Part shown: positions 1-64,000 of the stretch, in pieces
Numbering within the stretch: the first letter of the stretch is position 1
How the letters are laid out: every line of letters begins with the position of its first letter
Assembly (NCBI GenBank): GCA_963579905.1
Contig: CAUZIZ010000009.1
Span: 1,333-65,332 of the forward strand
DNA: 64,000 nucleotides
Direction of reading: 5' to 3'
Source of the DNA: Acidobacteria bacterium UBA6911
Lineage (GTDB): Bacteria; Acidobacteriota; UBA6911; RPQK01; JAJDTT01
Translations under genes and position numbers: made by a program
Notes under the pieces: model-generated
What the model was told of the DNA's origin: nothing
Database searches by the model: none
Seen by the model: only the letters and a program-made list of their open reading frames with translations

Positions 1-1077
1 GTCGAGCGACTTCGGGATGCCGGGGCCGTCCTGCTGGGCAAGCTGTCCATGAGTGAGCTGGCCGCCGGGGGGCAGCCTGATGCCGCGCTGAACGGGCCGG
101 TGCACAATCCCTGGAAACTGGATCACTGGACCTTCGGCTCCTCGACCGGCCCAGCCGCGAGTGTGGCGGCAGGGTTGGCGGCGTTTGCCATCGGTTCGGA
201 GACGACTACATCGATTCTTCGCCCCGCCAGCACCACCGGTATCGTCGGCTTGCGGCCGACCTACGGCCGGGTGAGCCGACACGGGATAATGCCGCTGAGC
301 TGGACCATGGACAAGGTGGGGCCCATGGCCCGCCGTGTGGCCGACTGTGCGACGGTCCTAGACGCCATCCATGGCGCCGATCCCAATGACCCCACGTCGA
401 TCAGCGCTCCGTTCGATTTCCTTCCCGGGGAGAAAACGGCGGGGCGGCGCGTGGGAGTCGTCCGCGCGGAGTTCCAGCAGCTCGGCGATCTTCCCGTAGC
501 GGAGACCTACCGGCAGGCTCTCGATGTGCTGCAGGGCCTCGGGGTGATCCTGGAGGACGCCCAGCTACCTAGCTTTCCCTACCGGGAGGTCACCAGCTTC
601 ATCTGGCAGGTGGAGGGCTTCTCCGTTTTTGAACCGTGGCTCAGGGACGGCAGACTCCAGCGAGCCCTGGTGAACAAGGATCGCTGGATAGGCTGGAGAG
701 CGGCAGCCCTGATCCCGGCGCCGGATTATATGAAGGCGCTCCGCATTCGCCAGGCCATCGTCCGCGCTGTCGGCGAGTTGACACGCAGGTTCGACGTCCT
801 CGTAGCGCCCATGAATCCCCTGGGGGCGAGGCCCATAGAGCGGCCGACGAATACCGGCACCTCGGGTCGCCCCAATCTCGAACCCAGGCTCCAGTACCAG
901 GGAACCCTGGCGGGTATCCCGGCGATCTCGGTACCTTGCGGATTCACGGCCCGGGGCTTGCCCGGGGGCCTGGCCTTTGCAGCAGGCGACATGAGAGACA
1001 GCGCGGCCTGTCAGATGGCCCATGCCTTTGAACAGGCGACAGGGTGGCATCGGCACCGGCCTACTTTTCGTGAATAG
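1..1077 (+). CDS. Amidase (amidase-signature family), 5'-truncated by the window edge
   Basis: Frame open from base 1 (VERLRDAGAVLLGKLSM...). Contains NPW, GSSTG, AIGSETTTSILRPA and GLRPTYGRVS signature motifs. Confidence 0.92.
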   Translation, partial: VERLRDAGAVLLGKLSMSELAAGGQPDAALNGPVHNPWKLDHWTFGSSTGPAASVAAGLAAFAIGSETTTSILRPASTTGIVGLRPTYGRVSRHGIMPLSWTMDKVGPMARRVADCATVLDAIHGADPNDPTSISAPFDFLPGEKTAGRRVGVVRAEFQQLGDLPVAETYRQALDVLQGLGVILEDAQLPSFPYREVTSFIWQVEGFSVFEPWLRDGRLQRALVNKDRWIGWRAAALIPAPDYMKALRIRQAIVRAVGELTRRFDVLVAPMNPLGARPIERPTNTGTSGRPNLEPRLQYQGTLAGIPAISVPCGFTARGLPGGLAFAAGDMRDSAACQMAHAFEQATGWHRHRPTFRE

Positions 1078-1199
1078 GTGGTGCTGGCTAAAAACGCTGC
1101 CAGCCACTCGGCGAACGGCCTTCGGCGTCTTTAGCAGGAGGCCGGCAAGACTGGTTATCATGGATCTCTTCAATAGTGGAATGGCTCGACCATTCCCAA

Positions 1200-1429
1200 C
1201 TAAGCTGAAACTTCAACCACGAGGAAGCGAAGCAACCTTCGCCAATTGACAGAGCCGTGACTGTCAGGGAGCGGGCCCGACAGGGACCATAACCCCAGGC
1301 GCTTCGTTGAAGTACAGGATCCCACTCCCTCACGTTCATGGCTCTGTCAGCGCTGCTAGCGATGATCATGGCAGAGGCAATCCCAGTTTCTTTCTCGAAT
1401 GGGGCCAGGGCTTTCTGGGGCGGGACTGA
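1200..1429 (+). mobile_element. Modular repeat cassette A (L end, REPIN cargo type 1, R end)
   Basis: CTAAGCTGAAACTTCA at 1200-1215. Inverted pair TGACAGAGCCGTGAC..AGGGAG / CTCCCTCACGTTCATGGCTCTGTCA spans 1247-1349. AGTTTCTTTCTCGAATGGGGCCAG..TGGGGCGGGACTGA at 1385-1429. The 3' part recurs inverted at about 13730-13812. Confidence 0.8.
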
Positions 1430-1574
1430 CCTCCATTCAGCAGGATATTGGACAAGGGGAGTGGGGCTTCGACGATTTGATCGAAATCCGGTGGTGGACG
1501 AGAATAGAATTGCGGGGTGCTCGCTTCGATCGAACGAGGACGGACCTGGCTATTTCGAAATGAGGGAGTAGGGG

Positions 1575-2689
1575 ATGAGCGGAATACGGGTTCTAGTAGG
1601 CACACAGAAAGGTGCCTTCATTCTGTCAGCCGATGGCAGCCGTGAGAATTGGGAGGTCAATGTGCCACATTTTGGGGGCTGGGAGATCTTTCACGTCAAG
1701 GGATCGCCCACCGAGCCGAATCGAATCTATGTGTCACAGTTCACCTAATGGTCCCGGTAGACGATCCAGCGGTCCGATGACGGGGGGATACTTGGGAGCA
1801 GGTGGGCAACGAGTTCACCTACGATGGCGAGCCTGGCACCCACCAGTGGTATGACGGCACGCCTCATCCCTGGGAGTTCAAGCGTGTCTGGCATCTCGAA
1901 CCGTCCCTAATCGATCCGGATACGGTCTATGCCGGAGCTGAGGATGCGGCCTTGTTTGTCACCCATGACGCAGGGAAGACATGGCAAGAGCTGGCCGGAC
2001 TGCGCCGCCACGATTCAGGTCCAAAATGGCAGCCCGGAGCCGGCGGCCTGTGTTTGCACACGATCCTTCTTGATCCTACTGAACCCGAGCGGATATTCGT
2101 CGCCATCTCGGCGGCGGGCGCGTTCCGATCCGAAGATGCCGGGAAGACCTGGCAGCCGATCACCCGCGGACTGCGGTCCGAGTACATCCCTGAGCCGGAG
2201 GCCGAGGTAGGACACTGCGTGCACCGGATCGCCATGCACCCCTCGCGTCCCAATGTGCTGTTCATGCAAAAACACTGGGACGTTATGCGCAGCGACGACG
2301 GTGGCGACCACTGGAGGGAGGTCAGTGGAAATCTGACGAGCGACTTCGGGTTCCCGATCGAAGTGCATGCCCACGAGCCCGAGACCGTCTACGTGGTTCC
2401 GATCAAGAGCGACTCGGAGCATTTTCCGCCGGACGGTAAGCTGCGCGTCTATCGCAGTCGGACTGGTGGAGACGAGTGGGAACCGCTCACCAACGGTCTG
2501 CCTCAGCGGGACTGCTACGTCAACGTGCTGCGGGACGCGATGGCCGTCGACTCGCTCGACCCGTGCGGCATCTACTTTGGTACTACCGGCGGACAGGTGT
2601 GCGTCTCAGCCGATGGCGGAGACAGCCGGTCTCCAATCGTCCATGAGCTCCCGAGGGTTGTTTCGGTTGAGGTGCAGACATTGGCGTGA
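1575..2689 (+). pseudogene. BNR/Asp-box beta-propeller (exo-sialidase-like) protein, disrupted
   Basis: ATG 1575 gives [17 protein letters not shown]. In-frame TAA 1746 and TAG 1758, then a frameshift in a G-run near 1785 into ORF 1802-2689. Asp-boxes SEDAGKTW and SDDGGDHW present. Confidence 0.85.
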
Positions 2690-2746
2690 TTGGGGGCGTT
2701 CAGGGACGTGGGCGTCCTGCGCTCGCTGTTGGATCGGGAAACGGAG

Positions 2747-3042
2747 ATGATCTGAATCGTACTTCCCTATCATCTACGAGGACTGGTGGAGTTGGACGGC
2801 GAGGTGGGGCCGAAGTCGAAGGTCCCCCGATCCAGCGAGCCATCCTGGATGCGCTGGAGGCGCACTATACCGCTCTCCGTGCGATGATCCGCGACCATGT
2901 CACGCACAAGCGGCTGCCCTTCCTGAGGTTTTTCGCCTGCGAGCAAGACCTCTCCCATGAACCGCGCGATGCCCCGCTGCCGGACGCAGTCGCCTAGGGA
3001 AAAGAGCCCTTTCTGATCATTGGTGCTATTGCTGGTGGGTAG
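2747..3042 (+). pseudogene. MoaD/ThiS-like ubiquitin-fold protein, disrupted
   Basis: Reads MI*IVLPYHLR..[frameshift]..RPFLRFFACEQDLSH-like..AVA*GKEPFLIIGAIAGG*. C-terminal GG present; internal TGA 2753 and TAG 2995. Confidence 0.8.
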
Positions 3043-3132
3043 GATCTCGGACCGCGCCAGCACTGCGGGTCAGAACAAGCCTGGGGCAAGTGCGGGGACC
3101 GACTAAGGGCCTGCGCAGCGACACATAGACCT

Positions 3133-4044
3133 CTAAAACGTTTTCGTCCCCGGCACTTTGGTGGGGACGTAGTACACGGATGTCCGCGCGGTGATGTAGA
3201 GTCCAAGAATTCCGCGGCCCCAACAGCAATTCGACGGCTGTTCCGGAGTGACAATCGTACCCAAGTGATTCCCCGTCGGGCTAAAGATCCACAGTCCGCC
3301 AGGTCCGGACGAGTAAACGTTGCCCAACTCGTCGGTCTTGAGGCCGAACCGGCCGCCTGACTCATCGGCCGAAAACTCGGCAAACACGCGGCCCTGGCCC
3401 AGAGTTCCGTCGTCGTTGAGCGGCTGGACACGGATGTTCTTTCGGCCGCCATCGGCCACGTACAGCAGGTTTTGCCGCGGGCCGAGTGCAACGCCGCTGG
3501 GGCGCGCGTATTCCTGGGAAACCCGCTCCAGCCTGCTTGCTCCGGGTACCTGCGTGCGCGCGATGCGATAGACGGCCGACAGGTTGGTTCGCTGGGGGTC
3601 GGTCGGGCTCCTACGCGACAGGTCACTGAAGTAGACCGAGCCGTCGATGTTGTAGACAAGATCGTTGGGCCCGTCGAGACGCTTGCCTCGATAACGGTCC
3701 GCCAAGACGGTGATCGAGCCGTTCTTCTCGGTTCGCGTCACCCGCCCAGCGTCCTGCTCACATGTGAGCAACCTTCCCTGATGATCGAAGGTCAGTCCAC
3801 AAGCACCTTGGGACTCTTCGCGAAAGACCGTCAGTTTGCCTCCGCTTGGCTCGTTTTCCCAAACGGGAATCGTCCACTTATAGATCTTCTTGCGAGCCAA
3901 GTCGCTAAATAGGAGGAACCCGATGCGGCTGAAGACGGGACCTGTAGTCGCCTGAAAACCGTCGGCTACTCTGACGATCTGGGCACGTCGCTCCACCAGA
4001 TCAAACATATCGGGATGTTGGGCGTAGATTCCCGGCGCTCGCAT
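3133..4044 (-). CDS. SMP-30/gluconolactonase/LRE family protein
   Basis: GLTFDHQGRLLTCE, GPNDLVY..DGSVYFSD, GLKTDELGNVY and PSNCCWG motifs. Several normally conserved metal ligands look substituted. Confidence 0.85.
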   Translation of the reverse strand: MRAPGIYAQHPDMFDLVERRAQIVRVADGFQATTGPVFSRIGFLLFSDLARKKIYKWTIPVWENEPSGGKLTVFREESQGACGLTFDHQGRLLTCEQDAGRVTRTEKNGSITVLADRYRGKRLDGPNDLVYNIDGSVYFSDLSRRSPTDPQRTNLSAVYRIARTQVPGASRLERVSQEYARPSGVALGPRQNLLYVADGGRKNIRVQPLNDDGTLGQGRVFAEFSADESGGRFGLKTDELGNVYSSGPGGLWIFSPTGNHLGTIVTPEQPSNCCWGRGILGLYITARTSVYYVPTKVPGTKTF

Positions 4045-4045
4045 C

Positions 4046-5281
4046 TCAGGATCCCAATCCGTGGGCGTAGTAGGATTGTGCGGGTCCCCGGTAGCGGATG
4101 TCGAGCATCGGTGTCTTGATCCGCACCTGTCCGCGATACCAGGAGTCCATCAGGAACGAGAGCGCGCCGCTGGTCAGCAGCGTCCGTTCCACCGGATAGT
4201 CGAGTGTGTCCCTTGTGAACATCCGTCCAATGGAGTCAACCAGTGGGCTGAAGTTGTTGGAGTTTTCGATGGGGATGTAACAAAGGGTTGCCTTCGGCTC
4301 ACGCTCTCCTTTGACCTTGACCGCGACCAGGTACTCGGTCACCTTGCCGCCCAGGCCGAGGGCCGTAGCGCGAAAACCGTCGTTGTATTCGATCAGACAG
4401 GCGACGGGCCTTTCGGCTATCTCCTCGACGGGGCCCGGCGTGACCTTCTCACCTCTCGCGAGCGCAGCATCCAGAAGGCTGCGGCTCCAGCGACCGTGGT
4501 CCGCAGCTTCCCAGACGGCATTGTCGGCAAGTAACTGCACGGCCTTGACGCCGGTCTCGCCACCCGCCCGGCGCTCGGCGAGGCACTGTAGCATCTCCAG
4601 CAGATGAAACAGTCCCCCATCAGACAGCCAACCGCCGCCGACGGCGAGAACTTCATCCAGCTGCGTGTCGAGAGGAAACTCCAGCTCGGGGCGGCGAAAG
4701 GTCACCGAAACCGACGAACCCGACATCAAGGGGAATTTCAGTTCCTTCGACCAGTCGTACATCTGCTTCGACTTTTCCCAGTCGAAGGAGAGCTGCTTGT
4801 CGTTGAAGACTGGTACGGACCGACCCGATCGCCTGAAGACGCTCACGACCTCCTCCATGAAACGATGGCGTGGGTAGAGCTTCTGGTTCTTGACATTTGT
4901 CGGATAGTCGCCGTGCTCACCGATGAGCAGGACACCATCCACGGCTAGATCTTTGCCGCCCAGGGTGAGTGCTTCCTGAATCGTTGGGTACGTCGAGACG
5001 CCCCAGCTTTTCGCGAGCCGCCTGCTGATGTCGGCTTCGTGCTCCTGTTCGACGAACAACGACCCCACCTCGCAAGGCGGCTCGTAGTATCGATCGTTGA
5101 TCCAGTAGCCCTCCAGGAAACGCGTGATGAAATTGTCGCTGTGCGAGCGGACATGATAGGTTGTCGACAGCGCCGCGATCTTCTTGCGCCCTGAAGCCAG
5201 CGTCGCCGCCAGCTCCCAGGAGGCCGTGGCCCCAATTATCCCCGCCGCCGCCGCCGTTTTTAGAAAGCTCCTTCGATCCAT
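4046..5281 (-). CDS. Tat-exported conserved hypothetical protein (possibly a divergent Rossmann-like oxidoreductase)
   Basis: DRRSFLK twin-arginine signal. LAVDGVLLIGEHGDYP, PVFNDKQLS and YPVERTLLTSG segments recalled as conserved in a widespread uncharacterised family. Confidence 0.7.
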   Translation of the reverse strand: MDRRSFLKTAAAAGIIGATASWELAATLASGRKKIAALSTTYHVRSHSDNFITRFLEGYWINDRYYEPPCEVGSLFVEQEHEADISRRLAKSWGVSTYPTIQEALTLGGKDLAVDGVLLIGEHGDYPTNVKNQKLYPRHRFMEEVVSVFRRSGRSVPVFNDKQLSFDWEKSKQMYDWSKELKFPLMSGSSVSVTFRRPELEFPLDTQLDEVLAVGGGWLSDGGLFHLLEMLQCLAERRAGGETGVKAVQLLADNAVWEAADHGRWSRSLLDAALARGEKVTPGPVEEIAERPVACLIEYNDGFRATALGLGGKVTEYLVAVKVKGEREPKATLCYIPIENSNNFSPLVDSIGRMFTRDTLDYPVERTLLTSGALSFLMDSWYRGQVRIKTPMLDIRYRGPAQSYYAHGLGS

Positions 5282-5315
5282 TACAGGTCCGTGGTCAGTG
5301 GTCCTTGGTCCATCG

Positions 5316-6578
5316 TCACACGTCGACGACCGCGGATTGAGCCATGTTGGAGATGCTGTTCAGCAAGACTTTTCGCCGATGAGAGCTAGTGGTCAGAAGC
5401 ACGACGATCAGTTGATGCACCGGATCAGCCCAGGCCACGGTGCCGGTGGCTCCCACGTGACCAAAGGTGCCGGCCGATCCCAGGTTGCCGAAGTAGTTCC
5501 ACACGAGCGAGTCCCGAAGTGCCCAACCCAATCCCCAGGGAGCCCCAATGGCGCCATTGTGATCTCGGGTCATGGCGGCTATCGTGACTGGTGAAAAGAG
5601 TCTGAACTGGCTGTAGTCCCCGCCGTTGAGAAATGTCTGGAGCAGTATAGCCAAGTCTCTAGGGGTACTGTGCAGGCCACCCCAGGGGTGACCCATGTCG
5701 CGCCAGTAGGGCGAATTTGGGCCCCACCTCCTGGAGTCCTCTGAATCGCCGTGGTCCTCCTGGACGATCGCGGTGTCTTCGATACTCAATCCGTCCAGGC
5801 CGAGAACCGAGTGCTTCATATTCAGCGGCTCGAACATCTCCCGGCGTAAAAAGTCGCGTAAACGGTTTCCCGAGACACGCTCGGTGATTTCGGCGGCCAG
5901 CAGCGTTCCCATGCTCTGATAAGCGAACTGAGTGCCTGGTCCGTACAGCAAGGGCGTCTGCAGCGCTCCGGCGACGAATTCGCTAAGCGGGGCATGAGCC
6001 CGTCGCAACTCGACGTTTTCCGGCAACATGTCAGGCATGCCTGAAGTGTGAGACAGTAGATGCCAAACCTTTACCTGATCCTTGTGATCGCCCTGGAATT
6101 CTGGCAGGTAACGCTGTACAGCGTCCGATAGGTCCACTTTGCCGTTCTCGACCAGCAACATCAACCCGCAGACGCTGACCGGCTTGGAAATGGAAGCAAG
6201 CAGATAGACGGTGTTCGGTTGGGTGGCCGGGGAATCAGGATGTGGATTAAGCCTGCCGAACCCACGGTGGAGAATCACCTTACCGTGGCGGGCCACCAGG
6301 ACAGACGCCGAAGTAACATCGCCGTTCTGCGTCTCGGCTTCAAGGTGATCGGTGATTCGCGCGAGTCGTTCGGCCGACATGCCGACGTCGGCCGGCTCGC
6401 CGGGTTCGAGAACTTGTATGCCCCTGGTTTGAGGTCCCATTTTCGGCTCAGCAGTGCTCCGGGAATCCGCTCGATTCTGCAGAAACTCAGCTTGGCTGAT
6501 GCCCATAACGCCGAGTGTCCCAGTCTGAAACCACCGCCGTCGTGTGTAGGTGTTGCACCGTCGTGTCGGTGAGTTCAT
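5316..6578 (-). CDS. Serine hydrolase, beta-lactamase/class C-like family
   Basis: SISK (SxxK), LLSHTSG, FAYQS and FGHVG motifs; N-terminal RRRWF Tat-like signal. Confidence 0.9.
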   Translation of the reverse strand: MNSPTRRCNTYTRRRWFQTGTLGVMGISQAEFLQNRADSRSTAEPKMGPQTRGIQVLEPGEPADVGMSAERLARITDHLEAETQNGDVTSASVLVARHGKVILHRGFGRLNPHPDSPATQPNTVYLLASISKPVSVCGLMLLVENGKVDLSDAVQRYLPEFQGDHKDQVKVWHLLSHTSGMPDMLPENVELRRAHAPLSEFVAGALQTPLLYGPGTQFAYQSMGTLLAAEITERVSGNRLRDFLRREMFEPLNMKHSVLGLDGLSIEDTAIVQEDHGDSEDSRRWGPNSPYWRDMGHPWGGLHSTPRDLAILLQTFLNGGDYSQFRLFSPVTIAAMTRDHNGAIGAPWGLGWALRDSLVWNYFGNLGSAGTFGHVGATGTVAWADPVHQLIVVLLTTSSHRRKVLLNSISNMAQSAVVDV

Positions 6579-6796
6579 GGGTCTAGAGTTCGACGTTCGA
6601 ATTGTAGGCTTCTTGAAACAGTCTCACAATAGCCACTGGCCCTGATTGTCATACCAACGCTGCGTAATTTCGCAGCGGTGACTGGCAAGGTCACGGGTCC
6701 AGGGCCGATTGGGGGGACGCACCGCTGTCGGTTTTTTCTCCGGGCGCCTACCTCCGATTGCTGCTGGACCGCCGGAATCAAGGGCACGAGGGGATC

Positions 6797-8384
6797 ATGA
6801 ACGCAATCGGGGTATCGGACTTGGTGAGAACAGTCGTTTACACACGAGGCTGGAGGCGAGTTGGTGTGTGGGCCACAGTGGTCCTGATGGTGGCCGGGCT
6901 CTTTGGTTTTTCCCGCTTCGTCTGTGCCGGCCCCCAGGAGGAGAGTCTCAGAGCAGAGAGCCCGCTCCCCCTCACCTATTTCCAAGGCCGGCCCTTGAGC
7001 ATTGGAAGCCAGGTTCAGCTGTTGGTGGACGACTACATCGTCGAGGATCGCTGGAAGCTCCAGAGACGGGTGGGTCGGGTGAACAAGTTCATGAGAAACC
7101 CGGTCATCGTCCAGGATAAGCCTTGGGAGGATGCGGTAGGAGCCTACCCTTCGGTGCTCTACGACGAGCAGCTGGGCAGGTACCGCATGTGGTACCAGTG
7201 CTTCAACCTCTCGAACTACTTTTCGAAAGAGGGTCCGTCCTACTATGTGGGCTATGCGGAAAGCGAGGACGCCTTCAACTGGACCAAACCCCGCCTGGAA
7301 GGATTCCCGTTCGTCGGGCACGAGTAGACCAACGTCGTCTACACCGGCCGCGGAGGGACTCGGGCGGTGGGCATGCAGGTCTTCCTGAACCCGGATCAGT
7401 CCGATTCGAATCGACGCTTCGTCATGGTCTACATCGGGTCTGGCGGCATCGACATGTCCTACTCAGCGGACGGCTTCCGCTGGACAGAGGTGATCGAGCC
7501 CCTCTTCCGCTACCACAGCGACTTCCCCAACCATCTACTGTGGGTTCCCGAGCGGGACCTCTGGTACCTGTACGTGCGGCCGCCTGTCCATTCAAACGGA
7601 GCGCTGTCCCTGCCCGAAGGATCGCGCCATACGGGCCGTCGGCTGGCTCTTTCCACCAGCCCGGACCTGCGGGGCTGGAGCCTCCCCCGGACGAGAGGGA
7701 CGAGCCCGACTACGACAACCTCTACATCTTCCGCAGGCACGGGCTCTTCATCGCCCTCTATGCCGAGATGTTCCAGGAGGAAGCCCTCAGCGAGACGGAT
7801 ATGTACGTCGCCACCAGCCGTGACGGGATCCGCTGGTGCCCCGGGGTGTTTCGGGGGCCTTCGACCACGGCCTGGTGGAGCCGGGGACCAGCCCGCCCCT
7901 GGAGGTCGGCCCCGATCTGCTCATCTACTACTATGCCTCCCCAGTCGGTCAGTACTACCTGAACCGGGAGACCGGTATCGGTGTCTGCCGCCTCAGAAGG
8001 GACCGCTTTATCGGCCAGCGGGCGGGCGAGGCCACCGGATACCTGCTGACCCGCCAATTCATCCTGGAAGGGAGCCGCCTGGTCATCAATTGCGCCAGCC
8101 TGCATCCCGGGACCCGGCATCCAGGCCATCCCTACCAGAAGGAAAGTGACGGAATCCGAGTGGCCATCATCCAGGCCCCCGATTTCAAGACTCGGGAGAC
8201 CCGTTGGGAGACGGCCGTCCCCGGGTTTGCGCTGGAGGACTGCGACCGCATCTTCACCGACAACCTGAGCCACACCGTGACCTGGAAAGGCGATCCGGAT
8301 CTGAGCCGGCTCAAGGGACATCCCGTGTATCTCCGCTTTCAACTCAAGAACGCCGACCTGTACTCCTTCCAGATACAGCCATGA
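6797..8384 (+). pseudogene. GH32/GH43-like five-bladed propeller family protein (paralogue 1), disrupted
   Basis: Motifs QLLVDDY, YAESEDAFNWTKP, ATSRDGIRW and YLRFQLKNADLYSFQ. In-frame TAG 7325; frame-shifting deletions near 7690 and 7837. Confidence 0.85.
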
Positions 8385-8705
8385 AGCGTCGTGCTGCTGC
8401 GATGCTATTGTTCTCATGCGTGACGCTGGCCCTGGTCAGCTGCTGGAGTCCAGTACTCGATTTCGTCCGTCATGGCTACGCAGTGGACCGCATCGAGTAG
8501 CGCTTGACCGGAGAGGCGATCTTCCCTGCGCAGATTGAAGACTGCAAGGAGGCCATCCGCTGGCTGGGGACGAAGGCGTCGTTGTACGGACTCGACCCGG
8601 CCAGAATGGCGGCATGGGGGCCTTGGCGGCGGGCATCTTGCGGCCCTGCTGGGAACCAGCGGCGGAGTGCTGCAACTGGAGGGGCGCCTGGGCAACCCAT
8701 CAGAT
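8381..8705 (+). pseudogene. Alpha/beta hydrolase (esterase/lipase) fragment
   Basis: [40 protein letters not shown], a frameshift, then [13 protein letters not shown] at 8498 where Tyr is usual; ends at cassette B. Confidence 0.8.
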
Positions 8706-8712
8706 GGTATTG

Positions 8713-8897
8713 TCAGGAGTGCTCCCCCCAGCAGAGTTAACCCCATTCGAGAAAGAAACTTCAGTGTCCCACAGTGGCACGGGCATCCCTGCCCGTGATG
8801 ACCGATCCGTCGAGCCAAGGGCTCGATAATCACGGCCTGGAAGGCCGTGCCACGGTTGGGAATCCTGAACCTGGAACCAAATGAAGTTTTAGCTTAG
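8713..8897 (-). mobile_element. Modular repeat cassette B (cargo type 2)
   Basis: R end CCCCATTCGAGAAAGAAACT 8741-8760. Cargo GTGGCACGGGCATCCCTGCCCGTG..CACGGCCTGGAAGGCCGTGCCAC 8774-8853. L end TGAAGTTTTAGCTTAG 8882-8897. Confidence 0.8.
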
Positions 8898-8966
8898 GAG
8901 GCAGGTTCTCGTACCAGGCCAGGTTAACCATTAGCGGATCGGGGCCGGTAGCGAAGTTGGTGGTCG

Positions 8967-9320
8967 TCATGTACCTCGCAACCGAGCTGGAGATCTTGCA
9001 TCCCTCTCCCGGTTCGCCATTGCGATGGATCGAAACCGCTGAACTCCGCTGGGTGCTCTGCGTAGCGACAAGCGCATAGAGAATTTCCACAGGCGTCTGA
9101 TCCGCGTGGTGAGACGGGGATCGTTGGAGTCCGTCCAGAGGGCCCTGAGAGCGTCCTTGAGGCGCTCGATGTTTTTCTCCTCCACCCGCACGAAGAGATC
9201 GACATCTTCTGTGGCGCGAACGATCCCATGGAGGTTGAGTGCCACACCCCCGATAAGTACGTACTCGACCCCTCGCGCGTCGAGCTCGCGTAGGATCGCC
9301 AGGAACTGGTCAAAACTCAT
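8967..9320 (-). pseudogene. Nucleotidyltransferase (AbiEii/DUF6036-like) N-terminal remnant fused to unrelated sequence
   Basis: MSFDQFLAILRELDARGVEYVLIGGVALNLHGIVRATEDVDLFV carries the GG..DxD NTase motif, then breaks off after about 64 aa. Confidence 0.7.
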
Positions 9321-9470
9321 GATGGCCTCTGAAGAAGAGCAGCACGACCTGGCCGGGTAAGGACGAGGAGGTTTAGGTGGAGGGCTTCTGATAGGGCAAG
9401 GAAGACTGCGATCCAGTACGGTGACAGAGCCCGGTGATGTGCTAGAATCGCGCGCCAGAGGGGGTGTGCA

Positions 9471-10946
9471 ATGGATCGACTCTGGAGACGGAGGCAGTTC
9501 GGAAAGCTCGGAGCGGCGCTGGCACTTGCCCCCGTCCCGAGCTGGTCCCAAGCAGAGCCTCGACTGGGGCTGGTTCGCGTGACGCGGGGTGCGGCATTCC
9601 TGAGCACGCCCGTTTCTGCCCCGGCTGGCGAGGTCTGGCGCTACGGAATTATCTACCCGTTCCAGGTTGCGCCGCGCTTGGCTGCCGTGTTCTGCAACAT
9701 CCGCAAGGCACTCAATCCCGGTGTCGATTTCGAGCTCGGCTCCGACGTGCTGCTCTTCGACAGCCTCGATGCGATCCGGAGCGACACGGCTGTCCAAATC
9801 TCTCGCAACCACGAGGAGCCGAACCCGAACTCCCGACCTCCGAACGAGAGGGCGGTCATGGTGAAGTACCCGGTGGCCGGCGGTTTCGTGCCCGCCGGGG
9901 CGAAACGCGCCGACGGCTCGCCCCACCCGCATGCCGGAACCGGGTTCGGCCTCTCGACCGCCCAGGCCTGGCCCCAGCACGACCGGGACCTCGGACACAA
10001 CGCCGACCGGATCGGGCGCCGCGCCTACCCGGGGGCCCAGGCCCACGAGTACCTCGAGCTCCAGCAGCTTTCCTACGACGGCAGCCGGTTCCGGGCGGAG
10101 AAGGCCAAGGCGCTGGTGGAGGGTCGAGCAAGCGTTGGAGACTGGTTCCTAGCTGGCAATCCGATTCGGAATGGGATCGCCGACGGCGACGATCTCCTAC
10201 TCCCGTACAGCTGCCGCCGCGGGGAGCCGGCCGGCCCGCAGCGGTCCCGGGTCGCTAGCGGTGTCCTCCGTTTTCGCCGCACTACGGGTTTCTGGAAACC
10301 GCACTCTTTTGTCCCGGTGACTCCCGAGGATGGCTCCTGGGAGCCGACCCTGGTGCGCGACGTCGACGGGGCGCTGCTGCTCTGCGCACGGGGTAAGGGG
10401 GAACCGAACCGAACAAGCATTCGGGTCTGGCGCTCTGCGGACAACGGCTCGACCTGGCGGCTGCAGATCGAGGCGCTCGGGGTCATCTCGATGTCGCCGG
10501 TGTCGATCAACCAGGCTGCCGACGGCACTCCTTATGTGGCCGCCAACCTGTTCGAGGTGCCGCTCTGGCCGATTGGCGACGAGCGCTACAACCACAGCGC
10601 GTACAAGGGCACCGGGAATGGTGGACGGATGCGCCTCGGCGGGTGGCTGCGGGAACGCCTGGTGCTCTGGCCGCTCTCGCCCGACCGCAAGCGCCTGGCG
10701 TCGCCGATTGTCGCCCGCGACTGCCGCGGTGAATTTGGACTGCCCCCGGGAGGCAGCAGCTGGCACGTTGATCACCCCTCGGCCATGAACCTCCAGCTCG
10801 GCGACGGACGCTGGAACAACGTCCTCGGCTACCGCGTCCTGGAGCGCGCAGAGGCGACGCACGCGATCGCACCGGCGCCCCAATCGGGAGCCTACCTCGA
10901 GGAAGTCCTCTCGTCCGGTCCGCCGCTGCCCGCTTGGCACTTCTGA
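9471..10946 (+). CDS. Tat-exported sialidase-like/BNR beta-propeller hypothetical protein
   Basis: RRRQFGKL signal; WEPTLVRDVDGALLLCAR and Asp-box SADNGSTW. Confidence 0.7.
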   Translation: MDRLWRRRQFGKLGAALALAPVPSWSQAEPRLGLVRVTRGAAFLSTPVSAPAGEVWRYGIIYPFQVAPRLAAVFCNIRKALNPGVDFELGSDVLLFDSLDAIRSDTAVQISRNHEEPNPNSRPPNERAVMVKYPVAGGFVPAGAKRADGSPHPHAGTGFGLSTAQAWPQHDRDLGHNADRIGRRAYPGAQAHEYLELQQLSYDGSRFRAEKAKALVEGRASVGDWFLAGNPIRNGIADGDDLLLPYSCRRGEPAGPQRSRVASGVLRFRRTTGFWKPHSFVPVTPEDGSWEPTLVRDVDGALLLCARGKGEPNRTSIRVWRSADNGSTWRLQIEALGVISMSPVSINQAADGTPYVAANLFEVPLWPIGDERYNHSAYKGTGNGGRMRLGGWLRERLVLWPLSPDRKRLASPIVARDCRGEFGLPPGGSSWHVDHPSAMNLQLGDGRWNNVLGYRVLERAEATHAIAPAPQSGAYLEEVLSSGPPLPAWHF

Positions 10947-10964
10947 GCCAGGGGATTGCTGGAA

Positions 10965-12492
10965 ATGATCTATTTTTCCCGTACGCTACTGACCTCGTTC
11001 CTGATGGTGGGCACCTTCCCCTCCCAGCTCGGGGGCAGCTGTGCCCTCTATGTGGGTCGGAATCTTACTGCGGATGGCAGCGTTCTGCTGGGAGGTTACG
11101 GGGACGAGCCCTCGAGCCACTGGATCGAAGTCACTCCGGCTATCGATCACCCGGATGGCACTACCTGGAGGTCGGAGTCACTGCGGCGTCCCGATATCCC
11201 AGCCTGAGATTTCGGATCTCCCAGGTGTCTCGAACCCACAAGTATCTGGCTGTCTCGTATTCCTCCTTTGCAGGTTTCCCTGCTCCCCTCACCAACGGCG
11301 GACTCAATCAGCACCTGGTGGCGGGACGGGATGTCTCTGCGGGCGCCCGGCTCGAGTTGCGCCAGATGACCTCCAACCCACAGCGGGGTCTTAACTACAG
11401 CGACCTGGCCCGGATCGCCCTGGAGCGAGCCAGGACTGCTCGTGAGGCTGCCCAGATTGTGGGCTCTTTGGTCGAGGAGCACGGCTACGCTACCTTTGGG
11501 GGGAACTCCCATATCTTTGCTGATACTACAGAGGGCTGGATCGTGCTGGAGTTTGCGGGGGGCCAGGGCCTCTGGGTCGCACAGCGTCTGGGTGCGGACG
11601 ATATACGCGTCTTCAGGGGAGGCTACATTGGTGAAATCCCCCTGGATTATCGAACCCATCCGGACTATATGGGGTCCGAGAACCTGATCTCGTTTGCGGT
11701 GGAGCAGGGCTGGTACGATTCTCAATCAGGGAAGCCATTCAATGTTCATGCCGTTTATGGTGTCGACAGGCAGCCCAACCTGGCGGGGAGCCAGATCCGT
11801 ACCGAGGCGATGGAATACATGGAGGCGTGGCTTCGGCAGCGCTCTTCCAGGTTGACACTTCAGGACATGATGGAGGCAGTCCGCAGTTCTGTCATTACCC
11901 GCGAGTCGGCCGGATATGGTCAGGTAGCCCACCTCAAGAGGGGAGTCAGGAGTGAGGTGGCGCCACTCTGGATTGCCCTGGCTCCATCCCTGGCCAGCCT
12001 TTCCTGCCTTTCTACCTTGGGATTACTGACGTGCCCGCGGAGTACAAGGAACACCGCTATCTGACAAAAGGTGAGGCCAGTCAATTCATCCCGAGAAATC
12101 GCCAGGGAAGGGAATCCACCCGCTCCGCTTTTCAGGTATACAAGCGACTTTTCCACCTGGTCTGTGAGCACCCTTGCAAGTTTCAGGCTGAGGTAAAGGG
12201 GGCGTTGACAGCCTTTGAGGCACAGTTGATAGGAAAGCAGGCTGGGGTGAAGAGGACGGCCCATACCCTTCTGCAGGCTTCTCACGATCTGGCTGCGGAC
12301 TACTTGACCCGAGTGACCAGTCAGACCGCGCTCGAGGCCTTGGATCTAGCCGAAAAGCTGTCAGCCAGCATCGAGATTCGGAGCCGGCTTCTCTACGGGG
12401 TCCGTGAGCCAGAGGCAGGGGAGGAGGGAATTGTTCACTGCCGCTGTCAGTCGCGGCCTCCAGCCGGCCGCACCAGCTGGCCCTCGGGCTGA
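10965..12492 (+). pseudogene. Peptidase C69-like (Ntn-hydrolase) dipeptidase, frameshifted
   Basis: Signal peptide, then SCALYVGRNLTADGSVLLG, ALERARTAREA and GGNSHIFADTTEGW. Frame changes near 11165 and 12000. Confidence 0.75.
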
Positions 12493-12626
12493 AGTCTCGC
12501 TCGTCTCCCTCTCGAACAGCGCCGTAACGAAGCCAGTACCTGGTCCGCGGTAAGGTGGGTTATCATTTCAGGCGTGCTAGTTACGCCGGCGTTCCCGATC
12601 CTGTCTCAAGGAGTCTCAAAACTCAT

Positions 12627-13364
12627 CTAGGCCGGAGCATCTTCCTGAAAGAGGGTAATCCCAATCTCTAAATACTTGTTGCGCTCTTCTGGCGTTGTAG
12701 CCGTACCCATGGCCAGACGAATGCCGGTGCCTGCTAATTGGCCGGCCACATTGCGCATACAGTCATCGACGTCTTGCAGCGGATACTCCGGGTGGTCCTC
12801 CAGGCTGAACAAGAGATCATTTGGTCCGAACGTGACCACGCTCACTCCTGGTTTGGCCAGTTTCCGAATATTGCTCACCGCTTCGACGGATTCTACCTGG
12901 ATAGCTAAAACCACGTAGTCGTTCCACCACGCCGCGTAGGCGCGCCGATCCATCCCTTGGGCCATGCCGCGCAGACCTCGGCGGTTAGATCCGCCCCAGC
13001 TGCGCCGTCCGATGGGCCCGTAGTAGGCATAGGCGATAGCGTCGTCTACGGTCTCGGGTTCCATTACTTCCGGGACCAGAACCGCGCTGGGCCCAAAGTC
13101 CAGATAGCGCCCGAGCAGGTAGGCGTGCCGGGTGTGGGTGATGCGCAGTTGCACGTCGATGCCCAATTCTTCGGCGGCACGGCAGTAAGTGACCAACTGT
13201 TCTTCGCTAAAAGGGCTATGCTGACCATCTATCCAGATATAGTCATACTTACCAGTTGACCATATACCGGACAACTGGTCCTTACTGGTGGCCAGCGAGC
13301 CACGCAGGGCAACCAGTACTTCACCGTCTTCAATGCGTTGTCTGAGTGTTTTTGTGGGCGCCAT
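12627..13364 (-). CDS. HpcH/HpaI aldolase/citrate lyase family protein
   Basis: YDYIWIDGQH, YLDFGPSAVLVPEV, IQVESVEAV and FGPNDL motifs; start placed at MAPTKT. Confidence 0.85.
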   Translation of the reverse strand: MAPTKTLRQRIEDGEVLVALRGSLATSKDQLSGIWSTGKYDYIWIDGQHSPFSEEQLVTYCRAAEELGIDVQLRITHTRHAYLLGRYLDFGPSAVLVPEVMEPETVDDAIAYAYYGPIGRRSWGGSNRRGLRGMAQGMDRRAYAAWWNDYVVLAIQVESVEAVSNIRKLAKPGVSVVTFGPNDLLFSLEDHPEYPLQDVDDCMRNVAGQLAGTGIRLAMGTATTPEERNKYLEIGITLFQEDAPA

Positions 13365-13700
13365 GATTCGCTCCTGTGTTTGCTGGCTTTGCTGGGCAAG
13401 GGGAGGTTTCCGCCACTGGGAGCAATTGGATGCCAATCCCTTCCTTGCCGCTATAGACGACCTGACCATTGCCTCCAACGCTGGTGCAGTAGACGACAGC
13501 AACAGCATCGTCGGGCAACACCGGAAGCGATCCTAGTTTAACTGATGCGCGATGGGCAACCTACTTCCTTGCTTTTTTACCTCCATTCCCTGCTGAGACT
13601 CGATCTGTCAGTTCTGGAGAGCAAGCATGGAAGCCGGCTGGTGGGCCGGAGTTGGCGCTGTCTCAACCACGTGCAGATCGCGAGACCAGTGGTCACGATG

Positions 13701-14061
13701 CTAGCCCCGCCACCGGCTGCACCGGATCATGCGAGAAAGAAACTTGGATTGCCTCAGCCATGATAATCGCTAGCAACCCTGACAGAGCCATGACCGTGAG
13801 GGAGTGGGATCCGGAGATCCAACTTAAGGGGCACACTCCGATCGACATCTGTGCGCACCCCTTCGACCTGGAAGCCTGAAGCGCAAGCGAGGGGTTGGGT
13901 AACACCCCGAATCCCCCCGGCTTAGCTGCTTGCCGCGCCTCAGGCCCCTTCGTCCTCCCATTGCACTGCCCTCCAACCCCTCGCTCGCGCTTCAGGCTTC
14001 CTCACGTTTCGTATTATTGGGCGACCTGGAGGTGCGAGTTCCGAATGAAGTTTCAGCTTAG
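13701..14061 (-). mobile_element. Modular repeat cassette C1 (half of cargo 1 plus cargo 3)
   Basis: R end CTAGCCCCGCC..GCGAGAAAGAAACT 13701-13744. GACAGAGCCATGACCGTGAGGGAG at 13781. Inverted pair GGAAGCCTGAAGCGCAAGCGAGGGGTTGG 13870-13898 / 13973-14001. L end TGAAGTTTCAGCTTAG 14046-14061. Confidence 0.8.
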
Positions 14062-14270
14062 TCCCACCCCCGCTGCGCTGCCCCATTCGAGAACGAAACT
14101 TCCGGCTACCGGGGATTTGTGCGTCACTGCGTGGGGAAGGGTTGTCCGGCTCTCTCCTCGGAACCTGGGCTCATTTTGCTAACGGCTCAAGTCGTTCGCG
14201 GCTCTGTCGGGCGTGGCTTCGCAGTTGGTAGTTTAGCTGCAGATGGGATCTCGCTGATGAAGGATCTAAT
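14058..14270 (-). mobile_element. Modular repeat cassette C2 (cargo 6), in tandem with C1
   Basis: R end TTAGTCCCACCCCC..CCCCATTCGAGAACGAAACT 14058-14100 shares TTAG with C1. Cargo CAAGTCGTTCGCGGCTCTG..GGCTTCGCA also occurs at about 55190-55226. Distal end is degenerate. Confidence 0.7.
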
Positions 14271-14275
14271 TGAAC

Positions 14276-15940
14276 TCATAGAGGCCTTCTTGGGAGAGCC
14301 AGCCCCTGAGGATCTCGGGTGTCGCGGTAACGTTGGAGGCGCCTTTTGAGCTCCCGCAACCTTGCTTGGATTTCCGGATTGGGAATGGCTCGGATCGAGC
14401 CCTCCAGCCGTGCCTGAATCTGGCCACAGGCATCATCATCAAAGGGCAGCTCTTCTTTCAGGTAAATGTAAGCTGGGTTGGTGTGGGCATCTGCTCCGGC
14501 GTCCCCGTAGGCTCGAACGGCAACCCAGCCGCTGCGGTCGACCTGGAGCCGCTCCGAGATCTCCCACCTCGACGGACCAGCGGGGTCGAACTTTCGGGAT
14601 ACTACTTGTCCGTTCCAGATGATCTCGACATACCGCACTGGATAGAGGGGGCTCAGCACGCGTACTTCCAGCTCCAGAGAAATCGCCTCTTCCTTCGAGA
14701 CGATCACTCCTCCCGGCCCTTTTCCGTTCACCTCCAGGAAAATCATGGGCCCACTGGTCGCGAAACTGCGCCCGGAAGCCAGCGATTGCAGGAACTCCTT
14801 GGCGGTGGGTTCCTTGTCCGATTGAACGTAGGTCACACAGTCTCCCAGCTCCCGAGTATAGGGGAAATCTGACGCTCCAACGATGGGCCAGCGGTATCCT
14901 AGATTCAAGAAGTCATACCAACCGTCCAGGCCCAGGCCGCGGTATCCTCCGAATTGCAGCAGCTCCAGAAAATCCATCTTTCCAGTCAGGGCCAAGGCAT
15001 CCGCTTCACGGTGGGAGGAGCCTCCATGGGCGAACCCGATAACTCCCGACTGTAGGTGCGCCTGATCGGCGATGACCCCGAGCGAAGGTGTCTCAGTTAC
15101 ATCATCCGATGGTCCCTGACCAGGGACATAGTCCTTCGCCAACACAATCACGTGCCCCAGATAGTCGGCCCGGTACTCCTGGCCGGAAATCAGATGGTAG
15201 GGCCCCTTCCGCCGAATCGACTTCTCGCCTAGGCCATAAGCCTGTCCCCACGACTCGAATTTCCGGCCCAGGCCGTAGCCCTTGGTATTCATGGACAGGC
15301 TGAAGGCGTAGCGGATGTCGCGAGCCGAGGTCAGCGTCAACAGCGTGTCGTCGTTTCGTCCGGTTCGCTCGAAATGGATATGGGTGTCTCCCGAATACCA
15401 CCCCTGTTTTGCCATATCGATCCAGCGCTTGAGATAGATCGTCGCCTTCTCGGTCTGGTTCTTTCTCAGGCGAAAGGTCTGCTGGGTCGGAGTGTATTCG
15501 TAGCCTCGGCGGACCTCCACCGTGCAGGTTCCGGAGGGGACTCTCACCGAAAAGGATCCGTCGGTGAAGAAATAGTAGTTCAGTCTGCGAAACCGTATCG
15601 GGCCCTTGTGCCGGTTGGCGGACATCCGAAGGGAGTAAGGCTCGTAGGGATCGTTCTCCGGCTCCTGATCTCCACGGTTGACGCTTACCGTAGCACTCAG
15701 CCGTTCTCCGGTATCTCGATCCCGAACAATCAAGTCGAGAGTTGCCGCATCGGGGCCCGGGTCGACTTTCGGAGGCGGGAGGGGAGGACCCTCAAAGCCC
15801 TGTCCTGGGTCGACCCCGCCGACCGGGAACTCCTCCACCATTCGATGACGCTGAAGCTGGGCTGAGTAGACAAAAGATAAGACCAGGAGCAGTAGAAAGT
15901 AAACCCTCAGGATTCGGATCGAGATGAAGGGTCGGGACAT
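14276..15940 (-). CDS. CehA/McbA-type PHP-fold metallohydrolase, exported
   Basis: Signal peptide; GWYSGDTHIH, FAHGG, WYDFLNLG, GASDFP, GRSFATSGP and AHTNP motifs. Confidence 0.85.
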   Translation of the reverse strand: MSRPFISIRILRVYFLLLLVLSFVYSAQLQRHRMVEEFPVGGVDPGQGFEGPPLPPPKVDPGPDAATLDLIVRDRDTGERLSATVSVNRGDQEPENDPYEPYSLRMSANRHKGPIRFRRLNYYFFTDGSFSVRVPSGTCTVEVRRGYEYTPTQQTFRLRKNQTEKATIYLKRWIDMAKQGWYSGDTHIHFERTGRNDDTLLTLTSARDIRYAFSLSMNTKGYGLGRKFESWGQAYGLGEKSIRRKGPYHLISGQEYRADYLGHVIVLAKDYVPGQGPSDDVTETPSLGVIADQAHLQSGVIGFAHGGSSHREADALALTGKMDFLELLQFGGYRGLGLDGWYDFLNLGYRWPIVGASDFPYTRELGDCVTYVQSDKEPTAKEFLQSLASGRSFATSGPMIFLEVNGKGPGGVIVSKEEAISLELEVRVLSPLYPVRYVEIIWNGQVVSRKFDPAGPSRWEISERLQVDRSGWVAVRAYGDAGADAHTNPAYIYLKEELPFDDDACGQIQARLEGSIRAIPNPEIQARLRELKRRLQRYRDTRDPQGLALPRRPL

Positions 15941-16391
15941 GACTGAAACCTCCCTTGACGTTGCGGCATTTCATGACGGACAAGCGGGTGTCTGTGACCA
16001 AGCACTGGTGCTGTTGGAAAGCCCCAAGCCTCAAGATGTCAACCGTAGGCCGTCCACGAAGCAGTCTGAGCTAGAGCGCTACCCCTGTTTCCACACTGTA
16101 GCACGCCACAACCACATCAGGCCCTATCTCTGCCCTGGGTTGCGAATCAACCCTTCAAAGCTCCAACTCAGACTGGTAGAGAACTACATTTGGCTCCACT
16201 GCGGAGATAGTGGTGTAAGCGCTCCGGTATGCGAATTCGGAGAAATGAGGAGGGGAGGGTGGTTTTTTGAGCGATTCGATTGCGCTAGAATTGGCCGTGG
16301 ATAACTGGTCCGAGACTCGTTCTCGCCAGTAATCCCAATGCGATAGAGTCGAGCTCTATTGGGCCTTCAACGAACTAAAGTAGATCCAAGG

Positions 16392-16658
16392 ATGCAATTT
16401 GTCGTTCATTACTCTATTACGCCGGAACTATGTGATGTTGCTCAAACCCGCTTCACCGAAACCGGTGCGCCGCCGCCGTCGGGTGTCACCATGACTGGCC
16501 GTTGGCATTGTGTGCACGGCAGGGAGGGATTCCTTGTTTGCGAAGCCGATGACGCAACCGCTTTGGCGACCTGGATACAGCAGTGGTCGGATCTTCTGAC
16601 TTTTCGGGTACTGCCAGTGGTGGAAGACAAGACGATGGCCCAGGTAATCAGCGGCTAG
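16392..16658 (+). CDS. DUF3303 family protein
   Basis: RFTETGAPPPSGVTMTGRWH..GFLVCEADD..WSDLLTFRVLPVVED pattern. Confidence 0.8.
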   Translation: MQFVVHYSITPELCDVAQTRFTETGAPPPSGVTMTGRWHCVHGREGFLVCEADDATALATWIQQWSDLLTFRVLPVVEDKTMAQVISG

Positions 16659-16725
16659 TCGATCTAGCACGCCGACTCCTAGGGCATCCATTCGCCTGAC
16701 TCAGCCCCGACAAAGGAGAGCCCCG

Positions 16726-18384
16726 ATGCGTTCTGCCTCCGACAAAGAGTCTGTGACTTCGAGGGTTAGCCGCCGGGCGTTCATCGGTGGGGCTGCCCTG
16801 AGCACGGCCGCTGCGACCGTGCCCGTGGCTTGTCGATCGGAGGAGACCCCTGCACCGGAGCCCTCCGCCGTTACTTCCGTCTCTTCCTTCGAGCTGGACG
16901 AGGTCTCCATCGCCGAACTTCAGAGGAGGATGGGCTCGGGACAGGAGACGGCCCGTTCCCTGGTCGAGAAATACCTGGCGCGCATCCAGGAGATCGACCG
17001 CCAGGGGCCAGAGCTGCGCTCGGTGATCGAGATCAATCCCGAGGCGCTTCCAATTTCCGACTCCCTGGACCAGGAGCGAAGCTCTACGGGCGCTCGAGGG
17101 CCACTGCACGGTATTCCCATTTTGCTCAAGGACAACATCGACACCGCCGATCGGATGACCACCACCGCCGGCTCGTTGGCACTGGAGGGATCCATCCCTC
17201 TCAAGGACTCCTACGTGGCCCGAAAGCTGCGTCAGGCGGGGGTCGTTCTCCTGGGGAAGACCAATCTCAGCGAATGGGCCAACTTCCGTTCCACCCATTC
17301 CAGCAGCGGTTGGAGTGGACGAGGTGGGCAGTGCCGGAATCCCTACTTCCTCAATCGCAATCCCTGCGGTTCTAGCTCGGGCTCCGGGGCAGCGACCTCG
17401 GCCAATCTGTGCGCTGCCGCCATCGGCACCGAGACGGACGGCTCGGTTCTCTGCCCCTCCACCGCCAACGGCATTGTGGGCATCAAGCCCACTGTAGGGC
17501 TGGTGAGCCGCGTTGGGATTATTCCCATTGCCCACAGCCAGGACACCGCGGGGCCCATGGCACGAACGGTGGCCGACGCTGCGGCCATTCTGGGAGCGCT
17601 CACGGGCATCGATCCCCACGACTCCCACACCCTTGCTAGCCAGGGCAGATCCCAGACCGACTATAGTCGATTTCTGGACGCGTCCGGACTCCAGGGTGCC
17701 CGGATCGGATTGGCCCGGCAATACCTGGGCTTTCACCCCGCAGTCGATAGGATCGTCGGAGAGTCGGTCGCGGCAATGAAGAGTCAGGGGGCGGAGATCA
17801 TCGATCCTGCGGACATTCCCACCCACGGGCAGTGGAGAGAGACCGAGCTAGAGGTAATGCTCTACGAGTTCAAGGCCAACCTGAACACGTATCTGGCCGG
17901 ACTGCGAGCCTCGTCCCAGGTGAGATCGCTGGAGGACCTGATTCGCTTCAACGAAGAAAACAAAGAGCGCGAAATGCCCTATTTCGGTCAGGAGCTTTTC
18001 ATCCGGGCCCAGGAGAAGGGACCGTTGAGCGAGAAAAAGTACCGGGAGGCGCTGGCCACCAACCACCGTCTGACCCGGGAAAGGGGAATCGACAAGGTGA
18101 TGGACGAGCACCGACTGGACGCCATCGTTGCCCCCACGGGTGGTCCCGCCTGGGTCACTGACCTGGTCAACGGCGATCACTACGGCGGAGGTAGTTCCAG
18201 CCCGGCAGCGGTTTCAGGCTATCCCAGCATCACCGTTCCGGCGGGTTTCGTCCACGGGCTTCCGGTGGGCATCTCTTTCTTCGGAAGGGCCTGGACGGAG
18301 GGGGTGCTCATCCGAGTCGCCTACGCCTTCGAGCAGGTCACACAGGTGCGCCTAGTCCCGCAGTTCCGGCCAACCGCGGTCTGA
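16726..18384 (+). CDS. Amidase (amidase-signature, peptide-amidase-like), Tat-exported
   Basis: SRRAFIG signal; GPLHGIPILLKDNI, GKTNLSEWANFR, GSSSGS and IGTETDGS motifs. Confidence 0.95.
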   Translation: MRSASDKESVTSRVSRRAFIGGAALSTAAATVPVACRSEETPAPEPSAVTSVSSFELDEVSIAELQRRMGSGQETARSLVEKYLARIQEIDRQGPELRSVIEINPEALPISDSLDQERSSTGARGPLHGIPILLKDNIDTADRMTTTAGSLALEGSIPLKDSYVARKLRQAGVVLLGKTNLSEWANFRSTHSSSGWSGRGGQCRNPYFLNRNPCGSSSGSGAATSANLCAAAIGTETDGSVLCPSTANGIVGIKPTVGLVSRVGIIPIAHSQDTAGPMARTVADAAAILGALTGIDPHDSHTLASQGRSQTDYSRFLDASGLQGARIGLARQYLGFHPAVDRIVGESVAAMKSQGAEIIDPADIPTHGQWRETELEVMLYEFKANLNTYLAGLRASSQVRSLEDLIRFNEENKEREMPYFGQELFIRAQEKGPLSEKKYREALATNHRLTRERGIDKVMDEHRLDAIVAPTGGPAWVTDLVNGDHYGGGSSSPAAVSGYPSITVPAGFVHGLPVGISFFGRAWTEGVLIRVAYAFEQVTQVRLVPQFRPTAV

Positions 18385-18476
18385 CTTAGTGTCCCCATCG
18401 GGGATGGTGAAACCCCTCGCCTTCAGGCGAAGAGAAGGTCCCCGAAGTCCCGCAGGGACGGTAGGGTCATCTTCGA

Positions 18477-18755
18477 GTGAAGTTGAAAGTGCTAGAGTCA
18501 CTGGCAGCCTATCAGGACCACCTCGGCGGAAAGGAGGAGAAGGTGGTCGCGTACATCGAAAAGTATGAGCGGCCGCTCCTGGACCTGTACAGGAAGAGCA
18601 AGACAGGCTTTCGTCCCTTTTTCCGTGCCCTCCTGTGGCTGATGGAACATTTCAACAGCAACATCGGCCGCAGACCCCACCGAGCGCTGGAGAAAGAGGA
18701 GATCTAGGATATCCGAAAGTTCCTGGAGGACAGAGAGATTCCCGTCGTGAGGTAG
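18477..18755 (+). other. Small orphan reading frame with an internal TAG, between two hairpin repeats
   Basis: 76-aa ORF continues past TAG 18705 as DIRKFLEDREIPVVR*. No family recognised. Confidence 0.3.
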
Positions 18756-18915
18756 CCCCCGACGGTTTTCTCAACTTGAGCACCGGAAGGCTCTCCCTGA
18801 AGGCCGGAGCGGCAGAATTCACTCGAAACCATGATCTCCCAACGACGGAAGCAGTACTCCGACGAGGGACAAAAACGACCTACCGCCTTCTAGTCTTTTG
18901 GAAATGAGGAGCTGT

Positions 18916-20454
18916 ATGAAAACGCCGATTGGCGCTTTGAAATGGTTGAAGCTCGGATTGACACTTGCCTTCATGGTGGCCACCATCTGCTTGAACAGCG
19001 CTCCGGTTGCCGCCTCTGACGAGCCCATCAATATCGGGAGACGGCGAGAGCTGTTCGTGGACGAGGTGTTGATCGATTTGCTGCAAGGGGAAGTACGGCA
19101 ACAGCTGCATCACCCTACCCCGGGCGAAGTGGTTCTGGTGTGCGATCGGCCCTGGGAAGGCAATGGGCTCAACTATGTGACGATCTTCCGGGACGGCGAC
19201 CTCTATAAAATGTACTACCGAGGCGCCGACTATGACCGGGGTGTGACCTCGCACCACGAGCAGACCTATTGCTATGCAGAAAGCCGTGACGGGGTTCACT
19301 AGAAGCGCCCCGAACTGGGACTGGTCGAGTTCGGAGGATCGAAGAAGAACAACATCCTTTTGAGTGAAAAGGATGAGGAGCTGGGCTACATATGTCACAA
19401 TTTCAGTCCTTTCCTGGACCTGAACCCGGCCACACCCAGGTCAGAGCGATTCAAGGCGATCGGCGGCGGACCGCTTTATGCGATGGTGTCGGCCGATGGG
19501 ATCCGTTGGCAGAAGGCCAGTCAGAAGCCGATCATTGTCTTCGGCGACTTCGATTCCCACAACTTGGCCTTCTGGGATGTGATACGGGGCGAGTATCGCG
19601 CCTATCATCGCAAGAGCAGGAATGGGCGCGACATCATGACCGAGACCTCCAAGACCTTCTCCCAGGGCTGGACCGAGCCGGTCTTCCTGGAGTATGAGCC
19701 CAGTCGCGGAGGGGAGCTGTACACGAATCAGATCACGCAGTATCACCAAGCCCCTCATTACCTGCTCGGCTTTCCGACTCGATACGAGGATCGCGGACTG
19801 AACCCTTCGACCAGGCATCTCCCCCAGTGGGGCTACCGACAGCACCGAAGTGCCTTGTCGAAACGGGAAGGCACAGCCGTTACCGAGGGCCTCTTCATGG
19901 CAAGCCGCGACGGCGGAAACTTCAGAGTCTTCGAAGAAGCCTTCATCCGGCCCGGACTGAGGACCGAGGACAGCTGGTTCTACGGGGATAACTACCAGAG
20001 CTGGGGACTGGTGGAAACGCGGTCCCACGTGGCTCTGGATGCTCCCAATGAACTCTCCATCTACGTGACCGAGGCGACCCTCCAGAACGGCAAGCCTGCC
20101 AGGCTACGGCGATACACGCTTCGCCTCGACGGGTTCGTTTCCATCAATGCAACCATGAAGGGCGGAAAACTTCTTACCAAGCCGATCCGATTCTCGGGAA
20201 AGAAGCTGACGCTGAACTACTCGAGCTCGGCCCGGGGAGGAATCCGCGTCGGGATCGACGGTCCCGCCGGCGAATCGACCCCAGGCTACACCCTCGACGA
20301 TTGCCCCTGGATCTACGGCGATTCCCTGGCCCGAGAGGTGGAGTGGACGCGATCCGGAGCGGTCACGTCCGACGTGTCGAAACTGGCCGGAAAATCCGTG
20401 CGCCTGATCTTCGAGCTCAAAGACGCCGATCTGTATTCCTTCCAGTTTGAATAG
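18916..20454 (+). pseudogene. GH32/GH43-like propeller family protein (paralogue 2), single nonsense codon
   Basis: ORFs 18898-19302 and 19360-20454 share one frame. TAG 19300 replaces the Trp of YAESRDGVH[W]KRPELGLVEF. Ends LIFELKDADLYSFQF. Confidence 0.88.
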
Positions 20455-20481
20455 GCTTTCCCGCACCATGGTGGTGTTACA

Positions 20482-21507
20482 ATGAAGCCCGTGACCGATC
20501 GCTACTCGCGCCAGATTCTGTTCTCGGGGATCGGCCCGGAGGGACAGGAGAAAATCCAAAATGCCCGCGTCGTTCTGATCGGCTGCGGAGCCTTGGGAAC
20601 GGTGAGCGCCGAACTTCTGGTCCGCGCTGGCGTGGGGCGGCTTCAGCTCATCGATCGAGATTTCGTCGAGGAAAGTAATCTTCAACGTCAGAGCCTCTTT
20701 ACCGAGGCGGATGCACGCTCTGCAATTCCCAAGGCGGTTGCTGCCGAAAAGGCCCTCCGATCTATCAACTCCCTGGTGGACATAAGCGGAATCGTCCAGG
20801 ATCTGACCGTTGAAAATATTGAAGACCTATGTCGGGAGAGCGACATCATCGTTGATGGAACCGACAACTTCGAAACCCGATATCTGATCAACGATTTCTC
20901 CGTGAAACGAGGCGTATCGTGGGTTTACGGGGCTTGCGTAGGCAGCTACGGGACTGCCTTTCTGGTCCGTCCGGGAGCTACCTCCTGCCTTCAGTGCCTC
21001 TTTCCCGAGCCCCCGCCTTTGGGAAGCGTGGAGACCTGCGACACTGCGGGAGTCCTCGGCTCGGTAGTCCACGCCGTGGCTTCCTTTCAGGTAGCTCAGG
21101 TCCTGAAGATCCTGGTCGGACAGACTCCCGGGGAACGGGTGCTAAAGGTCGATGTCTGGGAGGATCACTGGCAGCTGATCTCAGCGGCAGGGGCCCGAAA
21201 CCAGGACTGTTCTTGCTGCGGCAAACGAAAATTCCGCTTCCTGGAGGCGGAGGAGCGGACTCACCTGATGCGCCTGTGTGGTAGGGATGCAGTTCAGGTC
21301 CGTCCCAGCCGGATGACCCAACTTGACTTTTCACAGCTGAGCCAACGCCTGACGAAGAGTGGTAAAGTCCGTTACAACCAACACATGATGAGAATTCAGA
21401 TCAACGGATATGAGATCGCCCTGTTCCCCGACGGCCGTTCGATCATCAAGGGAACCGACGATTTTTCGGAGGCTCGAGCAGTCTATGCCAGGTATATTGG
21501 GAGCTGA
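20482..21507 (+). CDS. moeB: MoeB/ThiF family adenylyltransferase
   Basis: RYSRQILF, IGCGALG, DRDFVEESNLQRQ, DGTDNFETR, CLQC and TCDTAG motifs. Confidence 0.9.
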   Translation: MKPVTDRYSRQILFSGIGPEGQEKIQNARVVLIGCGALGTVSAELLVRAGVGRLQLIDRDFVEESNLQRQSLFTEADARSAIPKAVAAEKALRSINSLVDISGIVQDLTVENIEDLCRESDIIVDGTDNFETRYLINDFSVKRGVSWVYGACVGSYGTAFLVRPGATSCLQCLFPEPPPLGSVETCDTAGVLGSVVHAVASFQVAQVLKILVGQTPGERVLKVDVWEDHWQLISAAGARNQDCSCCGKRKFRFLEAEERTHLMRLCGRDAVQVRPSRMTQLDFSQLSQRLTKSGKVRYNQHMMRIQINGYEIALFPDGRSIIKGTDDFSEARAVYARYIGS

Positions 21508-21746
21508 CCTGAGACTTCAGCGATTCGTCGGAACGTCTGAACGTCGCACGTCTCTGCTCCCGGGAAAGTGCTACGAACGGTTTAGACCTGAACGTCGAGC
21601 GGCGAGGCACGCATGACGAATCTCCGGTTGACAGAGCCGTGACCGTGAGGGAGCGAGCCCTGATCAAGGACCGAACCTGGCAGCTTCGCTTTGGAAGTTT
21701 CCCCCTGAATGATCCAGCGTGACTGGGGCGCAATCCCCAGACCTAG
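21504..21746 (+). mobile_element. Modular repeat cassette D (half of cargo 1)
   Basis: L end CTGACCTGAGACTTCA 21504-21519 overlaps the moeB TGA. GACAGAGCCGTGACCGTGAGGGAGCG at 21630. R variant AGTTTCCCCCTGAATGATCCAGCGTGACTGGGGCG from 21696. Confidence 0.75.
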
Positions 21747-21757
21747 GATAAGAAATA

Positions 21758-22453
21758 GTGGTGAGTGTAGAGAATTCGTCTTTCGTTCTGCTCTTTTCCC
21801 TCCTGAACGGAATCTACCACGGCATGGGAGCGGACCACATGTTGGCGGTTTCGACACTAGCCAGAAAGGGAGCCAGACGTGCTGACGTGGCCCGCTTAGG
21901 CCTGCGTTTCGGGATGGCACATGCGGGTGTGCTCCTCGTCTTGTGCACCGTGGCCGTGATCTGGAACTTCTCGGTGTCCCCGGCCTGGGAATCAAGAGCA
22001 GAAATCTTCGGAGGGGCTCTCCTGATTCTACTGGGGGCCTGGACCTTCCTGGAGTGGCTGCGGGAGGCCGGACACATCCATTCCCATCAACACACGCATG
22101 CTCCTGACGCCCCCCCCCATACCCACTACCACTTCCATTTACAGGAAGATCATCCGAAGAAGCACACCCATCCCCACACTTCTACACTTCTAGGCGCCCT
22201 GTTTGCATTTAGCGGCCTGCGGGCCCTCCTGATCACCGCCGTTCCGATTATGCAGAGTAGGTCTCTTTGGCTGATCCTGCTCTATCTGGGCGTTTTCGGG
22301 CTAGGAATTGTCCTCTCCATGACCGTCTGGGGCCTGATCGTCGGCAGCGCTCTCAAGGGGGAAAGGTCGGGCCACTGGGTTAGCCTAACCCTCAGTCTCA
22401 GTAGCGTCGCCCTCGGGATGTACTGGATTGGAACGGCTGGAGGTCCGGTATGA
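21758..22453 (+). CDS. Nickel/cobalt transporter-like membrane protein (UreH/NicO-like, His-rich loop)
   Basis: HGMGADHMLAV resembles the HAxDxDH motif. His-rich loop HIHSHQHTH..HTHYHFH; about six hydrophobic helices. Confidence 0.75.
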   Translation: MVSVENSSFVLLFSLLNGIYHGMGADHMLAVSTLARKGARRADVARLGLRFGMAHAGVLLVLCTVAVIWNFSVSPAWESRAEIFGGALLILLGAWTFLEWLREAGHIHSHQHTHAPDAPPHTHYHFHLQEDHPKKHTHPHTSTLLGALFAFSGLRALLITAVPIMQSRSLWLILLYLGVFGLGIVLSMTVWGLIVGSALKGERSGHWVSLTLSLSSVALGMYWIGTAGGPV

Positions 22454-22509
22454 TAGAAAGAAGATTCATGATGAATCGAGGGCGTCTTCCAAAGGAGGAA
22501 GTGAACCTT

Positions 22510-23328
22510 ATGTGGCGAATTCTGAACCTGAGCAGGCCAGGAATACGGATAGCCATCGGTGCTTTTTCTCTTATACTCTGCAGCTATTTTGCCCACCAGG
22601 CTCTTGCGGAAGGAAAGGATGGGACAGAGAAAAAGGCCCGCGAGGCAGTGAATCGATCCATTGAGGCAATGGGTGGGGATGCTTTCCGGAATGTCCGGAA
22701 CTCACAGAGCATAGGTCGATACTTCATCTTCAGCAAAGGAAAAAAGGGTTTTGCGCGCTACCACGACTGGACCGTCTACGATCCCGTCAAGTCCCGATTC
22801 CAGCTTGGCAAGGGAGACAACCAGGAGGTGGGTATCTACAATCTAGAGTTGGGAAAGGCGTGGAAGCTGGAAGGTGAGAACGAAGTTAAAGAGCTTAAAG
22901 AAAAGGATATCAAGAACTTCAAGAAGGCGGTCAATCGGGAGTGGAGTCTCTTGCTGAAAAAACGGATCGACGAAGAAGGCATGAGCCTTTTCTACTACGG
23001 CGCAGATGATGTGGCAGGGGAAGGTCGCTGGGAAGCAGTGGAGTTTTTGGATCCCACCAATGCTTCCAGCGTAGTCTTCTTCGATCTGGAGACCCGTCTA
23101 CCCCAGAAGATCGAGTCCGAGGTTACCGACCGCAAATCCGGTGTACGCTTCAAGCAAGAGGTCGAGCTCTCCAACTGGCATACCATTGATGGGGTCTACA
23201 CACCTCTTCGAAGTGATACCTACCACGATGGTGAGATGGCCCAACAAACGTACATTGAAGAAATCCACTTCAACGTGCAGATTCCTCCGGAATACTTCTT
23301 GCGGCCGGCCGTGAAAGAGGAGGAGTAG
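22510..23328 (+). CDS. Exported hypothetical protein (possibly LolA-like beta fold)
   Basis: AAGGAGG upstream and signal peptide ending ALA. RSIEAMGG and FFDLETRLP..WHTIDGVYTP patterns. Confidence 0.6.
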   Translation: MWRILNLSRPGIRIAIGAFSLILCSYFAHQALAEGKDGTEKKAREAVNRSIEAMGGDAFRNVRNSQSIGRYFIFSKGKKGFARYHDWTVYDPVKSRFQLGKGDNQEVGIYNLELGKAWKLEGENEVKELKEKDIKNFKKAVNREWSLLLKKRIDEEGMSLFYYGADDVAGEGRWEAVEFLDPTNASSVVFFDLETRLPQKIESEVTDRKSGVRFKQEVELSNWHTIDGVYTPLRSDTYHDGEMAQQTYIEEIHFNVQIPPEYFLRPAVKEEE

Positions 23329-23344
23329 CGGTCAACCGCGGCGC

Positions 23345-23728
23345 CTAGTAGACCTTGCGGCGGAGCAGGTGGTAAAGACCGCCACTCAGCAGGGCAAGAA
23401 TCAAAAGCAGGAATCCGGATTGCGACAGAGTGGGTATTCGTGCGATGCCCGTGAACGGACCACCCTGAACTGAACCCTTTGGCAGCGAATCTCCGAGTCC
23501 GTCGCTTAACACAGCAGTGGGCAGAATGTCCAGGGAGGCGTCCCCTTGACCCACCACCAGCAGCGTGACCGTGAAAAGCGTAAAGGAGGCGAGCTGCAGC
23601 GCATCCAACTGACCCGGTGACAGAGGGACAATGGGCTGTTTACTTTGAGCACCTGGAGCTCGGTCTGTTCGATGAACGGCTGGGAAGGGTGCTTCCTCTG
23701 CCAAACGATTGAAACAAAAGCCTGCCAC
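23345..23728 (-). pseudogene. C-terminal remnant carrying an IPTL-CTERM sorting signal
   Basis: Ends IPTLSQSGFLLLILALLSGGLYHLLRRKVY* (IPTL motif, TM helix, basic tail). No credible N-terminus. Confidence 0.65.
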
Positions 23729-23751
23729 ACGATCTGAGGAGCGCTAAAGAG

Positions 23752-24000
23752 AAATGACCCGCAAAGCCGTGGAAACTGGCGCGCTGTGGAAACCGTGGAA
23801 AAACGGAGACATCAAGCAGACGACTCTTGGCGTCGAGTTTTTCCACCGTTCCCACAACGCTTGGAAAACTCCTCCGGACGGAGTTTCCCACCATTCCCAC
23901 CGCTTCTACGACGAGATACACCCACCGAAGAATGAAACTCCAAGACTCCAAAAGTGTAACCTATGTGCCCGGTGTGCCCGGGAGAAATTGTTGCCTATGA
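23752..24000 (+). mobile_element. IS481-like element end remnant (no transposase)
   Basis: Nested hairpins GCTGTGGAAACCGTGGAAAA..TTTTTCCACCGTTCCCACAACGCTTGGAAAAC..GTTTCCCACC, then AAAGTGTAACCTATGTGCCCGG. Family assignment is from recalled IS481 termini. Confidence 0.55.
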
Positions 24001-24145
24001 ATCGGGAGCTACAAAGGGGCTGTCTGTTATCCAGGGTTCGGAAACCCTGGGCTGAAATCCGGAATCCCTTCAGGATTCGAACCCACTTGGGCGCTTGAAT
24101 CGGGTCCAAGGGGAAGCTGCAAGAGAACGCTGCTCTAGCAGCCTC

Positions 24146-24272
24146 CTAGATGATCGATTCCGAAATAGCATGCCAATTTCAGATGGGGCTTGTGCGGACA
24201 AGTGCCCTAGAAACATTCAGTTCAAATTATGGGCGCAACAATTGTCATGTTATTTCGGAATCGATCATCTAG
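24146..24272. mobile_element. MITE family M1, short copy (127 bp)
   Basis: TIR CTAGATGATCGATTCCGAAATAGCATG / CATGTTATTTCGGAATCGATCATCTAG; longer copy at 38008-38266. Confidence 0.9.
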
Positions 24273-24321
24273 ACTGCTCTCTTTGTGTCGTGGAGTCTGA
24301 GGTGGACTCTTACGACACCCT

Positions 24322-24793
24322 CTTCAGGGCCGGGTATCCGCGCGACGTGAGGGGCAGAGCCTGCTTCAGCAGGTTTCTCGAGGAAAGGCTCTGGCCAGGA
24401 TCCGTTCCGATCTCCACTAGCAAGGCTCGATCCAGTTCTCAAAGGCAACCAAGATTCGCTCGGGTCGTCATCATGAGGTACAAAGGAGCATCGGAGCGGA
24501 CTTTGGCCGAAGCCCCCACTCGAGAAGCCCACTGAAGCGAGCTCAAGTCTGCACTTTTCCCGAGTACCCGGCCCTGAAGGACCGGTCTATGACGCTTCGC
24601 GCCAGCCTGCTGAAGCAGGCTCCGAGAGCGGGCAGATGTCCAGACCAAACGACTGCTGCGAGCGGGATGATTCGAGAAAGAGTTGCATCCGAAGCCAGGT
24701 TTCGACGCAATCGCCTGTAACACGCCACAACCATACTGAAATCATTGGTTACGTTTTTTCTCCATCCCACCTGTCAATGAAGTTTCAGCCTAG
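24322..24793 (-). mobile_element. Modular repeat cassette G (cargo 5)
   Basis: 24541-24793 is a degenerate direct copy of 49808-50059. Palindromes CCCGGCCCTGAAGGACCGG and AGCCTGCTGAAGCAGGCT. L end TGAAGTTTCAGCCTAG 24778-24793. Confidence 0.8.
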
Positions 24794-24842
24794 GATTGGA
24801 ACCTTGGTTTGTCCTGGGTACGATGCGGTAAAATACACCTGT

Positions 24843-25406
24843 ATGCCATGGACTCGAAGCCTTCTCTTGATCGCTCTGGTTCCGATCGCTTTCGTCGCCG
24901 CTTTCGCCTATCGCTACATCACGGCTGGCAGGGCCGAGTTGGAGTATGTCGAGGAGTCGGTTCGAGTGCCGGTCAGGGCGCTTCGATTGAGCACGCGGGA
25001 GGAAGGCCTCTTGCTAGGCGATCTCGGAGGACAGGCTGTCCTCATCGACGTCTGGGCTTCCTGGTGTTCACCCTGCGTTGCCGCCATTCCCAAACTTCTC
25101 CAGTTGCAGAAAAACTACGGTGCCGAACTGGAGGTGGTCGGGCTCAATGTTGATCAGGGCGGGTGGGAGGTGGTCGAGGCCTTCCTTGCCAGACATCCTG
25201 AGATCAACTTTCGGATTGCCAGGGCTCAACCGGAGCCGGCTTTGCTGCTTCCTACCGTTATCGATTTGGAACCACTGGGAACGGTCAGTGTCTTGCCCAC
25301 GGCGTTTCTGGTCGATGGTGAGGGGCGCTTGGTGAGTAAGTACGTGGGCGCGGGCCATTACGATCAGATCAATCAGGATATTGAGCGGCTCCTTTCCGAA
25401 CGCTAG
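24843..25406 (+). CDS. TlpA/redoxin family disulfide reductase
   Basis: N-terminal TM helix; DVWASWCSPC and VLPTAFLVDGEG motifs. Confidence 0.9.
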   Translation: MPWTRSLLLIALVPIAFVAAFAYRYITAGRAELEYVEESVRVPVRALRLSTREEGLLLGDLGGQAVLIDVWASWCSPCVAAIPKLLQLQKNYGAELEVVGLNVDQGGWEVVEAFLARHPEINFRIARAQPEPALLLPTVIDLEPLGTVSVLPTAFLVDGEGRLVSKYVGAGHYDQINQDIERLLSER

Positions 25407-25573
25407 TGCAGCGCGCGACAAGTTTTGAACCAGGGTTCAGCAACCCCTCGTCGGCGCTGGCGTTGTTGCGCTCGACTCGGAATATAGCCCGATATGCCTC
25501 GCTCGCGACGCCTAGCCAGCGACAACGATTAACTACTGCCCCCTGCCTCAGAACTTATGGCGAGCTGCACTAG
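25403..25573. mobile_element. MITE family M2 (CTAG-flanked, possibly IS630-related)
   Basis: Imperfect TIR CTAGTGCAGCGCGCGACAAGTTTTGA / TCAGAACTTATGGCGAGCTGCACTAG. The left CTAG contains the tlpA-like stop codon. Confidence 0.75.
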
Positions 25574-25770
25574 TAGTGGCAGGCGACTCCGATGTGTTTT
25601 GCGCGTTGGGGACAGCTCTTCTAGATTGTTCCGTGGGTCTCGCAAGGTTTACATTCCAGTCAGGCATCAGCATCATATCTGTAGGCATTCTTTTGCTCAG
25701 GCTAGCCCGATGGTCAGCCCGAGTGAACTTAGAGGTGCCGGCGAAGCCAACGTCTTGAAAGACGAGGAGA

Positions 25771-27267
25771 GTGACGATGGGGGGACGGGTTTCAAGGGTT
25801 TGCGGCGCAGGGTTCTCTCGGTTGTTTGGGGCATCGCCGATCTGGCTTTTCTGCGGCTCCGTAGCAGTAGGCACTGCAGGGGTGGAAAAGGAGCCTGTCG
25901 TTCTCAACCACCAGGCAGAGCTTCTACTGCACGACGATCGGCTGGTGGAGCAGCGGGAGGGGCTGGAGCTGCTGCCTGCCAAGCTGCGGAAACATTCCGC
26001 CAATCCTCTGCTCGGGATCGAGCGGCCCTGGGAGAAGAGGGGCATACTGAACTACGTCGCGCTGCTTCACGACGAAGAAGAAGGTCTTTACCGGATGTAC
26101 TATCAAATCCTGGGGACGACCGAAGAGGGCGTCAACCAGAGTCACTGCCTCTACGCTGAGTCCAACGATGGCATCCGTTGGGAGAAGCCGGATCTGGGCC
26201 TCGTTGACTATCAGGGATCAAAGCAGAACAACATACTCTTTCTGGATCCCAATGAACGTCCTCGAGGAACGCCGGTCTACTGGGTGATGAAGGACTATGC
26301 GGAGCGGGATCCGGCGCAGCGTTACAAGATGATGCTCAACCGCTGGGACTTTCGTGGACGGGGGGTTGGAATGGGATACTCAGCCGACGGGATTCGCTGG
26401 GAATTCACCTCCTATGTGAACCGGCTGGGAGGTTTTGACACCCACAACCTTTTCTTCTGGGACGATCGGATCGGTGCGTTTGTGGGCTACTTCCGCACCC
26501 ATGTCCTGGGGAAACGCTCGATCGGCCGGGCCACCAGTCCCGACGCCTATCACTGGTCCGCCCCCGTGACGGTTCACGGACTCGACCACAACGATCCCCC
26601 GGACTGGCAGATCTACGGGCCGGGTATCTTCAAATACAGCCGGGCCAAGGATGTCTATGTGATGTACGGAGAGGGCTTCGACTCTCGATCGGACGTCTTC
26701 CGTGGACAGCTGGGGTTGAGTCGAGATGGCATTGATTGGCATCGCTTTCAGGACGGCTACTTTCTTGACGGAATTTCCGGTACCTGGGACGCAGGCTCGG
26801 TCCGACCGATCCCCGCAGAAGCGGTGGTGGACGGGCAGATGGCGGTGTTCTATACCGGTAGCGACCATAGCCTTCACGACTGGGAAGGAACCCGAGGAGT
26901 CGGCCTGGCCTCGCTCCAGCAAGGGGCTTTTGCAGGGTGGAGGGCTGCCACCAAGGGAAGCCTGTTGACCCGTCCTCTCTTGGCGAAACACTCCGAACCT
27001 TCCTTGCTCCTGAACGTTGATGCCGAAGGGGGTGAGGTTGGGGCCGAGATTCTGGACGCTCGAGGCAACGGCATTCCCGGATTTTCTCTGGCGAGCTGTA
27101 AGCCCGTAACCGGAAAGGGAACCGCGCTCGAGATTTCATGGAAGGGTCAGGACAGTCTGAAGCCTGTTGTGGAGCAGGGGGCGTTTCAGGTACGTTTCCA
27201 ACTGGAAAGAGCCACACTGTACGGTTTTCGGGTCATTCGTCCAGGTTCCGCCACAGCTCTCTTTTGA
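25771..27267 (+). CDS. GH32/GH43-like propeller family protein (paralogue 3)
   Basis: YAESNDGIRWEKPDLGLVDYQGSKQNNI, FDTHNLFFWD, LSRDGIDW and VRFQLERATLYGF. Confidence 0.8.
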   Translation: MTMGGRVSRVCGAGFSRLFGASPIWLFCGSVAVGTAGVEKEPVVLNHQAELLLHDDRLVEQREGLELLPAKLRKHSANPLLGIERPWEKRGILNYVALLHDEEEGLYRMYYQILGTTEEGVNQSHCLYAESNDGIRWEKPDLGLVDYQGSKQNNILFLDPNERPRGTPVYWVMKDYAERDPAQRYKMMLNRWDFRGRGVGMGYSADGIRWEFTSYVNRLGGFDTHNLFFWDDRIGAFVGYFRTHVLGKRSIGRATSPDAYHWSAPVTVHGLDHNDPPDWQIYGPGIFKYSRAKDVYVMYGEGFDSRSDVFRGQLGLSRDGIDWHRFQDGYFLDGISGTWDAGSVRPIPAEAVVDGQMAVFYTGSDHSLHDWEGTRGVGLASLQQGAFAGWRAATKGSLLTRPLLAKHSEPSLLLNVDAEGGEVGAEILDARGNGIPGFSLASCKPVTGKGTALEISWKGQDSLKPVVEQGAFQVRFQLERATLYGFRVIRPGSATALF

Positions 27268-27305
27268 TGACCTGGGCCGCGGAATGGAGATAGGGAGATA
27301 AAGAT

Positions 27306-28394
27306 ATGGAAGACAAGCGTTTCGAGACATCTATCTCACGTCGAAAGTGGATGGGTCTGGCTGCTCTAGGTGGACTTGGGAGCGCTAGTTTAAAAGGCCT
27401 GGAGGCAGGCACCGAGGCTTCGACTTCGGATCACCGCGTCACGCTCAGGGCGGGGGATCTGGAGGCGATGGTGGTCGACAACCACGATGGGCTTGCGGGT
27501 GAGGAGCAGAAAAAGCGGCGAGCGGCCATCCCCGAGCTTCCGGGTAAGCTGGGATCGCTCTACTGTACCGTCCCCTTCGAGGAGCGGTTCAACGGCTACA
27601 ACGGGGTTCCACGGCTCAAGTACCGGGACTCAGCCCATCCGTTTCTCGCCTCGGCATCGGGCCTCAATTGTGAGTTCTTCTTCGACGAGAAGCGCTGGTC
27701 CTTTGAGCCTCGGTGGAAGGACATGGATCGGTTTCAGGCGCAGCCTTCTCGGGTCAAGTGGATCTCTGACCACGAGGCACATCTGGAAATCGACGCCGGT
27801 GAGGATTGGGGAGTCGAGGTCGAAACCACGTATCGTTTGGAGGCCCCCTACTTCCTTGATATAGAACACTCGTTCACCCCGACACGAGAGGACAAGCTCG
27901 GCGGCAATTTTCTAGGAGCCTTCTGGGCCAATTACATCCAAGCGCCACGCAATCCCGGATACTACATCTGGGGTAGGGTGTCGCCGCGGGCAAGGGCTTC
28001 CTGGCACAACATCTACGATGCCCTCCAACTGGAGACCGTGGGTGTGATTGGAGCCGAAACGGGACCCGTCGGAGGGAGCCTCAGAGGAACGAAGCGACTC
28101 CTCTTTGATCTGTCTCCGGTTCGTTATGTAGAGCCCCTGATGGCGGGTAGAGTCCATGGGATGCTGCTGGCTTTCCTCTTTCAGCCTTCGGAGAATCTGG
28201 AGATCCGGCCCGCCTTCAATGGTCAGGGTGGTGGTGTTGGAGTGCCCGCCTGGGACTATCAGGCCGTCGTGCCCAACCCCAGGGTCGGTCGCCGCTACAG
28301 TTTCAAGGTACGGGTGGTGTATAAGCCTTTCGAGGCACTGGACGAGGCGTTGGATCTACACCGGCAGTGGAAGGATCGAATCCTTAAACTCTAG
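27306..28394 (+). CDS. Tat-exported hypothetical protein (possibly galactose-mutarotase-like beta fold)
   Basis: SRRKWMG signal; GYNG, SGLNCEFFFD, FWANYI and PAWDYQ. Fold is an inference. Confidence 0.6.
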   Translation: MEDKRFETSISRRKWMGLAALGGLGSASLKGLEAGTEASTSDHRVTLRAGDLEAMVVDNHDGLAGEEQKKRRAAIPELPGKLGSLYCTVPFEERFNGYNGVPRLKYRDSAHPFLASASGLNCEFFFDEKRWSFEPRWKDMDRFQAQPSRVKWISDHEAHLEIDAGEDWGVEVETTYRLEAPYFLDIEHSFTPTREDKLGGNFLGAFWANYIQAPRNPGYYIWGRVSPRARASWHNIYDALQLETVGVIGAETGPVGGSLRGTKRLLFDLSPVRYVEPLMAGRVHGMLLAFLFQPSENLEIRPAFNGQGGGVGVPAWDYQAVVPNPRVGRRYSFKVRVVYKPFEALDEALDLHRQWKDRILKL

Positions 28395-28508
28395 GCGCTT
28401 CCCGGTCGACTCCAGATCGCGGTATGGCTGCTAAATGAATCGTGGGGACACTTCGAGAGATGGATACTGCCACTCCAGGGAGAGGGTTGTAGGAAGCTTC
28501 AAGGCAAT

Positions 28509-29141
28509 TTGTACATCGTTTCGTTGCTGGGTCTAGCCTTTGCTCTAGCACAGCAGGTGGACTTGAAAGCCTTGCAGCTAGGAAGCCGTTCTGCCAAGGA
28601 GTGGATCAAGCAGCTGGAGGGACCCGAGCGATTGGCTGGCCTGCGGGCGGACGATATCCTGAAGGTGTTGGGCCTGAAGGACGGCGATATCGTTGCCGAC
28701 ATCGGATCCGGCACGGGCGTTCTCAGTCGGCCGATGGCCCGGAAGGTTGCTCCTACGGGTAGGGTGCTTGCGGTTGAAGTCGATCAGGAACTTTTGGATT
28801 ACATCGACGAGAGGTCGGCGCAGGAGAAGCTCGGTGACATCCTGACCGTACTCGGAGAGTTTCAGGATCCCAAATTACCGATCAACGATGTCGATGTCGC
28901 CTTCTTCCACAACACACTGCACCACATCAAGGACCGCGTGGGCTACCTCAAACTGCTGGCGTCGCATCTGACACCGGAGGGCAGGATGGTCGTCATCGAC
29001 ATGATCGATGGTCACAAGGACGATCCCGAAATGCAGATCGATGTCGAGTCGGTTGTGGGCTGGATGAAGGCGGCTGGGTCCCAGCGGTCGCAGCAGATCG
29101 ATTTGTTCGAGGATAAGTTTTTTTTGGTGTTCAGACGGTAA
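28509..29141 (+). CDS. Class I SAM-dependent methyltransferase
   Basis: VADIGSGTG, GRVLAVEV and LTPEGRMVVID motifs; start uncertain. Confidence 0.88.
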   Translation: MYIVSLLGLAFALAQQVDLKALQLGSRSAKEWIKQLEGPERLAGLRADDILKVLGLKDGDIVADIGSGTGVLSRPMARKVAPTGRVLAVEVDQELLDYIDERSAQEKLGDILTVLGEFQDPKLPINDVDVAFFHNTLHHIKDRVGYLKLLASHLTPEGRMVVIDMIDGHKDDPEMQIDVESVVGWMKAAGSQRSQQIDLFEDKFFLVFRR

Positions 29142-29159
29142 CCATCCAGAAATGAGAAC

Positions 29160-30191
29160 TTGAAGGAATCCAGTCAGCGCAAAGAGGCCCTTGGACTCGT
29201 GCTCTTGGTAACGCTCATGGGACTCTTGACAGCGTGCACAGATGCCCCGGAGGTACCCGAGCTGTGGATCAGCTATCCCGGTGGAGAGGGGCGGGGTGCC
29301 GGGAAGAATATCGTGCTCATCGCTGCCGATGACGAATATCGATCGGAGGAGTTGATCCCACAGTTGGCCAAGATTCTCTCGGTGAACCATGGCTTCAGGT
29401 GTACCGTCCTGTTTGCGATGGATCGTAAGAAAGGCGTGATCGATCCGGAAGTTATCGACGACATTCCAGGTCTAAAGGCTCTCGAAGAAGCCGACCTGAT
29501 GGTTTTATTTGCCCGCTTTCGGGAGCTTCCCAACTCCCAGATGAAGCGGATCATGGATTTCATGGAGTCGGGAAGGGGAGTCGTGGGACTGAGAACGGCG
29601 ACCCACGCTTTCCGTTACCAGGATCGGATCGATAGCCCCTATGCCCGTTATAGCTTTGACAGCTTGGAGCCCAAGGGTGGATTTGGGCGACACATTCTGG
29701 GAGAGACCTGGGTCGCGCACTACGGAAAGCACCAGGAGGAGAGCACACGAGGGCTGATTCCGGAAGAGGCGAAGGATCATCCCATCGTCCAGGGCTGCCA
29801 GGATATCTGGGGACCTTCGGATGTTTATGCCATCAGCACGCTTTCCGGAGATAGTAGACCCTTGATTCTGGGCCAGGTCCTGACGGGAATGAGTCCCCAG
29901 GACGCACCGAATCCAGAGAAAGAGCTGGTTCCGGTGGCTTGGACCAAGAGTCATCGAGGTGAAAAGGGTAAGGTTTCACGCATTTTTACGACTACGATGG
30001 GCCACGCCGAAGATCTGCAGAGCGAAGGATTTCGGCGGCTGGTGGTGAATGCCTGCTATTGGGCTGCGCGGATGGAGGGTGAGATCTCGGTGCCCAGCAA
30101 GGTGGACCTGGTGGGGGTGTATGCACCTTCTCCGATTGGTTTTGGCGGCCATCGTCGGGGCGTGAGGCCCCAGGATCATCGGATCCCGTGA
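29160..30191 (+). CDS. ThuA-domain (class I glutamine-amidotransferase-like fold) lipoprotein
   Basis: LTAC lipobox; DDEYRSEE, GLRTATHAF, PVAWTK and FTTTMGH motifs. Confidence 0.8.
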   Translation: MKESSQRKEALGLVLLVTLMGLLTACTDAPEVPELWISYPGGEGRGAGKNIVLIAADDEYRSEELIPQLAKILSVNHGFRCTVLFAMDRKKGVIDPEVIDDIPGLKALEEADLMVLFARFRELPNSQMKRIMDFMESGRGVVGLRTATHAFRYQDRIDSPYARYSFDSLEPKGGFGRHILGETWVAHYGKHQEESTRGLIPEEAKDHPIVQGCQDIWGPSDVYAISTLSGDSRPLILGQVLTGMSPQDAPNPEKELVPVAWTKSHRGEKGKVSRIFTTTMGHAEDLQSEGFRRLVVNACYWAARMEGEISVPSKVDLVGVYAPSPIGFGGHRRGVRPQDHRIP

Positions 30192-30210
30192 GACTCGTCG
30201 AGTGAGATCC

Positions 30211-31454
30211 ATGAGTTGGAGAGAGTGGCGTTTTTAGGACTACCTTCTTGTCTCCCGCGTCGAAAAAGATCCAGACTTTAGCGATGAACTGATCAGCCTC
30301 GCCAGCAGGGGACTTCTGCCGATTGGCGCGGTCTGCATCGGGGCGCCGCTGTTCGCTATGCTGGCTGGGTTTTTGGGTGTGCCGGAGATGCTCGAGCATG
30401 CAGCACTCCTCGCCATCTGTGCGATCCTCACCCTCGGAGCAGTGGCAACGGCCTTGTCATGCTGGTGGGAATAGCGGCGCTTCCGCTGCGCCCCCTACAG
30501 ACCACTTTTCTAGGCTCGTCGCTGCGCGTGAGTTACTGGATATTGCTCCCGCTGGCAGGCCAAACGATCGACGAGAAGTTCCATCTGACCCATTCGGTAA
30601 CAGTGGTTCTTGTGATTCTCATCAGCACCGGTTTGACGGCGGTAATTTTTCGGCGGCGCCTGGAAGCCTTTCGAGCTCGGCGGCGGGCAGTCGATGCTCT
30701 CGAGCAGCTCCAAAAGACCCAATCCAGGCTCCTGATCTCCGAGATGGCAGCTTCGCAAGGCCGGTTGGCCGCCGCTGCTTGCGCATGAGTTGAATACGCC
30801 CCTGGGTGCTTTCAACAGTACCCGGACACGCTGGTGACCGTCTACGAGCACCAGCGTCAGAAAAAGTCTCCAGATCCTGAGATTTTCTCTCAGGCCTTCC
30901 AGGTCGCCCGGACCGCTTTGGGCCGGCTGACGGAGACCGTAGAGAGAATGAAGCGTCTGAGCAACCTGAGTCGGGCCGGGGGCCAATTGGTCGATCTCAA
31001 CCAGCTTTGGCACGACACGGTGACCTTCATCCGGGACGAGTTCGGAGAGGACCTGAAGCTCGAACTGGCATTGAGTCCGCTGCCCGATTTCAAGGGGAAT
31101 CCGCAGCAGCTGAGCACCGTCTTCACGAGCCTACTGAGGAACGCTGCAGCTGCCATCGATTCCTCTGGAAGCATTGTTGTGACGAGCAGCGTTGGCGGCG
31201 GTGAACTCATTCTTGAGGTCCGCGACACGGGAATAGGCATCGCTGCCGATCGGATTCCTCACCTTTTCAATCCCTCTTTTCAGGTTGCGGAGAACCGTGT
31301 CGGCACCACCAATTGGGGTCTCTTCGTCGCTCAGAGCATCGTGGCCAATCACCGCGGGCGCATCGAGATAGAGAGCCAGGAGGGCAAGGGTGCCGCGGCC
31401 AGGATCTATCTGCCCCAAGCCGTGCCCGGCAGAGATACTTGGACTGAAAGCTGA
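30211..31454 (+). pseudogene. Membrane sensor histidine kinase, disrupted
   Basis: TM segments, H-box AHELNTPLG near 30782, N-box LLRNAAAA, and DTGIGI and GLFVAQSIV. TAG at 30235 and at least two frameshifts. Confidence 0.8.
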
Positions 31455-31535
31455 AGTGGGCACCCTGGCCCCCGAAGCCTGCGCCGATCTGGTCGTCCTG
31501 GAGTGGAGCGACGAGGCCGAGCCGTTGGTGGAACT
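31420..31535 (+). pseudogene. Amidohydrolase C-terminal remnant
   Basis: PAEILGLKAEVGTLAPEACADLVVLEW matches the PA..LG...G.L..G..AD.V motif of amidohydrolases. Confidence 0.55.
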
Positions 31536-31709
31536 TGAGGGAGGCTGGCCGGGAACCTGGTGCGACCCGTATAGCCAACAACGGGCTGCAAGAACGGCTA
31601 TCTGCAGACCCTTCCGTTTTTGGCCGTTGTTGGAGTGGGAGATCGTACCGGGCACCACCCGGCTTTCCTACGGGCGACCCTACAAGCATTGCAAGAAGAA
31701 GAGTTACTA

Positions 31710-31743
31710 CAGTGACGTTTAAAAATCAGTGACGTTTAAAAAT
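31710..31743 (+). repeat. Perfect 17-bp tandem duplication
   Basis: CAGTGACGTTTAAAAAT twice, at the start of the AT-rich segment. Confidence 0.9.
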
Positions 31744-31756
31744 CCTTGGGAAAAGT

Positions 31757-33546
31757 ATGGCCGAAAAGGAGAAGTTGACAACCACACGGAAAAAGCATCC
31801 GTCCTCGATTCAAGAAGTTCCGGTTGAAAATCCCAAAATCGTGTGGATCTTATTCTCACTGCTGATTCTTGTCGTACTGATTATCCGGATGAATTTTCTT
31901 TCCATCCCTTTTGAACGCGATGATGGCGCCTATAACTATTTTGGACAATTAGTACTTGATGGAAAGATTCACTATCTTGATTTTTATGAAACAAAACCTC
32001 CCGGAACATTTTATTGCTACGCCTTTATCATCTCGCTATTTGAACTAACCCTTGAAGGTTGCACATTGGATTTTTGCTCATCAACCTCCTGTCCGTTTTC
32101 TTTGTTTTTCGCAGCGGTGCCCTGATTTTTAAAGGGCCGATCGGCCTGGTCGTCGTCACGGCCTTTGCGTTCTTGCCGATGAATCCCTATCTTTCAGGCT
32201 TTACCACCCAATCTGAGCACATCGTGACCCTCTTTGTCACTTCGGGCCTCGTCGTTTTATTGAAGGGCCTTCAAAGAGAAAGCAGGACCTATTATTTCTT
32301 CAGTGGAGTCTTGTTCTGCGCGGCACTACTGGTGAAACAGAACGGTGTCTTTTCCGCCTTTTTCGGAGGATTGGCTGTCACTAGCTATCACCTACTACTC
32401 GGTGAGAATCGCAATTGGAAGAAAGTTGTGGGCTCAGGATTAATCTATTCGGCGGGAGTCATCATTCCCTTCGTACTCACTCTCATTCTCATGTCTATGA
32501 ACTCTGCTTTAGATGAATTCATTTACTGGATTTACAATCATGCCAAAGACCATTACGGAGCATCCAAAGAGTGGAAACCTACGGGCAAAAGAATGCTGAA
32601 CTCGACTTGGACCAGGATATCCGAAAATCACTATCTCTTATTCTTACTGGCGATCTTCGGTTTTGTGGCAACCGCCTTCACGAAACTAAACTTGCACAGA
32701 AAGAGCATGATTCTTTGTTTTTCCGTTCTATCCTTTGTCGCCATCACCCCCGGCCTGCGCTTTTATGGTCATTATTGGATCTTGCTCATGCCAGCTGTGG
32801 CGTTCCTCGTCGGGGTTGCAGTTCTCTTTTGCAACGAGCAATTGCAGAAATTTACCCATGGCAAAACTACAAGCACTCTTGCCCTCTGGATTTTTGTCAT
32901 CGCATTTATGCATCATCTGGTAAAGATTCAGGGCGATGATAAAATTAAGAACTATTACACCCACCCCAACTCGATGAATATTTCGAGAAATGTCTACGGT
33001 CTCAATCCCTTCCCGAGGCAAAAAATCGTCGGTGACTAAATCAAGGGAAATTCAAATGAGAACGAAAATATCTCTGTTTTTAGCTCGGAATCTCAAGTTT
33101 ATTTTTACGCCAACCGCAGAGGAGTTTCGAAACATAATTATCTCGGATATCTGGTGAAGAATTATCCGCGGCACTCCCTGTGGCAAAAAGAATTTATCTC
33201 AGATGTGGAAACTGCCAAACCGAAGTATCTTGTTTTCTTCGGACATCCTTGGTCATGGATGGTCAAAGAAGGTATCGACCAGACATTGTTCAAATAGATC
33301 AACAGCTACACCAAAGAAAATTATCAACTTGTTGGTTTGGTTCAGTATAGGAGCGATGAGCAGCTCGATGTAAAGTGGGGGCAAAAGGACGCGGCAGAAA
33401 TGCTGCGAGAAGTAATTTCCCGGAAAAGAACTCTTCAAGCTCAGTTGCAAAAGGAGACCGCATCTAAGAATCGATTTCGAATCGCCAATCTGAGAAAACA
33501 GCTGCGACTCTTCAACTATCAAACCAGAAGCTATCAGAAAAAATAG
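31757..33546 (+). pseudogene. GT-C (ArnT/PMT-like) membrane glycosyltransferase, disrupted, AT-rich
   Basis: ERDDGAY..YETKPPG motif and many TM helices. Frameshift near 32060, TAA 33037 and TAG 33295. Visibly lower GC than the flanks. Confidence 0.8.
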
Positions 33547-33610
33547 TTCTGTACGCTTTGAGTTTGTACCAGAAGTGGGACGTTTTCCGAGGAGGGTAAC
33601 CAACTCAGAC

Positions 33611-34006
33611 TTATCGAGCACATCTTCTCGAAGAGATCGGCGATCCCACCTCCCCACGGCCTACGGCTGTCTTGTCGTGGCGCTCCGCCACGCGCTCCGC
33701 GGACCCGACGCGCGCCTTGCGATTCTCGACGTCCTGTACGATGTAGCGTTGGTATTTCCATCGCACCAGATCCTGCCCGGTCAGCTTCGTCTCCCGAAAG
33801 GCGCGGTTGGAGGCGGCGTAAGCGGTGTGCCAGGCTTCCCGCTGACGTTCGGTCAAGCGGCCAAACGAGCGCTCCCACCGAGTCCGGTCCTGTGCCGTGC
33901 TGGAGTCCCCGTCGGAGGGAGGAAGCTTCAGATCATAGCCCAGAATCACGTGCCGCCCGATCTCCATGCGTAGCGCGGTCACTCCCGGCGATGGGGCTTG
34001 CGACAT
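33611..34006 (-). pseudogene. Sulfatase internal fragment
   Basis: MEIGRHVILGYDLK..QREAWHTAY..LTGQDLVRWKYQRYI resembles the middle of N-acetylglucosamine-6-sulfatase-like enzymes. No CxPxR motif. Confidence 0.65.
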
Positions 34007-34010
34007 CCTG

Positions 34011-35960
34011 TCACGGTTGGCGCTGGCTTGCGTTTGACATCCAATTCCAGACTCCAGCTGCCACCAGCGCGACGACACCGATAATGTTCGGCAGACTGAG
34101 CGACAGGGTGCCGATCGCTCCGCTTGGATACAGGATCAGGACCGCAGAAAGCAGGATAACCGACCTCGGAGCCCACTCCAGTGGCCCGAAGAGGTGGCCG
34201 GCGATTCCGGCCGCCAGCGGAACGACTCCCAAGAGAGCCAACAGAAACACCGGAACCACATCCAGGAAGGCCGCCGTCGAACCGTCCGCCTGAAGCATCA
34301 GAAGTTGAGGCCGGGCGACAAAGACATAGGGCAAAGTGAACCCCACCAGGGAGAAACGAAACGCCGCCAGCGCGGTCTTCATGACGGGTGCCCTGGCCAG
34401 GGACGCAGCGGTGAAGGCGGCCAGTGCCACGGGAGGCGTCACCATCGACATCATGCCGAAATAGAAGATGAAGAGATGAGCCGCCAGCGGCACGACCCCC
34501 AGCTGGCTGAGGGGCGGCCCGATTATGGTTGCCATCAACAGATAGCAGACCGCCGAGGGGAGACCCATCCCCAGGACGATCGAAGCGCCCATGATCAGTA
34601 CCAGGGCGAGCAGCAGATTATTCTCGGCCAGCAGCATCAGAAGACTCGCGAATCGGGTGCCGACTCCCGTCAGCGTCACCACACCGACTACCGCACCGAC
34701 GCAGGACGCCGCCGCCACCAGCGCGACTCCGTTGCGCGCGGACTTCTCAAAGATCTTCAGCAAGGACTTCAGCCCTACCCTCGTTCGGGTACTCATGAAG
34801 CCGAGTCCGAAGATGAACACCATCGAGAGCGTGACCGCCCGGAACGGCGTGTAGCCGACGATCAGCAGAAGAATCAGGACTCCTAGAGCTCCGAAGAAGA
34901 TTGCTCCTTCCAGGGCGCCCGGCGATTCCATCGTGGAGCTCCGCGACCCTTGCGAGACCTCTTCGCTCGCCGCCGCAGCGGCTCCGGCGTTTTTCGCATA
35001 GAAGTGAACGATCAGGAGCAGGGATATGTAGTAGAGGATTGCCGGAAGCAGCGCGGCCCGAATGATCTCGAGGTAGGTCACGGGGGGATCGATGATCTCC
35101 AGCATCATATAGGCCCCGGCTCCCATGATCGGGGGCATGAGAGCTCCACCTGAGCTGGCCGCGGCCGCCACTCCCCCGGCGATGTGAGCTTCGAACCCCG
35201 AACTCCTCATCATCGGGATCGTGAAGGTACCGGTGGCCGCGGTGTTCGCCACGGCGCTGCCCGACAAAGAGCCCATCAGTCCGCTGCTGAGCACTGAGAC
35301 TTTGGCGGCTCCGCCGGTGCTCTTCCGGAATGCTCGCCGGGCCAGATCGATGATGAACTGAGTTGCTCCGGTCGCCTCTAGAAATCCGCCGAAGATCACG
35401 AATAGGAAAACGTACGTGTGCATCACCTTCAACGCCATTCCAAAGACGCCCTGACTGTGCAAGAAAGTCGTCGAGACGATCCGGTTCCAGTCGTAGCCAC
35501 GGTGCGGGAAAAGCCAGTCCGGCAACCACGCTCCGAACATGGCGTAGGCTATGAAAATCGCTGCCAGAATCGGAAGGGCGAGCCCGATACTCCTTCTGGT
35601 GGCCTCGAGCACGATCACAATCCCCACGGCCCCGACCAGAAAATCGAGGGGCTGCTCGACTCCGGCTCGATCACCCAGAGCGACACCGTCTAGCCACAAT
35701 CCCCGAAAGATCGGCTCAGTCTGTACGAGAACATACCCGCAGCAGAGCGCCGCCAGCAAAGCGAATACGAGATCCAGCATCTGGAGGGCTTTGCGATCGG
35801 TGAACATAGGGTGAGCCGGGAACGTCAGGAAGCAGATGACGATGCCTAGGAGCGAAAAAATCGCCAGCTGAGACTGAGGTTGAAGGAGGGGATAGTTCAC
35901 TTCCCAGATGGTGGACAGGCAGATGAGAACTGCAAGGGACCTGACCAGTTGGCGCCGCAT
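34011..35960 (-). CDS. TRAP transporter 4TM/12TM fused permease
   Basis: EATRRSIG, SGSAVANTAATG, MPPIMGAGA, LGMGLP and TPPVALAA motifs. Confidence 0.95.
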   Translation of the reverse strand: MRRQLVRSLAVLICLSTIWEVNYPLLQPQSQLAIFSLLGIVICFLTFPAHPMFTDRKALQMLDLVFALLAALCCGYVLVQTEPIFRGLWLDGVALGDRAGVEQPLDFLVGAVGIVIVLEATRRSIGLALPILAAIFIAYAMFGAWLPDWLFPHRGYDWNRIVSTTFLHSQGVFGMALKVMHTYVFLFVIFGGFLEATGATQFIIDLARRAFRKSTGGAAKVSVLSSGLMGSLSGSAVANTAATGTFTIPMMRSSGFEAHIAGGVAAAASSGGALMPPIMGAGAYMMLEIIDPPVTYLEIIRAALLPAILYYISLLLIVHFYAKNAGAAAAASEEVSQGSRSSTMESPGALEGAIFFGALGVLILLLIVGYTPFRAVTLSMVFIFGLGFMSTRTRVGLKSLLKIFEKSARNGVALVAAASCVGAVVGVVTLTGVGTRFASLLMLLAENNLLLALVLIMGASIVLGMGLPSAVCYLLMATIIGPPLSQLGVVPLAAHLFIFYFGMMSMVTPPVALAAFTAASLARAPVMKTALAAFRFSLVGFTLPYVFVARPQLLMLQADGSTAAFLDVVPVFLLALLGVVPLAAGIAGHLFGPLEWAPRSVILLSAVLILYPSGAIGTLSLSLPNIIGVVALVAAGVWNWMSNASQRQP

Positions 35961-35999
35961 GGAACTCCGTCTCGTCCGTATTCTGCTCAGGCTCCTAGC

Positions 36000-36986
36000 T
36001 CAGTGCTCCGGCCAGATTCCGATCTCTCGATAGTAGCGGATGGCGCCGGCATGGAACTCGGTGCCCGTGTCCCGGACTACATTCCGGGGGTTGATAGCTC
36101 GGCCGGCGGCGTGCTTTTCCAACACGGACTGCCGATTCTCATATAGGCATTTCGTGACCCGATAGACCAGGTCCTCGTCCATTTCGGCAGAAGTGATGAA
36201 CTGCATCGATCCGACGTTTAGGCCGTTGAAGTCCTCGTCCTGGTTACGGTAAGTTCCGGCAGGAATCGTGGTTTCGGTGAAGAAGGTGTAGTTGGCGAGA
36301 AGCTCCCGCATGGCCGCCTTCTCGTAAGGGATAAAGAAAACATCCTGCGAGCTGGAGACTTGTGTTATCGATGCGGTCGGCACAGCTCCCCCGAGAAAAG
36401 CGGCCGCTGCCGCTCCGTCCGACAGCATGTCGATCGCAGCGAGCTGATTACCGTTCAGAGGCGTGAAGTCTTCGTACGTCACGCCATGAGCCTGCAGGAT
36501 CAGCCGCAGGAAAAACTCGAAACCCGCTCCCGGCGGGCCGACGACGATGCGATTTCCTTTCAGCGAGGCGAGATCTTCGAGTCCCGAGCCTCGAAGGGTG
36601 ACGAAAAGAGCGACGTTAGGCGCCAAGGTCATCACGGATTGCATGGGATATGGCCGATCCCATCCTGCTTCCCCGCGGACGGCAAAATAGGTAATCGCTG
36701 CGTTCGCCATGGCAAAGTCCAGCTGACCCGAGGAGACTCGACGGATGTTCTCCATCGTCCCCTGGGTGGCCTCGGACGTCACGTCCCAGCGATTCTCGCC
36801 TTTGAACTCGTTGAGCACTTCACCCAGCGCACTTCCAACGATGAAGAACGCGCCACCGGGAGGAGCAGTACCCACGCTGAGGAATTGCCGCGAACCAGCG
36901 GGGGACGAATCCGAACTGCCGGAGCAGCTTCCGAGAGCCAAAACGATCAGCATCGAGCCAATCGCCACGATGGTCCTTTTAAACAT
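36000..36986 (-). CDS. TAXI-family TRAP solute-binding lipoprotein
   Basis: LALGSC lipobox; GTAPPGG, ATQGTMENI, IPAGTY and FHAGAIRYYRE motifs. Confidence 0.93.
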   Translation of the reverse strand: MFKRTIVAIGSMLIVLALGSCSGSSDSSPAGSRQFLSVGTAPPGGAFFIVGSALGEVLNEFKGENRWDVTSEATQGTMENIRRVSSGQLDFAMANAAITYFAVRGEAGWDRPYPMQSVMTLAPNVALFVTLRGSGLEDLASLKGNRIVVGPPGAGFEFFLRLILQAHGVTYEDFTPLNGNQLAAIDMLSDGAAAAAFLGGAVPTASITQVSSSQDVFFIPYEKAAMRELLANYTFFTETTIPAGTYRNQDEDFNGLNVGSMQFITSAEMDEDLVYRVTKCLYENRQSVLEKHAAGRAINPRNVVRDTGTEFHAGAIRYYREIGIWPEH

Positions 36987-37262
36987 GGCAATGATTCTAC
37001 TCGGGACAGGATGTCCGACGCCAGCGAAGCCTTTGGGTGCTGTGGCCCATGCCGACAGCATTCGAAGGCGGCGGCATGGCCGCCGCACTCCATGGCTCGC
37101 CTGGCTTTCCACATTCCAGTAGCTGCCCCAATCGAACGGAGCTAAGGATCTGGAATCCTGTGGATGCTATCGCCCGTAGACAACAAAGGAGCCGAGGATG
37201 AGGGCCATCAGGAGTTGTTTCGTCGATGCTGCCACAGGTTTGGACTCGACTATGCGCGATCT

Positions 37263-37464
37263 CTGACCTGAAACTTCAAAGAATCGTCTGCACGTCTGAA
37301 GGTCGCACGTCCCTTGTCTGTGAAAACCGTGGCACGGCCTTCCAGGCCGTGATTGTGGAGCCTCTAGCTCCACGGGCCGGCCATCACGGGCAGGGATGCC
37401 CGTGCCACTACGGGATGTTGACGTTTCTTCCTGAATGATCCAGCGTGGCTGGGGGCTGCACTAA
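37263..37464 (+). mobile_element. Modular repeat cassette E1 (cargo 2)
   Basis: L end CTGACCTGAAACTTCA 37263-37278; cargo 2 at 37329-37408. R variant GTTTCTTCCTGAATGATCCAGCGTGGCTGGGGGCTGCACTAA ends at 37464. Confidence 0.8.
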
Positions 37465-37634
37465 CCTGAAACTTCAATAGGCTCCGGTGGATCGACGTGG
37501 TTCGGTCTCCAGGCCGAAGTATTCTTCTTTTTCGAGCCTTTGGCTCGATACACGGCGGCCTGGAGACCGCCACCACGGCCGGGACTCCAAGTTTCTTTCT
37601 CGAATGGGACCAGCGCTTCCTGGGGGCGAGACTT
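37461..37634 (+). mobile_element. Modular repeat cassette E2 (cargo 4), in tandem with E1
   Basis: L end CTAACCTGAAACTTCA 37461-37476 shares CTAA with E1. Cargo GTGGTTCGGTCTCCAGGCCGAA..GGCGGCCTGGAGACCGCCACCAC. R end AGTTTCTTTCTCGAATGGGACCAGCGC from 37590. Confidence 0.82.
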
Positions 37635-38007
37635 GTGTAGCGTGAAGCAACCGAAGGAATCTGGCCCAGCGGCAGAGAGTCTTCAGAAGGTGGAACTTCA
37701 CTTGGCTAGGCGATCATTCAGGTGCCGCCAAATGAAAGAGCCGTGACCGTGAGAGGGTGCCGCAAAAGTCCACATCAAAATCCGGGATGCTAACGGAGCA
37801 GGTCTAGTTGCCACTTCTGTGATAGGCCCTTCCAAGGAGGCTGCTAAAGGCAGGGTAGGTGTTCGGCTCCCTCGACGTAAAAGGGTCCAGTCTGGGGATT
37901 CTCCCGAGGTGCCACCTGCTCTCTCTGCTGATCGAATCCATGGGCATCAACAGTGGTCGTCTCAACGGTGTTGCCATCCTGGCCATGGAGGGAGGGAGGA
38001 TGGGGTT

Positions 38008-38266
38008 CTAGATGATCGATTCCGAAATAGCATGCCAATTGCAGATGGGGCTTGTGCGGCGAGGTCAAGGCGGGAGAAGGAAGTCGATGTTCTGTTATCT
38101 TCGACGACGACCAACGAAGAGATCGACCGCAACCTTCTTTTTACCAACGGGTTGCGCTCCCGAGTACGAAGCCAGACTCTCGCTTGTGCGGACAAGTTCC
38201 CTAGAAACATTCAGCTCAAATTATGGGCGCAACAATTGTCATGTTATTTCGGAATCGATTATCTAG
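38008..38266. mobile_element. MITE family M1, long copy (259 bp)
   Basis: Same TIRs as 24146-24272, plus 132 bp between GCTTGTGCGG direct repeats at 38050 and 38182. Confidence 0.9.
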
Positions 38267-38344
38267 GTGTCGTGTGGTAGTGGGTGGGTACGAATTGATG
38301 ATTCATCGCGATGCTCCTGACTCCAACCCCAATGGGTTTCTTGT

Positions 38345-39302
38345 CTACTTTCGCACGAACTTCTGCAATGAGGGGCAATCCGCCGAAACAATGCCAGGTT
38401 TTACAGCGGCCGAGATGATGACTTCCCCGACGTAGATGTCACCGGCAGAATCCATCCAAAGGTCATGTGGAGCGGAAAAATCACCGGTCATGTATGGATT
38501 GTCTCCACCTCCCCAGCGAGTCTGTAGCTCTCCGTCGCGGCGGAACACGCTGACTCGCCCACCCGTCCGCTCCGGTTTTGGATCAGGTGTCCCGGCCCGC
38601 CAACCCAGTTCGGCGACGAACACGTTGTCCTGGTCATCCAGGAACACGTTGCATGGCCTGGCTACATCCGTCCACTCCTCCCGGAATACTCCATTCGAAG
38701 TAAACTACTGCAAGCGGCTGTTCTCACGATCGGCCACCACGACGCGGCCGTCGCTGTCCACCGCGATGCCGTGAGGAAGCCGGAACTGTCCAGGACCGCT
38801 TCCCGGTTCACCCCATGAGATCAACAGTTCACCCCTCGCTGACGTAGATTTCAGCATCAGGCGAAAGAGCCAGGTTGGTCGGCAAATTGAATGGGGGAGC
38901 CCCCCGCTTGATGGTCCAGTAATCCGTGTTCTCCACACCCGAATCGCTTGGCCGCCCACTGCTTCCCAGCTTCGACAACAATTGACCTTCAGTGGAGTAG
39001 ATCTGAACCGTGTGATCCTGGTCATCCGTCAGGTACAAACGGTCATCTGGCCCGATCCAGATCCCATGGGGTCTCACGAATCGACCCGTGTCCAAGGAGT
39101 GAAGGAAGGTGCCGTCGGTTTCGAAGACCATCACCGGCTGGGGACCACGATTGAAAACGTAGACGCGATCCTGGGGATCCGTTGCTATGCCCACCGTCTC
39201 CCCCATGGTCATACCTCAGGGCAGTCGGTGCCATCGATCGGTCGCTTCATAGACGAAGCTACCTGTGCCGACAATCCTGGGCTCCGATCCACCTACGGAC
39301 AT
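38345..39302 (-). pseudogene. NHL-repeat (peptidyl-amidating-lyase-like) protein, disrupted
   Basis: RBS and ATG at 39302; TGA at 39218-39216. Motifs VYVFNRG, RPHGIWI, GPGQFRLPHGIAVD, ADRENSRLQ and APHDLWMD. Frameshifts near 38840, 38705 and 38660. Confidence 0.85.
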
Positions 39303-39497
39303 CAGTCCTTCCTCCTTCTTTTCCTGCTTTCAGTGGTCACCGTGAAGAGATGCGATCCTATTCTGAGCCCAGAATCACAAAGTCAGCAAGACCAGGATGA
39401 AAGTCGACAGGTGGAGTGTAGACTAACCAGAATCGAGGTCCCATCATGGCACTCGAAGAATGACAACGTTGACTGCCCTCGGAAAGGAGGATGGGGA

Positions 39498-41009
39498 ATG
39501 AAGAGAGGACTGGCCTCGGTTTGCCTGGTTGCGATGGTCCTGACGGTGGCAGGTGAGAATGTCTTGGCAGAGCAGCCGAGCTCTCAAGACTCCCTGGACA
39601 TCGGCTCCCGGCTGGAGCCGTTCGTGGATGACTACCTCATCGAGGATCTCGAGGGTCTGGATTTGAGGGTTCACCGGCCTCGAGAAGAGGAGAAGGTTCT
39701 GCACTTCGACCGGCCCTGGGAGGGCAATATTCCCTACTTTGTCAATATCTACCGGGACGGGGATATCTATCGGATGAACTATCGGGGAAGGAGTGCTCCG
39801 GATTACGTCATCCAGGAGGAGTTGGAGCCGGGAGAGGAGGTGATGCCAACTCACGAGGAGGTCGCCTGCTACGCCGAGAGCCGGGATGGAATCCGCTGGG
39901 TGCGGACGTCGTTGGGACAGGTTGAATTCCGTGGATCCCGGGATAACAATATCCTGGACCTGAAGGGAGCCAGCCGTTTTGTACCCTTCAAGGATGCCAA
40001 TCCCCAGGCGCCGGCGGAGAGTCGCTACAAGGCCGTGGCCTATACAAAAAGGGGAGAGAAGCCCGGACTGGTTCCCCTCCACTCCCCCGATGGCCTTCAC
40101 TGGAAGTGGATGCGCCCGGAGCCTGTCATCACCGATGGGTACTTCGACTCACAGAACGTCTCATTCTGGGATGGAGAGCGAGGGATCTATGTGGCCCTAT
40201 ACCGGGACTTCAAGAGTGGCATCCGCACGCTCAAATATGCTACCTCCAGCGACTTCGTCCAATGGAGCACAGGTCGGTGGGTGGACTACGGAGAGGTCCC
40301 TCGAGAGCACCTGTATACCAACGCCACCGTGCCCTACTTCCGAGCACCCCACCTCTTTCTGGCCTTTCCCAATCGCTTCTCCCCATGGAGAATTCCAATG
40401 CACCTGCGGCCAGGAAGGGGTGGGGAGCGGGAAACAGAGGGCCCCAACAAGACGGGCATCTCCGATACAGTTTTCATGAGCAGCCGAGATGGCCTCCACT
40501 GGTACCGTTTCCTGGAGGCCTTCATTCGGCCGGGCAGAGACCGGCGCAACTGGATCCATCGAAACAATCTCGTGGGTCGAGGGATGGTGGCTACAGGACC
40601 CGATGAGCTGTCGCTATACGTGATTCGTCACTATACCTATCCCACGGCTCACCTGCTTCGGGTGAGTGTGCGAACCGACGGGTTCGCCTCCCTCCACGCC
40701 GGATACCCGGGAGGAGAAATGGTTACCAAACCACTCATCTTCCAGGGTTCAAAGCTGATCCTGAACTACTCCACCTCCGCCGCGGGCAGCATCCAGTCAG
40801 AGATTCAAGATGCCAATGGACACCCGATTCCGGGCTTTTCACTCCAGGACTGCATTCCCATCTGGGGAGACGAGATCGAGGGCCGAGCCCGCTGGAATCA
40901 TCCGACCAGCCAGACCGACCAACATCCCCTGAAACGCTTGGCCGGCACTACCGTTCGGCTGCGCTTCGTGATGAAGGATGCGGACCTCTACTCGCTGAGG
41001 TTCAGGTAG
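39498..41009 (+). CDS. GH32/GH43-like propeller family protein (paralogue 4)
   Basis: AAGGAGG RBS and signal peptide. IGSRLEPFVDDY, YAESRDGIRW, FDSQNVSFWD, SSRDG, RTDGF and LRFVMKDADLYSLRF. Confidence 0.85.
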   Translation: MKRGLASVCLVAMVLTVAGENVLAEQPSSQDSLDIGSRLEPFVDDYLIEDLEGLDLRVHRPREEEKVLHFDRPWEGNIPYFVNIYRDGDIYRMNYRGRSAPDYVIQEELEPGEEVMPTHEEVACYAESRDGIRWVRTSLGQVEFRGSRDNNILDLKGASRFVPFKDANPQAPAESRYKAVAYTKRGEKPGLVPLHSPDGLHWKWMRPEPVITDGYFDSQNVSFWDGERGIYVALYRDFKSGIRTLKYATSSDFVQWSTGRWVDYGEVPREHLYTNATVPYFRAPHLFLAFPNRFSPWRIPMHLRPGRGGERETEGPNKTGISDTVFMSSRDGLHWYRFLEAFIRPGRDRRNWIHRNNLVGRGMVATGPDELSLYVIRHYTYPTAHLLRVSVRTDGFASLHAGYPGGEMVTKPLIFQGSKLILNYSTSAAGSIQSEIQDANGHPIPGFSLQDCIPIWGDEIEGRARWNHPTSQTDQHPLKRLAGTTVRLRFVMKDADLYSLRFR

Positions 41010-41233
41010 GAGCGGGGTAGCCAACTCTGGCCAGGACACTGAGGAACAACATCTATAGATATAAGGGGAAAACAAGGCCGGGATCGATGGGGGAACTGAT
41101 CGGAAACAGCAACAGCCGACTGAGCTGATTGCGAGGGTCAGTAAGCTGCTCTGGGACGTTGTCCCACAATCGCTCCGGCTGGGGCAGCCTCCAGATCTAA
41201 GGTGTGGTTGGGCGCAACGAGAGATCTTCGAGT

Positions 41234-43306
41234 CTACCTCACCTGAAAGGCATACACCGTCGCCATTCTGGCCATGACCCGTAGCCGAACGGCTCTCCCC
41301 TTCAACTTGCCCAGAGAGCCTGCCTTCCAGCGCACCTGGTGGGTCAGACTGTCACCAACCACCGCTTGGCAATCAGCGGCTGAGTAACCGGGGATGATCT
41401 CCTCCCGGCCTGCGATGTAGTGACCGATCCAGCTCTTCTTTCCTGTATCCATCAGCTCCCCCACCGGACGGATCACCTCCACCCGCAGTTCCCGGTCCAC
41501 GTCGGCGTTCAGGTAGAGTTCGTCTCCCTCCACTACGAAAGGACGGGTAAGAAAGGCTCCCACGGGCTCGTCGGCTCTTAGACCGATGAGCCGATCCAGA
41601 GGCACTGTGGCCAACCCGATACGATTCTGCCGGTGGACGAGATGCCCCTTTTCAGGAGGCGTGGTCGCCGTAAACTTAAGGTACTCTCCGTCGTCCACTA
41701 TGGGTGGGCCCGGTCTGGAATGGGCGTACCTCGTTCCACCATAGAAGAAGCACATCTCTTCTCCCCGGATCGCCATCTGGGCAAACCAGGTGATCATGTC
41801 GTCGAAGTCTCCCCTGGGACCCCCGGGGATGAAGGCCTGGTTGGGAAATGGATGCTCCCAGCGATGGCCATCACGGCTGGTGGCCAGATGGATCTCCACC
41901 TCTCCACGGATTTCGTTGTCCAGCATCTGGGGGAGTCCGAAATAGATACCCTCGTGGCGGAAGACCATCATGCTTTCCACCTCTGGCCAGCGGGAACCCA
42001 TGGGATTGAAGACAGTTTTACGGGGGGACCAGTGCCGAAAATCTCGGGTCTCCTGGCGCACAATGTAGCGTCCAGACCCCCGGGCCAGAGCCCGCTCCGT
42101 CAGTTGCCGGTGAAAAAGAACATAGCGGGCCAGGCCCTCATCCCACACGCAGCTGGGATTGCCTCCGCCTCCACCCTCCCGGAGCCCCCCTTGCTGCAGC
42201 TGCCACGTCGTGCCATCAGAGCTCACGGCGACTCCCAGCCAGCCTCCGTACGGAGTGCCATCCTCATGGAACGGGGTGATGCCGATGGCTCTGTACTTTG
42301 GGTCTGAGGAACTCTCTCGGGACCCCTGTATCAGATGCAGGCTGCCCATCATGGGCCGACCCAGGGGTTCGATGCGGCACAGGTTGTTCTGGTGAGTCCC
42401 GGAGAATTCCACCAGCCCCAGGAGGGGCTTGGTCCAGTGGACTCCGTCCCTGCTGGTGGCATAGCCCACGACCGTGCCATTGTCCTTTTGGTAGATCTTG
42501 TACCAGAGCTTGATCTGGCCTTCCTCGGCGTCGTTTAGAACCGCGGTGGGTATGATCCCCCAGCTCCGCCGGGCACTCTCCTCCCAGGGCTGATCGGCCT
42601 CCAGGACGGGATTTCGTGGGTGTTTCTTCACTTGGGACTGGACCCGACGCAGCTTCCACCAGTCGGACAGCATCTCGTTGTCCACCAGCAGCTGCTTCTG
42701 TTGGCCAATAAGCAGCGGCTCTTCGGCTTCCAAGGGATCCAGATTCACCCACCGATGTCCATCCTGCCCGGCCAGGGCAGCGTCTACAACGACCCTGGAG
42801 CTCTCTCCTCTGGTTTGGACAGCCTTGCCCTTGAGGCTCAAGATAGGATCGTCGTCGAAGTAGTTGGGGGCACTCAAGCAGTGGTCAAATCCGTTCATTC
42901 CGGGATGGGCTGGACTGGCCCTTCGTACCGAGCCCAGGTGCCACTTGCCGAAATGTGCTGTGGAGTAGCCGGCTGTCTTCAAGGACTCGGCAAGGGTGGC
43001 TTCCTGAAGATGTATGGGATAACCCCATTGGAAAACGCCGGAGCGATTGGGATGCCGTCCAGTCAAGACACTGGCCCTGGTGGGGGAGCAGACCGGTGCC
43101 GCAGCGTAGAATCGATCGAAGCGCAAACCAGATGCGGCGGCCTCGTCGAAGTTTGGGGTCTTGAGAGCAGGGTGGCCATTGTAGGCCATATCTCCCCATC
43201 CCTGGTCGTCTGCCATCACCAGAACGATATTCGGTATTGCTGCCGCACTTGCCTCTCCCAACCCCGTGGAAAAGAGCAAAAGGATTCCGGCGATCAAGGT
43301 CTTCAC
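41234..43306 (-). CDS. Chimera: sulfatase N-terminal third fused to a GH32/43-like propeller (paralogue 5)
   Basis: [17 protein letters not shown] and FGKWHLG, then an abrupt switch near 42775 to [23 protein letters not shown] and [15 protein letters not shown]. Confidence 0.8.
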
Positions 43307-43478
43307 AAGCGTTACCCGCCAGCATCGATCTGAGCCATCATGCCTATTCTGACAAACAGAACAGGGACCTGATAGCATCCCGGCGGATGTCTATTCATTC
43401 CGGTTCCGATAATTTGCCCGGCCGAGCAGGATTCGCAAGCTCACCAGATGCTTGGGATTTACCACAAGAGGGGTTGAT

Positions 43479-45739
43479 CTATCGCCGGCTCAACCTTTCG
43501 GGCTCCACAGCTAGCGAAAGCGCCATGGCGGCCCAGCTCGTCCCGGACGCCGAGATCCACTGGTCAGGCCCGTAGGGGAATCCGCTTTCAAAATACGGCT
43601 GCAGCGGGAACGACCGCGTCTTCACGTGCCACGACCCATCTGGCGCCTGCGTCCGCAGAAGGTATCGCATACCCTTCTGGTAGACCTCGTGCTCGACCTT
43701 CATGTTGGCGGCCAGGTGAAGTGCATAGAGGACCTCGCCCGTGGCATACGCATCACTGCCCATGGTTGGGAGCTGTGACCAGCCGCCATCTTCACGCTGC
43801 GACTCCACTAGACTACGAGCCGACTTCCGGATAACGGCCTCGCCACTCCCCGCCCATTTCAGGCCAAGCAGATGGAACGCCCGTCCTTGCGTCGTCACCG
43901 GTCTCGCGGATCCGAGCCACTCAGCCGCTCGGGCCAGTCGTTCTCCGGTATCCCTGTGCTCCGTCGGAGACGAATAATGGCGCAGGGCTTTGATCACCAT
44001 TGCCGTCGTGATGTAGGCGTCGTAGGTCAGCGGTGGACGGTTGCCGGTCGTCGCCCAATGCCCGTCGGGGGACTGATGCAACTTCAGGTAGTGGACCAAC
44101 GAGTCGGTGTATTGTCTGCCGGCCTCTTGTTGGCAGCGAAGCCGAACATTTCATGCCCCACACTGTTGGGACTGAAGGCCGCCATGTTCATTGTGCGTTC
44201 CGGACTTCGTTCAAGCAGCTCCAAGGGAATCTGCGTCAGTTCCCTGGGAGCCGGAATCCCTCGCTCGCGAGCCAGCGCAACCGCCGCGGATGGCAGGTAC
44301 TGGTTGTGACACGAGTTGCACCCCCCCTTTCTGACAAACTGCGGACTTTGCCTCTCGAGCAACGCGATGGCCTTCTTTACTGCGCCGGGGATGGATTGCT
44401 CACCGGAAGACAGCGCCACATTCACGGCAACGCCTCCACTCCTGCGCTGCTCTTCTGAAACACCCAGCAGGCGGGCAACCTCGTTGTCACCGCGTTTGCC
44501 GGCGAGAGTCCGCGGAGTTTCGCCCTCCCCACTCAGCTCGGTGTTCGCGCCCTTGTCAAGCAGCGTTTTCACGATCCCGGCTGGCATGGCCTCCGAATAA
44601 GCAGCCCACATCAAAGGCGAGTAACCGCGGTAATCCTGCCCATCCGCGTGTGCACCCTTCTCCAACAGGACCCTTACAATGTCCTCCGCGCCCTGCTGGG
44701 CGGCCAGGGCAAGAACGGTCTGCTTGCGTTTCGTCTCCAGGTTGACGTCGGCGCCGTGCTTGATGAGTAGGCGGATGGCTTCGAGGTTGCGGCTCCGTGC
44801 GGCGTCCATCAGCGTCCCAGCCCCACTCCCGCTGAGGGCCGTCGCGGCGGCTTCTTGGGCGAGTAGGAGTTTCATCGCCACCACGTCTCCGGCGCCCGCC
44901 GATGCCATTAACGGTGTGCGTCCGTTCAGGGTCGCCAGGTTCGGATCGGCTCCTTTTACGAGAAGCAGCCGTAAGACAGAGTGGCTGTCCCGGCGGCGGG
45001 AGGCGAGGTATAGCGGCGTGCTTCCATCCTGCGTTTTGCTGTTGATTTGTGCGCCGTGTTCTAACAGCAACCCCGTCTTTTCATCACTCCTGACGGCCCA
45101 GTGAAGGGGCGTTCCTTCAAGACGATTCTTGGCGTTCACATCTACGCCATGGTCGAGCAAGAGCCTGATCGTCTCGATGTTCCCGAAGCCGGCGGCATGA
45201 TGGAGCAGTGTCGAGTCGCTGTGGTCTTTCTGTTTCGCGAGTGCAGGGTCCTCGTGCAGGAGCTTCTTCACAGCCGCCGTATCCTGGCCCCGCACGGCCA
45301 CGATCAATGCCTTGAGCTTTGGATCGAGGGCCTTCGGAGACTCCTGCGGTTCAAACTCGATGTCACCCCATTCCGCGCCTTGGTCGATCCAAGCGCGCAG
45401 GATTCCAATGTCCTCCGCCGGTAAAGGACCGGTCGGCGGCATCTGCATTCCGCCGTCTCCGCTCACCAGCCGGAGAATCAGTTTGCTCTCGGCACTCCTA
45501 CCGGCGATGATAACGGGGCCGTAGTCGCCACCCCGCAACGCGTTCTGCCGCTTGTCCAGACGGAGACCCGACTGTTGCTGTTTGGTGCCGTGGCACGCGT
45601 GGCACTTGGCAGCTAGGATTGGCTTCACATGCTGATCGAAGTCTACTTTCATCTCCGCCGGGGGCGGCAGCTCTGCGCCAGAGAGCGTCGTCATCGACAC
45701 GCACAACCCCAACCCAAGCACTGCACGGATTCCTCTCAT
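43479..45739 (-). pseudogene. Planctomycete-type cytochrome c + ankyrin repeats + prenyltransferase/squalene-cyclase-like barrel protein, one frameshift
   Basis: VDFDQHVKPILAAKCHACHG, tandem ankyrin repeats, CNSCHNQ, and Q..DG.W motifs. A single frameshift near 44114 joins ORFs 44084-45826 and 43479-44099. Confidence 0.82.
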
Positions 45740-46269
45740 GGCTTTCGTCCTTTCGGCTAGCGATTTGGGAGCTAAGGAGACTCTATACTTTAGACCCAGT
45801 CTGGTAGCGGTCGGTGTGGCTTCCATTGTTCATACCGGGGAAAGAACCGATTTCCAATCCACCTCATAACCGGAACAACAGCGAGAAAAAGACCGGAACC
45901 GGCAATCAGTCCAACCCCAAACGGCAACAACCTATCCACCCACCAAACCTCGCGGAAAGTGCAAAGGACATAAGTGAGCAATGCAGCATCCGCCAGGTAA
46001 AACCAGGATCAAAACCGCCCCGGATTTCCAAGAAAGACACCATCCCATCTGGCGAGCGCGACGGGTCGAGTTCGCGAAGCGCCGCCGAACGCCATGCCTT
46101 GCCATAGCCGAGGAGGCGCGACAAAGAAATCGGCGCGTCCCGTCGCCGAAGATGGCCAGGCATCGTCTTCCTCCTCCTACCTTGATCTCGCCTCGCAAGC
46201 CCCATCTGAAAACGTTACCGTATTTATGAAAACGGTGTACTTAGTCTCTTCTCTCAAGGGTGGAACATT

Positions 46270-48864
46270 CTAGTAGAAGCTGAAGGAATAGAACCTGGGG
46301 AAACTCCTCGAGCCCACGAGGTGAAAGCGTATCCGGAATGGACGGTCGATAGAGGACAGGTCTTTGTCCCCCTTCCACATCATCCTATGGGAGGTTGAAT
46401 CTCCTTCGAAGCGGACGCTGGCTGTCCTGCTGAATCCCGCAAGCGGTTCTCCACTGTCGGCGTCCGATAGCTCTGCCTCGAGATGGCCTCCTTGGCCACA
46501 GTCCGCGTTGATGAAGAGATCAGAAGCCTGTCCTGGATTGATCGGGATGGTGGTAAAACTTCCTCTGCTCTGGCCTTCCTGCGGCTGCAGGTGGGTGTAT
46601 CCGTCCAGTCTGAGGATCGCCACGCCGCCTGAACGTTTCTCGTGGGGTTCACCCTCGCCACAGATAGCACCGTAGTAGACCTTGATATCCTTTTCGTCCA
46701 GCAAAGGCAGAGAGGGTGCAATATGGTCGCAGTCCCAGGCGTTGGCGAGGCCTGATGGCACCACCTTCTTGCCCGGCTGTACGAAAACGAAGTTCTCGCC
46801 ATCCCGGCTGACTGCCAGCTCCAGGTCCAGCTCCCGACCATTGTGCTGATACTGGTAGAAGGAGAGGTAGTAATCGCCATCCTTCCAGACCACCCAGTCA
46901 TGAATCTGCTCAATCTTTCCTCCCCGAACCACCGGAATGGTCCTGGCAAAGGGATCGAGCATCGGGTTCTGGGGATGAGAGGTCCAATTCATCCCGTCTG
47001 GACTGTAAGCATAGCCTCCACCACGGCGAGCCAGGTTCAGGGCAGAGAAGCCATAAGTCTTGTAGCGCTTGCCAGGATCCCTTTCGTCTGGATCGAAGAG
47101 GAGCGACTGGGGCATCAGGGAAAAGGGTCTCCCTCCCGGAAAAAGCATCTTGGCGGGTTGGGAAGTCCACTCGATACCGTCTGGCGAAACTGAGAGCGAT
47201 CCCGTGTTGGTCTCCTGCCAAGGCTCGTAGCGGCCAGCACGGGCGGCCTGAGCCCGGCTGCCGTGAGTGGGGAATTTGAGAAGCTTGTAGCGGCGTTTGG
47301 GATCCGGATCCTGAGGATCCTTCAGGACCATGGGGACGTAGGGGGTGTTTCGGATCAGCCCCTTTTTCTCGAAATCGTAGCCATCCTGGCTCTCGGCATA
47401 GCCCACCTGGTACCACTCCCACCAGGGACGGTCCCGATCTCGCCGAAAAGCCGAATACCACATCCGGTAGATGTTCTTCTCCTTCAAGACCCGCAGGAAA
47501 TTCCCTGCTCCGTGGACATCGGGATCTCCCGCTGCTCCGGCCTCGATCACCGGATTGTCGCGGTCTTTCTGTGCCTGGTTTAGCTCCAGTTCGAGCCCCT
47601 TCAGGTTCTGAATCTCTGCCAGGTCCAGAAAGAGGACCTTCTTTCCCGGGGAGGCGTCCAGCGAGGGCACGGGGATGGAGTGAAAGGCCTGGTGGGGTCC
47701 ATGGGTTAGCAGGATCCCCATTCCGGGGGCCCCCTTGCCGTTCTCGACCTCCACCGCCAGGCGATCGATGGGCAGGTGGTTGTCTTCCATTCGTGGGGAA
47801 TTCCAGGTGAGCTTGGCAGTGCGGTGGATGGGCCCCCAATCCTCACCCAGCCACCGGGTCCGGAAGACGTGCTGCCGGGCGCTGTCCACAAAGAAGAGCC
47901 AGGCAATGCCATATCGATCCAGTCTGATCTGTTGGGAGTGAAAAGTGTGCCAGGCGAATCTGGGTCTGGCCCGAGTGAGGGAGATCGGAGGTTGAGTCGT
48001 GTCTTCCGGAAGGATCGTTTTTAGATGGGAGTAGGTATCCTCGTAAACGGCCAGGAGCCGGCCCTGGGTCCTGGCCAGAACTGGTCGAAAGGACTGGCTT
48101 TGCAGCCGCCGAACTTTGGGATTTTTGCCTGCTCCAACCTGATTTAGAAGCCCGGAGGCATGGTAAGCCTGTTCGTAGATATCGTGCCAGGCGAGGTGAA
48201 AGCGTCCTTGATCGTCCAACAGCAAGCTGGGCGGAAATAGCCCGTGACCCCGTGCCATCTCCTGGGATACCAGGCCATGCTCATTGACCCGGCCCAGGTG
48301 AATTGAGACCTCATGACCGGCCCTTGACTCGATCCAGACAAACCACACGCTACCGTCGCAGGACCTCGCGATGTCGCCCACACGGGAAGAGTGGGCGGCC
48401 AGGACCAGAGCTCCGGGAGCGTCGGTTTGGGGATGATGCCAGGAGAGAGCGGGGCCTCCCGCATAGGCTGGAAGGCGTAGCAGAGCGTATCCGGAAAGGC
48501 CTGATTGGGTGCTCCAGACCAGGTGGAGTCGATCTCTGTCGTCGAGGCTCATTCCCGTGCTGAAGATTGGGTCCAATGCCCGCACAGGTGGGACGAGGGG
48601 AAGGGGAATACCAAAGTCATCCAGAGATCGCGGGGAGATTCCGGCTGAGACTCGGAGCGAGAACCCGGGCTGCTCGACTTGGGGCGACAGCAGATAAGAA
48701 ATGCCCTGACTATCCCGGACGATCCACTTTCGAATAGATGCTTCAAGCTCGCTCCGCAGCAGGCCTCGAGGGAGGGCAGGAGCCAGCAATGTGAGAAGAG
48801 CCAATGGCGTTAGCCAGAGGACGAGAAGTCGAAGGATTCTTGTTCCACGTCGTTTTGCGCGCAT
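46270..48864 (-). CDS. Large exported protein with a C-terminal GH32/43-like propeller module (paralogue 6)
   Basis: Signal peptide and about 400 aa of unknown N-terminal region. Then YRMWY, YAESQDG, AVSRDG, RLDGY and IRFHL..FYSFSF. Confidence 0.75.
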   Translation of the reverse strand: MRAKRRGTRILRLLVLWLTPLALLTLLAPALPRGLLRSELEASIRKWIVRDSQGISYLLSPQVEQPGFSLRVSAGISPRSLDDFGIPLPLVPPVRALDPIFSTGMSLDDRDRLHLVWSTQSGLSGYALLRLPAYAGGPALSWHHPQTDAPGALVLAAHSSRVGDIARSCDGSVWFVWIESRAGHEVSIHLGRVNEHGLVSQEMARGHGLFPPSLLLDDQGRFHLAWHDIYEQAYHASGLLNQVGAGKNPKVRRLQSQSFRPVLARTQGRLLAVYEDTYSHLKTILPEDTTQPPISLTRARPRFAWHTFHSQQIRLDRYGIAWLFFVDSARQHVFRTRWLGEDWGPIHRTAKLTWNSPRMEDNHLPIDRLAVEVENGKGAPGMGILLTHGPHQAFHSIPVPSLDASPGKKVLFLDLAEIQNLKGLELELNQAQKDRDNPVIEAGAAGDPDVHGAGNFLRVLKEKNIYRMWYSAFRRDRDRPWWEWYQVGYAESQDGYDFEKKGLIRNTPYVPMVLKDPQDPDPKRRYKLLKFPTHGSRAQAARAGRYEPWQETNTGSLSVSPDGIEWTSQPAKMLFPGGRPFSLMPQSLLFDPDERDPGKRYKTYGFSALNLARRGGGYAYSPDGMNWTSHPQNPMLDPFARTIPVVRGGKIEQIHDWVVWKDGDYYLSFYQYQHNGRELDLELAVSRDGENFVFVQPGKKVVPSGLANAWDCDHIAPSLPLLDEKDIKVYYGAICGEGEPHEKRSGGVAILRLDGYTHLQPQEGQSRGSFTTIPINPGQASDLFINADCGQGGHLEAELSDADSGEPLAGFSRTASVRFEGDSTSHRMMWKGDKDLSSIDRPFRIRFHLVGSRSFPRFYSFSFY

Positions 48865-49058
48865 GATCATGATGATGTAAGACTCATGATGGGCCCCTCG
48901 ATGGACGGGATCCATTTTGCGGACCTTCCCTCGTCCTTGCAACTAGCAGTTCACGCAAAAAAAATCTGGGACATTACCTTCGGAGTTGGAAAGGGTTTCC
49001 AAAGTCGGGGCAGATTGGAGGGGCTAACAAGTCCGGCTTTTTTTGATAGGCTAGTTGA

Positions 49059-49562
49059 ATGGCCAAACAAAACTCATTTGACATCGTCTCCGAAGTCGAC
49101 CTGGCCGAGGTTGCGAACGCGGTCAATCAAGCCTCGAAGGAGATCTTGCAGAGGTTTGATTTCAAGGGAAGTGGTTCGAGTGTGGAGTTTGACAAAGCTG
49201 AAGCCAAGCTCGTCTTCGCTTCTGCCGACGAGTTCAGGCTTCAGGCGGTCAACCAGATCGTCCAACAGAAACTCGCGCGGCGCGGTGTCCCGCTAAGGGC
49301 GCTGACCCACGGCAAGATCGAGCCGGCGGCCAAGGGGAGCGTGCGTCAGACGGTGACGATGCAGCAGGGCATTCCGATTGAAAAGGCGAGGGAAATCGTC
49401 AAGATCATCAAGGGGACCAAGCTCAGGGTGCAGGCCGCCATCAACGAGGATCAGATTCGCGTCTCAGGCAAGGACCGTGACACACTGCAGGAGGTGATGG
49501 CTGTCTTGAAGGAATGTGATCTCGATATAGACATGCAGTTCACCAACTATCGCTCGCAGTAG
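49059..49562 (+). CDS. yajQ: YajQ family nucleotide/c-di-GMP-binding protein
   Basis: SFDIVSEVDLAEVANAV, RFDFKG, IRVSGKDRDTLQ and QFTNYR. Confidence 0.95.
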   Translation: MAKQNSFDIVSEVDLAEVANAVNQASKEILQRFDFKGSGSSVEFDKAEAKLVFASADEFRLQAVNQIVQQKLARRGVPLRALTHGKIEPAAKGSVRQTVTMQQGIPIEKAREIVKIIKGTKLRVQAAINEDQIRVSGKDRDTLQEVMAVLKECDLDIDMQFTNYRSQ

Positions 49563-49625
49563 AGGTATGGGAAGAGAAATTGTGGTGCTGCCCTCAACCT
49601 GTAACCTGCAACCAACGAAGTCTGG

Positions 49626-50059
49626 TTAGTCCCGCCCCCATTCGAGAAGGAAACTTTTTCCTACTTCTGAATTCATCGCCTGAGCAGAAGGTTTTACTAT
49701 AGCTAACCCTATCCAGGAGTCCGCTTTAGCCGGCTGGAACGAAGCGTATTAGACCGGTCCTTCAGGGCCGGGTATCGGGTCGCGTGAAGTTGAGGCCGCT
49801 TCAGCGGGCTCAAGTTTCACTTCACCCCGATACCCGGCCCTAAAGGACCGGTCTATTACACTTCGCGCCAGCCTGCTGAAGCAGGCTTAGAGTGTGCTCA
49901 GATCTCCAGACCAAACGACTGCTGCGAGCTGGATCATTCCAGAAAGAGTTGGCCTCCGAAGCCAGGTCTCGACGCAATCGCCTGACACCACAACCATTTT
50001 GAAATCGTTGGGTTACGTTCCTTTTCCATCCAAATGTGGAAATGAAGTGTTCAGCTTAG
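49626..50059 (-). mobile_element. Modular repeat cassette F (cargo 5, probably two nested units)
   Basis: R end TTAGTCCCGCCCCCATTCGAGAAGGAAACT 49626-49655. Inverted TAGACCGGTCCTTCAGGGCCGGGTATCGGG / CCCGATACCCGGCCCTAAAGGACCGGTCTA. Internal R-like CTGGATCATTCCAGAAAGAGTT near 49930. L end 50043-50059. Confidence 0.8.
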
Positions 50060-50078
50060 GAACCGGGTCGCCGATCGG

Positions 50079-50441
50079 TTACTCTTTGTTCAACCACTCG
50101 ATCGGCTGAGGCTGTATCTGATCGTCGGGCCTGGAGCCGGCGTCGTTTCTGCCGCTGCCTTCCAATCGACTGATGATACGCACCGTCATGTCTTGTGTGC
50201 AGGGAATCTGGCAACTCAAACGAACCCCAGTCGCTTGGCGTGCTTCCAACACAGTCCTTTCCGCAGCGGTCATCCGGTTGGGCTCACCCTCGACAAACTC
50301 TACTCGACATGTGGTACAACGCGCGTTTCCGCTGCAGGCGTGTAACTGGTCCACCGCGGCATCGTCGGTCAGCGCCAGGACGAGCCGTTTCCCCTCTTCA
50401 ACATCGAATGTTCCCATACCCTCTACGGTCAGCTTTGGCAT
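50079..50441 (-). CDS. 2Fe-2S ferredoxin-type protein
   Basis: HACSGNARCTTC..RLSCQ cysteine pattern. Confidence 0.92.
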   Translation of the reverse strand: MPKLTVEGMGTFDVEEGKRLVLALTDDAAVDQLHACSGNARCTTCRVEFVEGEPNRMTAAERTVLEARQATGVRLSCQIPCTQDMTVRIISRLEGSGRNDAGSRPDDQIQPQPIEWLNKE

Positions 50442-50479
50442 GTCTTTCCCTTTCTTCTCTGCTAGTGGAATTGGACGAA

Positions 50480-51679
50480 TTATTCTTCGATGATGGCCCC
50501 TACCAATACCTCGTCAGTGACGTTGGCGGGACTGATGACTTCTCCTCCCGCCAGGTAGAGCCGTCCTCCAACGGCGCTCAACTCGGCTGCCAGTCGATAG
50601 ACCCCCTTCGAAAAGTCGATCCACTTCGCCTCGAGGGCCTGCAGTCGCTTCTCTGGAGGAGGCTGGAAGGGCGGAAGGGCGGTTGGCATGACGCTGTACT
50701 CCTCATTCTTCGAGTCGAAGACAAGCACCTTGAAATTGGGTGACGGGGTCGAGGGGATGCGGTCCGTGTACAGGTAGGTATGATCCACGGGATAGTCTCT
50801 CATACCACCTGCGATGATGATGTATCGGTCCCGATGTACGGCAGCCTCCCAGCCTCCCGCAGGAAAGGGCAGGTCGGGCAATCTTTTCCAACGCAGCGTG
50901 TTCAGGTTGAGGACGTAGGCATCGCCCCCGTGTCGACGATGGGGATGAAAGTCCTCGCCCGCTTCCGCATAGTTGACGTAGAAACCACCAAAAATGTAGA
51001 CGTTCTCTCCAATGGCAGCGGCGGCCATGGATTCGCGGCCATAGCTGGGAATGGGAGGGAGCTCGTACCAACCCTGTTTCGGATTGTCGGTGTCGAAGGT
51101 TTCAACCGAGTTGATATCGACGCCGGGATGGTCTCCGGTGAAGCGGTCCGCTCCAAAAGAGGCCTGGCCCCCCAGGACGACGATTTTGGTTCCGGAAGCC
51201 ACGGCAGCAGGGAGAAAGCGGCCGGTGGTGAGGGAGGGCATTTCGTCCCACCTCCACTTTCCTGAGGAGAATGACAATCGGAACATGCGGTTGCTGGTAA
51301 TCCCCGACGCAGCTTCGGGCCAGCGGATGCCGCCGGTAAAGAGGTAGAAGTCCGGACCCACCGCGACTCCTTGGGGCCAGACCAGACCCAACGGGGCTTC
51401 GGGCAGGATCTCGTAGCTGCCGGACTTGGTATCAAAGAGCCACACGCTGTTGTGCTTGCCTCGATCCCGAGTCTTTCTGGGGTCCCATCCTGGATAGCCC
51501 GGAGCACAGGCGGCAACGATCCTGTCACCCAGGACAGCCTGAGCCTGTCCCTTGGTGGGCCAGGGAAGAGGGGTTCCTGGAGCCCAGGTGATGTCCTTGA
51601 TCCCTGAGCCGAGTATCAGGGCTGGAGACCCCAGTCCCAGCAGGATGTAAAGAGTCCAAGCTCGTGGGTTCCAAAGCAT
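50480..51679 (-). CDS. Kelch-repeat beta-propeller, exported (NanM-like fold)
   Basis: Repeated hhhhGG motifs (YLFTGG, IVVLGG, VYIFGG, IIIAGG, LYLAGG) with W..LP spacing. Confidence 0.85.
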   Translation of the reverse strand: MLWNPRAWTLYILLGLGSPALILGSGIKDITWAPGTPLPWPTKGQAQAVLGDRIVAACAPGYPGWDPRKTRDRGKHNSVWLFDTKSGSYEILPEAPLGLVWPQGVAVGPDFYLFTGGIRWPEAASGITSNRMFRLSFSSGKWRWDEMPSLTTGRFLPAAVASGTKIVVLGGQASFGADRFTGDHPGVDINSVETFDTDNPKQGWYELPPIPSYGRESMAAAAIGENVYIFGGFYVNYAEAGEDFHPHRRHGGDAYVLNLNTLRWKRLPDLPFPAGGWEAAVHRDRYIIIAGGMRDYPVDHTYLYTDRIPSTPSPNFKVLVFDSKNEEYSVMPTALPPFQPPPEKRLQALEAKWIDFSKGVYRLAAELSAVGGRLYLAGGEVISPANVTDEVLVGAIIEE

Positions 51680-51726
51680 CTGTATCCCTCTGCTGCAATC
51701 TGGTAAGCCGAAGATAGAGTTTCCGA

Positions 51727-53073
51727 CTAGCGTTTCGTCGCCTGGCTGGAAACTGCCGCAGGTTCTCCGACACAGAACAGCTTTTCGTTGGTTCGGATGA
51801 AGAGCTGGCCCTGCGCCGTTATGACCGAGGAGCGGACCGGGGAGTCAGAGGGGCCCTCCATGGGAATTTGGGCCAGGATCTCACCGTCGGCTGCACTGAC
51901 GACGACAACCTCACCATCGAAGTTGATTAGATAGATTTTCCCGTCAGCTGCCAGCGGAGAGGCTTCGTATTTTGCCATTCCTGGAGTCTGGATGGACCAC
52001 TTGATCTTGCCGGTCTTGGGCTCGACCCGCGAGAGGAATTTCCGGAGATCGCTGAGGACGAAGAAATCGCCTTCGTAGTAGGCAGGTGTGGGGACGTCTG
52101 ATGAGACCGCTCGGGCCTCCTTCTCTTTGCTGACCCAGACGATCGAATCGTCGTCCAGTTTTCCGGAGCCGCCGGTCTTGATGGCGTACACGGGATCGCG
52201 TTTGGGTGCACAAACCAGAATGACATCCTCGTTTGCAACGGGCGAGGGGACGTGACGCCAATGGCCGATCCGAGTCGGATTCCAGGTTCCCCAGCGCCAT
52301 AATTCCTTGCCGGTCGCCAGGTCGTGGCCGCTCAAATCGTCTCCGCCAATGACCAGAAGCTCCTTACGCCCTCTGTGCTCGAAGGGAACGGGGGTGGTGA
52401 AGGACTCTCGAGATTCAGCTTGAGCCTCGCTGGGTCGGATGTGACGCCAGAGCGTCTTTCCGGTCTGTGGTTCCATCGCCAGGAGGTAGGACTTGTTCAT
52501 CTGATCCTTGAGGCCTCGTCCACTGACCGGAACGTCGCGTTGGAGAACCTGAAGGTAGAGTTTTCCCTCGTACAAGACGGGGCTCGAGGCGAAGGTCCAA
52601 CCGAAGGCAAATTCACCATAGTCCTTCTGGATATTTCGAGCCCACATCTGCCTTCCCGAAAAATCGTAGGTGACCATCTCGCCGTTGCCATAGAAGAAGA
52701 CGGCTACCTTGCCGTCAGTGGCAGGGGAGGGCGCCGCATAGGTACTGCGATGGTCGCGTCGGAGGCCCTGGGATAGGGTGTGGTGCCATAGCAGTTTCCC
52801 CGTACTGCGATCGAAGCAGAGGGCCTTCAGTTCTTCGCTAGCCGAATCCGTGCTGGAGACGAATACGTGGTCGCCCCAGACCACTGGAGTGGCTGCGCTG
52901 GGCCCGGGCATGTTTTTGCTCCAGGCGATGTTCTCAGTCTTGCTCCAGCTGCTGGGAAGATTCTTTTCGTCACTAGAGCCGTTGAAGTTCGGTCCCCGCC
53001 ACTGGCCCCAGTTACCGGCGGCTGCGGAGGACCCCATCAGCAGCATTACGGAAAAAAGCGTCGCGAATCTCAT
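51727..53073 (-). CDS. PQQ-binding-like beta-propeller repeat protein
   Basis: NWGQWRGP, repeated TGK.LW motifs, ASSPV and LFIRT..LFC. Confidence 0.9.
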   Translation of the reverse strand: MRFATLFSVMLLMGSSAAAGNWGQWRGPNFNGSSDEKNLPSSWSKTENIAWSKNMPGPSAATPVVWGDHVFVSSTDSASEELKALCFDRSTGKLLWHHTLSQGLRRDHRSTYAAPSPATDGKVAVFFYGNGEMVTYDFSGRQMWARNIQKDYGEFAFGWTFASSPVLYEGKLYLQVLQRDVPVSGRGLKDQMNKSYLLAMEPQTGKTLWRHIRPSEAQAESRESFTTPVPFEHRGRKELLVIGGDDLSGHDLATGKELWRWGTWNPTRIGHWRHVPSPVANEDVILVCAPKRDPVYAIKTGGSGKLDDDSIVWVSKEKEARAVSSDVPTPAYYEGDFFVLSDLRKFLSRVEPKTGKIKWSIQTPGMAKYEASPLAADGKIYLINFDGEVVVVSAADGEILAQIPMEGPSDSPVRSSVITAQGQLFIRTNEKLFCVGEPAAVSSQATKR

Positions 53074-53401
53074 CTCAGCCGTCTCCTAAGTTTTGGACAG
53101 GTAACAGTTCTCAGTATGAAATCATGTTCGGGTTCCAGAAGCAAAGCTCTGGCGCCGCGCAAGCTCCCTGGAAGCGATCGTGTCCTTGATTCATGTCCTA
53201 TTCCAGGCGGGTTTCGACACACTTTATGGATAGCGTCTGGTAGAGCCCAATTGAAGCCATCGGGCACTTGCCCAGATCGCGACGGCCCACTCCACATAGG
53301 CTCCATACTTCTGTTGCACCTGCTCTTCTTTTGCAGCGTTTTTGAGCTGATCTGGGCCGCCGGAATTACCTTATTTGTCCTGCTGGAGGAGGTGCTGTTC
53401 T

Positions 53402-54883
53402 TCAGATCCTCGGGGGACGGTTAGTTGGTGGCTCAGCTGCCCCGATCCCAGCGGTGTGCCATCTTCTCCAGCTTTTCCAGGGTGCCGCATACGCGGGGTC
53501 CCCGGCCAGATTGTCCTGCTCATCGGGATCCCTGCGAAGGTTGTAGAGGGACCTTTCTTGATGCTGGATTCGCTGATCCATCAAGAAAACGAGCTTCCAT
53601 TCTTGGGTTCGTACCATCACGCGGCGGCCCCCATCCTTGCGAAGCTCATCGTAGGCGTCCTCGCTGTAGTCGTGCTCACTGAAGCAGGCGGGACGCCACT
53701 GCTGCATCTCCCCGAGAATCAGAGGCAGAAGGCTTCTTCCCCGAATGTTGTCAGGAGGATCAAACCCGGAAAGCTCCAGCAGAGTCGGCAGGAAGTCCAC
53801 CATTTCAACCGGCTTCTGGACGACATTCCCGGCCGGCAAGCGGCCCGAGGCACTCATGATGAAAGGGACCCGCACGTTGGAGTCATAAAAATCCCGCTTC
53901 TTCCAGACACCGTGCTCTCTCAGCTGGAAGCCTTGATCCGAGTTGATGACGATGATGGTATCGCTCAGTCGGTTGGATTCCTCTAGGACTCTTAGCAGCT
54001 TACCCACCTGATCATCTACCAGTCGGATCATCCCGTAGTAGGTTCCACGGGCCAGCTGAATCTGCTCTGTAGTGAGATCAGGCGCTCCGCCGTAGATGTG
54101 GATGTTCTCCCGCTCGTAGCGCGGCTTCTTGATCAGTTCCGCGGCTGTGGGAAGGGGGAGGTCTATTCTATTTGGGTCAACGTAGTGGGAGGGCGAGATA
54201 TGGCAGGCAACGTGAGGGGCGTGGAAGGAGACGCGCAGGGAGAAGGGCTGGTTGGTTGCCGTCAGTTGCCTCAAGCGCTCAACCGCTCGAGGAACGTCCT
54301 CAACTCCGGAGGCTGGAATGTCCAGTAGTCCGCCGATCATCCACTCATGGGTCTTGGTAAGGACCCGAGAAAGCAGCCGATCTCGCCACTTGAGCCTCAA
54401 GTGCTTGGTTGGCTTTCCGTGACTGTCCAGATCCGCGGGGGGATTCCCGTGCTGGAGCCAGTCCTGACTGAAAGCGTGGAGCTTGCCAACATTCTTTGGC
54501 TGGATACCTGCCTTCTTCCAGAGTTTCAGCAGCGAAGGATAGTGCGGCAGCACCTTCTTCCGGTAAAGACCCCGTGGCTGCGCAGGCTTTCCCATCGCCA
54601 TGATACCGGTCTCGTGAGCGTAGAGGCTTGCCTTCATCGAGGTACGGGAGGGGATGCAGACCGGGTTCTGAACAATAGCCGACTCGAAGTGGATGCCAGC
54701 AGAAGCGATCCGATCCATATGGGGGGGCAGCGCCCAGGACCTGCCGTACGATCCCAGCGCATCGGCACGGCCATCGTCCAACATGATCCAGAGGACGCTA
54801 GGCGGGTCGGCTGGGACTTCCGTTGCGGCAGATGCAGGCACGACCAGCATCGCCAGGAAAAGGAAAATCGGGATGTATCGCAT
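53402..54883 (-). CDS. Sulfatase (choline/arylsulfatase-like), probable frameshift near the C-terminus
   Basis: IMLDDGRAD, CIPSR, VGKLH, SFHAPH, NSDQG and VRVPFI. Near 53487 the more plausible tail lies in another frame (LEKLEKMAHRWDRGS*). Confidence 0.88.
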   Translation of the reverse strand: MRYIPIFLFLAMLVVPASAATEVPADPPSVLWIMLDDGRADALGSYGRSWALPPHMDRIASAGIHFESAIVQNPVCIPSRTSMKASLYAHETGIMAMGKPAQPRGLYRKKVLPHYPSLLKLWKKAGIQPKNVGKLHAFSQDWLQHGNPPADLDSHGKPTKHLRLKWRDRLLSRVLTKTHEWMIGGLLDIPASGVEDVPRAVERLRQLTATNQPFSLRVSFHAPHVACHISPSHYVDPNRIDLPLPTAAELIKKPRYERENIHIYGGAPDLTTEQIQLARGTYYGMIRLVDDQVGKLLRVLEESNRLSDTIIVINSDQGFQLREHGVWKKRDFYDSNVRVPFIMSASGRLPAGNVVQKPVEMVDFLPTLLELSGFDPPDNIRGRSLLPLILGEMQQWRPACFSEHDYSEDAYDELRKDGGRRVMVRTQEWKLVFLMDQRIQHQERSLYNLRRDPDEQDNLAGDPAYAAPWKSWRRWHTAGIGAAEPPTNRPPRI

Positions 54884-54892
54884 TGTTTCGAC

Positions 54893-55074
54893 CTTAGGGT
54901 CTAAGCAAAAATAACTTGGCATTTTGGCATCTCATCTTCATACCATCTTCGGCCGCTCGCGAAATCCTCAATGTAGACCAGGCTACGCCTGAGGTTTCGC
55001 TCAATCGTTCGCGGCCAAATCTGGTGCAAATCTGAGCGCCAATTCTACCAAGTTATTCTTGCGCAGACCCTTAG
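54893..55074 (-). mobile_element. MITE family M3, copy 1
   Basis: CTTAG at both ends; TIR GGGTCT..GCAA(A/G)AATAACTTGG. Degenerate reverse complement of 57172-57360. Confidence 0.9.
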
Positions 55075-55245
55075 TCCCGTTACCCGGAGCGCTAGCCCCA
55101 GTCGAGAAAGAAACTTCGGTTGAGTACGGGGGAGATTTTGCTGCTGACCGGCTCTCTCTTTGGAATCTGGGTTGATATTGCTAGCGGGTCAAGTCGTTCG
55201 CGGCTCTGCCGGACTTGGCTTCGCAATACGGGTAGTTCACCCGTC
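55071..55245 (-). mobile_element. Modular repeat cassette H (R end plus cargo 6), abutting MITE M3
   Basis: TTAGTCCCG..GCGCTAGCCCCAGTCGAGAAAGAAACT 55071-55115. Downstream sequence matches about 14150-14235. Confidence 0.7.
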
Positions 55246-55280
55246 CGTGGGTTCGTTGGCTTCCCAGGTTTCCGTATTGT

Positions 55281-55349
55281 TCACTGCTCACTGCTCACTG
55301 CTCACTGCTCACTGCTCACTGCTCACTGCTCGCTGCTCGCTGCTCGCTG
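55281..55349 (+). repeat. Heptamer tandem repeat (TCACTGC/TCGCTGC), about 10 units
   Basis: Directly visible. Confidence 0.95.
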
Positions 55350-55528
55350 GCCGGAGTATACCAGCGTAGTCAGCGTGAATAGAATTTCCAGCGTCTGGAA
55401 CGTCTAATAGAAGATTTTGAGGTTCTAGACTGGTCTTCAGGCTAGAATTGGTCTAGCCAAGCTCTTAGGGGCGTCGTGCTCTGCGTCTTGTGCTAGAAAA
55501 GATGGATTGAATCTTGTCAGGAGAGGCG

Positions 55529-57175
55529 ATGGGTGGTTACTACCTGAAGTGGAGCCGAGCCGATAAACCCGAGACCTTTGATTTGCTCCAGGAGGAGACA
55601 TTCATCGGGCGTAGGTCGGACTCCGGGATTGTGCTGCGGGATCCGTATGTTTCTAGGCGACATGCCAAGCTGGTCCAGAACGAAGGCGGCTTTACCCTTG
55701 TCGACCTGGAGAGTACTCATGGCACCTTCGTCAACGGGCTCCAGATCAAGGAACAGAACCTGAAAGAGGGGGATTGTATCCAGCTGGGTAGGGGGGATGT
55801 CGAGTTGATTTTTCTTTCCCCCGGCTACGTTGGAGCTCCCAACACGATGATCGTGGACCGAGATCTCCAGAAATCGGTTCTGCAATTGTCCACGGTCCTA
55901 CCCTCGGCCACAGCCAAGTCCTCGGACTTGGAGAAGATATCGCATGTCCTCGATTTCCAATATGAATGGGAAAAGAGTTTTTCTGCTGAGAAGACCTTGC
56001 AGCAACTCCTGGGATCGGCCCTGGACGTGAGCGGCGCCGAGCGGGGCTTTCTTCTGACTCGTACTCCTGAAGGGTTCAGCTATGTTGCGGGAATGAACCA
56101 TAAGAGCCAGCTTCTTTCCGAGCTGGAGTTCCAGACGAGCCAGAGTGTCGTCGAGCAGGTGGACCGAGAGGGAAAGCCGCTTTTCATGACCGAGGGGATT
56201 GACCAGAATCTTGCTAAGCAGGAGAGCATCGTCAACCTTCAGCTTCGTGCTGTGGCTTGTATGCCGCTGAAATGGCTGTCTTCCGAGTCAGAGGCTCCGG
56301 TAGTAAGGGGCATCCTTTACCTCGACAGTACCAGAACCATGCACACGTTGACGGGACTCGATCAGAAGATTCTAACCAGAATCTCCGTTGAGGTCGGTAA
56401 CGTCTTCGAAAAACTGGAGCTGATCCAGAGTCTGGAGCAGGGACGAGTGGTCGAGAAGGAACTGGCCTTGGCTCAGGCGACTCAGCAGGCGCTTCTCCCG
56501 CAGGAGATACCCGACTCGGAGCACTTCTCAGTCCACGCCTACAGCAGTCCCACCCGCTACGTCGGTGGAGACTACTACGATTTTCTAGGCGGGGGCGCGG
56601 GAGGTCTAACAGGTGTACTGGCGGATGTTTCCGGGAAGGGTGTGTCGGCGGCTCTCTTGAGTTCCTTCCTGCAGGGAGTGCTGGAGGCGGAGTATCAGTC
56701 TGGGGCCCCCCTGGATGAAGTCCTCAATCGCACCAATCGGCATCTTTATCAGAAAACGCAGAGCAATCGATTCGTAACACTCTTTCTCTTCAGTCTCAGC
56801 GGTAGCGGAGAGGGCGCCTATATCAGTGCCGGTCACAACCCCGCTTATTTGTTACGGTCTTCGAGCGGTGAGGTCGAGGAACTGCCCTCGAAGAATCCGA
56901 TTCTGGGGGCCTTTGATTTTGTTACCTATGAGACCACCCCTTTTCAGCTGCAACTCGGCGATCTACTAGTTGTCTACTCCGACGGTGTGACCGAAGCGAT
57001 GGATCCGGATGGCAATATGTTCGAAGAAGAGAGGTTGATCCAGCTTGTGCAGGAGTTCGGGCCCTCCGGTGGGGAGGTTCTCGAAGAGAAGATCCTGGAG
57101 TCACTCGACCAGTTCACGCGAGGCATGTCCCAGTCCGATGACATTACGTTTCTCCTGATCGAGAGGATTGCCTAA
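55529..57175 (+). CDS. FHA-GAF-PP2C (SpoIIE/RsbU-like) protein phosphatase
   Basis: FHA motifs IGR, VSRRHA and STHGTFVNG; central GAF; VGGDYYD, ADVSGKG, YSDGVTEA and DDIT. Confidence 0.93.
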   Translation: MGGYYLKWSRADKPETFDLLQEETFIGRRSDSGIVLRDPYVSRRHAKLVQNEGGFTLVDLESTHGTFVNGLQIKEQNLKEGDCIQLGRGDVELIFLSPGYVGAPNTMIVDRDLQKSVLQLSTVLPSATAKSSDLEKISHVLDFQYEWEKSFSAEKTLQQLLGSALDVSGAERGFLLTRTPEGFSYVAGMNHKSQLLSELEFQTSQSVVEQVDREGKPLFMTEGIDQNLAKQESIVNLQLRAVACMPLKWLSSESEAPVVRGILYLDSTRTMHTLTGLDQKILTRISVEVGNVFEKLELIQSLEQGRVVEKELALAQATQQALLPQEIPDSEHFSVHAYSSPTRYVGGDYYDFLGGGAGGLTGVLADVSGKGVSAALLSSFLQGVLEAEYQSGAPLDEVLNRTNRHLYQKTQSNRFVTLFLFSLSGSGEGAYISAGHNPAYLLRSSSGEVEELPSKNPILGAFDFVTYETTPFQLQLGDLLVVYSDGVTEAMDPDGNMFEEERLIQLVQEFGPSGGEVLEEKILESLDQFTRGMSQSDDITFLLIERIA

Positions 57176-57360
57176 GGGTCTGCGCAAGAATAACTTGGTA
57201 GAATTTGCGCTCAGATTTGCACCAGATTTGGCCGCGAACGATTGAGCGAAACCGCAGACGTAGCCGGGTCTACGTTGAGGATTTCGCGATTGAGGAGCGG
57301 CCGAATCTGGTGTGAAGATGAGATGCCAAGATGCCAAGTTGTTTTTGCGCAGACCCTAAG
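57172..57360 (+). mobile_element. MITE family M3, copy 2
   Basis: CTAAG at both ends; TIR GGGTCTGCGCAAGAATAACTTGG / CCAAGTTGTTTTTGCGCAGACCC. The left TAA is the phosphatase stop codon. Confidence 0.9.
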
Positions 57361-57444
57361 AGAGGAGGGGCTTCAAATTGCTGGCAGTTCTGGCCGTTGG
57401 TGGCACTGTTTCGCGCTGGCTTCATTATCCAGAGATGCCTTCCT

Positions 57445-57487
57445 CAGCAACCAGCAACCAGCAACCTGCGACCTCCAACCTGCAACC
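57445..57487 (+). repeat. Degenerate heptamer repeat (CAGCAAC/CTGCAAC), about 6 units
   Basis: Directly visible. Confidence 0.8.
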
Positions 57488-57537
57488 GATAGGTCTTGCG
57501 TCCGCCGTGCCCGGAATCTACGATTGTGAAGTAGAAA

Positions 57538-60330
57538 ATGGCGAGCAATAGCGGATCAGGCGAGACCAGCCTCTCTAACAAGCAGTTGGGCGATTACGAA
57601 ATCCTCGATCTTCTCGGGAGTGGAGGGATGGGTGAAGTGTATCGTGCCCGAGACAACCGCTTGGATCGCCAGGTGGCCATCAAGGTGCTGCCCAACGAGT
57701 TCACGGAGGATCCGGAACGGTTGGCTCGCTTTGAGCGCGAGGCCAAGCTGCTGGCATCACTCAATCACAGCAACATTGGCGCGATCTACGGTTACGAGGA
57801 GGCCGAAGGTCAGAAGTTCTTCGTCTTGGAGCTGGTTGAGGGTGAGACGCTCGCACAGCGGTTGGATAAAGGGCCTTTTCCGCTACGAGATGCCCTCAGA
57901 GTCGCGATTCAGATCGCCGAGGGCGTAGAGGCCGCGCATGAGCGAGGAGTCATTCATCGCGACCTGAAACCTGCAAATGTCAAGTTGACTCCGGATGGTA
58001 GGGTCAAGGTTCTGGACTTCGGCCTGGCCAAGGCGCTGGAGCGGGAGGAGGAGTCCCCTCGGATCGATCTAACCCGATCTCCAACACTGACCCACGACTC
58101 GACTCGTGCCGGCGTCATTCTGGGCACGGCTCCCTATATGAGTCCAGAGCAGGCTGAAGGAAAGTCGCTCGATCCGCGATCCGACATCTTTTCTTTTGGT
58201 TCCCTGCTCTACGAGATGATTACGGCTCAACAGGCGTTCTCAGGTGACACCCAGACGCGAGTTCTGGCTGCCATCCTGGAGAAGGATCCGAAGCCGATTG
58301 GCGAGATTGTCCAAGGGACACCACCCGAGGTGGATCGGATCATCGCCCGATGTCTTCGCAAGGATCCTGGACGTCGATTCCAGCACATGCAGGACTTGAG
58401 GCTGACGCTCGAGGATTGCCTACACGATCAGGAAGTTCCTTCTGCTCGGAAGCGTCGAGATGGGTCAGTCCTATTGTGGAAGCGGATGGCGGTTGCCTTG
58501 GGTGTCCTACTGGTGCTGGCTCTGGGATTGTCGACCTACCGCTGGGCCCGGCACCGACTTCACGACCGGCAGCCGGTTCTCAGCCGTGTCACCTCGGTTT
58601 CGGGACTCACCATTGATCCGGCATTTTCCGGCGACGGTAGCCTATTGGGATACGCCTCCGATCGCAGTGGGGACGGCAACCTGGATATCTGGATCCAACA
58701 AATCGGTGGAGGCGTCTCCCGTAGAACTGCTCACTTAGCCGACGACCGTCAACCTTCGTTCCATCCGGATGGCACCAAAGTAGTCTTTCGTTCCGAGAGG
58801 GCTAGCGGAGGTATCTACTGGACAACGACGCTGGGCGACGAAGCCAGCCCCAGATTGATGGTGGAAGAGGGCCGTCGGCCTCGAGTTTCCCCTGACGGCA
58901 GCCAGATTGCCTACTGGATTGGCCAGATCGGATCGGGATACAAACGGGGAAGTCTCTACACTATCGCATGGGGGGAGAGTCTTCCCCTCCGGTTGACCCC
59001 AGACTTTGCCGTGGCTAGTCACCCGGTCTGGTCGCCCGATGGAGAGTACATTCTGTTTCTGGGTTGGCCTGAAGCCAACACGATGGAAGACGAGGATTTT
59101 GATTGGTGGATGGTGAGCCTCGAAGACGGCAAGACTCAAGCTCTGGGAATGGGCAGGAGACTGACTAGGCGTGGGCTGAGTCAACCCGTCATTCCCAGTG
59201 TGTGGGTTGAAGATAGCAATGAATTGATTTTTTCGGCAACAATGGGAGACAGCACCAACCTTTGGCAGGTTCCGGTATCGACTCTCACGATGTCGATCTC
59301 TGGCCCGTTGGAACAGCTAACTGCTGGGGTAGGTCCCGAGCTGCAGCCCCACGCGGTTGCTCCCAATAAGATCGTATTCTCAACCCAAATGGAGAACCTC
59401 GACCTCTGGAGCCTCGACATCGATGCGGATGCCGGCCGAGTGCCCGAGCGGGCTGAGTTGAAGCGTTTGACGAATCACGCCGGCGAGGACTCCCAGCCAT
59501 CCTTATCAACGGACGGAAATAAGGTTGCCTTCGTCTCGACCCGATCCGGCAATCCTGATATCTGGTTGATGGATCTGCAGGCCCAGACGTCGATCAACCT
59601 GACTGCCACTCCGGGGGACGAACGGTGGCCAAAAACAGGGCTAACCGGTTCCCGGGTGGCATACGGTACCCGAACCCGAAGTGCCGAGCGTTGGACCATC
59701 TATACGGTTGAAACGGAAGGAGATCTGACCCGAAGGAAGAGTTGTGGCGACTGTGGCCGGCCACTCGATTGGTGTTCGACTGGAGACTATATTCTCTACG
59801 TCAAAGGCCAATCCAATCGAAGCGTGTGGATGTTGGAGGAGGCGACCTCTCGGAAGGTGAAGTTATTGGAGCACCCGGAATTCGACGTAATCCAGGCTCG
59901 CCCTGATCCCAGCGACCGCTGGATCGCCTTTACGGTTGAGGAGGAGCCGCTCAAGGCCCGAGTCTACATTGCTCCTTTTCGGATGGAGGATCTGGCGGAT
60001 GAAGCCGGGATTGAAACGACCCAGTGGATGCCTGTGACTGATGGTCAGCGCTGGGACGGGATGGCCCGATGGTCACCGAACGGAAACTTCCTGTATTTCG
60101 TATCTGACCGCGGGGGGTCTCGGGGTATTTGGGCCCAGAGGCTCGAACCCAGCAGTAAGAAACCCATAGGTACCCCACGCTTGATCCGACACTTTGAAGA
60201 AACTCGTTTGTCGCTCTCAGGAGTCTCACCTGGCTCCCTCAGGATCAACGTGGCCAAGGACAAGATCGTCTTTACGCTGAGAGAGATGACGGGCGATATC
60301 TGGCTGGTGGACTTGAGCAGCCGGGATTGA
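57538..60330 (+). CDS. Hanks-type Ser/Thr protein kinase with a TM helix and TolB/PD40 beta-propellers
   Basis: LGSGGMGEVY, VAIK, HRDLKPAN, DFG and YMSPE motifs; repeated P..S.DG..h motifs. Confidence 0.96.
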   Translation: MASNSGSGETSLSNKQLGDYEILDLLGSGGMGEVYRARDNRLDRQVAIKVLPNEFTEDPERLARFEREAKLLASLNHSNIGAIYGYEEAEGQKFFVLELVEGETLAQRLDKGPFPLRDALRVAIQIAEGVEAAHERGVIHRDLKPANVKLTPDGRVKVLDFGLAKALEREEESPRIDLTRSPTLTHDSTRAGVILGTAPYMSPEQAEGKSLDPRSDIFSFGSLLYEMITAQQAFSGDTQTRVLAAILEKDPKPIGEIVQGTPPEVDRIIARCLRKDPGRRFQHMQDLRLTLEDCLHDQEVPSARKRRDGSVLLWKRMAVALGVLLVLALGLSTYRWARHRLHDRQPVLSRVTSVSGLTIDPAFSGDGSLLGYASDRSGDGNLDIWIQQIGGGVSRRTAHLADDRQPSFHPDGTKVVFRSERASGGIYWTTTLGDEASPRLMVEEGRRPRVSPDGSQIAYWIGQIGSGYKRGSLYTIAWGESLPLRLTPDFAVASHPVWSPDGEYILFLGWPEANTMEDEDFDWWMVSLEDGKTQALGMGRRLTRRGLSQPVIPSVWVEDSNELIFSATMGDSTNLWQVPVSTLTMSISGPLEQLTAGVGPELQPHAVAPNKIVFSTQMENLDLWSLDIDADAGRVPERAELKRLTNHAGEDSQPSLSTDGNKVAFVSTRSGNPDIWLMDLQAQTSINLTATPGDERWPKTGLTGSRVAYGTRTRSAERWTIYTVETEGDLTRRKSCGDCGRPLDWCSTGDYILYVKGQSNRSVWMLEEATSRKVKLLEHPEFDVIQARPDPSDRWIAFTVEEEPLKARVYIAPFRMEDLADEAGIETTQWMPVTDGQRWDGMARWSPNGNFLYFVSDRGGSRGIWAQRLEPSSKKPIGTPRLIRHFEETRLSLSGVSPGSLRINVAKDKIVFTLREMTGDIWLVDLSSRD

Positions 60331-60492
60331 AATAGTGCTCTGTATCCGTTAGTACCCCATAGTCTAGGGTTCCTTGGTCGATGAAAAGTTCACAGACTGG
60401 TCAAGTTGTGGAATACAAGAGAAAGTCCTGGGCCTTTGAGAGAACACTGGTAGAGGTCGTGCTGACGCCTATCGCTGCGAGTATCGAGATAA

Positions 60493-60752
60493 GTCAACCC
60501 CAACGGGGTTGCGTCTTATAGCCCAGGGTTTCCGAACCCTGGGATGCGCGGGATAAATCAAGCCCTTGAGGACTCCTATGTAGCTCTAAAGATCAACCCT
60601 GTAGGGGTTGTGGAAGGTGAGGACCACGGCGCAATCGCGCACAGCTTGAAGCAGGAGGCCATAACCCCTACAGGGTTGGGATCAAAAGGGATGGCTGTTT
60701 GCCCAGGGTTAGGAAACCCTGGGCTGTACGCCGCAACCCCGTTGGGGTTGAC
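60493..60752. repeat. Free-standing nested palindromic REPIN-like element
   Basis: Arms GTCAACCCCAACGGGGTTGCG..AGCCCAGGGTTTCC.AACCCTGGG and their reverse complement; inner AACCCTGTAGGGGTT / AACCCCTACAGGGTT. A half-copy lies near 24030-24077. Confidence 0.88.
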
Positions 60753-60818
60753 CTCGCTGATGTCGGCGGTATGAGGCCGCTCGCTACGTCTAGGTTATTA
60801 CTTCAAAGGAGACGATCC

Positions 60819-61475
60819 ATGAATTCGTTCTCGAAAGTGCAGGTACCAGGGCCGGAAGAGGCTCTTCCAGGGCGTCAGGAGCAGATGCCTGTGGCGGAGT
60901 CTCACTTTATTCTGAAAAGCCCTCTGAGTCCTTCTTTTCCAGAGGAAATGGAGCTAGCTCTTTTCGGTATGGGCTGTTTCTGGGGCGCCGAGAGAAAGTT
61001 CTGGGAGGCGGAGGGCGTTTTTTCTACAGCGGTCGGTTATGCCGCGGGGCTCACTCCGAATCCCACCTATCAGGAAGTCTGCAGCGGCAGAACCGGACAC
61101 AACGAGGTGGTGCAGGTTGTGTTCGACCCAGGTTCTACCAACTACGAGGTCATGCTCAAGATTTTCTGGGAAAGTCACGATCCCACCCAGGGGATGAGGC
61201 AGGGCAACGATATGGGGACCCAGTACCGGTCGGGAATCTACACGTTCTCAGGCGAGCAGTCGAGCTTGGCTGAGACTTCTCGAAGTGCCTTCCAGGAGAT
61301 GCTGACCCAGGCCGGATTCGCCGCCATCACGACGGAGATCCTGGCCGCACCCGAATTTTACTACGCCGAGGATTACCACCAGCAATACCTGGCCAAGAAC
61401 CCCTATGGATACTGTGGTCTGGGTGGCACCGGGCTAACCTGTCCAGTTGGATTGAGCGCGGTTGAGGGCCGCTAA
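60819..61475 (+). CDS. msrA: Peptide-methionine (S)-S-oxide reductase
   Basis: [25 protein letters not shown] and AEDYHQQYL. Confidence 0.97.
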
Positions 61476-61490
61476 CTGACCGATATCGGG

Positions 61491-61932
61491 ATGAGTTGGC
61501 TCGGGGGAGGCCGAAATCCAAACCAAACAGATTTCTGAAGACCTGGTTTCCGAGCCCTCAGCGGATGCAGGCGGCTCCGGTTATGACTGTCTGGCTCCAG
61601 ACGGTTCCGAGATTCGCCTGCTGCTGGCTCGAAAAGGAGGGAGTCTGGTCCACTGCAGTCTTGGAGCGGGCCAAGTATCGGCGCCGGTTCGCCATCAAAC
61701 GGTGGAGGAGCTCTGGTATTTCATCGAAGGGCAGGGAGAAGTCTGGCGCAGGCCTCCGGGAGCGGCAACCGGTGAGGTGACCTTGGTGCGACCTGGAACC
61801 GCCCTCGACCTACCGGTAGCAACCCACTTCCAGTTCAGAAACACGAGTACCCGGCCTCTGCGGTTCATCATCGTCACGATGCCCCCCTGGCCAGGTGACG
61901 AAGAAGCAGTACCGGTTGACGGTATCTGGTAG
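61491..61932 (+). CDS. Cupin domain protein; start possibly frameshifted
   Basis: Frame open from 61495: LAPDGSEIRLL..H..VRHQTVEELWYFIEGQGEVW..HFQFRN..MPPWPG. The nearest ATG (61491) is one base out of frame. Confidence 0.8.
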
Positions 61933-62329
61933 TAGCGGTGGCCTCCAGGCCCCCGTCCCTCGAGCCAGAGGCTCGAAAGAAAGAAGACTTCGGCCTGGAG
62001 ACCGAACCCACGTCCTGATCCCGCAAGCAAAGCGAAGTCTCAGCTCAGCCCCACCCCCAGCAGCGCTGGCCCAATTCGAGAAAGAAACTTCGTCTGAATT
62101 CATCATCTACGCTGAAGGCGTTATTGCGTGTAGCCCAGGGTTGCAATGCGAAGCGAGCTGCCCTGGGTTTAAGTTGTCCCCTGCCTTTCCTACGCTGAAA
62201 GCGTTGTTGCCAATACGCCGCGGTCCGCAATAACCCCGTTGGGGTATGGGCCTTTAGCGAATCTGACCCAGGGTAGCTCGCTTCGCATTGCAACCCGGGG
62301 CTACACGCAATAACACCTTCGGCGTAGAT
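61932..62329 (-). mobile_element. Modular repeat cassettes I1 and I2 in tandem (cargo 4 and cargo 7)
   Basis: Cargo 4 at 61932-62014 (reverse complement of about 37494-37575). Degenerate L CGAAGTCTCAGCTCAG 62033-62048. R TCAGCCCCACCCCCAGCAGCGCTGGCCCAATTCGAGAAAGAAACT 62045-62089. Long palindrome 62105-62329. Confidence 0.8.
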
Positions 62330-62381
62330 CCTCTCGAAGCAAACTCGTGGTTCCCTCCCAAGTGTGCTGAGGTCGCAGAAG

Positions 62382-63644
62382 CTAATTCTGACTCATCACC
62401 CAGCTGGGTTTCTTCAGAGCTTCGGCGTAGAGCTGCTTCCACTGACCCGAACCATCGTCGGGCACCACTTCCATCTTCACACCCGGAGCGAATACGGGTC
62501 GGCGTCCGTTCATGAAGTCATCCCAATACTGTAGGCCGTGGGCGTAGTAGTCTGCTTCTCCGGCAGGCCAGGAGACACGGATCAACAGGTTTGGATGAGG
62601 ATAGGGCTTAGCGATAGGGTCGATCCGGAATCGTTCGACGGCATCCCAATCCACCTCAACTCCGAGCCCCGGACCCTGGGGGATAGGAGCGAGGCTTCCC
62701 TCGACCTGGATCGGTTGTTTCAGTAGGCTGTTCTGGTAGAGGTTGTGGCAGTTGACCGCAGGCCAGCGCGCGTGGCTGCACACGGCCGCGAAGTGAAGGG
62801 CCCAACTGGCTGTTATTCCCGTCCCTACCAACTGCAGCCAGAAGACTTTGTTGGCCTCGGCGATGATGTGGGCTTCGTGCAGGATCTGGCTGGCACCGCC
62901 GTGTACTACGAATCCATCGCAGACATTCTCCTTTAGCGCCGTCATCAAGGGGGGATTTCCCACGTGCATCGCCAGGGGAATCGAGGTATGACGCCGAAGA
63001 TACTGGTTGCCCGCTACGTCGCTCTGGGGGATCGGAGATTCGTAGATCTTGACGTGAGGGTAGCGCTCCAGCTCGCACAGGAGTCGGACGGCGTGAGCCG
63101 AATCGTTGCACAGGGTGTTGAAGTCCAGATCGATTTCGAAGTGGTCTGGCACCTCGGAGGTGACCGTCCGCAGCTGCTCCCTCAGATCGAACCAGGGCCG
63201 GGCTTTGACCTTGTAGCTGGTGTAGCCGCCGGCAATGGCCTCCCTGCATTCTGAGAGCCAATCTTCCGCCGGCATCTCAAGCGACCACCAGGAAATGTGA
63301 GCCTGATCTCTGACCCGGTTGCCGAGCAGTTGATAGATGGGAGTCCCCAGCGCCTTGGCGACCGCATCGAAGAGAGCCATCTGGAGGCCCGACCCGAGGG
63401 AGTCGTCCCACATCAGCTCGGTGGCAGTTCCTCCGATGGCGCGGCTCACGGATTCGTCGGTAACCGCACCCCAGGTGTAGAAGCACATGGTCTCACCCAG
63501 GCCCTGGACTCCGCAGTCGAGTTCCACCTGGCAGAACTCGAAGATGGTCCAATGGGGAAGCTCACGAATCATATTCCGACGAGGCACTTCTCGGAAGGGG
63601 ACATCCAGCCAGGTTCGCTTGATGCTCTTTACGGTCAGGTTCAT
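62382..63644 (-). CDS. Mandelate racemase/muconate-lactonising (enolase superfamily) enzyme
   Basis: GLGE, MALFDAVAKALGTPIYQLLG, YKVK, LDFN, YESP and PQGPGLGVEVD. Confidence 0.9.
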   Translation of the reverse strand: MNLTVKSIKRTWLDVPFREVPRRNMIRELPHWTIFEFCQVELDCGVQGLGETMCFYTWGAVTDESVSRAIGGTATELMWDDSLGSGLQMALFDAVAKALGTPIYQLLGNRVRDQAHISWWSLEMPAEDWLSECREAIAGGYTSYKVKARPWFDLREQLRTVTSEVPDHFEIDLDFNTLCNDSAHAVRLLCELERYPHVKIYESPIPQSDVAGNQYLRRHTSIPLAMHVGNPPLMTALKENVCDGFVVHGGASQILHEAHIIAEANKVFWLQLVGTGITASWALHFAAVCSHARWPAVNCHNLYQNSLLKQPIQVEGSLAPIPQGPGLGVEVDWDAVERFRIDPIAKPYPHPNLLIRVSWPAGEADYYAHGLQYWDDFMNGRRPVFAPGVKMEVVPDDGSGQWKQLYAEALKKPSWVMSQN

Positions 63645-63654
63645 GGCGAACTCC

Positions 63655-63717
63655 TCGGTTGCGAGCTTTCGGTTGCGAGTTATGGGTTACAGGTTACAGG
63701 TTACAGGTTGCAGGTTG
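63655..63717 (+). repeat. Degenerate heptamer repeat (GGTTACA/GGTTGCA)
   Basis: Directly visible; a short reverse-complement version lies at about 49594-49613. Confidence 0.8.
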
Positions 63718-63812
63718 AAGCCCTTCACCCAGGGTTCTGCTCCCCGCACTTGTGACGACCTGGCTGGAGCGCTACCATACGTTACGGATCCTCAACAGTT
63801 TGGAGGTGTGTT

Positions 63813-64000
63813 ATGGGTGCTGAGAGTCGTCGGAACTTCTTGCGAAAAAGTGGATTGGGACTGGCTGCTACTGCGAGTCTGGGTGGTCGTCGGAGCGTTC
63901 GGGGAGCCAATGATCGGATGGTTCTGGGAATCATCGGATGCGGCGGTCGCGGACGTCGTCTAGGGCAGGAACTCAGCTCCTTTGGCGATGCGCGGGTCGC
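63813..64000 (+). CDS. Gfo/Idh/MocA oxidoreductase, Tat-exported, 3'-truncated by the window edge
   Basis: GGAGG RBS; MGAESRRNFLRK..GANDRMVLGIIGCGGRG. Confidence 0.88.
   Translation, partial: MGAESRRNFLRKSGLGLAATASLGGRRSVRGANDRMVLGIIGCGGRGRRLGQELSSFGDARV

What the first reader, a model, noticed from the sequence alone, without database searches (positions are those of the whole stretch)
1200..62329. Modular cassette system: fixed asymmetric ends carrying interchangeable REP/REPIN cargos
Seen: about 12 units at 9 intergenic loci (1200, 8713, 13701+14058, 21504, 24322, 37263+37461, 49626, 55071, 61932+62045). They share a 16-bp L end (CT(A/G)(A/G)(G/C)CTGA(A/G)ACTTCA) and/or a ~45-bp R end (AGTTTCTTTCTCGAATG..CCAGCG..TGGGG.CGGGACT(A/G)(A/G)). 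The ends are not inverted repeats of each other beyond an inward-facing GAAACT. In complete units they keep the same relative orientation and bracket at least seven unrelated cargos, mostly palindromic. Known: REPs/REPINs are spread by HUH-type RAYT transposases, and MITEs normally have symmetric TIRs and a constant body. Inference: a non-autonomous carrier element that captures or exchanges REP modules, mobilised in trans by an enzyme that uses asymmetric ends (HUH IS200/IS605/IS91-like or IS110-like). I do not recognise it as a described class. No mobilising gene lies in this window.
Basis: partly seen in the sequence, partly recalled or inferred. Interest (0 to 1): 0.82.

Follow-up and report, generated by a model that had tools for sequence, protein, structure and literature searches.

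The report
Mini IS110 elements with swapped cargo
The repeated "L" and "R" motifs are the two ends of an IS110-type (bridge-recombinase) insertion sequence, and hundreds of short copies without a transposase, carrying different inner segments, have spread between genes in this bacterial genus.

Summary
L has 9 hits in the window against 0.42 expected, and R has 8 against 0.13. Genome-wide there are 486 L and about 455-485 R. They almost always share one orientation and alternate: L>R 260, R>L 188, mixed 9 of 503 pairs.

The 260 complete units carry 49 cargo clusters, 13 of them with 4-70 copies. The motif is confined to one genus.

In relative G001, L and R bracket a 465-aa IS110-family transposase gene. 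L is the reverse complement of its last codons and stop codon. R starts a 237-nt non-coding left end.

Two comparisons of empty and filled orthologous sites show whole L-cargo-R units inserted. Only a CT dinucleotide is shared between element and target, and there is no target duplication. Targets resemble the start of L, which explains the head-to-tail R-L arrays.

So these are non-autonomous IS110 derivatives, probably guided by a bridge RNA and mobilised in trans. RAYT/HUH enzymes are not supported. The closest precedent I found is MITEPpu9 of ISPpu9. This assembly holds only a truncated transposase. I rate it a new variant of a known kind, of moderate to high interest.

The parts
1200..1215 (+). 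L, the right end (RE) of the IS110-type element: reverse complement of the last codons and stop of the transposase gene in the full-length copy. Unit 1.
   Evidence: Exact match. Sequence read. Homology to the RE of the G001 element.
1216..1384 (+). Cargo of unit 1: a palindromic GACAGAGCCGTGAC-type module, cargo cluster 3 (21 copies in the genome).
1385..1432 (+). R, the first ~45 nt of the left end (LE), with a small hairpin (CCAG..CTGG). It ends in GGGA-CT and is followed by target-type GACC.
8718..8897 (-). Complete unit 2: L 8882-8897, cargo 8763-8881 (cluster 4, 15 copies), R 8718-8762.
13702..14061 (-). Complete unit 3: L 14046-14061, composite cargo 13747-14045 (singleton cluster), R 13702-13746.
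14059..14200 (-). R (14059-14102) of an upstream partial unit, abutting the L of unit 3 (an R-L junction). It is preceded by the CGCGAACGACTTGAGCC module of cargo cluster 0.
21504..21740 (+). Old unit 4. L 21504-21519 overlaps the stop codon of ORF 20482-21507. The inner segment starts with GATTCGTC..ACGTCTGA. A decayed R-like stretch lies at about 21696-21740; I identified it by eye, and the R model does not detect it at E<=1.
   Evidence: L is kept in diverged form at the same position in G001, G004 and G005.
24322..24793 (-). Decayed unit 5. L 24778-24793 is followed by a relic of the transposase 3' end (GTAACCAATGATT), then a degenerate R-like stretch, then a REPIN of the RAYT-associated type.
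37263..37463 (+). Unit 6: L 37263-37278, cargo 37279-37423, R variant (CTGAATGATCCAGCG type) 37424-37463.
   Evidence: R E-value 0.49.
37461..37633 (+). Unit 7, head-to-tail with unit 6: L 37461-37476, cargo 37477-37587 (cluster 1, 28 copies), R 37588-37633.
49627..50059 (-). Unit 8. Degenerate L 50043-50059 (one extra base), an inner segment with a transposase-3'-end relic and a REPIN, and a short R 49627-49656 that lacks the hairpin. The whole ~480-bp fill is missing in four relatives, whose spacers are 46-138 bp.
55083..55300 (-). Partial unit 9: R 55083-55118 with a cluster-0-like cargo. L is replaced by a tandem heptamer repeat. The orthologous site is empty in G004 and holds a clean L-cargo-R unit in G005.
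61932..62330 (-). Locus 9: a REPIN-type cargo (about 62093-62330), R 62047-62092, L 62033-62048 (an R-L junction), then a cluster-1-like cargo 61932-62032 with no R after it. G001 has different units at the same site.

Best explanation
L and R are the right and left termini of an IS110-family insertion sequence (DEDD recombinase; IS110 subgroup, with a long non-coding left end and a very short right end). In the full-length copy, L is the reverse complement of the last codons and stop codon of the transposase gene. R is the first ~45 nt of a 237-nt non-coding left end that probably encodes the bridge RNA.

The L-cargo-R units of 130-330 bp are non-autonomous derivatives. They keep only these termini and carry other inner segments. 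They are mobilised in trans, as whole units, by the recombinase.

Shown: recombination joins element and target at a CT dinucleotide (AG on the transposase strand) without target duplication. The preferred target, CT followed by RA.CTGAAAC, looks like the start of L itself.

Inferred:
- New copies land next to older ones and build head-to-tail arrays with R-L junctions.
- Any DNA lying between an L and the next R can move as a cassette.
- Target and donor are read by guide segments of a bridge RNA.
- The copies in this genome are now largely orphaned.
For: (1) Full-length element in G001 (locus L036). L is at 619-634. A 465-aa ORF lies at 619-2016 on the opposite strand and ends ..NEVSG-stop inside L. 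An R variant at about 2205-2253 is followed by the next L. Two further damaged copies share exactly the R-to-L span.

(2) The ORF matches PF01548 (E 1.7e-26) and PF02371 (E 1.5e-6). It also matches NCBIfam NF033542, 'IS110 family RNA-guided transposase', at 218.8 bits against a cut-off of 140, covering positions 2-342 of 343.

(3) First empty/filled pair. In G000 contig C20, 231 bp (L, cluster-3 cargo, R) lie between flanks that are adjacent, apart from about 2 unaligned bases, at 93-94% identity in G003. Those bases are the AT before CT in the alignment. The site is also empty in 4 further copies in G001 and G004. Only CT is common to the donor and target junctions.

(4) Second pair. Window locus 8 is empty in G004 and holds a clean unit in G005, with the same junction logic.

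(5) Of 204 solo L, none shows any information upstream of CT. The 152 solo R are followed by CT and a decaying RA.CTGAAAC consensus. The L start and the R end are identical in only 17 of 116 units, so the shared bases are not a target duplication.

(6) The string GCAGGTTAG occurs twice in the G001 left end, and its last eight bases, CAGGTTAG, equal that element's right-end terminus. In the G003 copy the second string reads CCAGGTCAG, whose last eight bases match its own terminus CAGGTCAG. CTAAC is the commonest L variant only in G001.

(7) A deletion derivative exists in G000. On contig C58, L is followed by the 3' half of the transposase gene (77% identical to G003's) and then by an R-L junction.

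(8) Published behaviour fits. ISPpu9 recombines at AG, and its sRNA module MITEPpu9 forms its own circles (PMC12288879). For IS621, a 5' guide of 8-9 nt and a 3' guide of 4-7 nt both include the core (PMC11208160, passages), and donor-arm recognition alone suffices for copy-out excision (preprint 10.64898/2026.08.31.748434, abstract).
Against: - No intact transposase and no left-end RNA region is present in this assembly: 0 PF01548 hits, best nhmmer E 2.9 for the left-end region. The assembly is 95% complete in 311 contigs, so repeated copies may simply be unassembled.
- G004 and G005 have the most L copies but no transposase of this type at E<=1e-30.
- No 3'-side guide complementary to the left-end start was found in the G001 non-coding region. 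The RNA fold is only modestly better than shuffles (z -2.08, 6 of 200 shuffles fold as well). No Rfam family matched.
- Solo L show no conservation at all on the other side of CT, where a right-target guide of 4-7 nt would predict some.
- G003's terminus variant CTGAC is not enriched in G003.
- Most cargos are not derived from the IS, and their origin is unexplained.
- Copies within a cargo family are 81-97% identical (medians), so most bursts are not recent.
Confidence: 0.8

Rival explanations
1. Fossil ends only. The units were never mobilised as short units. They are leftovers of many full-length IS copies that decayed in place, with REP elements inserting between the surviving ends.
For: G000 has only a truncated transposase and no left-end RNA region. 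Some cargos begin with relics of the transposase 3' end. Median identities within families are 81-97%.
Against: Two whole short units sit at sites that are empty in relatives. Thirteen cargo families of fixed length recur 4-70 times at unrelated loci, always between L and R; independent decay in place cannot produce that. Short units outnumber full-length copies by roughly 100 to 1 or more.
Confidence: 0.1
2. A BIME/REPIN-like mosaic spread by RAYT (HUH Y1) transposases, with L and R as extra-palindromic linker motifs.
For: The genome has 4 Y1_Tnp loci flanked by inverted REPs. Many cargos are palindromic. Units are over-represented between convergent genes (124 of 331, against 710 of 4222 intergenic spaces), as REPs are.
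Against: At 12 Y1 loci of the relatives there is no full R and only one 2-mismatch L-like string; the only full R among the 13 loci scanned belongs to the G000 unit, which is itself an insertion at the 5' end of a RAYT gene. L is the coding end of an IS110 gene. The junction is at CT, with no GTAG-type head. The RAYT-type REP is mostly independent of L/R (48 of 139 within 350 nt), whereas other modules are tied to L/R (206 of 228).
Confidence: 0.04
3. Cassettes of a tyrosine or serine site-specific recombinase (integron-like), with the R-L junction acting as an attC-like site.
For: There are head-to-tail arrays, a single crossover point, an imperfect 8-bp inverted repeat at the outer edges of the R-L junction, and insertion at secondary sites that resemble the core.
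Against: The only gene found between L and R is an IS110-family transposase. Arrays are short and scattered over hundreds of intergenic sites, not gathered next to an integrase. I did not search for integrase genes.
Confidence: 0.03
4. Host-selected regulatory motifs (promoter, terminator or 3'-UTR structure) rather than mobile DNA.
For: L plus the 'agaat.cgtc' cargo start reads TGAAAC-N16/17-CGTC, like an ECF sigma promoter; that resemblance is recalled, not tested. L at locus 4 is kept at the same position in four species. 215 of 331 units are co-oriented with the upstream gene.
Against: The downstream gene is co-oriented in only 140 of 331 cases. There are presence/absence differences between species. 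The motif is the end of a transposase gene. No Rfam match was found.
Confidence: 0.03

Closest known systems
MITEPpu9 / ISPpu9 of Pseudomonas putida KT2440 (IS110 family; PMC12288879, abstract and discussion read)
   Same: A module without a transposase is flanked by copies of both IS ends. Recombination is at an AG dinucleotide on the transposase strand, which is the CT seen here. The module can excise as its own circle and occurs both linked to the IS and alone. A short palindrome lies near the left end. Targets are intergenic repeats.
   Different: MITEPpu9 has one cargo (the ssr9 sRNA gene) and 8 copies. Here there are at least 13 multi-copy cargo families, 260 complete units in one draft genome, presence in all 6 genomes of the genus searched, and targeting of the element's own right end, so arrays form.
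IS621 and other IS110-group bridge-recombinase elements (PMC11208160, passages read)
   Same: A DEDD transposase with a long non-coding left end and a very short right end. No terminal inverted repeats and no target duplication. Donor and target share a core dinucleotide. The target is specific and lies in intergenic repeats.
   Different: The core reads AG on the transposase strand, as in ISPpu9, rather than the CT reported for IS621. The bridge RNA here is inferred from two guide-like strings only. The protein gave no hit to solved structures by sequence.
Expanded IS110 loci with cargo and tandem non-coding repeat units (preprint 10.64898/2026.08.14.744561, abstract and passages read)
   Same: Repeated insertion into occupied sites, tandem units beside the IS, one-sided ('half-match') boundary recognition, and cargo acquisition.
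   Different: Those loci keep a transposase and grow larger. Here the units are miniature, lack a transposase and are dispersed genome-wide.
BIMEs of E. coli and NIMEs (dRS3/RS) of Neisseria (recalled, not read here)
   Same: Intergenic mosaics in which short fixed motifs separate variable repeat modules. dRS3 is a target of an IS110-like recombinase.
   Different: In those systems the fixed motifs are targets or REP heads, not the two termini of the mobile element itself.
Classical MITEs
   Same: Short, non-coding, high-copy elements derived from an IS and mobilised in trans.
   Different: The units have no terminal inverted repeats and no target-site duplication. A true MITE of that kind (TIR GGTCTGCGCAAGAATAACTTGG, flanked by CTWAG) also lives in this genome and inserts into L.

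Membership tests
IS110 family insertion sequence (full-length element in G001) | N-terminal DEDD (RuvC-like) transposase domain | tested here: met
   PF01548, E 1.7e-26, residues 26-172, profile positions 1-153 of 155.
IS110 family insertion sequence (full-length element in G001) | C-terminal Transposase_20 domain and a full-length family model above its cut-off | tested here: met
   PF02371, E 1.5e-6. NF033542 at 218.8 bits against a cut-off of 140, positions 2-342 of 343; the G003 copy scores 237.8 bits.
IS110 family insertion sequence (full-length element in G001) | Asymmetric ends without terminal inverted repeats; long non-coding left end and short right end (IS110 subgroup) | tested here: met
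   The left end has 237 nt before the start codon. The right end ends 0-13 nt after the stop codon. Only an 8-bp subterminal inverted segment is shared.
IS110 family insertion sequence (full-length element in G001) | Insertion without target duplication, at a core dinucleotide shared by donor junction and target | tested here: met
   Two empty/filled comparisons. The bases after CT at the two ends are identical in only 17 of 116 units. There is a sharp boundary at CT in 204 solo L.
IS110 family insertion sequence (full-length element in G001) | Sequence-specific target | tested here: met
   152 solo R are followed by CT-RA.CTGAAAC with decaying information; GACCTG is the commonest hexamer (32 of 152).
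IS110 family insertion sequence (full-length element in G001) | Bridge RNA with target and donor loops encoded in the non-coding end | tested here: inconclusive
   Two guide-like strings contain the right-end terminus, and one changes with the terminus in G003. No 3'-side guide was found. Fold z is -2.08. Only 3 sequences went into the consensus fold, which showed 2 compensatory pairs. No Rfam hit.
IS110 family insertion sequence (full-length element in G001) | Circular intermediate with an abutted RE-LE junction | not testable with these tools
   R-L junctions in chromosomal arrays have the expected junction sequence, but they cannot be told apart from circles.
REP/REPIN-RAYT system | The repeat flanks its RAYT gene in inverted orientation and is cut by an HUH Y1 enzyme | tested here: not met
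   Other REPs flank the Y1 genes. At 12 Y1 loci of the relatives, 0 have a full R and 1 has a 2-mismatch L-like string. Cleavage was not testable.
IS200/IS605 derivatives (PATE-like) | Ends shared with a TnpA(Y1)/TnpB element; subterminal hairpins at both ends; insertion 3' of a 4-5-nt target | tested here: not met
   No TnpB match in G000. Loci of the IS200-like genes lack L and R. L has no common hairpin, because the cargo starts differ.
Classical MITE | Terminal inverted repeats and a target-site duplication | tested here: not met
Integron gene cassettes | attC sites recombined by an IntI tyrosine recombinase next to an attI/integrase platform | not tested
   No search for integrases was made. 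Arrays are dispersed over 447 clusters.

The most novel reading that the evidence does not exclude
The R-L junction may be both donor site and preferred target of a bridge recombinase. Every L in the genome would then be a docking site, and any DNA between an L and the next R an exchangeable cassette. That would make a natural, genome-wide, integron-like cassette platform run by an RNA-guided recombinase.

The modules that occur almost only inside it (the GACAGAGCCGTGAC palindrome and the CGCGAACGACTTGAGCC module) could be retained because they act for the system, for example as trans-acting or split guide RNAs. That might also let other IS110 enzymes of G004 and G005 mobilise units in genomes that lack the cognate transposase.
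Probability: 0.15. Interest if true: 0.85.

Novelty: new variant of a known kind. Interest (0 to 1): 0.6.

Why it matters
IS110 elements are the natural source of bridge recombinases, which are now being developed as programmable genome-editing tools. Very little is known about how little DNA such an enzyme needs in nature to move a passenger.

This genus offers a large natural data set:
- hundreds of mini-donors that keep only about 16 bp of the right end and about 45 bp of the left end;
- many unrelated passengers;
- nucleotide-level insertion junctions;
- a one-sided target consensus, which fits the recently proposed 'half-match' recognition;
- genomes in which the mini-elements persist without their enzyme.

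It also shows that what looks like a REP/BIME mosaic can be built by an IS110-type element rather than by RAYTs. That matters for annotating intergenic repeats. Three of the nine window loci lie where the flanking genes are not neighbours in the relatives, so the repeats may also bear on genome rearrangement.

Tried and rejected
- Promoter hypothesis (L as a -35 box for the downstream gene). Rejected: the downstream gene is co-oriented in only 140 of 331 cases.
- L as a stop-codon-providing motif. True at locus 4 only.
- R as the coding start of the C20 RAYT gene. Rejected, because orthologous RAYT loci lack R.
- Target-site duplication of CTRR or of 8 bp. Rejected: identical in 17 of 116 units.
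- Search for a gene between L and R in G000. The 12 L..R intervals of 500-6000 bp hold either no called gene (4, all under 800 bp) or host genes; UvrB-like and dehydratase-like are my reading of the two translations I looked at, which I did not scan against families.
- The high-copy IS110 families of G001 (333 aa), G005 (424 and 436 aa) and G004 (379 aa) are not bounded by L and R. The 424-aa G005 element inserts into a REP-type cargo instead.
- Rfam: no family in the window at gathering scores, and none for the left end at E<=1.
- PDB sequence search with the transposase: no hit at E<=0.01.
- The search for related loci in the species-representative genome collection returned only the three G001 copies.
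- A profile of the left-end RNA region found nothing in G000.
- I saw no clear homology of the commonest cargo (cluster 0) to the IS body, so its origin stays open.
- Supplementary files of the papers were not consulted. They may hold lists of small IS110 derivatives that bear on the novelty claim.


Full report
**1. The observation**

In the window, the L pattern has 9 matches at up to 2 mismatches, against 0.42 expected (maximum 3 in 100 shuffles). The R 17-mer has 8 matches at up to 3 mismatches, against 0.13 expected. No Rfam family reaches its gathering score anywhere in the window.

The window is part of contig C9 of a 5.71-Mb draft (311 contigs, 57% G+C, 95% complete). Genome-wide there are 486 L (273 exact) and 369 R by simple matching. 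An iterated nhmmer profile raises R to 455 at E<=0.01 and 485 at E<=0.1, and shows several R variants.

The order of L and R is almost invariant. Of 503 neighbouring pairs closer than 1 kb:

| Pair type | Count |
|---|---|
| L then R | 260 |
| R then L | 188 |
| L then L | 24 |
| R then R | 22 |
| Mixed orientation | 9 |

When R is followed by L, the two form one continuous string of about 57 nt. The R-start to L-start distance is 39 nt in 49 cases and 42 nt in 39 cases, out of 123.

The 260 complete units have inner segments of 100-270 nt (median 181). These fall into 49 clusters: 13 clusters with 4 to 70 copies, 5 with two copies, and 31 singletons.

**2. Where the units sit and how old they are**

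With a crude gene caller of my own, 331 clusters of units could be placed:

| Context | Units | Share | Background intergenic spaces (of 4222) |
|---|---|---|---|
| Between convergent genes | 124 | 37% | 17% |
| Between co-directional genes | 158 | | |
| Between divergent genes | 49 | | |

A further 82 clusters lie at contig edges. The downstream gene is co-oriented in only 140 of 331 cases, so L is not a promoter for it.

The exact L pattern occurs 90-323 times in each of the 5 other genomes of the genus. It occurs 0-1 times in 9 genomes of the sister genus and 0-2 times in 16 more distant ones. One record title places the genus in the Acidobacteriota.

Copies within a cargo family are 81-97% identical (medians).

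At window locus 4, L overlaps the stop codon of the upstream gene. It is retained in diverged form at the same position in G001, G004 and G005, while the rest of the spacer differs.

**3. What L and R are**

In G000, none of the 12 L..R intervals of 500-6000 bp holds a recognisable mobile-element gene. Four, all under 800 bp, have no called gene. The others hold genes that I take for host genes: the two 689-aa products I translated read as UvrB-like and dehydratase-like, which I did not check against families. PF01548 gives no hit in G000.

The nearly complete relatives carry many IS110-family genes: 33 matches in G001, 38 in G005, 21 in G004, 4 in G003 and 1 in G002. Most belong to other elements that are not bounded by L and R.

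In G001, however, one element is bounded by them (locus L036):
- L is at 619-634.
- A 465-aa ORF lies on the opposite strand at 619-2016. Its last codons and stop codon are the reverse complement of L.
- A 237-nt non-coding stretch follows.
- An R variant lies at about 2205-2253 and abuts the next L.
- Two damaged copies share exactly this R-to-L span.

The ORF has both IS110 domains: PF01548 at E 1.7e-26 and PF02371 at E 1.5e-6. It passes NCBIfam NF033542, 'IS110 family RNA-guided transposase', at 218.8 bits against a cut-off of 140, over the full length.

On the transposase strand, therefore, R is the start of the left end and L is the right end. The layout is that of the IS110 subgroup: long left end, minimal right end (PMC11208160, passages).

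G003 has a related copy. Its ORF is intact (51% identical) and its right end is the L variant CTGAC, but its left end is truncated.

G000 itself keeps a deletion derivative on contig C58. L is followed by the 3' half of the transposase gene (77% identical to G003's) and then by an R-L junction.

**4. How the units insert**

Two comparisons resolve insertions to the nucleotide.

(a) On G000 contig C20, a 231-bp unit (L, cluster-3 cargo, R) lies at the 5' end of a RAYT gene. The flanks are adjacent, apart from about 2 unaligned bases, at 93-94% identity in G003. Those bases are the AT before CT in the alignment. The site is also empty in four more copies in G001 and G004.
- The empty site reads ..GC-AT-CT-GACCTGG..
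- The left junction of the filled site reads ..AT-CT-AAGCTGAAACTTCA.
- The right junction reads ..ATCGA-CT-GACCTGG...

(b) Window locus 8 is empty in G004 and carries a clean unit in G005. The pattern is the same: target-left, CT, L...R, CT, target-right.

Only CT is common to element and target.

Genome-wide, 204 solo L show no information at all upstream of CT. The 152 solo R are followed by CT and then RA.CTGAAAC, with information fading over about 10 nt. The two ends of a unit are identical after CT in only 17 of 116 cases, so this is not a target duplication.

The preferred target thus resembles the beginning of L. A new copy tends to land at the CT of an existing L, which produces the head-to-tail R-L arrays. 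The G001 full-length element itself sits in such an array, next to a relic of an older right end.

All this matches what is published for IS110 elements:
- recombination at a core dinucleotide included in all guide pairings (PMC11208160);
- AG on the transposase strand in ISPpu9, whose sRNA module MITEPpu9 is flanked by copies of both ends and forms its own circles (PMC12288879, abstract and discussion);
- repeated insertion into occupied loci and one-sided boundary matches (preprint 10.64898/2026.08.14.744561, passages);
- excision that needs only the donor arms and copies the element out (preprint 10.64898/2026.08.31.748434, abstract only).

**5. The bridge RNA is inferred, not shown**

In the G001 left end, the 9-mer GCAGGTTAG occurs twice. 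Its last eight bases equal the right-end terminus plus core.

In the G003 copy, the second string is CCAGGTCAG, whose last eight bases match that element's own terminus. The first keeps AGGTTAG. This is what left-donor and left-target guides should look like. G001 is also the only genome in which the CTAAC variant of L outnumbers CTAAG (94 against 74).

Against this reading:
- I found no 3'-side guide for the left-end start.
- The fold is only slightly better than shuffles (z -2.08).
- The consensus fold rests on three sequences.
- Rfam has no match.
- Solo L show no conservation where a right-target guide would act.
- G003's variant is not enriched in G003.

R carries a small hairpin in 208 of 328 copies (shuffles: mean 102.5, maximum 130). 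The stems vary (CAGC/GCTG, CCAGG/CCTGG, CCAGC/GCTGG, CCGGC/GCCGG). One common variant lacks the hairpin. ISPpu9 has a comparable palindrome near its left end (PMC12288879).

**6. The cargos**

Some inner segments begin with a relic of the transposase 3' end. These include cluster 13, and window loci 5 and 7 (by my reading, cluster 10 too).

Most cargos are unrelated to the IS. The modules are tied to the L/R system to differing degrees (occurrences within 350 nt of an L or R):

| Module | Within 350 nt of L or R |
|---|---|
| GACAGAGCCGTGAC palindrome | 206 of 228 |
| CCGTGGCACGGCC palindrome | 61 of 72 |
| CGCGAACGACTTGA module | 195 of 253 |
| REP type that flanks a RAYT gene | 48 of 139 |

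No background expectation for this 350-nt proximity was computed, so the contrast between modules is more informative than the absolute fractions.

Each cargo family combines with several R variants. The association is real but weak (mutual information 0.287; 0 of 1000 shuffles reach it, maximum 0.253). So ends and cargos have been reshuffled. How cargos are acquired is not shown. The simplest inference is excision from an L to a later R within an array, together with insertion of other repeats into units.

**7. Rivals**

- RAYT or other HUH enzymes. At 12 Y1 loci of the relatives there is no full R and only one 2-mismatch L-like string; the only full R among the 13 loci scanned is the G000 unit, which is itself an insertion. 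No TnpB match was found.
- Decay in place. This cannot give 13 fixed-length families at unrelated loci, nor whole-unit insertions at empty sites.
- An integron-like recombinase. This was not searched for, but the only gene between L and R is the IS110 transposase.
- A purely regulatory role. This does not fit the orientation data or the presence/absence differences between species.

**8. State of the family**

| Genome | Transposase genes of this type | Exact L copies |
|---|---|---|
| G001 | 1 intact, 2 broken | 99 |
| G003 | 1 intact ORF, 1 truncated | 106 |
| G002 | 1 truncated | 90 |
| G000 | 1 truncated | 273 |
| G004 | none at E<=1e-30 | 323 |
| G005 | none at E<=1e-30 | 222 |

The short units therefore vastly outnumber their parent and persist where it is not detected. 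Either they are orphans there, or another enzyme moves them.

**9. Novelty**

In my searches the only described IS110-derived element without a transposase was MITEPpu9, with one cargo and eight copies. I did not see the papers' supplements.

The kind of element is therefore known. What is new is the scale, the many cargos, the self-targeting arrays, and the occurrence in Acidobacteriota. I rate it a new variant of a known kind, with interest 0.6.

Noticed in passing
window 54898-55069 and 57177-57355: A classical MITE of about 170-180 bp with terminal inverted repeats (GGTCTGCGCAAGAATAACTTGG). There are 199 repeat ends in G000, flanked by CTTAG (71) or CTAAG (64). It therefore often inserts into the CTAAG at the start of L, and at locus 8 it splits an R-target junction.
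   Followed up: partly
window 25403-25573: A 171-bp repeat with inverted ends (CTAGTGCAGC...GCTGCACTAG). BLAST gives 21 matches in G000, the query's own locus included, and many copies at 92-96% identity in G001, G003 and G005. Probably another MITE.
   Followed up: partly
window 23629-23910: A segment of about 280 bp with 37 BLAST matches in G000 and many copies at 82-83% identity in G004 (about 20 in the listed rows). Not characterised.
   Followed up: no
window 18495-18783: A single-copy stretch of about 290 bp, conserved at 89-93% in G001, G003, G004 and G005 although the neighbouring synteny is broken. It overlaps a weak ORF call (18477-18707). It could be a small gene or an RNA.
   Followed up: no
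window 1575-2689: The gene downstream of unit 1 appears split by a frameshift: ORF 1575-1748 continues in another frame as 1802-2689. DNA conservation with relatives starts at 1475.
   Followed up: no
window 1100-1500, 8640-8960, 13620-14200: At loci 1, 2 and 3 the genes on the two sides of the units are not neighbours in G001, G003, G004 or G005. From 46270 to 64000 synteny holds. The units may mark rearrangement breakpoints.
   Followed up: partly
window 55250-55330 (minus strand): A tandem heptamer repeat (GAGCAGC/GAGCAGT, about 10 copies) replaces the L end of the unit at locus 8. A similar run (GTGAGCA) precedes the cargo in G001 at locus 9.
   Followed up: no
G000 contig C125:6170-6607 (locus L001 1480-1940): A RAYT-type Y1 gene flanked by its own inverted REPs. 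It has an in-frame TAA at codon 6 (MPQSL-stop) but is otherwise open, with the HUH motif present.
   Followed up: no
G000 contig C20:784-1203 (locus L002): The RAYT gene next to the inserted unit reads H-L-P where the HUH motif is expected (DDHLPLAV). The enzyme may be inactive. Homologues are multi-copy in G004.
   Followed up: no
locus L036 2541-2826 (G001): A group II intron (Rfam RF02001, 120.6 bits; RF01998, 48.8 bits) lies about 300 bp from the full-length IS110-type element.
   Followed up: no
loci L035, L040, L044 (G005): A 1.7-kb IS110-family element (424-aa ORF) inserts precisely into the REP module GCGAGTAGCCCAG|..GCAATGCGAAGCGAGCTACCCTGGG. That module is itself a cargo of L-R units (window locus 9).
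   Followed up: partly
window 21504-21560, 37263-37320: L plus the 'agaat.cgtc' cargo start reads TGAAAC/TGAGAC, 16-17 nt, then CGTCTGA. This resembles ECF-sigma promoters (recalled, not tested). The string is conserved at locus 4 in G004 and G005.
   Followed up: no

What the first reader, a model, noticed from the sequence alone, without database searches (positions are those of the whole stretch)
14040..14100. Head-to-tail cassette junctions share a single tetranucleotide
Seen: three independent R-L junctions overlap on one tetramer with no spacer: TTAG 14058-14061, CTAA 37461-37464 and TCAG 62045-62048 (CTAA, CTAA and CTGA on the element strand). Inference: new units integrate at the end of resident units through a CT-containing core, building small arrays. 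This recalls site-specific integration of circular intermediates (IS110 core, HUH tetranucleotide targets, integron-like stacking).
Basis: partly seen in the sequence, partly recalled or inferred. Interest (0 to 1): 0.7.

Follow-up and report, generated by a model that had tools for sequence, protein, structure and literature searches.

The report
Stacked mini-elements of an IS110 transposon
The head-to-tail junctions are real and belong to hundreds of short gene-less passengers of an RNA-guided IS110-type jumping gene, which stack by recombining at one shared CT dinucleotide: a large new example of a mechanism already described.

Summary
All three junctions read as described. Genome-wide the junction is fixed: in 141 of 143 cases the L core starts exactly one base after the CTRA tetranucleotide.

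The units are short cassettes, median 244 nt. About 540 carry an L end, in about 10 cargo families at 378 loci.

Their ends are the ends of an IS110-family insertion sequence. Full copies with a DEDD_Tnp_IS110 + Transposase_20 gene lie between L and R in genomes of the same genus. The window's own genome keeps only a deleted copy.

One filled site against five empty sites fits exchange at CT. The CTGACCTGG after the terminal R was already in the target. There is no target duplication.

What is shared is a dinucleotide core inside a guide-matched stretch.

The closest precedent is ISPpu9/MITEPpu9: a 43-bp A box, a 16-bp B box and a shared AG. This is a new member of a known kind, unusual for its scale.

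The parts
1200..1429 (+). Complete solo cassette. L end 1200-1215 (CTAAGCTGAAACTTCA), hairpin-rich cargo, R core 1385-1402, end CTGA 1426-1429.
   Evidence: cargo family fam1
8713..8897 (-). Complete solo cassette. L end 8882-8897, R core 8743-8760, end CTGA 8713-8716.
   Evidence: (I2)
14058..14240 (-). Unit lacking its L end (5'-truncated, commonest cargo family). R core 14083-14100. It ends in CTAA = TTAG 14058-14061, the reported junction.
13701..14061 (-). Second cassette of the same array. L end 14046-14061, variant R core 13722-13744, end CTAG 13701-13704.
21504..21746 (+). Cassette with L variant CTGACCTGAGACTTCA (21504-21519) and R2-type R core 21696-21718.
24778..24793 (-). L end (CTAGGCTGAAACTTCA). 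It is followed on the minus strand by ..AACGTAACCAATGATTTC, which looks like a remnant of the transposase 3' end. The rest of the unit, down to about 24300, is mixed with REP2 hairpins.
   Evidence: (fam7)
37263..37464 (+). First cassette of a two-unit array. L 37263-37278, R2-type core 37422-37444, CTAA 37461-37464 (the reported junction).
37461..37635 (+). Second cassette. L 37461-37476, R core 37590-37607. It ends in CTTG 37632-37635 and is followed by unique DNA.
49616..49655 (-). R end without its own L or cargo (core 49638-49655), CTAA 49626-49629, then a degenerate L-like CCAGACTTCG.
55071..55115 (-). R end (core 55098-55115) ending in CTAA 55071-55074. The terminal-inverted-repeat element I call Z is inserted right at this CTAAG.
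62045..62110 (-). R end (core 62072-62089) ending in CTGA = TCAG 62045-62048, the reported junction.
61932..62048 (-). L variant CTGAGCTGAGACTTCG (62033-62048) plus cargo that breaks off before any R (3'-truncated unit).
   Evidence: (I14, I22)

Best explanation
The units are non-autonomous, MITE-like derivatives of an IS110-family insertion sequence, the family of RNA-guided 'bridge' recombinases. They keep only the two ends of that IS. Between them lie unrelated, hairpin-rich cargos of about 100-250 nt.

Shown:
- Full-length IS copies in genomes of the same genus have exactly this layout.
- The window's own genome has a deleted copy with the same ends.
- There is no target duplication.
- The junction spacing is constant.
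- One insertion with five empty counterparts exists, and the bases right of CT at the R end were already in its target.

Inferred:
- A cassette is excised as a circle in which R and L are joined through one CT (AG in transposase orientation).
- The recombinase, guided by an RNA made from the IS left end and supplied in trans, exchanges strands at that CT with a genomic CT. The flank of that genomic CT (CT-RAS-CTG-AAAC) resembles the IS right end, so this is a half-match target.
- After insertion the left junction reads flank-CT+AAGCTGAAAC (from the donor). The right junction reads R-CT+GACCTG.. (from the target).
- A site of this kind is still present after each insertion, and every L end is also one. 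Further cassettes therefore land at the same place and build head-to-tail arrays whose internal junctions copy the circle junction.

In this genome the cassettes are probably immobile now, unless an intact IS copy was missed by the assembly.
For: 1. The partner element.
- PF01548 (DEDD_Tnp_IS110) matches 5 of 5 congeners.
- In G001 locus L055, L lies at 619-634. A 460-aa ORF runs antisense at 625-2004. Its TAG stop lies inside CTAAC, and it matches PF01548 (E 1.7e-26) and PF02371 (E 1.5e-6). A 249-nt non-coding LE (2005-2253) ends in an R3-type R, and the next L follows.
- Related copies are L060 and L064 (G001), L056 (G002), and L057 and L061 (G003).
- The window junctions align with these IS ends.
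- L-proximal cargo of several cassette families (..GTAACCCATTGATTT) reads as the antisense of the transposase C-terminus ..KSMGY.. (compared by eye).

2. The window's own genome. A tblastn of the G001 transposase gives one hit, C58:18769-19542 (43.9% over 262 aa, E 4e-62). That hit lies between an L (18697) and an R2 (19604), so it is an internally deleted copy.

3. A filled site against empty sites. C20:565-795 (231 nt, L-cargo-R) is absent from 5 of 5 homologous RAYT loci in G002, G003 and G004.
- Empty: ..TATCTGCAT-CTGAC-CTGGCACACC.
- Filled..GGAT-CTAAG-CTGAAAC..cassette..GATCGA-CTGAC-CTGGCACACC.

4. Population patterns.
- The L boundary is sharp at CT: C 0.87, T 0.89, background upstream.
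- L-side pentamers are mostly CTAAG and terminal R-side pentamers mostly CTGAC or CTGAA. The two are identical no more often than chance: 6 of 68 solo cassettes against 6.0 expected, and 41 of 238 against 41.3.
- Flanks of terminal R ends keep a graded match to CTGAAAC.

5. A guide-RNA-like left end.
- The LE is conserved and structured: 32 predicted pairs, 3 of them covarying, in 4 sequences.
- It carries the RE-end motif twice, as GCAGGTTAG in G001, where the RE ends ..TTTCAGGTTAG.
- In both G003 copies the second motif is CCAGGTCAG. In L061 the RE ends ..TTTCAGGTCAG; in L057 the same words lie about 50 nt past the open frame.

6. Precedent in print.
- ISPpu9/MITEPpu9: a 43-bp A box with an inverted repeat, a 16-bp B box, and B-A' junctions sharing one AG (PMC12288879: abstract and passages).
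- IS110 features: long LE, short RE, bridge RNA in the LE, no terminal inverted repeats (PMC11208160: passages).
Against: - No intact cognate recombinase was found in the window's genome. PF01548 gives 0 matches in an assembly that is 94.9% complete, in 311 contigs.
- There is only one clean filled/empty pair. It has 4 extra bases (CTGG) upstream that I cannot explain. The sequence there is a low-complexity ATCTG repeat, so the exchange point is not resolved beyond 'at or next to CT'.
- Two other insertions relative to G001 (C82) were too rearranged to read.
- The cargos are not homologous to the interior of the IS. BLAST of the G001 IS against this genome hits only its two ends.
- The cargos lack the guide-like motif: 6 of 233 have it internally. 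Their origin is unknown.
- Why about 47 nt of R stay conserved is unexplained. A 22-bp donor suffices for IS621 (PMC11208160).
- My assignment of guide segments is by eye.
- Rfam finds no family in the LE or in the arrays.
- The first guide motif in the congeners' IS (AGGTTAG) predicts CTAACCT. Terminal flanks here are CTGA in 64% of cases.
- I have no evidence of circles or of RNA. Public contigs break at the arrays.
Confidence: 0.85

Rival explanations
1. R+L is one contiguous REP- or NIME-like hairpin repeat of about 65 nt (GAAGTTTC..GAAACTTC). It separates mosaic modules, and the arrays arise by homologous recombination or gene conversion between these repeats rather than by site-specific insertion of circles.
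For: - Terminal R ends are usually followed by an L-like stretch.
- R starts with GAAGTTTC, the complement of the L core, so a hairpin can be drawn.
- Cargos share sub-modules in mosaic fashion.
- Many units are truncated at either end.
Against: - Arrays start with a sharply cut L (only the last 16 nt) next to unique DNA. 323 of 508 L ends with repeated cargo have no R-like sequence upstream.
- In the filled/empty pair the L-like bases after R were already in the empty target.
- A transposase gene sits between the same L and R in congeners, and a remnant does so in this genome.
- Free copies of the full R+L unit without cargo were not seen as a class. Of 104 solo L cores, 96 lack the CTRR prefix and look like chance hits.
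Confidence: 0.07
2. The cassettes are moved as single strands by an HUH (Y1 or Y2) transposase of the IS200/IS605, RAYT or IS91 type. They would insert 3' of a CTAA target tetranucleotide and end in their own CTRA.
For: - The ends are asymmetric, with a hairpin about 12 nt before the R end.
- A conserved tetranucleotide lies left of L and at the end of R.
- There is no target duplication.
- Y1 genes exist in the genome (4 matches), and one lies right after a cassette.
Against: - The Y1 genes have other ends. C125:6170-6604 is flanked by REP1 palindromes. The C20-type gene is flanked by inverted REP2 hairpins in this genome and in 5 or more relatives' loci, and the cassette there is an insertion absent from 5 of 5 relatives.
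- The multi-copy 140-aa IS200 of the congeners has no L or R motif nearby (0 of 17 loci).
- L has no hairpin like that of R (read).
- The model does not predict target-derived CTGACCTG after R. It also needs a G-to-A change to explain CTAA on the left of the filled site.
- PF04986 (IS91) was not searched.
Confidence: 0.04
3. The arrays are integron-like. A tyrosine recombinase would stack circular cassettes at an attC-like hairpin site.
For: Head-to-tail cassettes are separated by a structured site of about 60 nt with a fixed breakpoint.
Against: - There are 378 dispersed loci, most with one or two units, and no common attI-like entry point.
- The gene found between L and R ends is a DEDD IS110 transposase, not an integrase.
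- Junction and terminal pentamers differ in the one-sided way expected from exchange at one fixed point. They do not look like the product of a 6-8 bp overlap region.
- No integron-integrase search and no attC model search was run.
Confidence: 0.02

Closest known systems
ISPpu9 and its passenger MITEPpu9 (ssr9 module) of Pseudomonas putida KT2440, IS110 family (PMC12288879; abstract and passages read)
   Same: - A long left box with an inverted repeat: 43 bp there, about 47 nt here.
- A 16-bp right box.
- The same boxes flank a gene-less module.
- The module sits head-to-tail behind another unit, and the junction shares one AG (CT on the other strand).
- Modules also occur alone and in tandem.
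- The paper regards the module as a selfish hitch-hiker on the transposase.
   Different: - Scale: 8 MITEPpu9 copies of one cargo there. Here about 540 L-bearing units in about 10 cargo families at 378 loci, up to 3.7% of the genome.
- ISPpu9 inserts into REP sequences. Here primary targets are half-sites resembling the element's own right end.
- No sequence similarity to ISPpu9 was tested.
- Circles were shown by experiment there, not here.
IS621 / IS110-group bridge-RNA recombinases (PMC11208160; passages read)
   Same: - A DEDD plus Tnp-domain recombinase.
- No terminal inverted repeats and no target duplication.
- A long LE and a very short RE.
- A structured non-coding LE carrying sequence that matches the element's own end.
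- A core dinucleotide shared by donor and target.
   Different: - The bridge RNA here is only inferred.
- The core would be AG/CT on the opposite strand sense.
- An 8-bp subterminal inverted repeat (GAAACTTC/GAAGTTTC) is longer than the 2-3 bp reported for the IS110 group.
- No sigma-70-like junction promoter was found by a simple scan.
Expanded IS110 loci with tandem non-coding repeat units and half-match boundaries (bioRxiv 10.64898/2026.08.14.744561; abstract and section 8 read)
   Same: - Repeated insertion into already occupied sites.
- Tandem accumulation of non-coding units.
- Boundaries that match only one donor half.
   Different: Those loci grow next to a resident transposase. Here the arrays are dispersed across the genome and have no transposase.
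Integron cassette arrays; neisserial NIMEs and enterobacterial BIMEs (recalled, no paper read)
   Same: They look alike: short units in one orientation separated by a conserved structured site.
   Different: The enzyme class is different, there is no common entry site, and the cassettes are not known to carry genes.

Membership tests
IS110 family insertion sequence (autonomous partner) | Recombinase with an N-terminal DEDD/RuvC-like domain and a C-terminal Tnp domain | tested here: met
   - L055 ORF (460 aa): PF01548 E 1.7e-26 and PF02371 E 1.5e-6.
- L061 ORF (465 aa): E 7.6e-25 and 6.1e-13.
- Own genome: only a C-terminal remnant, and 0 PF01548 matches.
IS110 family insertion sequence (autonomous partner) | No terminal inverted repeats and no target-site duplication | tested here: met
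   - The ends are asymmetric by reading.
- Flanking pentamers are equal only as often as chance: 6 of 68 against 6.0 expected, and 41 of 238 against 41.3.
IS110 family insertion sequence (autonomous partner) | IS110 group: long non-coding LE, short RE | tested here: met
   The LE is 249 nt. The stop codon lies within the last 5 nt of the element.
IS110 family insertion sequence (autonomous partner) | Exchange at a core dinucleotide present once in donor and once in target | tested here: inconclusive
   - One filled site against five empty ones fits exchange at CT. An unexplained 4-nt difference lies upstream.
- CT is 97-100% conserved at junctions and 87-89% at array starts.
IS110 family insertion sequence (autonomous partner) | Bridge RNA in the LE, with loops matching target and donor | tested here: inconclusive
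   - The LE is conserved and structured: 32 pairs, 3 covarying, in 4 sequences.
- Two copies of the RE-end motif are present. The second is GGTCAG in both G003 copies, like the GGTCAG at the L061 right end, against GGTTAG in G001.
- There is no Rfam match and no RNA data.
IS110 family insertion sequence (autonomous partner) | Circular intermediate with an RE-LE junction | not testable with these tools
   Only assembled contigs of public runs were available, and they break at the arrays.
IS110-derived MITE (MITEPpu9-like) | A gene-less unit bounded by the same left and right boxes as the IS | tested here: met
   - Alignment of window junctions with IS ends.
- 238 complete units, median 244 nt.
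- The IS interior is absent from the genome apart from C58.
IS200/IS605 or RAYT (HUH Y1) | A Y1 transposase gene between or beside the same ends | tested here: not met
   - The Y1 genes are flanked by REP1 or REP2, not by L and R.
- 0 of 17 IS200 loci of the congeners have L or R motifs nearby.
Integron | An intI integrase with attI, and an array of ORF-attC cassettes | not tested
   No intI or attC search was run. The architecture (378 dispersed loci) speaks against it.

The most novel reading that the evidence does not exclude
Every head-to-tail junction in an array is a permanent copy of the circle junction (RE-LE). In other IS110 elements that junction forms the promoter for the guide RNA. 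The arrays could therefore be standing transcription units that express the hairpin-rich cargos as small RNAs. The ~10 cargo families would then be a natural library of RNA passengers, shuffled and stacked in an integron-like way by a bridge recombinase. Target choice through a guide that matches the element's own right end would make stacking a built-in property rather than an accident.
Probability: 0.2. Interest if true: 0.75.

Novelty: new member of a known kind. Interest (0 to 1): 0.45.

Why it matters
It turns an anonymous repeat family into a defined system: the passengers of an RNA-guided IS110 recombinase.

As far as my four literature searches show (and the papers read), it is an unusually large natural expansion of such passengers. 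There are about 540 units in about 10 cargo families, against 8 copies of one cargo for the published MITEPpu9.

The hundreds of natural insertions give a free data set on three questions:
- what a bridge recombinase needs at the donor (about 47 nt + 16 nt are kept here);
- how tolerant target choice is (only one half of the target is matched);
- how arrays grow.

For genome annotation, the finding explains why this assembly breaks at these sites. In the window's first 16 kb, gene order with the congeners also breaks off beside arrays.

Tried and rejected
- **Rfam.** Gathering scan of the window and E-value scans of two arrays and of the IS left end. Only chance hairpin hits came back.
- **Public runs.** 20 rows hold the stretch, all seawater or marine metagenomes kept as contigs, and no RNA holder is listed. 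Contigs of 4 runs laid on window 1-20000 end at the array edges. They give no bridging or empty form and no usable joints.
- **Synteny with G001.** Over 100 kb only a 3-kb block aligns.
- **Window 1-16000 against five congeners.** Genes are 74-93% identical but rearranged at the arrays. The one indel found, about 157 nt at window 10950 in G001, G004 and G005, is another element.
- **Two insertions in C82 relative to G001.** They contain cassettes but are too rearranged to read.
- **Nested insertions of cassettes inside other cassettes' cargo.** The search returned only shared cargo modules and insertions of the unrelated element I call Z.
- **Large repeats in the genome.** No multi-copy IS turned up.
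- **IS200 end analysis.** It mixed loci of both orientations, so I discard it. The motif scan replaces it. In the same way two rows of alignment A2 were in the wrong orientation. The comparison rests.
- **Target duplication.** Rejected.
- **Solo L cores as empty sites.** Rejected: 96 of 104 lack the CTRR prefix.
- **Guide-like motif inside cargos.** Found in 6 of 233.
- **Sigma-70-like promoter at the 14058 junction.** 0 found. This is not a test for an organism whose promoters are unknown.
- **Orientation relative to genes.** It rests on crude ORF-based gene calls. The upstream gene is co-oriented at 203 loci against 99, and convergent spacers number 110 against 44 divergent. I draw no conclusion from this.

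Full report
**Observation**

The three junctions are in the window as described. On it a unit begins with L, CTAAG-CTGAAACTTCA. It ends with R, (G)AAGTTTCTTTCTCGAATGG, then a short GC hairpin, then GGGCGGGA-CTRA.

At 14058-14061, 37461-37464 and 62045-62048 the CTRA of one unit is followed, after one base, by the L core of the next.

- The R core occurs 456 times. The L core occurs 651 times, against about 44 in a shuffle.
- A CTRR tetranucleotide could be called for 371 of the 456 R cores: CTGA 186, CTAA 148, CTAG 22, CTGG 15.
- Of those 371, 143 have an L core within 25 nt. In 141 of the 143 it starts exactly one base after the tetranucleotide.
- The core-to-core distance varies from 25 to 29 nt. 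That variation comes from hairpin variants inside R.

So the junction is real, invariant and far from chance.

**Anatomy of the family**

- About 540 L ends are genuine. Their downstream sequence is repeated in the genome, or an R-like sequence lies upstream.
- Of 104 L cores with neither feature, 96 lack the CTRR prefix and look like chance hits.
- By the 90 nt after L, the units fall into single-linkage groups of 191, 107, 57, 38, 22, 21, 8, 5, 5 and 4, plus 82 singletons.
- 238 complete units with the commonest R type have a median length of 244 nt.
- L ends lie in 378 clusters: 246 with one unit, 108 with two, 18 with three and 6 with four.
- BLAST hits of the cassette set cover 209,052 of 5,710,275 bases, or 3.66%. 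This is an upper estimate, because cargos share sub-modules with each other.
- Many units are truncated at one end or the other.
- The cassette part of a window query matched only this genome and its five congeners. It matched none of seven genomes of a sister genus, nor the eight genomes of other families searched. The matches in those other families lie in a neighbouring 260-bp element.

**Where the boundaries are**

At array starts the similarity begins sharply at CT: C 0.87, T 0.89, A 0.76, A 0.82, G 0.69. Upstream of that the composition is background.

At array ends it does not stop at CTRA. In 154 terminal R ends with unique DNA downstream, the next bases still resemble S-CTGAAACTT, with falling strength from 0.77 down to 0.44.

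The two flanking pentamers are not a target duplication. They are identical in 6 of 68 solo units against 6.0 expected, and in 41 of 238 units against 41.3 expected. Among the 68 solo units the L side is CTAAG in 38. The R side is CTGAC in 23 and CTGAA in 18. Internal junctions are mostly CTAAG.

**The partner element**

No DEDD_Tnp_IS110 match exists in this genome. All five congeners have many, and one group of them carries L and R motifs.

In G001 locus L055 the layout on the element strand is as follows.
- L lies at 619-634.
- An antisense ORF of 460 aa lies at 625-2004. Its TAG stop sits inside CTAAC. It has the domains PF01548 (E 1.7e-26) and PF02371 (E 1.5e-6).
- A 249-nt non-coding stretch follows.
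- An R of the R3 type ends at 2253, and the next L starts at 2259.

Two further G001 copies (92-97% identical), one G002 copy and two G003 copies are related. The window junctions align with these IS ends.

Several cassette families begin with ..GTAACCCATTGATTT. Read by eye, this is the antisense of the conserved C-terminus ..KSMGY...

The window's own genome keeps a deleted copy. It consists of L at C58:18697, a C-terminal transposase remnant (43.9% identity over 262 aa, E 4e-62), and an R2 at 19604.

**The exchange point**

A Y1 (RAYT-like) gene on contig C20 has an L-cargo-R unit directly upstream. Homologous loci in G002 (one), G003 (one) and G004 (three) lack these 231 nt. Flank identity is 78-94%.
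- The empty sites read ..TATCTGCAT-CTGAC-CTGGCACACC (CTTAC in G002).
- The filled site reads ..TATCTGCCTGGAT-CTAAG-CTGAAAC..cassette..GGGGGATCGA-CTGAC-CTGGCACACC.

So the CTGACCTGG after R was already in the target. It matches the L consensus at 7 of 11 positions.

An exchange at CT between a circle junction (..GA-CT-AAGCTGAAAC) and the target (AT-CT-GACCTGG) gives both observed junctions without any further change.

It also explains the population pattern. L-side pentamers are donor-derived CTAAG. Terminal pentamers and the graded L-like flank are target-derived. Internal junctions reproduce the circle junction.

Four extra bases (CTGG) upstream of the filled site remain unexplained. This is also a single event.

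**A guide RNA, by inference**

- The left end of the congeners' IS is conserved and folds into a long stem with an inner hairpin: 32 predicted pairs, 3 of them with compensatory changes, in 4 sequences.
- It holds two copies of the word that ends the right end. G001 has GCAGGTTAG twice, and its right end reads ..TTTCAGGTTAG.
- G003 has TAGGTTAG and CCAGGTCAG. In one G003 copy (L061) the right end reads ..TTTCAGGTCAG. In the other the same words lie about 50 nt past the end of the open frame.
- So the second word is GGTCAG where the element's end is GGTCAG. This is what a donor guide would do.
- The first word would make the element seek targets that look like its own right end. That is the half-site seen after terminal R ends.
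- The cassettes carry no such internal words: 6 of 233. They would therefore depend on recombinase and RNA supplied in trans.

This paragraph is inference. No RNA data exist, and Rfam has no matching family.

**What is known**

- Durrant et al. (PMC11208160; passages read) describe IS110 elements. They have no terminal inverted repeats, long left ends that encode a bridge RNA, a core dinucleotide, and a promoter formed across the circle junction.
- Pares-Guillen et al. (PMC12288879; abstract and passages read) describe ISPpu9. It has a 43-bp A box with an inverted repeat and a 16-bp B box. The same boxes flank the gene-less ssr9 module (MITEPpu9, 8 copies). B-A' junctions share one AG, and circles of each module were detected.
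- Hu et al. (bioRxiv 10.64898/2026.08.14.744561; abstract and section 8 read) report repeated insertion into occupied IS110 loci, tandem non-coding units and one-sided ('half-match') boundaries.
- A preprint on half-match recombination was seen only in a search listing.

The present family has the same architecture, box sizes included. It is much larger, has many cargo families, and is dispersed without a transposase. My searches for such a family in this group of bacteria found no description. Supplements were not consulted.

**Rivals**

- A contiguous REP-like repeat with recombination between copies does not explain three things: the sharply cut L at array starts, the target-derived flank, and the transposase between the ends.
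- HUH transposition fails because the Y1 genes have other ends (REP1, REP2). The congeners' IS200 also has no L or R nearby (0 of 17 loci).
- An integron-like system has no support. No integrase or attC search was run.

**Verdict**

This is a new and very large member of a known kind. The organism was not identified.

Noticed in passing
window 54897-55070 and 57176-57356: Two copies, in opposite orientation, of a ~180-bp element I call Z. It has 23-nt terminal inverted repeats (GGGTCTGCGCAAGAATAACTTGG). The two copies flank ORF 55514-57175. Z duplicates TAA/TTA and often sits in the CTAAG of cassette ends. A copy also lies at the orthologous spot in G002 where the window has a cassette array.
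   Followed up: partly
window 24146-24272 and 38008-38266: A small element with inverted ends CTAGATGATCGATTCCGAAATA. The copy at 38008-38266 is about 260 bp. It is much more widespread than the cassettes, matching in other families of the order.
   Followed up: no
window 24030-24077 and 60493-60752; genome C125:6170-6604: A REP family (CCCAGGGTTTCCGAACCCTGGG with CAACCCCAACGGGGTTG). The same palindromes flank a Y1 (RAYT-like) gene on contig C125.
   Followed up: partly
window 24357-24622 and 49792-49812; genome C20:360-1260: A second REP family (GAAGCCCGCTGAAGCGGGCTC next to GGCTAAAGCC). It flanks a second RAYT-like Y1 gene in inverted orientation, in this genome and in five or more loci of congeners. 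In C20 the HUH motif of that gene reads DHLPL.
   Followed up: partly
window 55264-55354: A tandem 7-nt repeat (TGCTCAC, shifting to TGCTCGC) about 160 nt upstream of ORF 55514-57175.
   Followed up: no
window 10948-10954: G001, G004 and G005 have an insertion of about 157 nt between two genes that overlap in the window and in G003. It is not an L/R cassette.
   Followed up: partly
window 33991-37018 (GC dip at 32001-34000): A 3-kb block is 95% identical to G001, while the rest of the 100 kb compared is not collinear. Other genes are 74-93% identical to congeners. GC falls to 0.48 at 32-34 kb.
   Followed up: no
locus L064 (G001:C1) about 2838-2872: An L core directly followed by an R core, that is, a cassette with no cargo, next to a full-length IS copy.
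   Followed up: no
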